From positions 1-17,110 of the forward strand of contig JAWOFP010000018.1 of NCBI GenBank assembly GCA_046497485.1: a stretch of 17,110 nucleotides of DNA. The letters are read 5' to 3'. A program made the translations under genes and the position numbers. Under the pieces are notes generated by a model, which did no database searches, was not told where the DNA came from, and worked only from the letters and a program-made list of their open reading frames with translations. Shown here in pieces: positions 1 through 17,110 of this stretch. How positions within the stretch are numbered: the first letter of the stretch is position 1; the number at the start of each line of letters is the position of its first letter. Source of the DNA: Candidatus Nanohaloarchaea archaeon. Lineage in GTDB: Archaea; Nanohalarchaeota; Nanosalinia; Nanosalinales; Nanosalinaceae.

Positions 1-450
1 CAATTCATAGTCATAACTTACGTTTCCTGAACCAACGTCATACAATATAAGGCCTACTAACAGTATCAGAAGAGCTATTCCTGCTTTCTTCACTTGATTA
101 TTTGTAGGGCTAAACTCTTTCTGAGTTACCATATACCCTAATCCTGCAAAGATTCCGGACGAGACAATTAATGAAAGCATTATTCCATCTGATCCGAAGC
201 CAAATCTTCCCATAGTGTAGAACAATGCGACAATATATGCTCCTGCAGAAAACACATAAGCCAGTACCGAGCTATTTCCTCCGCTTATCAGGCCTAGACC
301 AAGAAAAGTCAGAAATACTGAGAACAGAATAAATGATATTGTGAACGGTGAAAGAGCCACCAAGTACTCAAAACCGAAATATATTATAGCCAGGATTCCT
401 AGAAATGATGACGCGCCGTAAAATATTTTCTCCTGACTGATAAACGCCAT
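1..450 (-). CDS. Multi-pass membrane protein, partial (runs off the left edge of the window)
   Basis: Not in the ORF track. Read by hand: ATG at 450, then 150 open codons to position 1 (MAFISQEKIFYGASSFLGILAIIYFGFEYLVALSPF...GIALLILLVGLILYDVGSGNVSYDYEL), with about 5 hydrophobic segments and an AT-rich TATA-like box about 21-30 nt upstream. Confidence 0.85.
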   Translation of the reverse strand, partial: MAFISQEKIFYGASSFLGILAIIYFGFEYLVALSPFTISFILFSVFLTFLGLGLISGGNSSVLAYVFSAGAYIVALFYTMGRFGFGSDGIMLSLIVSSGIFAGLGYMVTQKEFSPTNNQVKKAGIALLILLVGLILYDVGSGNVSYDYEL

Positions 451-525
451 AAAACCTATTATTCAGGCCTATATTTTATTCTTTGTCTTTCTGTTCGATT
501 AATTCCGAAGCTTTCCGTTGACCAG

Positions 526-2184
526 TTAATCCTCAGCTAAAGGTTCTGGAAGAGGCCTAACCATTCTAGGAACTTGAATCTCTATCTCTTCCTCTATCTC
601 GCCCTCATCCGAGAGCCTCTGGACTTTATCGGCGACAGTATAGAGACCTTCAAGATAGACTAACTGGCCTGAAGCTTCCGTATCAAACATTTCAAGTTTA
701 TCAGTTACCTTCATCAATCTATTTCCTTCATGATGATTGATTAGCGCATACGAACGGTTATCTGCCTCTACTATCTCAAAATAGTAAGCAGGCCTCGACT
801 CAAGATCTATAGAATCTAACTCTTCCAACTCAGAGTTATAGAGAGTTAAACTGCCGTTCTCTCCTGCTCCTGAGACCAAAACTTTATCCTGAGTTGTTTC
901 AACATTCACGGCCTCAACTTCAATTGAGTCAGTGTTGCCTTCATGGTCTATAACCATTAATTGGTTCTCTCCATTTACGAGAACCTTATCGCCGAGTTTT
1001 TCTACATCTTGATATCCTATTTCTAGGCCTTCCGTATCTAAAATCTCTCCATCTCTCAGGATTTCTGTCTCTCTATTCTGGTAATCTATGCCTCTGAACT
1101 CTCTTTTCAGGATCAGTTCTTCTCTCGAGACAATCTGGGTTATTCTTCCATCAAAAGTGTCTTCAGTCACAGAGAGATCAGAGTTATTTATTTTCAGAAG
1201 AGCTGATTCTTCATAATCACTCATATTTTCTTCATCGTAAGAACTGAACTCTTCCTCTAACTCCTTCATATTCTCAGATTCATACTCTCTCATCGCAGCC
1301 TCTAACTCGATCTGCATGCTTCTATCAGTTAAATCATACCCTTGGAGCTCTTGAACTCTTTCACGCATATCTCCGCTGATTGAAGCCTCATTAAGTAGAA
1401 AATCCGTCATTATCTCGCTTTCAGGCCTTCTATCGCTATAGCTGACAAAAGTTGTTTCTTCAGTTACTTCGACTTGAGTCATTGAGGACGCCACAAAACC
1501 TGTTGAATCAATTTCATCGCCAGTTTCCGCATCCAAAGTCGCCAATGTATAGGTATAATCTGTCTGGCCTCCATAATTAGGCCTTAAAACGCTTGTACAG
1601 GCAATCTCTACATCATGCATAGGCCTGATTGGGCAGTTCATATCGTTCTCTCGTGTCAATAGAACCACTCTATCTTTTACAAGTTTCATCTCCTGAACGC
1701 TTGAGTTAAGGCTTCGGCTCCATTCTTTATTCATTTCCTTGTCGTAGCCCACGATTCTATCCTGTTCTTCGATTATAGTCTTGTTTTCCGAGACCAGTGT
1801 AGGGCCTCCAACCTCTGAAATATTGTGTTCTAACTCTAACTCCGGAGTCTTCACTGACTGGAAATGTCTTGGATCCCTGTGAGAAATTAGTATGCTATTT
1901 TTCGTTGTCTGTATCCATTCCGAGGACTTTACAGAGTTTTCCCGTGCAAGGATTTCTGTTTCAGATCCTTGTTCGGAGACTGCATCTTGAGAAGCCGTCG
2001 AACTCTCAGTACTCTCCGTATAACTTGTCTTTGAGGCCTGGCTCTCGCTATTCATGTAGTCTATAAATTCCTGATCCGAGTTAAAAGTAGTAGTCGTTTC
2101 CGTCGATTCCTCAGGGCTTTGATTCATGCAGCCTGAAGTAATTAGAACTAGTCCAAGTAAAATTAGATATAATTTAGTGTTCAT
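526..2184 (-). CDS. Secreted lipoprotein with beta-propeller-like domain (COG4880-like)
   Basis: 552-aa ORF. Hydrophobic signal ending in lipobox ITSGC, then a Ser/Thr/Glu-rich linker. The CPIRP...IAC...DYTYTLATLDAETG segment resembles archaeal COG4880 beta-propeller proteins (recognised from memory, not searched). Confidence 0.7.
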   Translation of the reverse strand: MNTKLYLILLGLVLITSGCMNQSPEESTETTTTFNSDQEFIDYMNSESQASKTSYTESTESSTASQDAVSEQGSETEILARENSVKSSEWIQTTKNSILISHRDPRHFQSVKTPELELEHNISEVGGPTLVSENKTIIEEQDRIVGYDKEMNKEWSRSLNSSVQEMKLVKDRVVLLTRENDMNCPIRPMHDVEIACTSVLRPNYGGQTDYTYTLATLDAETGDEIDSTGFVASSMTQVEVTEETTFVSYSDRRPESEIMTDFLLNEASISGDMRERVQELQGYDLTDRSMQIELEAAMREYESENMKELEEEFSSYDEENMSDYEESALLKINNSDLSVTEDTFDGRITQIVSREELILKREFRGIDYQNRETEILRDGEILDTEGLEIGYQDVEKLGDKVLVNGENQLMVIDHEGNTDSIEVEAVNVETTQDKVLVSGAGENGSLTLYNSELEELDSIDLESRPAYYFEIVEADNRSYALINHHEGNRLMKVTDKLEMFDTEASGQLVYLEGLYTVADKVQRLSDEGEIEEEIEIQVPRMVRPLPEPLAED

Positions 2185-2211
2185 AAACCAGTAAATGGTT
2201 AGACTGGTTTA
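2184..2211. promoter_or_regulatory. Perfect 9-bp inverted repeat between the TATA-like box and the start codon of the beta-propeller lipoprotein; candidate operator
   Basis: TAAACCAGT (2184-2192), 10-nt spacer, ACTGGTTTA (2203-2211). It overlaps the minus-strand TTTTTAAA box at 2208-2215. Confidence 0.45.
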
Positions 2212-2244
2212 AAAACAGGTCGAAGTTGTTCGAATAAAAGAGAA

Positions 2245-2850
2245 CTATACCCCGACTCCTGTCGAGGCCTCAGGCAGCTCAACTTTATCATACTCAATCC
2301 CTAACTCGTTCAAGGCCTGTTCCAAGTGTTCCTCTTTCGCATAATCAGCCCCATCCTCAACTCTCAACTCGTGAGCTTTAGCTAATACTTCCGCTCTCCT
2401 ATCATCCGGAATATTGAACTTGTCAGCTGAAAGTTCCACGACTAAACCATTGTTATCCTGCGTATAGATTGAATGAAAAATCCCCCTATTGAAGATATTA
2501 TAGCCATAACCATTCTCATCTAAGGCCTCTGTAATCTCACCAAACTCCTCAGGATCGATCTTATACGAAATATGGTGAACTGAACCGGTTTGAGGCCTCT
2601 GACCACGAGCAGAATCCCGTTCATCATTCACGAAAAAAGTTAAAATCCTTCCATCCCCCGTATCAAAGAATAAATGAGTCTGATCCGGATCATCCAAATT
2701 AGGCTGCTTCAAAACCAAAGCCATCCCCAGAATATCCTGATAAAACTCTATAGTATCCTCCTCATTACTCCCCCAGATCGTGATATGATCGGTTCCACGG
2801 GTTTTCAACAAACTCTCAGGCCTTTCAGTATCAATGTTAAGTTCTGTCAT
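2245..2850 (-). CDS. VOC family (glyoxalase/extradiol dioxygenase-like) protein, haloarchaeal type
   Basis: GTDHITIWG...EFYQDILGM, HLFFDTGDGRILTFF, GSVHHISY and SIYTQDNNGLVVEL are typical VOC beta-alpha-beta-beta-beta motifs with His/His/Glu metal ligands. Confidence 0.9.
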   Translation of the reverse strand: MTELNIDTERPESLLKTRGTDHITIWGSNEEDTIEFYQDILGMALVLKQPNLDDPDQTHLFFDTGDGRILTFFVNDERDSARGQRPQTGSVHHISYKIDPEEFGEITEALDENGYGYNIFNRGIFHSIYTQDNNGLVVELSADKFNIPDDRRAEVLAKAHELRVEDGADYAKEEHLEQALNELGIEYDKVELPEASTGVGV

Positions 2851-2943
2851 AACTTCAAGTTCGAAGGCCTATATTAAGAATTGAGCGGTTACATCAGCAC
2901 CACAAAGAATCTAAATAAAAATCCTTGTCATCATACAGTAACC

Positions 2944-3519
2944 GTGAGTTACCAAGTCCCTGAAGTATCAGTAGACTACATAGGACTGGACGATCATATC
3001 GATGATGAGCTATCTTTACACCCTCACGAAAGTATCACCAACTACTTTCTCGATTTTAGAGCAGAAGCACAAGATTACCGCAACTTAGATAATTTAGACG
3101 CAGAAATCACAGTAGAAGTCGATGACAAAATACACAACGGAACAGAACCGCGCGAATTCACTGTAGAACCACCAGAATACTTTGAAATCCAAGGCCTAGA
3201 AACTGTAGATGCATTTGAAGCACTGGACTCCAGATTAGACGATAATAAAACAAGTACTTGGAAAATGGTCTACACACCAGAGTCAGAGGATTTTTTGGAA
3301 ATAATTGAGGAACTGGAAAACAATGGACCAGTCTGGAGACTAGACCTGATGGAAGATCATGTCAAAAGCAGCATAGTTTATGACCCTGTAGAGAATTCCT
3401 TCAAAGTTGACGGCCCATTCACATCTGCAGAAAGCAGAGAAGCCACCGAATCCCATCCAACATATGTAACAGCCAACAAAATTCTGGAGGATACAGGCCT
3501 AGATAGACTCGCAAAATAA
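2944..3519 (+). CDS. Hypothetical acidic protein
   Basis: Long ORF with halophile-like D/E content. The in-frame GTG at 2944 is preferred over TTG 2881 because an AT-rich box (TAAATAAAA, 2912-2920) lies about 25-30 nt upstream. No family recognised. Confidence 0.7.
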   Translation: MSYQVPEVSVDYIGLDDHIDDELSLHPHESITNYFLDFRAEAQDYRNLDNLDAEITVEVDDKIHNGTEPREFTVEPPEYFEIQGLETVDAFEALDSRLDDNKTSTWKMVYTPESEDFLEIIEELENNGPVWRLDLMEDHVKSSIVYDPVENSFKVDGPFTSAESREATESHPTYVTANKILEDTGLDRLAK

Positions 3520-3523
3520 GTTA

Positions 3524-3629
3524 TAGCCCCTCCCGGATTCGAACCGGGGGTCTCCGGCTATCTTCTACCAACAGCGTATCCTGTTAGGTAGCCAAAGGCC
3601 GGTGGAGTTGGCCGCTGTCCTAAGGGGCT
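3524..3629 (-). tRNA. tRNA-Gln: tRNA-Gln(TTG) with a 32-nt intron at canonical position 37/38 (intron 3560-3591)
   Basis: The minus strand folds as AGCCCCT/AGGGGCT acceptor with discriminator A, anticodon stem CCGGC/GCCGG with loop CT-TTG-G|A, and T arm CCCGG-TTCGAAT-CCGGG. The intron CTACCTAACAGGATACGCTGTTGGTAGAAGAT forms a BHB: CTTT/GAAG central helix, bulges GG|C and AT|A, outer helix TACC/GGTA. Confidence 0.95.
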
Positions 3630-3643
3630 GTTTTACGGGCCTG

Positions 3644-4477
3644 TTAGCCTCTAGCTTTAATTGGTTGAATGAGTCTTATAAACTTGTCAACTTCATCATT
3701 GGCAGCAACCTGCACTGACCGATAGCCTCCTTTTGATGTCGAGATACCTTCAGTTTCACACATTTCTTTGAAATCATCAAGAAGAGGTTGAGATGCATTC
3801 TTGAATTGTATTACTGTGTCTCCAGGAACCCTCTCATAAACAGTTCCGTCAGTATCAACCAAGCCTTTCAGACACCGAACTCGAAATTCGGGATTTTCCT
3901 TTATCCAACCTGGAACACAAACCTGATTATCAGTCTTGTTACCGGATTCCAGGCCTAATTCTTCTAATCGCTCTACTAAATCCTTTGAATAAACCATAAG
4001 CTTTGCCGCCTTAGAATTAGGCTCAGAATAGTAATTAGGTTCTTTACCTACAGCTTCTAAAAATAATTCTTCAGCCCTATCAATAATCTCTGTCTCATCT
4101 TCGTGAAAACACATATCAACCCTATAGTTCGTAATATGTCTATCTTCCCTTTGTTCGTAAAAATCCTCCATATGTCCGTCTCCGAGCATCATTCCAAAGA
4201 ATTCTGCTAAATCCTTATCTTTAGTCAAACTCAAGACTCTTTTATCGTATGAAACACCATTTCTATGATCTACTAATTCATGCTCAATACTAGACCCAAA
4301 AAGATTTTGCAGCTTCTCAAACACCTCCAAGGACATATTAAAATCTTTATACAGATGATTTTTAAATTCAGTACCTATACACTCGCTTATTTCTCTTATA
4401 GACAAATTTCGTTTTGTTTTAAGATTCTTTCTAACTTTTTGAAGCTCTTCTTTTGAAACAGAGACTCTATTAACCAT
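3644..4477 (-). CDS. Free-standing two-motif LAGLIDADG homing-endonuclease-like protein with an N-terminal HTH-like extension
   Basis: Motif 1 LAEFFGMMLGDG and motif 2 CLKGLVDTDG both retain the catalytic acidic residue. KLMVYSKDLVERLEELGL, VPGWIK and IQFKNASQPLLDDF are typical segments. The N-terminus has LSIREISECIG (HTH-like). No intein splicing blocks seen. Confidence 0.88.
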   Translation of the reverse strand: MVNRVSVSKEELQKVRKNLKTKRNLSIREISECIGTEFKNHLYKDFNMSLEVFEKLQNLFGSSIEHELVDHRNGVSYDKRVLSLTKDKDLAEFFGMMLGDGHMEDFYEQREDRHITNYRVDMCFHEDETEIIDRAEELFLEAVGKEPNYYSEPNSKAAKLMVYSKDLVERLEELGLESGNKTDNQVCVPGWIKENPEFRVRCLKGLVDTDGTVYERVPGDTVIQFKNASQPLLDDFKEMCETEGISTSKGGYRSVQVAANDEVDKFIRLIQPIKARG

Positions 4478-4570
4478 ATTATTGCATAAAGAACTCAGAG
4501 ATTTAAACTTAGATCTATTCAGGCATTTTCATAAAGAAAAAGAATAATTAAATTGTTTCTCTTAGGCTTT

Positions 4571-5002
4571 CTATGAGATTGTTATTATTCCTGTCATTCC
4601 TTGGGCTGCGTGAGTTCCTACTGAGCAGATGAACTCTATTTCACCAGTCTCATCAAAAGTTACTGTGAAGCTTTCTGTTTCTCCTCCTGAGATTACTGAG
4701 GTTCCTTGTCCGAGATCTGGTATCCTCATGTCATGTTGTCCGCCTTCATTCCTGAACACGAACTCTATAGTCTGGCCTTGTTCTACCTCAATGTTTTCTG
4801 GTTCAAAGTAGTAGTTTCCGCCTGATACTTCAATAGTTCTATCTACTTCAGAAGCATCATCAGACTCCGCATTATCCGTCTCTGCCGAAATATTTTCATC
4901 AGGTTCCTCAGGCATATCTTGTTGATCGGTGGTTGAATCCATGCATCCTGAAGTAACTAGTACTAGGCCTAAAATCGCTGCTGCAATAATTTTTGTATCC
5001 AT
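4571..5002 (-). CDS. Lipid-anchored cupredoxin (plastocyanin/halocyanin-like blue copper protein), Met axial ligand
   Basis: Likely start ATG 5002 (MDTKII...), lipobox VTSGC, acidic linker, FEPENIEVEQGQTIEFVF, and type-1 Cu ligands H (GQHDM) plus C-x4-H-x4-M (CSVGTHAAQGM). Confidence 0.92.
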   Translation of the reverse strand: MDTKIIAAAILGLVLVTSGCMDSTTDQQDMPEEPDENISAETDNAESDDASEVDRTIEVSGGNYYFEPENIEVEQGQTIEFVFRNEGGQHDMRIPDLGQGTSVISGGETESFTVTFDETGEIEFICSVGTHAAQGMTGIITIS

Positions 5003-5085
5003 AAACTTTCTTTGGATAACTGTGCTTTTCAATTTTGTGAGTGAGAAAGACAGGTGTTAAAACTCTCGGAGAACTTATCTGAACT

Positions 5086-6141
5086 GTGAAAGAAGAAGTT
5101 GTTGTCGCTGGAGGAGGTATCGCAGGCCTCGAATCAGCTCTCAGACTTGAGAGAAAGGGATTCAAAGTTAAACTTGTAGATCCGGAAGATGGTTTATTTT
5201 TCTATCCTTCAGGTCATAGAATAATTGATGGTGATCCAGCTGAGGAAGTTACGATCAATTATGAAAGAAAGTTCCAAGACAGGGGTATAGAACATATCAA
5301 GGCCTCAGTTACAGATCTGGATAAAGAAGGAAAACGTGTTTCGACAACTTCAGGGAAATTAGACTTTGATTATCTGGTTCTGGCTTTGGGATCTGAGGCG
5401 AACTTCTTTGGGATAGAGACTGATGAGACAGAGTTAATGCGTTACAAAGAGGATCTCGAGGAAATAAATGACAGAATTGAGAAAAAAGACAGTCTGGAGG
5501 CCTTTGTAGTTGGAGGCGGTGCGACCGGTCTAGAAGCAGCAGCATCACTTTCAGAAAGAAAAAATGTCGATGTAATCGTTCTTCAAGCCGTAAATAGGCT
5601 AGTTCCGCAACTGAATGAAAAGACTTCTGAAAAGGCCTTGAAAATCCTTGAAAATAAAGGAGTAAATATCAATCTGAATGAGGCTGTAGAAGAAATTGAA
5701 GATGAAGAGATCAAGACCTCTGATTCAACTTACAATGCTGATCTGATTATCTGGGCGGCTGGAATCAAGAAAAGAGAATTTCTAAATGATTTAGAGCTTT
5801 CACAGAATGACAAAGGCCTTTTAGTGGATGAGCATCAGAGAATTGAGGGAGAAGAAAATATATTTGCTGTAGGCGATAACTGCTTCTACGATGGGAAGAA
5901 ATCCAGGGCGCTTTATGCATTATTTGAGTCTAAAGCAGCTGCAAAAAATATTTACCGGACAGAAAACAGTAAGAATTTGGTAGAGAGACAGATTCATTAT
6001 GACCCGATTCTTCTTTACATGGGTAAACACAGCTCAATTCTGGAACTCAAAAACTTCTGTTTCTCAGGCCTGATACCTTCACTGATAGAAAAATTCGGTG
6101 TAGAAAAACGCTACATGTTGCTCAGAAAGCATATACTTTAG
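5086..6141 (+). CDS. NAD(P)/FAD-dependent oxidoreductase, type II NADH dehydrogenase-like (Pyr_redox_2)
   Basis: Two Rossmann motifs (VVAGGGIAG and VVGGGATGLE), DYLVLALGS, IIWAAG, IFAVGD. GTG start. Confidence 0.88.
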   Translation: MKEEVVVAGGGIAGLESALRLERKGFKVKLVDPEDGLFFYPSGHRIIDGDPAEEVTINYERKFQDRGIEHIKASVTDLDKEGKRVSTTSGKLDFDYLVLALGSEANFFGIETDETELMRYKEDLEEINDRIEKKDSLEAFVVGGGATGLEAAASLSERKNVDVIVLQAVNRLVPQLNEKTSEKALKILENKGVNINLNEAVEEIEDEEIKTSDSTYNADLIIWAAGIKKREFLNDLELSQNDKGLLVDEHQRIEGEENIFAVGDNCFYDGKKSRALYALFESKAAAKNIYRTENSKNLVERQIHYDPILLYMGKHSSILELKNFCFSGLIPSLIEKFGVEKRYMLLRKHIL

Positions 6142-6211
6142 CCCCCCCAGGATTCGAACCTGGGTCACCAGCCCCAGAAGCTGGTAGGATTGGCCACTAC
6201 CCCAGGGGGCT
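6139..6211 (-). tRNA. tRNA-Gln: tRNA-Gln(CTG), intron-less
   Basis: Minus strand reads AGCCCCC-TG-GGGTAGTGGCCAATCCT-A-CCAGC-TTCTGGG-GCTGG-TGAC-CCAGG-TTCGAAT-CCTGG-GGGGGCT-A (73 nt), with the A1-U72 pair typical of archaeal tRNA-Gln. Confidence 0.96.
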
Positions 6212-6252
6212 TATATCAACTCCTTCACGGCAATTCTTAATAACTGTAGAGG

Positions 6253-7155
6253 TCAGAAGGCCTGAAGCAGTATATACCCGATGAATATTAGGAGAAGTAT
6301 TACTGCTTCTATTCTTGAGAACTCTCCTTTCCATGAGAAAAACATGGCGAATGCTCCGACTATTACAAGTGCGAGTAGTACGGGTACGAGAGAGACTATT
6401 GATGGGGTCGAGATAAGGCCTAGAATTGAAAGCGTTAAGGTGATGTTTACCAGTGTTGATCCGAATATGTCTCCTAGTGCGAGGGAGGTATCGCCTTTTT
6501 TGACTGCTGCTATCTCAAACGCGAGTTCTGGAAGGCCTGTGCCGACCGCTACTACTGTTGCGCCCAGTATCTCGATTGGTATCCCGAGTACTTCTCCCAG
6601 TCCTTTTGCTCCCGTAACCATTAGCCTTGCCGAGAATAGGAGAGCTGCGACTCCTGCTAAAGTCAGTAAAACTGTTTTAGCTGAGGCCTCTTCTTTCTCA
6701 TTCATTTTAAATGACGAATGCTCTGCCCTGTAGAGAAAGCCTCCGTAGAGACCAAGTAAAATTATGACAACTATGAACGATAGATTTTGGAAGATGATCA
6801 GTGTGAGTGCTGCAAGCATTGTAGCAATTCCGGCGTCTCTAATCAGTTCAAGATCTTCTCCTTCTAGTTCAAGGCCTTTCGCTGCGAAAATTGTTATTCC
6901 TAATACGAATGTCAGGTTTACGAGAGAAGAACCTATGATGTCCCCCGCTGAGAGCTGTGGTACGCCTTCATAAGCTGATATAATTGCTGTGGCGATTTCC
7001 GGTAGACCTGTGGAGACTGACATGAAGACTGCTCCAAACATGAAGCTTGGAAGCCCTAAGGCCTTAATCAGTTTCTCAGCATTATCCACAGTTTTATCCG
7101 CTGAAAGCCATAATCCTATCAGTCCTGCTACAAGCAGTAAAATGTATTCAATCAT
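6253..7155 (-). CDS. Sodium:calcium antiporter (CaCA family, YrbG/NCX-like)
   Basis: About 10 TM segments with the two alpha repeats STGLPE...GDIIGSSLVN and GTGLPE...GDIFGSTLVN. Confidence 0.93.
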   Translation of the reverse strand: MIEYILLLVAGLIGLWLSADKTVDNAEKLIKALGLPSFMFGAVFMSVSTGLPEIATAIISAYEGVPQLSAGDIIGSSLVNLTFVLGITIFAAKGLELEGEDLELIRDAGIATMLAALTLIIFQNLSFIVVIILLGLYGGFLYRAEHSSFKMNEKEEASAKTVLLTLAGVAALLFSARLMVTGAKGLGEVLGIPIEILGATVVAVGTGLPELAFEIAAVKKGDTSLALGDIFGSTLVNITLTLSILGLISTPSIVSLVPVLLALVIVGAFAMFFSWKGEFSRIEAVILLLIFIGYILLQAF

Positions 7156-7184
7156 CTATGTCTAACTTTCAGGCCTGACAGGTT

Positions 7185-7979
7185 TTAATCCCTGCGGTAA
7201 ACCCCATCGCCTTCCACTTCTCTACCCGTGAGTTCTACCCATCTGTCTTGGCTTCCGATTAGGTAGCTGTTGTCGTAATAACTGTTGTAGAAATCCTGCC
7301 TATAGCTATTTCCTCTCCAGCTAAATCCTTCGTTCCAAGAATTTCGGCCTTCAAGACCTACATCAAACTCTAAATAAGTCTCATTACCTGCTTCATAATT
7401 CATATAGGCCTGTGTAGTTGCACAGCCAGATTCGCGTGCATTCTGGCATTCAGTAGTATTTGAAATTAAATGAGGTTCCTCTGTCAGACCTCTACTTGTG
7501 TTGATCGATCTGTTGTAATCGATTCTGATGTAGAAATCATAGGAACTGTACTCTCTGATCCCTGAAACATTGATTCTTTCCACATATCCCGATTCATTAA
7601 AGGAATCTGGCGGCTCTGCATCACCGAATCTTTCATCCCTGGTTTCAGGCCCGAAATCACCTATATCGAGTCTAAGATATCCAGAATCTGTTATAGATGT
7701 CGAGGCGTTAAAGTCGTTTGAAATAGTTACATTAGGATCCTGAGAACTATTTTCTATAGCATTTCTGAATCTTTCATCTTCCGGATAAGGCAGTAAAATT
7801 TCAGTATCGTTCAAAGTTCCATTAGCTCTTAGCTCGGCCGAATACTCTATCTGATGCGAGAAATTCTCAGGCTCAGTGTCTAGAGACATTAATAAGCTGA
7901 CAGCTAGGCCTACTAGAACCATTACCAATACAATTGCAAAGACTCCTATAGCGATACCTATCTTCGCCAGCCGATCCAT
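7185..7979 (-). CDS. N-terminally membrane-anchored surface protein, probable glycoprotein, unknown function
   Basis: Single N-terminal hydrophobic helix, acidic ectodomain with 12 N-x-S/T sequons and a C-x7-C pair. ATG 7979 is preferred over TTG 7982. Confidence 0.8.
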   Translation of the reverse strand: MDRLAKIGIAIGVFAIVLVMVLVGLAVSLLMSLDTEPENFSHQIEYSAELRANGTLNDTEILLPYPEDERFRNAIENSSQDPNVTISNDFNASTSITDSGYLRLDIGDFGPETRDERFGDAEPPDSFNESGYVERINVSGIREYSSYDFYIRIDYNRSINTSRGLTEEPHLISNTTECQNARESGCATTQAYMNYEAGNETYLEFDVGLEGRNSWNEGFSWRGNSYRQDFYNSYYDNSYLIGSQDRWVELTGREVEGDGVYRRD

Positions 7980-8040
7980 CAACTAAAACTTTGTTACAGG
8001 CCTAAATAAATTCTGTTATTTTGTTCGATAGAGATAGAAT

Positions 8041-9978
8041 CTAGATATCGGTTTTCTTCAATAACTGGGCATTGAAAGCAACTATAATTGTCGAAAGCGA
8101 CATAACTAGAGCACCGACAGCAGGTTGTAGTACAAGACCTATTGGCGCTGCAATTCCGGCCGCTAATGGAATCGCAAACGCGTTATAGCCTGTAGCCCAG
8201 AAAAGATTCTGCACCATCTTCGAGTAAGTCGCTTCCGAAATTTTCATAATCTTCACAACTCCTAGAGGACTATCATTAACGAGGACTATATCTGCAGATT
8301 CAACTGCTACATCTGTTCCGCTTCCAATCGCTACTCCGACATCTGCCCGAGTTAGTGCGACCGCATCATTTACACCGTCACCGACCATCATAACTTCTCC
8401 ATCTTCTTGAAGCTCCTGTACTTTCTTATCCTTCTCATCAGGGAGAACTTCAGCAAACCAGCTATCAATACCAAGCTCGTCCGCAACGGCTGAAGCCACA
8501 TCCTCAGAGTCACCAGTGATCATCGCAACTTCAACCCCTCTCTCATGCAAGACCTCAACTGTTTCGCGGCTTTCATCTCTTATATGGTCGCCGAGAGAGA
8601 CAGCACCAAGGATTTCGTCTTTAATTAAGCATACTACTGTCCGACCTTTGTCTCCTTCGTTTTCAGCAAATTCTTCGTATATAGTTTCGATTCCTAACTC
8701 TTCAAGCATCTTAGGCCCTCCAGCATAGTATGTTTCGCCTTCAATATCAGCTTTGACGCCTTTTCCCTTGATAGCTTCAAAATTATCTGTCTCAAGTAAA
8801 TTTAGTCCTCTTTCTTCTGCTTCTTCGACTATTGCTTTTCCAATAATATGTTCGGAGTTCTTCTCAATAGATGCAAGCTTCTGAAGATTCTCATCGCTAA
8901 TATTTGAGCCCTCTACTTTTTGTTCTCCTTCTGTCAGTGTTCCAGTCTTGTCGAACGCTACTGTGTCAATCTCTCTGGCCTGTTCCATCGCAGTTCTGTC
9001 ACGGACAACCGCCCCGTTCTTCGCGGACAAGGCCGTACTGATCGATACTACGAGAGGTATTGCGAGTCCTAGTGCGTGCGGACATGCGATTACAAGCACA
9101 GTTACTACTCTTTCTAATGTTGTCAACCCAAGGCCTGTAGCGAGAGTCCATGCGACCCCAGTAACGAATGCAGATCCTAGTGCGATGTAGAAAAGCCATC
9201 CTGCAGCTTTATCTGCGAGAAGCTGAGTCTCCGTCTTGTCTTCTTGGGCTTCGTCCACAAGCTTCATGATCCCAGACAATGCAGTGTCGTCTCCGGTTGC
9301 AGTAATCTTTACGCGAAGTGCGCCTTCCTGATTAACAGTTCCTCCGATTACTTCGTCTCCTTCAGACTTTGAGACCGGTTCAGACTCTCCTGTAATCATC
9401 GATTCATCGACCGATGAGTCTCCGTCGATTACTTCTCCATCGGCAGGAATCGAGCTTCCAGGCCGTACAAGTACTTTATCGCCTTTTTCCAGCTCCGAGA
9501 CTTCTATTTCCTCAGTCTCGTCTCCTTCAACTATTTTTTCGGCTGTATTCGGCACTAAGTCTTTGAGCTCATCAAGTGCAGATGAGGCCTGGCGCACAGA
9601 TCTCATTTCGATCCAGTGGCCGAGCAGCATGATATCAATCAGAGTTACTAGCTCCCAGAAGAATGAGGATGCGTCAGCAATAAATAGCGAAACTATACTG
9701 TAAGTAAAGGCCACCATTATGGCTAGAGAAATCAAAGCCATCATCCCTGGCTTTCTATCTTCTAGCTCGCCCTTCGCCATTTTAAGAAATGGTAGGCCTC
9801 CATATAGAAAGATTATTATGGAGAATACTGGGACAATAAGATTGCTGCCGGCGAATTCGATAGGATTATAGTTTAAGAGACCTGATACAAATGTCGAAAA
9901 GTATAGAACCGGTATAGATAGAGCTGTTGAGATGAAGAATTTCTTCTTGAACATTTTTTCGTGGTGTTTATGACTCAC
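8041..9978 (-). CDS. copB: Copper-translocating P1B-type ATPase, CopB (P1B-3) type
   Basis: CPH motif ([10 protein letters not shown]), DKTGTLT phosphorylation site, TGES, SEH, GDGVNDA, YN and MSLS TM motifs, LLGHWIEM. Only a short His-containing N-terminus (MSHKHH). Confidence 0.93.
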
Positions 9979-10001
9979 TTTTCTAGGCCTCTATCTTCTA
10001 G

Positions 10002-10151
10002 TTATTCTTCCTGCTGTTTATTTTGTGTTATTTCCTGTATAATATAGATTACTCCGAGTGCTGCAAGTATCAAGATTATCAGCCCTGTTAATGGTCCGAA
10101 ACCGTACATTCCCAATCCGTGGCCGATTCCCGTCATTATTTCGTGCATCAT
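10002..10151 (-). CDS. 49-aa Met/His/Gly-rich single-pass membrane microprotein (not in the ORF track)
   Basis: MMHEIMTGIGHGLGMYGFGPLTGLIILILAALGVIYIIQEITQNKQQEE*. The ATG overlaps the TGA of the DUF305 gene (ATGA), and the ORF fills the gap to within 23 nt of copB. Confidence 0.8.
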   Translation of the reverse strand: MMHEIMTGIGHGLGMYGFGPLTGLIILILAALGVIYIIQEITQNKQQEE

Positions 10152-10714
10152 AGTATTTCTTCCTCCTGCCATCTCCGCATTCTTTCTATCTCGTTTTCTT
10201 GGGCATCTATCATCTGTCCCTGCATCTCTCGGAGTTCGGTGTTTTCTCCAGAGTTGTAGAAGTTCTGCGCCATTGTAATACCGCCTTCATGATGCTCAAT
10301 CATTAACTCAGCAAACAACTGGTTGTATTCACTACCGTTACTGTTTCTCAACTGTTGCATCTCTTCCTGCGAAGCCATTCCAGCCATAGGATGATGGTTT
10401 CCGGGATTATATCCGAGTTCCTGCATCCATTCTATCATCTGTTCATTTTCTCGTGTCTGAGCTTCTGAAATATTGTTTGAAAGTTCGAGTATATTCTCGT
10501 TATCTGTCCTATTTTCTGACAGCTCTGCCATTTCGATCGCTTGGTTATGGTGCACGATCATCATGTTCATGAACATCACATCGTTTCTGTTGAAATCGCC
10601 GTTTTCAGTAGTATCTGTATCTGTTTGAACCAGTACAAACCCTGATATGACCAGAATACCTGCTGCTACAAAAGCAATTTTCTTGATGTTGAAATTTTCA
10701 GTTTCTAAATCCAC
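10148..10714 (-). CDS. DUF305 (CopM-like) membrane-anchored copper-binding protein
   Basis: N-terminal TM helix and two DUF305 repeats: DVMFMNMMIVHHNQAIEMA and LFAELMIEHHEGGITMA...IDAQENEIERM. Confidence 0.92.
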   Translation of the reverse strand: MDLETENFNIKKIAFVAAGILVISGFVLVQTDTDTTENGDFNRNDVMFMNMMIVHHNQAIEMAELSENRTDNENILELSNNISEAQTRENEQMIEWMQELGYNPGNHHPMAGMASQEEMQQLRNSNGSEYNQLFAELMIEHHEGGITMAQNFYNSGENTELREMQGQMIDAQENEIERMRRWQEEEIL

Positions 10715-10740
10715 AATAACGTTGTATGCTAAATCCTTTT

Positions 10741-10785
10741 TATATCATATAGTGATACATCATTTTTATATCATATGCTGACATA
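10741..10785. promoter_or_regulatory. Two tandem imperfect palindromes (TATATCA-N5-TGAYAYA); candidate operators of the PadR-like regulator in a divergent promoter
   Basis: TATATCA-TATAG-TGATACA (10741-10759) and TATATCA-TATGC-TGACATA (10767-10785), 26 bp apart. Each lies within a 14-nt direct repeat TTTTTATATCATAT (10737-10750, 10763-10776). Confidence 0.65.
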
Positions 10786-10794
10786 GTGACGTGC

Positions 10795-11190
10795 ATGGAA
10801 GACCTAAATATTTCAAATACTACAAAACTCTACACGCTTTTACTACTGGAAACAGAACCTAAACACGGATACCAGATAATAGACGACCTAGAGCAGATAA
10901 CAGGAAAAAGACCTACAACATCTCACATCTATCCTTTCCTGCAGGAATTATCCGATCGAGATTACGTGGATACGCATAAAGAAGGCCGGAAAAAAGTCTA
11001 CGAACTAACACAAAACGGAGAAAACTTTGTAGAGGAACAGATCAGCTCCTTCAGCGAAATCCTGGACGCAGCTTTACAGGATAAAATCACTGAATGCAGT
11101 CATTGCGGCTGTGAAATTTATTCCGGAGGTTACGAAGAGAATGGAGAAGTTTTCTGCTGTAAACACTGCGCGTCAAACAGTGAAGAATAA
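10795..11190 (+). CDS. PadR-family winged-helix regulator with a C-terminal Cys-rich metal-binding domain
   Basis: PKHGYQII, HIYPFLQEL and GRKKVYELTQNG match PadR. The tail is CSHCGC-x14-FCCKHC. ATG 10795 is preferred; GTG 10786 is the alternative. Confidence 0.9.
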   Translation: MEDLNISNTTKLYTLLLLETEPKHGYQIIDDLEQITGKRPTTSHIYPFLQELSDRDYVDTHKEGRKKVYELTQNGENFVEEQISSFSEILDAALQDKITECSHCGCEIYSGGYEENGEVFCCKHCASNSEE

Positions 11191-11202
11191 GAAAAAATAA
11201 AA

Positions 11203-11607
11203 TTAGGTTACTGTGATTAGGCCTCTCTGACCTTGTTCAGCGTGATTTCCTACTGAGCAAAGGAACTCAAATTCTCCCGTCTCATCGAAAGTTACCACGA
11301 AGCTTCTGGTTTCTTCTCCTACGAATGTTTCAGTACCTGCATCAAGCTCCGGAATCTTCAGGTTATGAGTTCCTTCAACATTTTCAAAATTAAATTTGAC
11401 AGTCTCTCCTTCCTCAAACTCTAGTTCAAGATCTTCCCTTTCGCCGTCAATTTCGTACCAAATATTTCCTCCCGTTACATTGACAGTTCTATCTACCTCT
11501 ACATCTTCAGTAGGAGCTTCTGAATTTTCTGCAGAATTCATACAGCCTGAGGTTATCAGTACTAGGCCTAAGAGTATTAAAGCCGTCTTTGTATTTGAAA
11601 AGTTCAT
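11203..11607 (-). CDS. Lipid-anchored cupredoxin, Gln at the axial ligand position
   Basis: Lipobox ITSGC; GTHNL plus CSVGNHAEQGQ. Paralogue of 4571-5002 (shared V.VDRT..V.GGN and F.VTFDETGE.EF.CSVG.HA.QG). Confidence 0.9.
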   Translation of the reverse strand: MNFSNTKTALILLGLVLITSGCMNSAENSEAPTEDVEVDRTVNVTGGNIWYEIDGEREDLELEFEEGETVKFNFENVEGTHNLKIPELDAGTETFVGEETRSFVVTFDETGEFEFLCSVGNHAEQGQRGLITVT

Positions 11608-11643
11608 TAACTCAAAGTTCGGTCTGGTCTTTCAAATAGTTTG

Positions 11644-12123
11644 TTAGAAAGGAAGATATGGTTTCAAGTGAATCATTAGAATGATTGTCCACCATCCAAC
11701 AACCGATATAAGTCCGAAGACTGCGGCAAACTTCTCAAAATGAGTAACATCTTTGTTATGAGATGGCCATTCATCCGCTAGGTCTTGAAAACGCGGATAG
11801 ACTTTTTCATTCAAGATAATACCGTTAATGAATATTACTGAAACTAGAGCCATTTTTACATGGAAGAAAGTGCCTTGAGCAATTCCGGGATTAGTGTAGA
11901 TCAAAAATGCCCCTGTAAAACCTATTATTCCGAGGCCTATCCAGATAAGAAGCGACATCAAAAGCGAGACTTTAGCTAGAACTGTTGAAAACTTGTTTTT
12001 GAAATGAAGATACATCAGCATTGAGTCTGTTGCTGTTACAGCGCCGACAGCTATAATAGCGCCGATAAAATGAAACATTCTAACACTGACCTGTGGATCC
12101 ATTAAGGCCTCTACCAGAGTCAT
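11644..12123 (-). CDS. Four-TM membrane protein, tentatively CopD/DUF2269-like fold
   Basis: Four hydrophobic helices with a His in TM1 (MFHFIG) and FHVKMALV before TM3. ATG 12123 is preferred because GAGGTG lies upstream and it overlaps the previous ORF's stop (ATGA). The family assignment is tentative. Confidence 0.75.
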   Translation of the reverse strand: MTLVEALMDPQVSVRMFHFIGAIIAVGAVTATDSMLMYLHFKNKFSTVLAKVSLLMSLLIWIGLGIIGFTGAFLIYTNPGIAQGTFFHVKMALVSVIFINGIILNEKVYPRFQDLADEWPSHNKDVTHFEKFAAVFGLISVVGWWTIILMIHLKPYLPF

Positions 12124-12233
12124 TCCCACTCCACCTCTCTAAGCTTCTGCACATGCTCTCTGATATAGTATAGAGAAACTCCTGCGATTACAAGAGCAAA
12201 AATGGTGAAAACTAGATGCAGAGACTCTATCAT
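12120..12233 (-). CDS. 37-aa single-pass membrane microprotein (not in the ORF track)
   Basis: MIESLHLVFTIFALVIAGVSLYYIREHVQKLREVEWE*. A TATA-like TTAAATA lies about 22-28 nt upstream of the ATG, and the stop overlaps the next ATG (ATGA). Confidence 0.72.
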   Translation of the reverse strand: MIESLHLVFTIFALVIAGVSLYYIREHVQKLREVEWE

Positions 12234-12290
12234 AAGTTAAGTTTCGAGGCCTGCTATTTAATTCTTGACTAAATCTCTCCAAAAAATGTT

Positions 12291-13247
12291 TTACTGGCTG
12301 GCATCGTCACCGGCGTTTTCTTCCATTTCTTCGGCATCTTCTTCATTTTCTACCGCTTCTTTAGTTTCGTCTTCTGCTTTTCCGACTTCATCCATCAAGT
12401 TGCCAAAGTTCTGCTGGAACTGCTCATTAGCCATTCCTGCGTTTTCCGCCATCCTATCTATCTCCTGTAACAAGTTTAGCAACTGTTCAGCTTCTTGGTA
12501 TGTATGTTTGGTTTCAGATTCCAGTTCTTCTTCAGTGGCTTCAGCTTCATCAATCAAGTTTAGAAGCTGCTTTCTACCTTGTTCAGTCTGCTGTTCATCT
12601 CTAGCTGTATGCCTCTCAAGTTCATGGATAAACTCGTTCAGCCTCTGACTGTTTATCCTCTGAGATAATTCCTCAACTTCTCCTTCTTCAAACTGTTCTT
12701 CTTTCTCGAGTTTCTCGGCCTTAATTATTTCCTGAGCTGTAAAACCTAGTTCTTGGGCTAATTCCTGAGATATATTTGAGGCCTGTAATTCTTCGTTTGC
12801 TTCATCAAGTATTAGATCGGCCGCATTTTTGCTGTTTTCAAATAATGCCTCTAAAGTCTCCATACTTAATTCAAAATTAGGATCTTCCTTAATCTTCGTA
12901 ATAAGATTCTGGACTTGCTGAATACTTTGATCAGCCTTCTGCTCCTCAGAATTCAAGGCATCTACTATATTTTCAAGGTCTTGGACAGCTTCACCTTCTC
13001 CCTCGACTATTTGAATCAAAAATTGAACCATCTTATCTTCTTCATTTACCTCTACTTTTTCTTCCTGTCTTAGCCTTTCAAGCCGGTCTTCTGTAATTTT
13101 ACCTTGTTTAAGGCCTCGAATCAACTCCTGGGTCTCATCTTCCTTATTTTTTTCATCATCTTCCATTTCAGCAAGAGTTCCAAGAAGAGACTCAGTAGAA
13201 CTTATCACTTTGCTCGTAGCCTCTAAACCCTTAACAATTCTCTCCAT
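12291..13247 (-). CDS. Highly acidic predicted coiled-coil protein of unknown function
   Basis: 318 aa, E/Q/L/A-rich, almost no Pro and few aromatics, with helical heptad-like patterning. Confidence 0.8.
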   Translation of the reverse strand: MERIVKGLEATSKVISSTESLLGTLAEMEDDEKNKEDETQELIRGLKQGKITEDRLERLRQEEKVEVNEEDKMVQFLIQIVEGEGEAVQDLENIVDALNSEEQKADQSIQQVQNLITKIKEDPNFELSMETLEALFENSKNAADLILDEANEELQASNISQELAQELGFTAQEIIKAEKLEKEEQFEEGEVEELSQRINSQRLNEFIHELERHTARDEQQTEQGRKQLLNLIDEAEATEEELESETKHTYQEAEQLLNLLQEIDRMAENAGMANEQFQQNFGNLMDEVGKAEDETKEAVENEEDAEEMEENAGDDASQ

Positions 13248-13280
13248 AGGCCTTAATTTCAGTAGAAGAATTAAAGAAGT

Positions 13281-13306
13281 TTCGCCGGAGCTGAGATTAA
13301 TGAACC
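13281..13306 (-). repeat. Degenerate direct repeat of the tRNA-Ser 3' end (att-like)
   Basis: TTCGCCGGAGCTGAGATTAATGAACC (13281-13306) versus TTCGCCGGAGCTGGGATT--TGAACC (13383-13406): 13 nt exact, one substitution and a 2-nt indel. Confidence 0.75.
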
Positions 13307-13384
13307 AACTGCCGGAAGCAGTTGACAGTTCCTTGAGGCCTGGATTTTCAGGCCTCTATATGATCGAAACTCTGTATATGAGTT

Positions 13385-13472
13385 CGCCGGAGCTGGGATT
13401 TGAACCCAGGAGGGCGCGTAATGGCCCACCAGCTTTCCAGGCTGGCACCTTTAGCCACTCAGTCACTCCGGC
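13385..13472 (-). tRNA. tRNA-Ser: tRNA-Ser(GGA)
   Basis: GCCGGAG/CTCCGGC acceptor with discriminator G, anticodon arm CCAGC-CTGGAAA-GCTGG, long variable arm GGGC...GCCC, and T arm CTGGG-TTCAAAT-CCCAG (88 nt). Confidence 0.96.
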
Positions 13473-13566
13473 TTAACTGGCAATCCAGTTAGCAGATATG
13501 GATGATTACAAGAACCATCTCCTATGAAATTATAGGCCTCTAGAAGCTTTAAATTAGAAAGGGAAA

Positions 13567-14133
13567 CTATGCTTTTTTCTCGACATATTTTTCCTCAATC
13601 TTCTTGAATAGTTCTAGGCCTTTCTCAGTATTAAACCGTCCTCTTGAGGTCTCAAAGAATTCATCTAATCCTTCAAAATCCGTCTCAGGATTTCCTTCGT
13701 AACGGTCTTCCGACTCGTATTTCAAGGCCTGTAGACACATATCAATCAAGTCCATATCTTTCACAAATTTAGCCTCACTGGACTCTCTTTCCTCATATTC
13801 TTTCCAGAGATCAAATACCTCATTGTTTAATGATTCAGATAGGTTCTTCACTGCCTCATATTCCTGTTCCTCTTTATCTTCTCGTCCATAATCTTTCTCA
13901 GCCCGGTACGGAATATCTCCAATCTCTGACTCGCCAATATCATGGATTAAAGCAATTTTTAGAGCCTTAACTTCGTTGAGCGCTTCCGACATATGGATCA
14001 TAGTTAGGGTCGCGACACTCCAAGAATGAGATGCAACTGTTTCAGGATCCTCTACGTTGTAAATCTGCCAACCTGTTCTCTTTACATCTTTCAAGTCAAG
14101 AACTTCTAAGTATTCATCGATCACTGCTTCCAC
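13567..14133 (-). CDS. HD-domain phosphohydrolase (YfbR/HDDC2-like 5'-deoxynucleotidase family)
   Basis: LKDVKRTGW, ETVASHSW, ALIHDIGESEIGDI and EAKFVKDMDLIDM. The GTG start overlaps the end of cbf5 by 13 nt. Confidence 0.92.
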   Translation of the reverse strand: MEAVIDEYLEVLDLKDVKRTGWQIYNVEDPETVASHSWSVATLTMIHMSEALNEVKALKIALIHDIGESEIGDIPYRAEKDYGREDKEEQEYEAVKNLSESLNNEVFDLWKEYEERESSEAKFVKDMDLIDMCLQALKYESEDRYEGNPETDFEGLDEFFETSRGRFNTEKGLELFKKIEEKYVEKKA

Positions 14134-15086
14134 CGTTTAGGGTAGATTCCAGGATCCATGTAAACATTATTCACATTTACAGCTTCCAAATCGGAGTCAA
14201 ACATTTTTTGAGAACTAGTTTTAGCTTTTCCAAGCGCAATAAGCTCTCCTTTCAGTGTTACTATCGCCACAGTTTCGCCTTCGGATATATTGCCCTGCAG
14301 CTTTGAGACGCCTGAAGACCCAAGGTTTGAGCCATTAGCTACGGCATTTACGGCTGAATCCTTCACAACTATCTTTCTTAGATGGGTTACAGCCCTTTCA
14401 ATAGGATTTAAGACTTCTCTCAAGGCCTCTTCATTATTATCTTCTGTGTAGAATTTGTAGGCATCTACTACTTCCTGTAACGTATTCAGGTTTTCTTCTG
14501 TCAGGCCTCCCTGCATAGTTCTTCTTAACTCCGTCATCTCTGCTTCTGTATCAAGTTTTTCGCCCAGCTGTTCTGCTAGGACTCTTACATAGAAGCCTGA
14601 TTCACATTTTACTCTACCTAGAACCTTTTTTCCCTCTACTTCAATCAGTTCGATCTCGTAGACTTCTCTTTCTCTTTCCTGTTTCTTGACAGCGGATTTT
14701 TCCGGAGGCACCTGCTTATTAGTTCCTTTAAACTCCTGTAAAATTTCTCTAACTTTTTCTTCAGGCCTTTCATGATTTAATTTAATCTCGAAAATATATT
14801 CTTTATCGGCTTTAGAAAGCGCAGGATTGATCCTAGTACCCGAGTCTAGGCCTATCGGTAGAATCCCTGTCGCGTTTGGATCCAAGGTACCGAAATGGCC
14901 TGTCTTCTTCAGTTTTAATTCTTCCTTCACCCAGTAGCTTACTTGATTGCTTGTAGGGCCGTAAGGCTTGTCAATTACTACAAATCCTTTATCCAGTAAG
15001 TCTTCGATAGATCGTTTTTCGGGTATTGATCCAAACTTAGGATCTGTCTCGGCCTCTTCTTTAGTGTACCAGGTTTCCTGCTTCAT
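14121..15086 (-). CDS. cbf5: H/ACA RNA-guided / tRNA Psi55 pseudouridine synthase Cbf5
   Basis: IDKPYGPTSNQV, GHFGTLDPNATG (catalytic Asp), QVPPEKSAVK, CESGFYVR, MTELRRT and a C-terminal PUA domain ending YPKRWK. Confidence 0.96.
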   Translation of the reverse strand: MKQETWYTKEEAETDPKFGSIPEKRSIEDLLDKGFVVIDKPYGPTSNQVSYWVKEELKLKKTGHFGTLDPNATGILPIGLDSGTRINPALSKADKEYIFEIKLNHERPEEKVREILQEFKGTNKQVPPEKSAVKKQEREREVYEIELIEVEGKKVLGRVKCESGFYVRVLAEQLGEKLDTEAEMTELRRTMQGGLTEENLNTLQEVVDAYKFYTEDNNEEALREVLNPIERAVTHLRKIVVKDSAVNAVANGSNLGSSGVSKLQGNISEGETVAIVTLKGELIALGKAKTSSQKMFDSDLEAVNVNNVYMDPGIYPKRWKQ

Positions 15087-15111
15087 AGCTACAAGTGTAA
15101 AAGGAATTTTT

Positions 15112-15687
15112 TTATTCTGCCTCTATCGCTTCCTTCATAATCCTGTACCTGAAAACATTCTGGTAAAACAGAACTGTCGGAAACAGCAGAATCGGGACTA
15201 TGACTAGAAGCGAGAAACTCCAAGCCATTAACAGCGCGAAGGAGACTATACCAACAACTATCAGGCCTATGAAGTAGTTAAGTGTAAACGCATCTCTCAA
15301 AACCTGAACTGAGAAGGCCTGTCTTAATCCATTGTTAGCTAAATGGTAAAATCCTGATTCTAAGGCATAGTAGAGTACAAGGAATACTACAAGACCTAAA
15401 ATCACCAAAGGCCCTTCAAAAGCAAACATTAATGCAAAACCAGGAATCATGTACAAAGTCGCAACTAGAAGTGCTTTCAGGCCTTCAATATACATATCTA
15501 GAAGATTGTCAAAACCAGGCATAGATTCTTCCCGCATCACTCTCATTAGATATCCTAGCAGAAGCGGCGCCGGAATTATTAATAGAGAACCTAATGCCAA
15601 AATAGATCCTATAACGGCTTTTTCTAGCCAGTCTCCTTGTTCAAAAGGAAACTTCAACGCTTGCCTGATGTTTTTCACACCTATCAT
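15112..15687 (-). CDS. DUF4013-like membrane protein
   Basis: ALKFPF...KAVIGSIL...IIPAPLLLGYLMRVMR...MPGFDN...YIEGLKA pattern with multiple TM helices. Confidence 0.8.
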   Translation of the reverse strand: MIGVKNIRQALKFPFEQGDWLEKAVIGSILALGSLLIIPAPLLLGYLMRVMREESMPGFDNLLDMYIEGLKALLVATLYMIPGFALMFAFEGPLVILGLVVFLVLYYALESGFYHLANNGLRQAFSVQVLRDAFTLNYFIGLIVVGIVSFALLMAWSFSLLVIVPILLFPTVLFYQNVFRYRIMKEAIEAE

Positions 15688-15713
15688 AACTCTTAACCTT
15701 GACTAAATCTTTT

Positions 15714-16445
15714 TTAGGCTATTCCCAGCATCCTTCTGAATGCAAATGTCAGAGGCATCGCCATCAGAATGTAGAATCCAAGCCAGTTCAAAGCTCCTCC
15801 AACATACCAGATACTGAAAGGCAGCGGTACAAATACTGCTGCTACTTTTGCGCTGTAACCTTCTCCGCTTGAGAAAAAGCCTCCTCCTGCTTCGTTCACG
15901 GACCTGTATTCCCATGTGATTCCATGGGCTTCAAATGTTTCTCCAGGCTGTACCTCCTGTCCATCAACATTCATAACAGATTCGTTCACATTTTGAACTT
16001 CTATCAGTGCTTCTTCTCCTGCGTATTCCAGGTCTCCAGTGTAGGCGCCGTTAGTATTAGCTAAGTCTACGCTCGGTGAGAAAGTTGCGCCTAACCATGG
16101 GAAGAACAGGCCTACGAAAAGCATTGTAACCATCATAGGCTTCAGGTTCAGCATCATGAACTTCTGGTTTAGCTCAAGAGACTTTGTCATGTGCTCCGAG
16201 ACCTTATCCGTCTCTTCATTTTCTCTGGCCTCTTTCATTTTCTCCTGCTGCTTATTTAATTTTTCTTTAAGCTCTTTCTGCCTTTCAATATCTAGGAACC
16301 TCCAGTAAATCAACGAGAATGTTCCTGCGAGGCCTACGGAGAAAAATGCGAGTGCGTAGTATGGGCTTGTGGCTAGTAGTGGCTGGAAAATTGAGTCATA
16401 AAAACTGAACAGTGTGGCCAGCAGCCCTTGGACTGTCTCGATCAT
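15714..16445 (-). CDS. EMC3/TMCO1 family (DUF106, Oxa1 superfamily) membrane protein
   Basis: TM1, then a coiled coil (LDIERQKELKEKL...), then NLKPMMVTML TM2, and a C-terminal LPF...LNWLGFYIL...RRMLG. Confidence 0.9.
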   Translation of the reverse strand: MIETVQGLLATLFSFYDSIFQPLLATSPYYALAFFSVGLAGTFSLIYWRFLDIERQKELKEKLNKQQEKMKEARENEETDKVSEHMTKSLELNQKFMMLNLKPMMVTMLFVGLFFPWLGATFSPSVDLANTNGAYTGDLEYAGEEALIEVQNVNESVMNVDGQEVQPGETFEAHGITWEYRSVNEAGGGFFSSGEGYSAKVAAVFVPLPFSIWYVGGALNWLGFYILMAMPLTFAFRRMLGIA

Positions 16446-16490
16446 ATAATGTTTTGAGGGAAGACATGTTTTTAAACCCGAACCAAGGAT

Positions 16491-16802
16491 CTACTCCATC
16501 AAGTGTAAAGCCCCACTTAAGGCCTTTGCAAGTTCTAAGCCCTTTTCTGTTAGCTCGATTTCTTTTTTCCGGCCTTTCATATTGGACTCTACCAAGCCTC
16601 CGTCCTCCAGTTTCTGTATAATTCTAACAGTGTGGGAATATGTGCAGTCAGTCTCTTTTGAAATCGCTGATGCATAGTTATCTGTTCCCGGATTATTCAA
16701 TGTGATAAGTATTTTTACCGGCTTTACATTCAGAAAAAAGCTTTCTAAATCTTCCATTGATTCTATACCCCTTCCCCTACATGTTATTTGTTTTCCAAAC
16801 AT
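16491..16802 (-). CDS. Winged-helix (MarR-like) DNA-binding protein
   Basis: KPVKILITL, YASAISKETDCTYSHTVRIIQKLEDGGLV and KGRKKEIELTEKG. GGAGG lies 6 nt upstream of ATG 16802; ATG 16757 (MEDLESFF) is an alternative start. Confidence 0.88.
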   Translation of the reverse strand: MFGKQITCRGRGIESMEDLESFFLNVKPVKILITLNNPGTDNYASAISKETDCTYSHTVRIIQKLEDGGLVESNMKGRKKEIELTEKGLELAKALSGALHLME

Positions 16803-16882
16803 ATAATTCCTCCGGTCACCCCAGTGTAATTATAGAGGTTAAAAACAATTACGGCTGTAAGTATAATTATAGGTGAAGAAAA

Positions 16883-17080
16883 ATGGAATTTACTACTCCA
16901 AAAATGAAAGAGACAATCAAAAAACAAACCAGTAAAAGAGTTTCAGAAGACGCAGCAAACAGTCTTGGAGACATCTTGGAGACCTTCGCAGGCGACGTAG
17001 CAGAAGAAGCAAAAGCCATCGCGGAAGAAGACGGAAGAAAGACAGTCAGAAGAGAAGACATCAGACAGGCCCTAGAATAA
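16883..17080 (+). CDS. Archaeal histone (HMf-like fold), divergent variant
   Basis: 65 aa, aligns without gaps to HMfB (RVSEDA, GRKTV..EDI). SD-like AGGTGA upstream; pyrimidine/T-rich tract downstream. Confidence 0.95.
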   Translation: MEFTTPKMKETIKKQTSKRVSEDAANSLGDILETFAGDVAEEAKAIAEEDGRKTVRREDIRQALE

Positions 17081-17110
17081 AGGCCTAATTTTCCCTTCTC
17101 TTATTTTTGG

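Follow-up and report, generated by a model that had tools for sequence, protein, structure and literature searches.

The stretch of 17,110 nucleotides analysed here (the window) repeats the palindrome AGGCCT so often that it raises the question of what creates or maintains the word. The cause of thousands-fold iteration of a short word has been debated for three decades for cyanobacterial HIP1. AGGCCT presents the same pattern in an archaeon of ~1,000 genes, in which no HIP-type methylase matching the word was found and whose close relatives have, lack, or are losing it. The literature searched contained no report of this archaeal iteration.

Excess of AGGCCT in the window and its genome

The sequence-only reading had put the window at about 64 copies and a roughly 25-fold excess, and both figures proved accurate. 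We counted exactly 64 AGGCCT (Table 1), compared with 2.7 expected from base composition (24-fold) and a mean of 3.82 in dinucleotide shuffles of the window (17-fold; sd 1.69, maximum 9), none of 200 reaching the observed number. As that reading had claimed, copies occur in genes of both strands, in several frames and outside ORFs. Relative to the 19 ORFs, 25 lie in the Gly-Leu frame, 18 in the Glu/Lys/Gln-Ala frame, and 8 in the Arg-Pro frame, while 13 fall outside; four of these 13 are close to the contig ends, where the ORF list omits open-ended ORFs. The proposed nanohaloarchaeal origin also held, as the TruB encoded in the window shares 69% identity with its counterpart in CP046106.1 (Ca. 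Nanohaloarchaea archaeon M3_22).

Table 1. Coordinates of AGGCCT copies and associated features in the window
Feature	Position	Strand	Remark
64 dispersed AGGCCT	50..17086		belong to the 3,249 copies of the whole genome
AGGCCT start positions	50, 290, 465, 553, 790, 1025, 1423, 1579, 1621, 2034, 2265, 2313, 2523, 2593, 2818, 2865, 3192, 3495, 3951, 4965, 5124, 5300, 5498, 5633, 5814, 6066, 6258, 6416, 6533, 6684, 6872, 7059, 7171, 7406, 7906, 7998, 9131, 9585, 9794, 9985, 11219, 11564, 11933, 12105, 12247, 12779, 13111, 13248, 13336, 13350, 13534, 13616, 13725, 14423, 14503, 14763, 14848, 15263, 15315, 15479, 16108, 16330, 16520, 17081
Nine interior copies outside the 19 ORFs	2865..13539 (2865, 7171, 7998, 9985, 12247, 13248, 13336, 13350, 13534)		DNA-level signal
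Closest AGGCCT pair, starts 14 bp apart	13336..13355		adjoins tRNA-Ser 13385-13472
Longest AGGCCT-free stretch	9991..11218		holds DUF305 and PadR genes
TruB/Cbf5 gene, four AGGCCT copies	14121..15086	-	used solely for assigning the genome to the nanohaloarchaea

The enrichment is not peculiar to the window. Its genome, G000 (967,558 bases in 66 contigs), holds 3,249 AGGCCT (~3.4 per kb, about one per 300 bp), and all 66 contigs carry the word at densities of 1.8-5.8 per kb. The observed/expected ratios in G000 were 21, 14.8, 6.4, 2.3, and 1.09 under Markov models of orders 0 to 4. The last value would favor a by-product of biased codon usage, dipeptides or composition, or of short-repeat or hairpin avoidance. 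However, the order-4 comparison, which the sequence-only reading had put forward as a control, is circular for this word, because T follows 88% of AGGCC and 70% of GGCC lie within AGGCCT, and it leaves the finding intact. Codon shuffling, the other control put forward, left a 7.5-fold excess: synonymous shuffles of the coding DNA that preserved the amino acids and the codon usage gave 352 copies against 2,625 observed. The coding copies are distributed over the three frames as 467/895/1,263. Non-coding DNA contains 323 copies versus 10.9 expected, and the short spacers (28.9 kb) contain 113 versus 2.2, a ~50-fold excess. AGGCCT occupies 67% of the coding places that the protein sequence permits, whereas eight control hexamers occupy 3-15%; the odds excess at such sites is 42x, 43x, and 25x by frame, compared with 0.9, 0.7, and 0.2 in the motif-free relative G024. 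Together with a repulsion specific to the word (see below), these results refute the by-product explanation, which is hardly credible. They uphold the earlier view that no single dipeptide preference accounts for AGGCCT, and support the inference of a HIP1-like iterated palindrome under a dedicated sequence-specific force. As in HIPs, a short palindrome far exceeds expectation in all frames and outside genes too.

No marked bias was found at gene starts or stops, nor a clear drop in occupancy in ribosomal-protein and conserved genes. The motif consists of a GGCC core with purine/pyrimidine shoulders, whose strictness varies by lineage, and A is weakly preferred 2-4 bases beyond it. A few highly expressed genes carry zero copies.

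Protein changes and spacing

Aligned orthologues offer 1,777 permitted sites in G000 and 1,100 in G024. The observed/expected ratios were 1.60 versus 0.81 for the Arg-Pro dipeptide, 1.74 versus 0.97 for [EKQ]A[FYCWLS], and 0.84 versus 1.07 for Lys-Pro. The pressure for AGGCCT thus acts even at the cost of protein change. A DNA-level force altering the proteins of a minimal symbiont would bias codon and dN/dS analyses.

Close pairs are rare: 53 neighboring copies in G000 are separated by under 25 bp, versus 262 expected. The occupancy of permitted sites rises from 6/48 within 10 bp of another AGGCCT to 573/761 at 100-150 bp. An exponential repulsion of 2.4 log-odds with a 34 bp scale gained 103 log-units over no repulsion and 30 over a step footprint. 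No clear helical period, with a 10-bp or 30-bp phase, appeared in three pooled genomes. Pairs of other hexamers, direct or inverted, were not depleted (0.9-1.95), so the repulsion is specific to AGGCCT. The variants AGGCC[A/C/G] likewise avoid AGGCCT at 9-15 bp (0.34-0.47), whereas AGGTCT and AGGACT show no avoidance (1.0). Long gaps are tolerated, with 82 above 1 kb in G000 versus 103 expected for random spacing, and at 0.5-5 kb the counts in the enriched genomes G050 and G005 follow a Poisson-like distribution, with a variance/mean ratio of 0.8-1.35.

Distribution among relatives and the search for a responsible gene

The wider survey that the sequence-only reading had proposed found AGGCCT enriched in 12 of 50 family genomes (G000 and 11 of 49 relatives), at one copy per ~200-500 bases, and in 0/20 genomes of other families. 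Gain or loss occurs within genera, as the word is absent from 4/6 genomes of genus g2 and 4/4 of g21. G004, a congener of G000, is in decay: a 3-9x excess is left, transition near-misses are at ~2x expectation, and the dipeptide excess is kept. An NgoPII-family GGCC-cutting system occurs in two of the three most AGGCCT-depleted genomes, and G024 carries one. Recently acquired DNA (a transposase-like gene, islands, and a provirus-like stretch in G000) is without AGGCCT; a provirus-like stretch of G050 holds 20 copies over 8 kb. Neither the whole of G024 nor samples of 2-15 kb from negative genomes showed a different iterated word. A virus scan by a triple-site pattern (10/64 parts) returned 121 loci. 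The 25 most enriched, several of them short repeat-rich pieces, were compared with nanohaloarchaeal proteins and none resembled a nanohaloarchaeal virus; a provirus ATPase query gave no match. AGGCCT can serve as a signature by which sequences of these lineages, and of their mobile elements, are binned.

A methylation word can become enriched through sequence-specific bias in repair, as with Dcm/Vsr and the archaeal MIG with its GGCC methylase, and very-short-patch repair depletes T-containing near-misses. The sequence-only reading had suggested a methylase with biased repair, and our data do not support this version. Among the families searched, PF00145 is present in G000, in an island where it neighbors an AAA ATPase (4 AGGCCT in 2.7 kb), and in 0/6 other enriched genomes examined, three of them single-contig. 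PF01555 scored above the cut-off in 2/12 enriched genomes (one borderline) versus 10/38 others; PF02086, searched in G000 only, was missing there, and Vsr was found in 0/5 genomes searched. Transition near-misses, unlike those under very-short-patch repair, exceed expectation (AGGTCT 59 vs 23, AAGCCT 36 vs 10), which argues against Vsr-like conversion. Classical uptake, another earlier suggestion, is weakened, as ComEC (PF03772) was found in 0/50 family genomes, although the same model also missed 4/4 archaeal controls and may therefore overlook a divergent archaeal channel.

Of the genes tested, which comprised C5 and N4/N6 methylases, Vsr, ComEC, and ten further proteins, none tracks AGGCCT; the anticipated co-occurrence with a methyltransferase or Vsr was therefore not borne out. 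Fifty-eight G000 proteins are shared with the complete enriched G050 and missing or weak in the complete non-enriched G024; from these and a wider list, 29 candidates were annotated and five searched in other genomes. As the NgoPII-family system makes G024 a special negative, a second comparison was made against G004. It yielded 316 G050 proteins common to G000 and not found in the examined half of G004, of which 194 were annotated (the profile covered 420 kb of sequence from G005 and 395 kb from G004). DnaG occurs in 10/12 enriched but 26/38 other genomes. It is cleanly deleted in the decaying G004, but this is among ~10 syntenic losses, and exosome subunits are present, so the RNA role of archaeal DnaG is a sufficient account of the protein. 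An ART-like protein of 146 aa was found in only 1/3 enriched genomes, a 212-aa protein is absent from the enriched G005, and a stand-alone LAGLIDADG is missing in the enriched G010. An alkyltransferase-like protein and a small SAM methyltransferase are present in the negative G021 as well. A 407-aa nuclease-fold-like protein (Atlas score <0.9, a lead only) is absent from G004, yet 3/3 negatives have it. An Ogg-like HhH protein occurs in 12/12 enriched but also 20/38 other genomes, and NucS in 46/50, with no obvious loss in an alignment of four genomes.

Comparison with known systems and possible explanations

AGGCCT resembles HIP1 (GCGATCGC) and the alternate HIPs, as described in excerpts of PMC4390886, PMC5861425, and PMC13756078, in being a short, over-represented palindrome found in all frames and intergenic DNA and patchy among relatives. 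It differs in being archaeal rather than cyanobacterial, in its density (~3.4 versus roughly 1 per kb in Elhai's HIP model, excerpt of PMC4390886), and in its repulsion over ~35 bp. HIP1 shows a 10-90 kb periodicity; for AGGCCT, dispersion was measured at 0.5-5 kb. HIPs are accompanied by a methylase, and none cognate to AGGCCT was found among PF00145, PF01555 and, in G000, PF02086. Like the uptake sequences USS (Pasteurellaceae) and DUS (Neisseria), AGGCCT accumulates by point mutation, is scarce in newly acquired DNA, and has an adjusted proteome. Its short-range redundancy also resembles that in H. influenzae, where two USS within 100 bp give no extra uptake (both from an excerpt of PMC7811141). 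According to the same excerpt, 23% of USS have another USS no more than 100 bp away, and some of these form hairpin pairs at the ends of genes, whereas AGGCCT avoids close pairs. Unlike uptake sequences, it shows no marked gene-end bias and occurs in genomes where ComEC was not detected. USS and DUS are also longer than AGGCCT and non-palindromic. AGGCCT behaves like HIP1 or uptake sequences, but no match to the methylase that goes with HIPs was found in these families.

The explanation we favor, with a probability of roughly 45%, is a putative DNA-binding factor, dimeric and of two-fold symmetry, that would read the palindrome and give strands carrying it an edge in homologous recombination or repair; one site would probably serve 35-100 bp. 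The advantage would lie in biased transmission (molecular drive) and not in an essential function, and a second site within the tract would add almost nothing. Loss or blocking of the factor, or opposition from a GGCC restriction system, would let the word decay via transitions. As no gene tested tracks AGGCCT, the factor probably derives from the host or represents a specificity variant of a family-wide protein. AGGCCT appears dispensable, judging from the absence of start/stop bias, the tolerated long gaps and islands, the losses in g2 and g21, and the decay in G004. Drive alone suffices to build such motifs (excerpt of PMC7811141), and a homologous HIP1 site increased integration up to 7-fold (excerpt of bioRxiv 2024.09.10.611283). 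The 35-bp scale stands against drive, as it is small compared with transformation tracts and close to what a protein footprint spans. A broader claim is more tentative and rather doubtful: that AGGCCT is the first archaeal HIP, a methylation-independent, sequence-specific recombination/repair drive that rewrites proteins, is switched within genera via a specificity change of a shared protein or a host factor, and is opposed in sisters by GGCC restriction.

Drive and selection yield the same equilibrium pattern, and our direct tests did not separate them. Sharing of AGGCCT with orthologues had odds ratios of 2.2-3.3, about as for control words at saturated synonymous sites, with phi of 0.17-0.25 versus control means of 0.14-0.16 at saturated fourfold sites. 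Among the strain variants listed, 4/4 missed third positions in two sites versus 34/97 in the background, which is not significant. Selection is the basis of a somewhat unlikely alternative, in which AGGCCT nucleates an abundant chromatin or architectural protein; such a protein would cover a few dozen bases, so that close sites are redundant. The uniform coverage, short redundancy range and weak flank preference agree with it, as do the two histones of G050 and further small, conserved, DNA-binding-like proteins encoded there, and HIP1 is argued to be maintained by selection for chromosome structure, not by biased repair (Xu et al., excerpt of PMC5861425). The missing 10-bp or 30-bp phase, the better fit of an exponential than a step, and the loss of the word by lineages within genera count against it. 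The conserved 162-aa protein and the 113-aa histone-fold-like protein were also found in 4/5 and 5/5, respectively, of the non-enriched genomes tested.

A methylation or modification ratchet, as in Elhai's HIP model, would require a cryptic enzyme or one from the haloarchaeal host, and is improbable given the methylase and Vsr distributions and the undepleted near-misses described above. The model does predict saturation near existing sites (excerpt of PMC4390886), and excess transitions away from AGGCCT are expected of hypermutable cytosines. Methylation of AGGCCT is known from a bacterium (excerpt of PMC12128166), and it has been suggested that a nanohaloarchaeon exports a methylase to its host (excerpt of PMC11001535); the published nanohaloarchaeal methylome reports GDGCHC only. 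Chi sites, which act with RecBCD/AddAB, are asymmetric and strand-oriented, whereas AGGCCT is a perfect palindrome. Both are short over-represented words, and AGGCCT could act in recombination. It is very unlikely to be a Chi-like self mark halting a nuclease that digests host or viral DNA and spares that of the symbiont. The AGGCCT-free recent acquisitions would suit such a mark, as would an encoded AddA-like helicase-nuclease, but this protein does not track the word, being present in G024 and G004 as well. Protection also predicts even long-range spacing, whereas the long gaps are near random.

Abundance of AGGCCT at the DNA level

The window contains exactly 64 copies of AGGCCT, as the sequence-only reading had estimated, against 2.7 expected from base composition and a mean of 3.82 (maximum 9) in 200 dinucleotide shuffles. 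Confinement of the excess to the window, raised in that reading, was ruled out: the genome, G000 (967,558 bases, 66 contigs; the window is contig C48), carries 3,249 copies, at 1.8–5.8 per kb on every contig. AGGCCT was the top-ranked hexamer of G000 under the order-0 (21-fold) and order-2 (6.4-fold) models. Of the two controls proposed for the claim, codon shuffling left the excess standing (2,625 copies in 756 ORFs of at least 450 nt, against 352 with synonymous codons shuffled within genes), whereas an order-4 Markov model gave an observed/expected ratio (O/E) of 1.09, a value that is circular because the component 5-mers mostly belong to AGGCCT itself.

Coding positions where the amino acids permit AGGCCT are filled in 2,612 of 3,873 cases in G000 (67%), against 3–15% for eight control hexamers. 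With codon usage at non-motif positions as the baseline, the odds of AGGCCT were raised 42-fold for Arg-Pro, 43-fold for Glu/Lys/Gln-Ala, and 25-fold for x-Gly-Leu; the corresponding values in G024, a non-enriched relative, were 0.9, 0.7, and 0.2. Non-coding DNA carries 323 copies (10.9 expected) and short spacers 113 (2.2 expected), and no marked bias was seen at gene starts and ends. The excess reflects a force acting at the DNA level. G000 proteins are altered to accommodate it: across aligned orthologues, permitted places number 1,777 in G000 and 1,100 in G024, and the O/E values in G000 versus G024 are 1.60 versus 0.81 for Arg-Pro, 1.43 versus 1.01 for Gly-Leu, and 1.74 versus 0.97 for [EKQ]A[FYCWLS].

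Distribution among relatives

The iteration is real, genome-wide, patchy among lineages, and testable. AGGCCT was enriched in 12 of 50 family genomes (four of genus g1, three of g7, three of g19, and two of the six of g2; approximately 2–4.8 copies per kb), but not in the 37 with at most 1.6 times the count of the reversed-word control, TCCGGA, nor in any of the 20 genomes that represented four further families. G004, the sister of G000, is intermediate (0.97 per kb in 395 kb examined) and is losing AGGCCT, showing a 3–9-fold excess, transition near-misses at about twice expectation, and a retained dipeptide excess. In an RpoA' tree of 30 genomes, every enriched row fell within a single clade (100/97), which includes negative genera as well; with the backbone of this clade unresolved, the pattern is compatible with either multiple gains or multiple losses. 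The TruB encoded in the window shares 69% identity with its counterpart in a nanohaloarchaeal record, CP046106.1, which has 43 copies in the 21 kb examined. Islands and mobile genes of G000 are without AGGCCT, whereas 20 copies lie within 8 kb in a provirus-like, low-GC part of G050, an enriched genome.

An NgoPII-family endonuclease was found in only two of the 50 family genomes, G020 and G024, which have 73 and 97 copies of AGGCCT; G021, without it, has 55. The GGCC O/E of 0.44 in G024 is consistent with the GGCC specificity of this family. Both genomes share their family with members that iterate a GGCC-core word.

Features discussed in the text, with their coordinates
Feature	Location	Remarks
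C5 methylase and NgoPII-family endonuclease, near-identical pairs in two genera	L006:1456-3375, L005:1456-3355	G024, G020
Stand-alone LAGLIDADG-domain gene, 277 aa	window 3644-4477 (-)	
Copper-related cluster (cupredoxin, P-type ATPase, DUF305, PadR genes)	window 4571-11607	
C5 methylase beside McrBC-like pair	L001:98-2728; G000 contig C53	in island
162-aa protein, no Pfam match	L150:5754-6242 (-)	80-87% identical across family; adjoins histone gene
113-aa protein, no Pfam match	L117:13207-13548 (-)	76-88% identical across family; distant paralogue
PAPS-reductase-domain protein	L152:5524-6453 (+)	83-85% identity G000/G050/G024 vs ~67% average

Spacing, near-misses, and possible causes

Neighbouring copies lie less than 25 bp apart 53 times in G000, against 262 expected. 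With occupancy permuted among permitted places as the null, pair counts in the first three 10-bp bins were 0.11, 0.32, and 0.62 of expectation, climbing to roughly 1 by 110 bp. This repulsion was described better by an additive exponential (2.4 log-odds, 34 bp) than by a step, and three genomes pooled gave a scale of 40 bp with no clear helical period. It was specific to the word: other hexamer pairs, direct and inverted, were not depleted; words keeping GGCC were repelled at 9–15 bp, whereas words breaking it were not. The flanks showed only a weak A preference, 2–4 bases outside. Lineages differed in strictness: the ratio of AGGCCT to AGGCCC/GGGCCT was 3.8–5.2 in g19 and 7–19 in the remaining enriched genomes, and the enriched genome G050 also has an excess of other xGGCCx words. 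Such a pattern would be expected, we infer, of a dimeric protein that recognizes GGCC as its core, flanked by purine/pyrimidine shoulders. Something symmetric would read AGGCCT on double-stranded DNA; within 10 bp of an existing site, another would contribute next to nothing, and its value would stay reduced out to about 100 bp.

The methylase with biased repair suggested from the sequence was not supported: no C5 or N4/N6 methylase searched for tracks AGGCCT, Vsr was found in none of five genomes searched, and G000 carries more transition near-misses than expected (AAGCCT 36 versus 10, AGGTCT 59 versus 23, AGACCT 52 versus 39). They are therefore not consumed, unlike under very-short-patch repair. 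The same variants stood at 1.1–1.3-fold in G024, and no clear excess was seen in the examined part of G005, an enriched genome (6 versus 8.5). N4/N6 methylases exceeded the cut-off in two of the 12 enriched genomes and in 10 of the remaining 38. The C5 methylase of G000 had no counterpart in six other enriched genomes searched. The McrBC-like pair beside it is 71–76% identical in G050, which suggests a recently shared defence island. NucS is present in 46 of 50 family genomes.

AGGCCT resembles HIP1, the cyanobacterial type case of highly iterated palindromes (HIPs), but no C5 or N4/N6 methylase matching it was found, such as accompanies HIPs; it also resembles uptake sequences, but ComEC was found in none of the 50 family genomes. 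It is therefore placed in neither family. The HIP comparison drew on parts of PMC5861425, PMC13756078, PMC4390886, and bioRxiv 2024.09.10.611283. Our search, which excluded supplements and subscription papers, found no published archaeal HIP or AGGCCT iteration in nanohaloarchaea or DPANN. The accessible main text of the nanohaloarchaeal methylome studies (PMC10266531, PMC11001535) reports GDGCHC and does not mention GGCC.

We favor, at a rough probability of 0.45, biased transmission during recombination or repair, which would maintain AGGCCT. The reasons are that whole lineages can dispense with the word, that its distribution is uniform and tolerates gaps, that a resident mobile element bears it, and that it shows the local saturation described for uptake sites (PMC7811141). 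Selection for the sites of an architectural protein is a less probable account. Conservation tests did not separate it from transmission bias, because fourfold sites are saturated (identity 0.36–0.42 in orthologues) and AGGCCT sharing is about that of control words; a strain-variant test was not significant. An unrecognized or host-delivered modification appears unlikely. That the word protects as a mark of self seems more doubtful still.

Other observations

None of ten further proteins drawn from two rounds of profiling tracked AGGCCT. The presence/absence search used G024 (a special negative) and G050 whole and other genomes in part, with most candidates annotated only, and its design would miss a host factor or a shared protein with changed specificity. 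Archaeal DnaG is missing from the whole of g21 (four genomes), from the two g15 genomes, and from G004, in which just 14 bases separate the genes on either side. The 162-aa protein is a candidate lineage-specific chromatin protein, the 113-aa protein looks, by eye, like a histone fold, and the PAPS-reductase-domain protein reads like CysD.

Homologues of the LAGLIDADG gene at 40% occur in G050 and G024, G004 retains only a C-terminal remnant (81% identical), and neither G010 nor G021 gave a match; the gene is possibly a domesticated or decaying homing endonuclease. Relatives of the P-type ATPase at 84–88% identity lie on AGGCCT-rich metagenome contigs, and those at 67–69% mostly on AGGCCT-poorer ones. 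Two non-repetitive viral stretches, L271 and L304, have 13 and 27 copies in 8 kb, an excess partly by construction, as both were picked by an AGGCCT search pattern; L271 matches a C5 methylase. ACGT is strongly avoided genome-wide, AGGCCT-enriched or not (0.39 of expectation in G000, 0.25 in G024).
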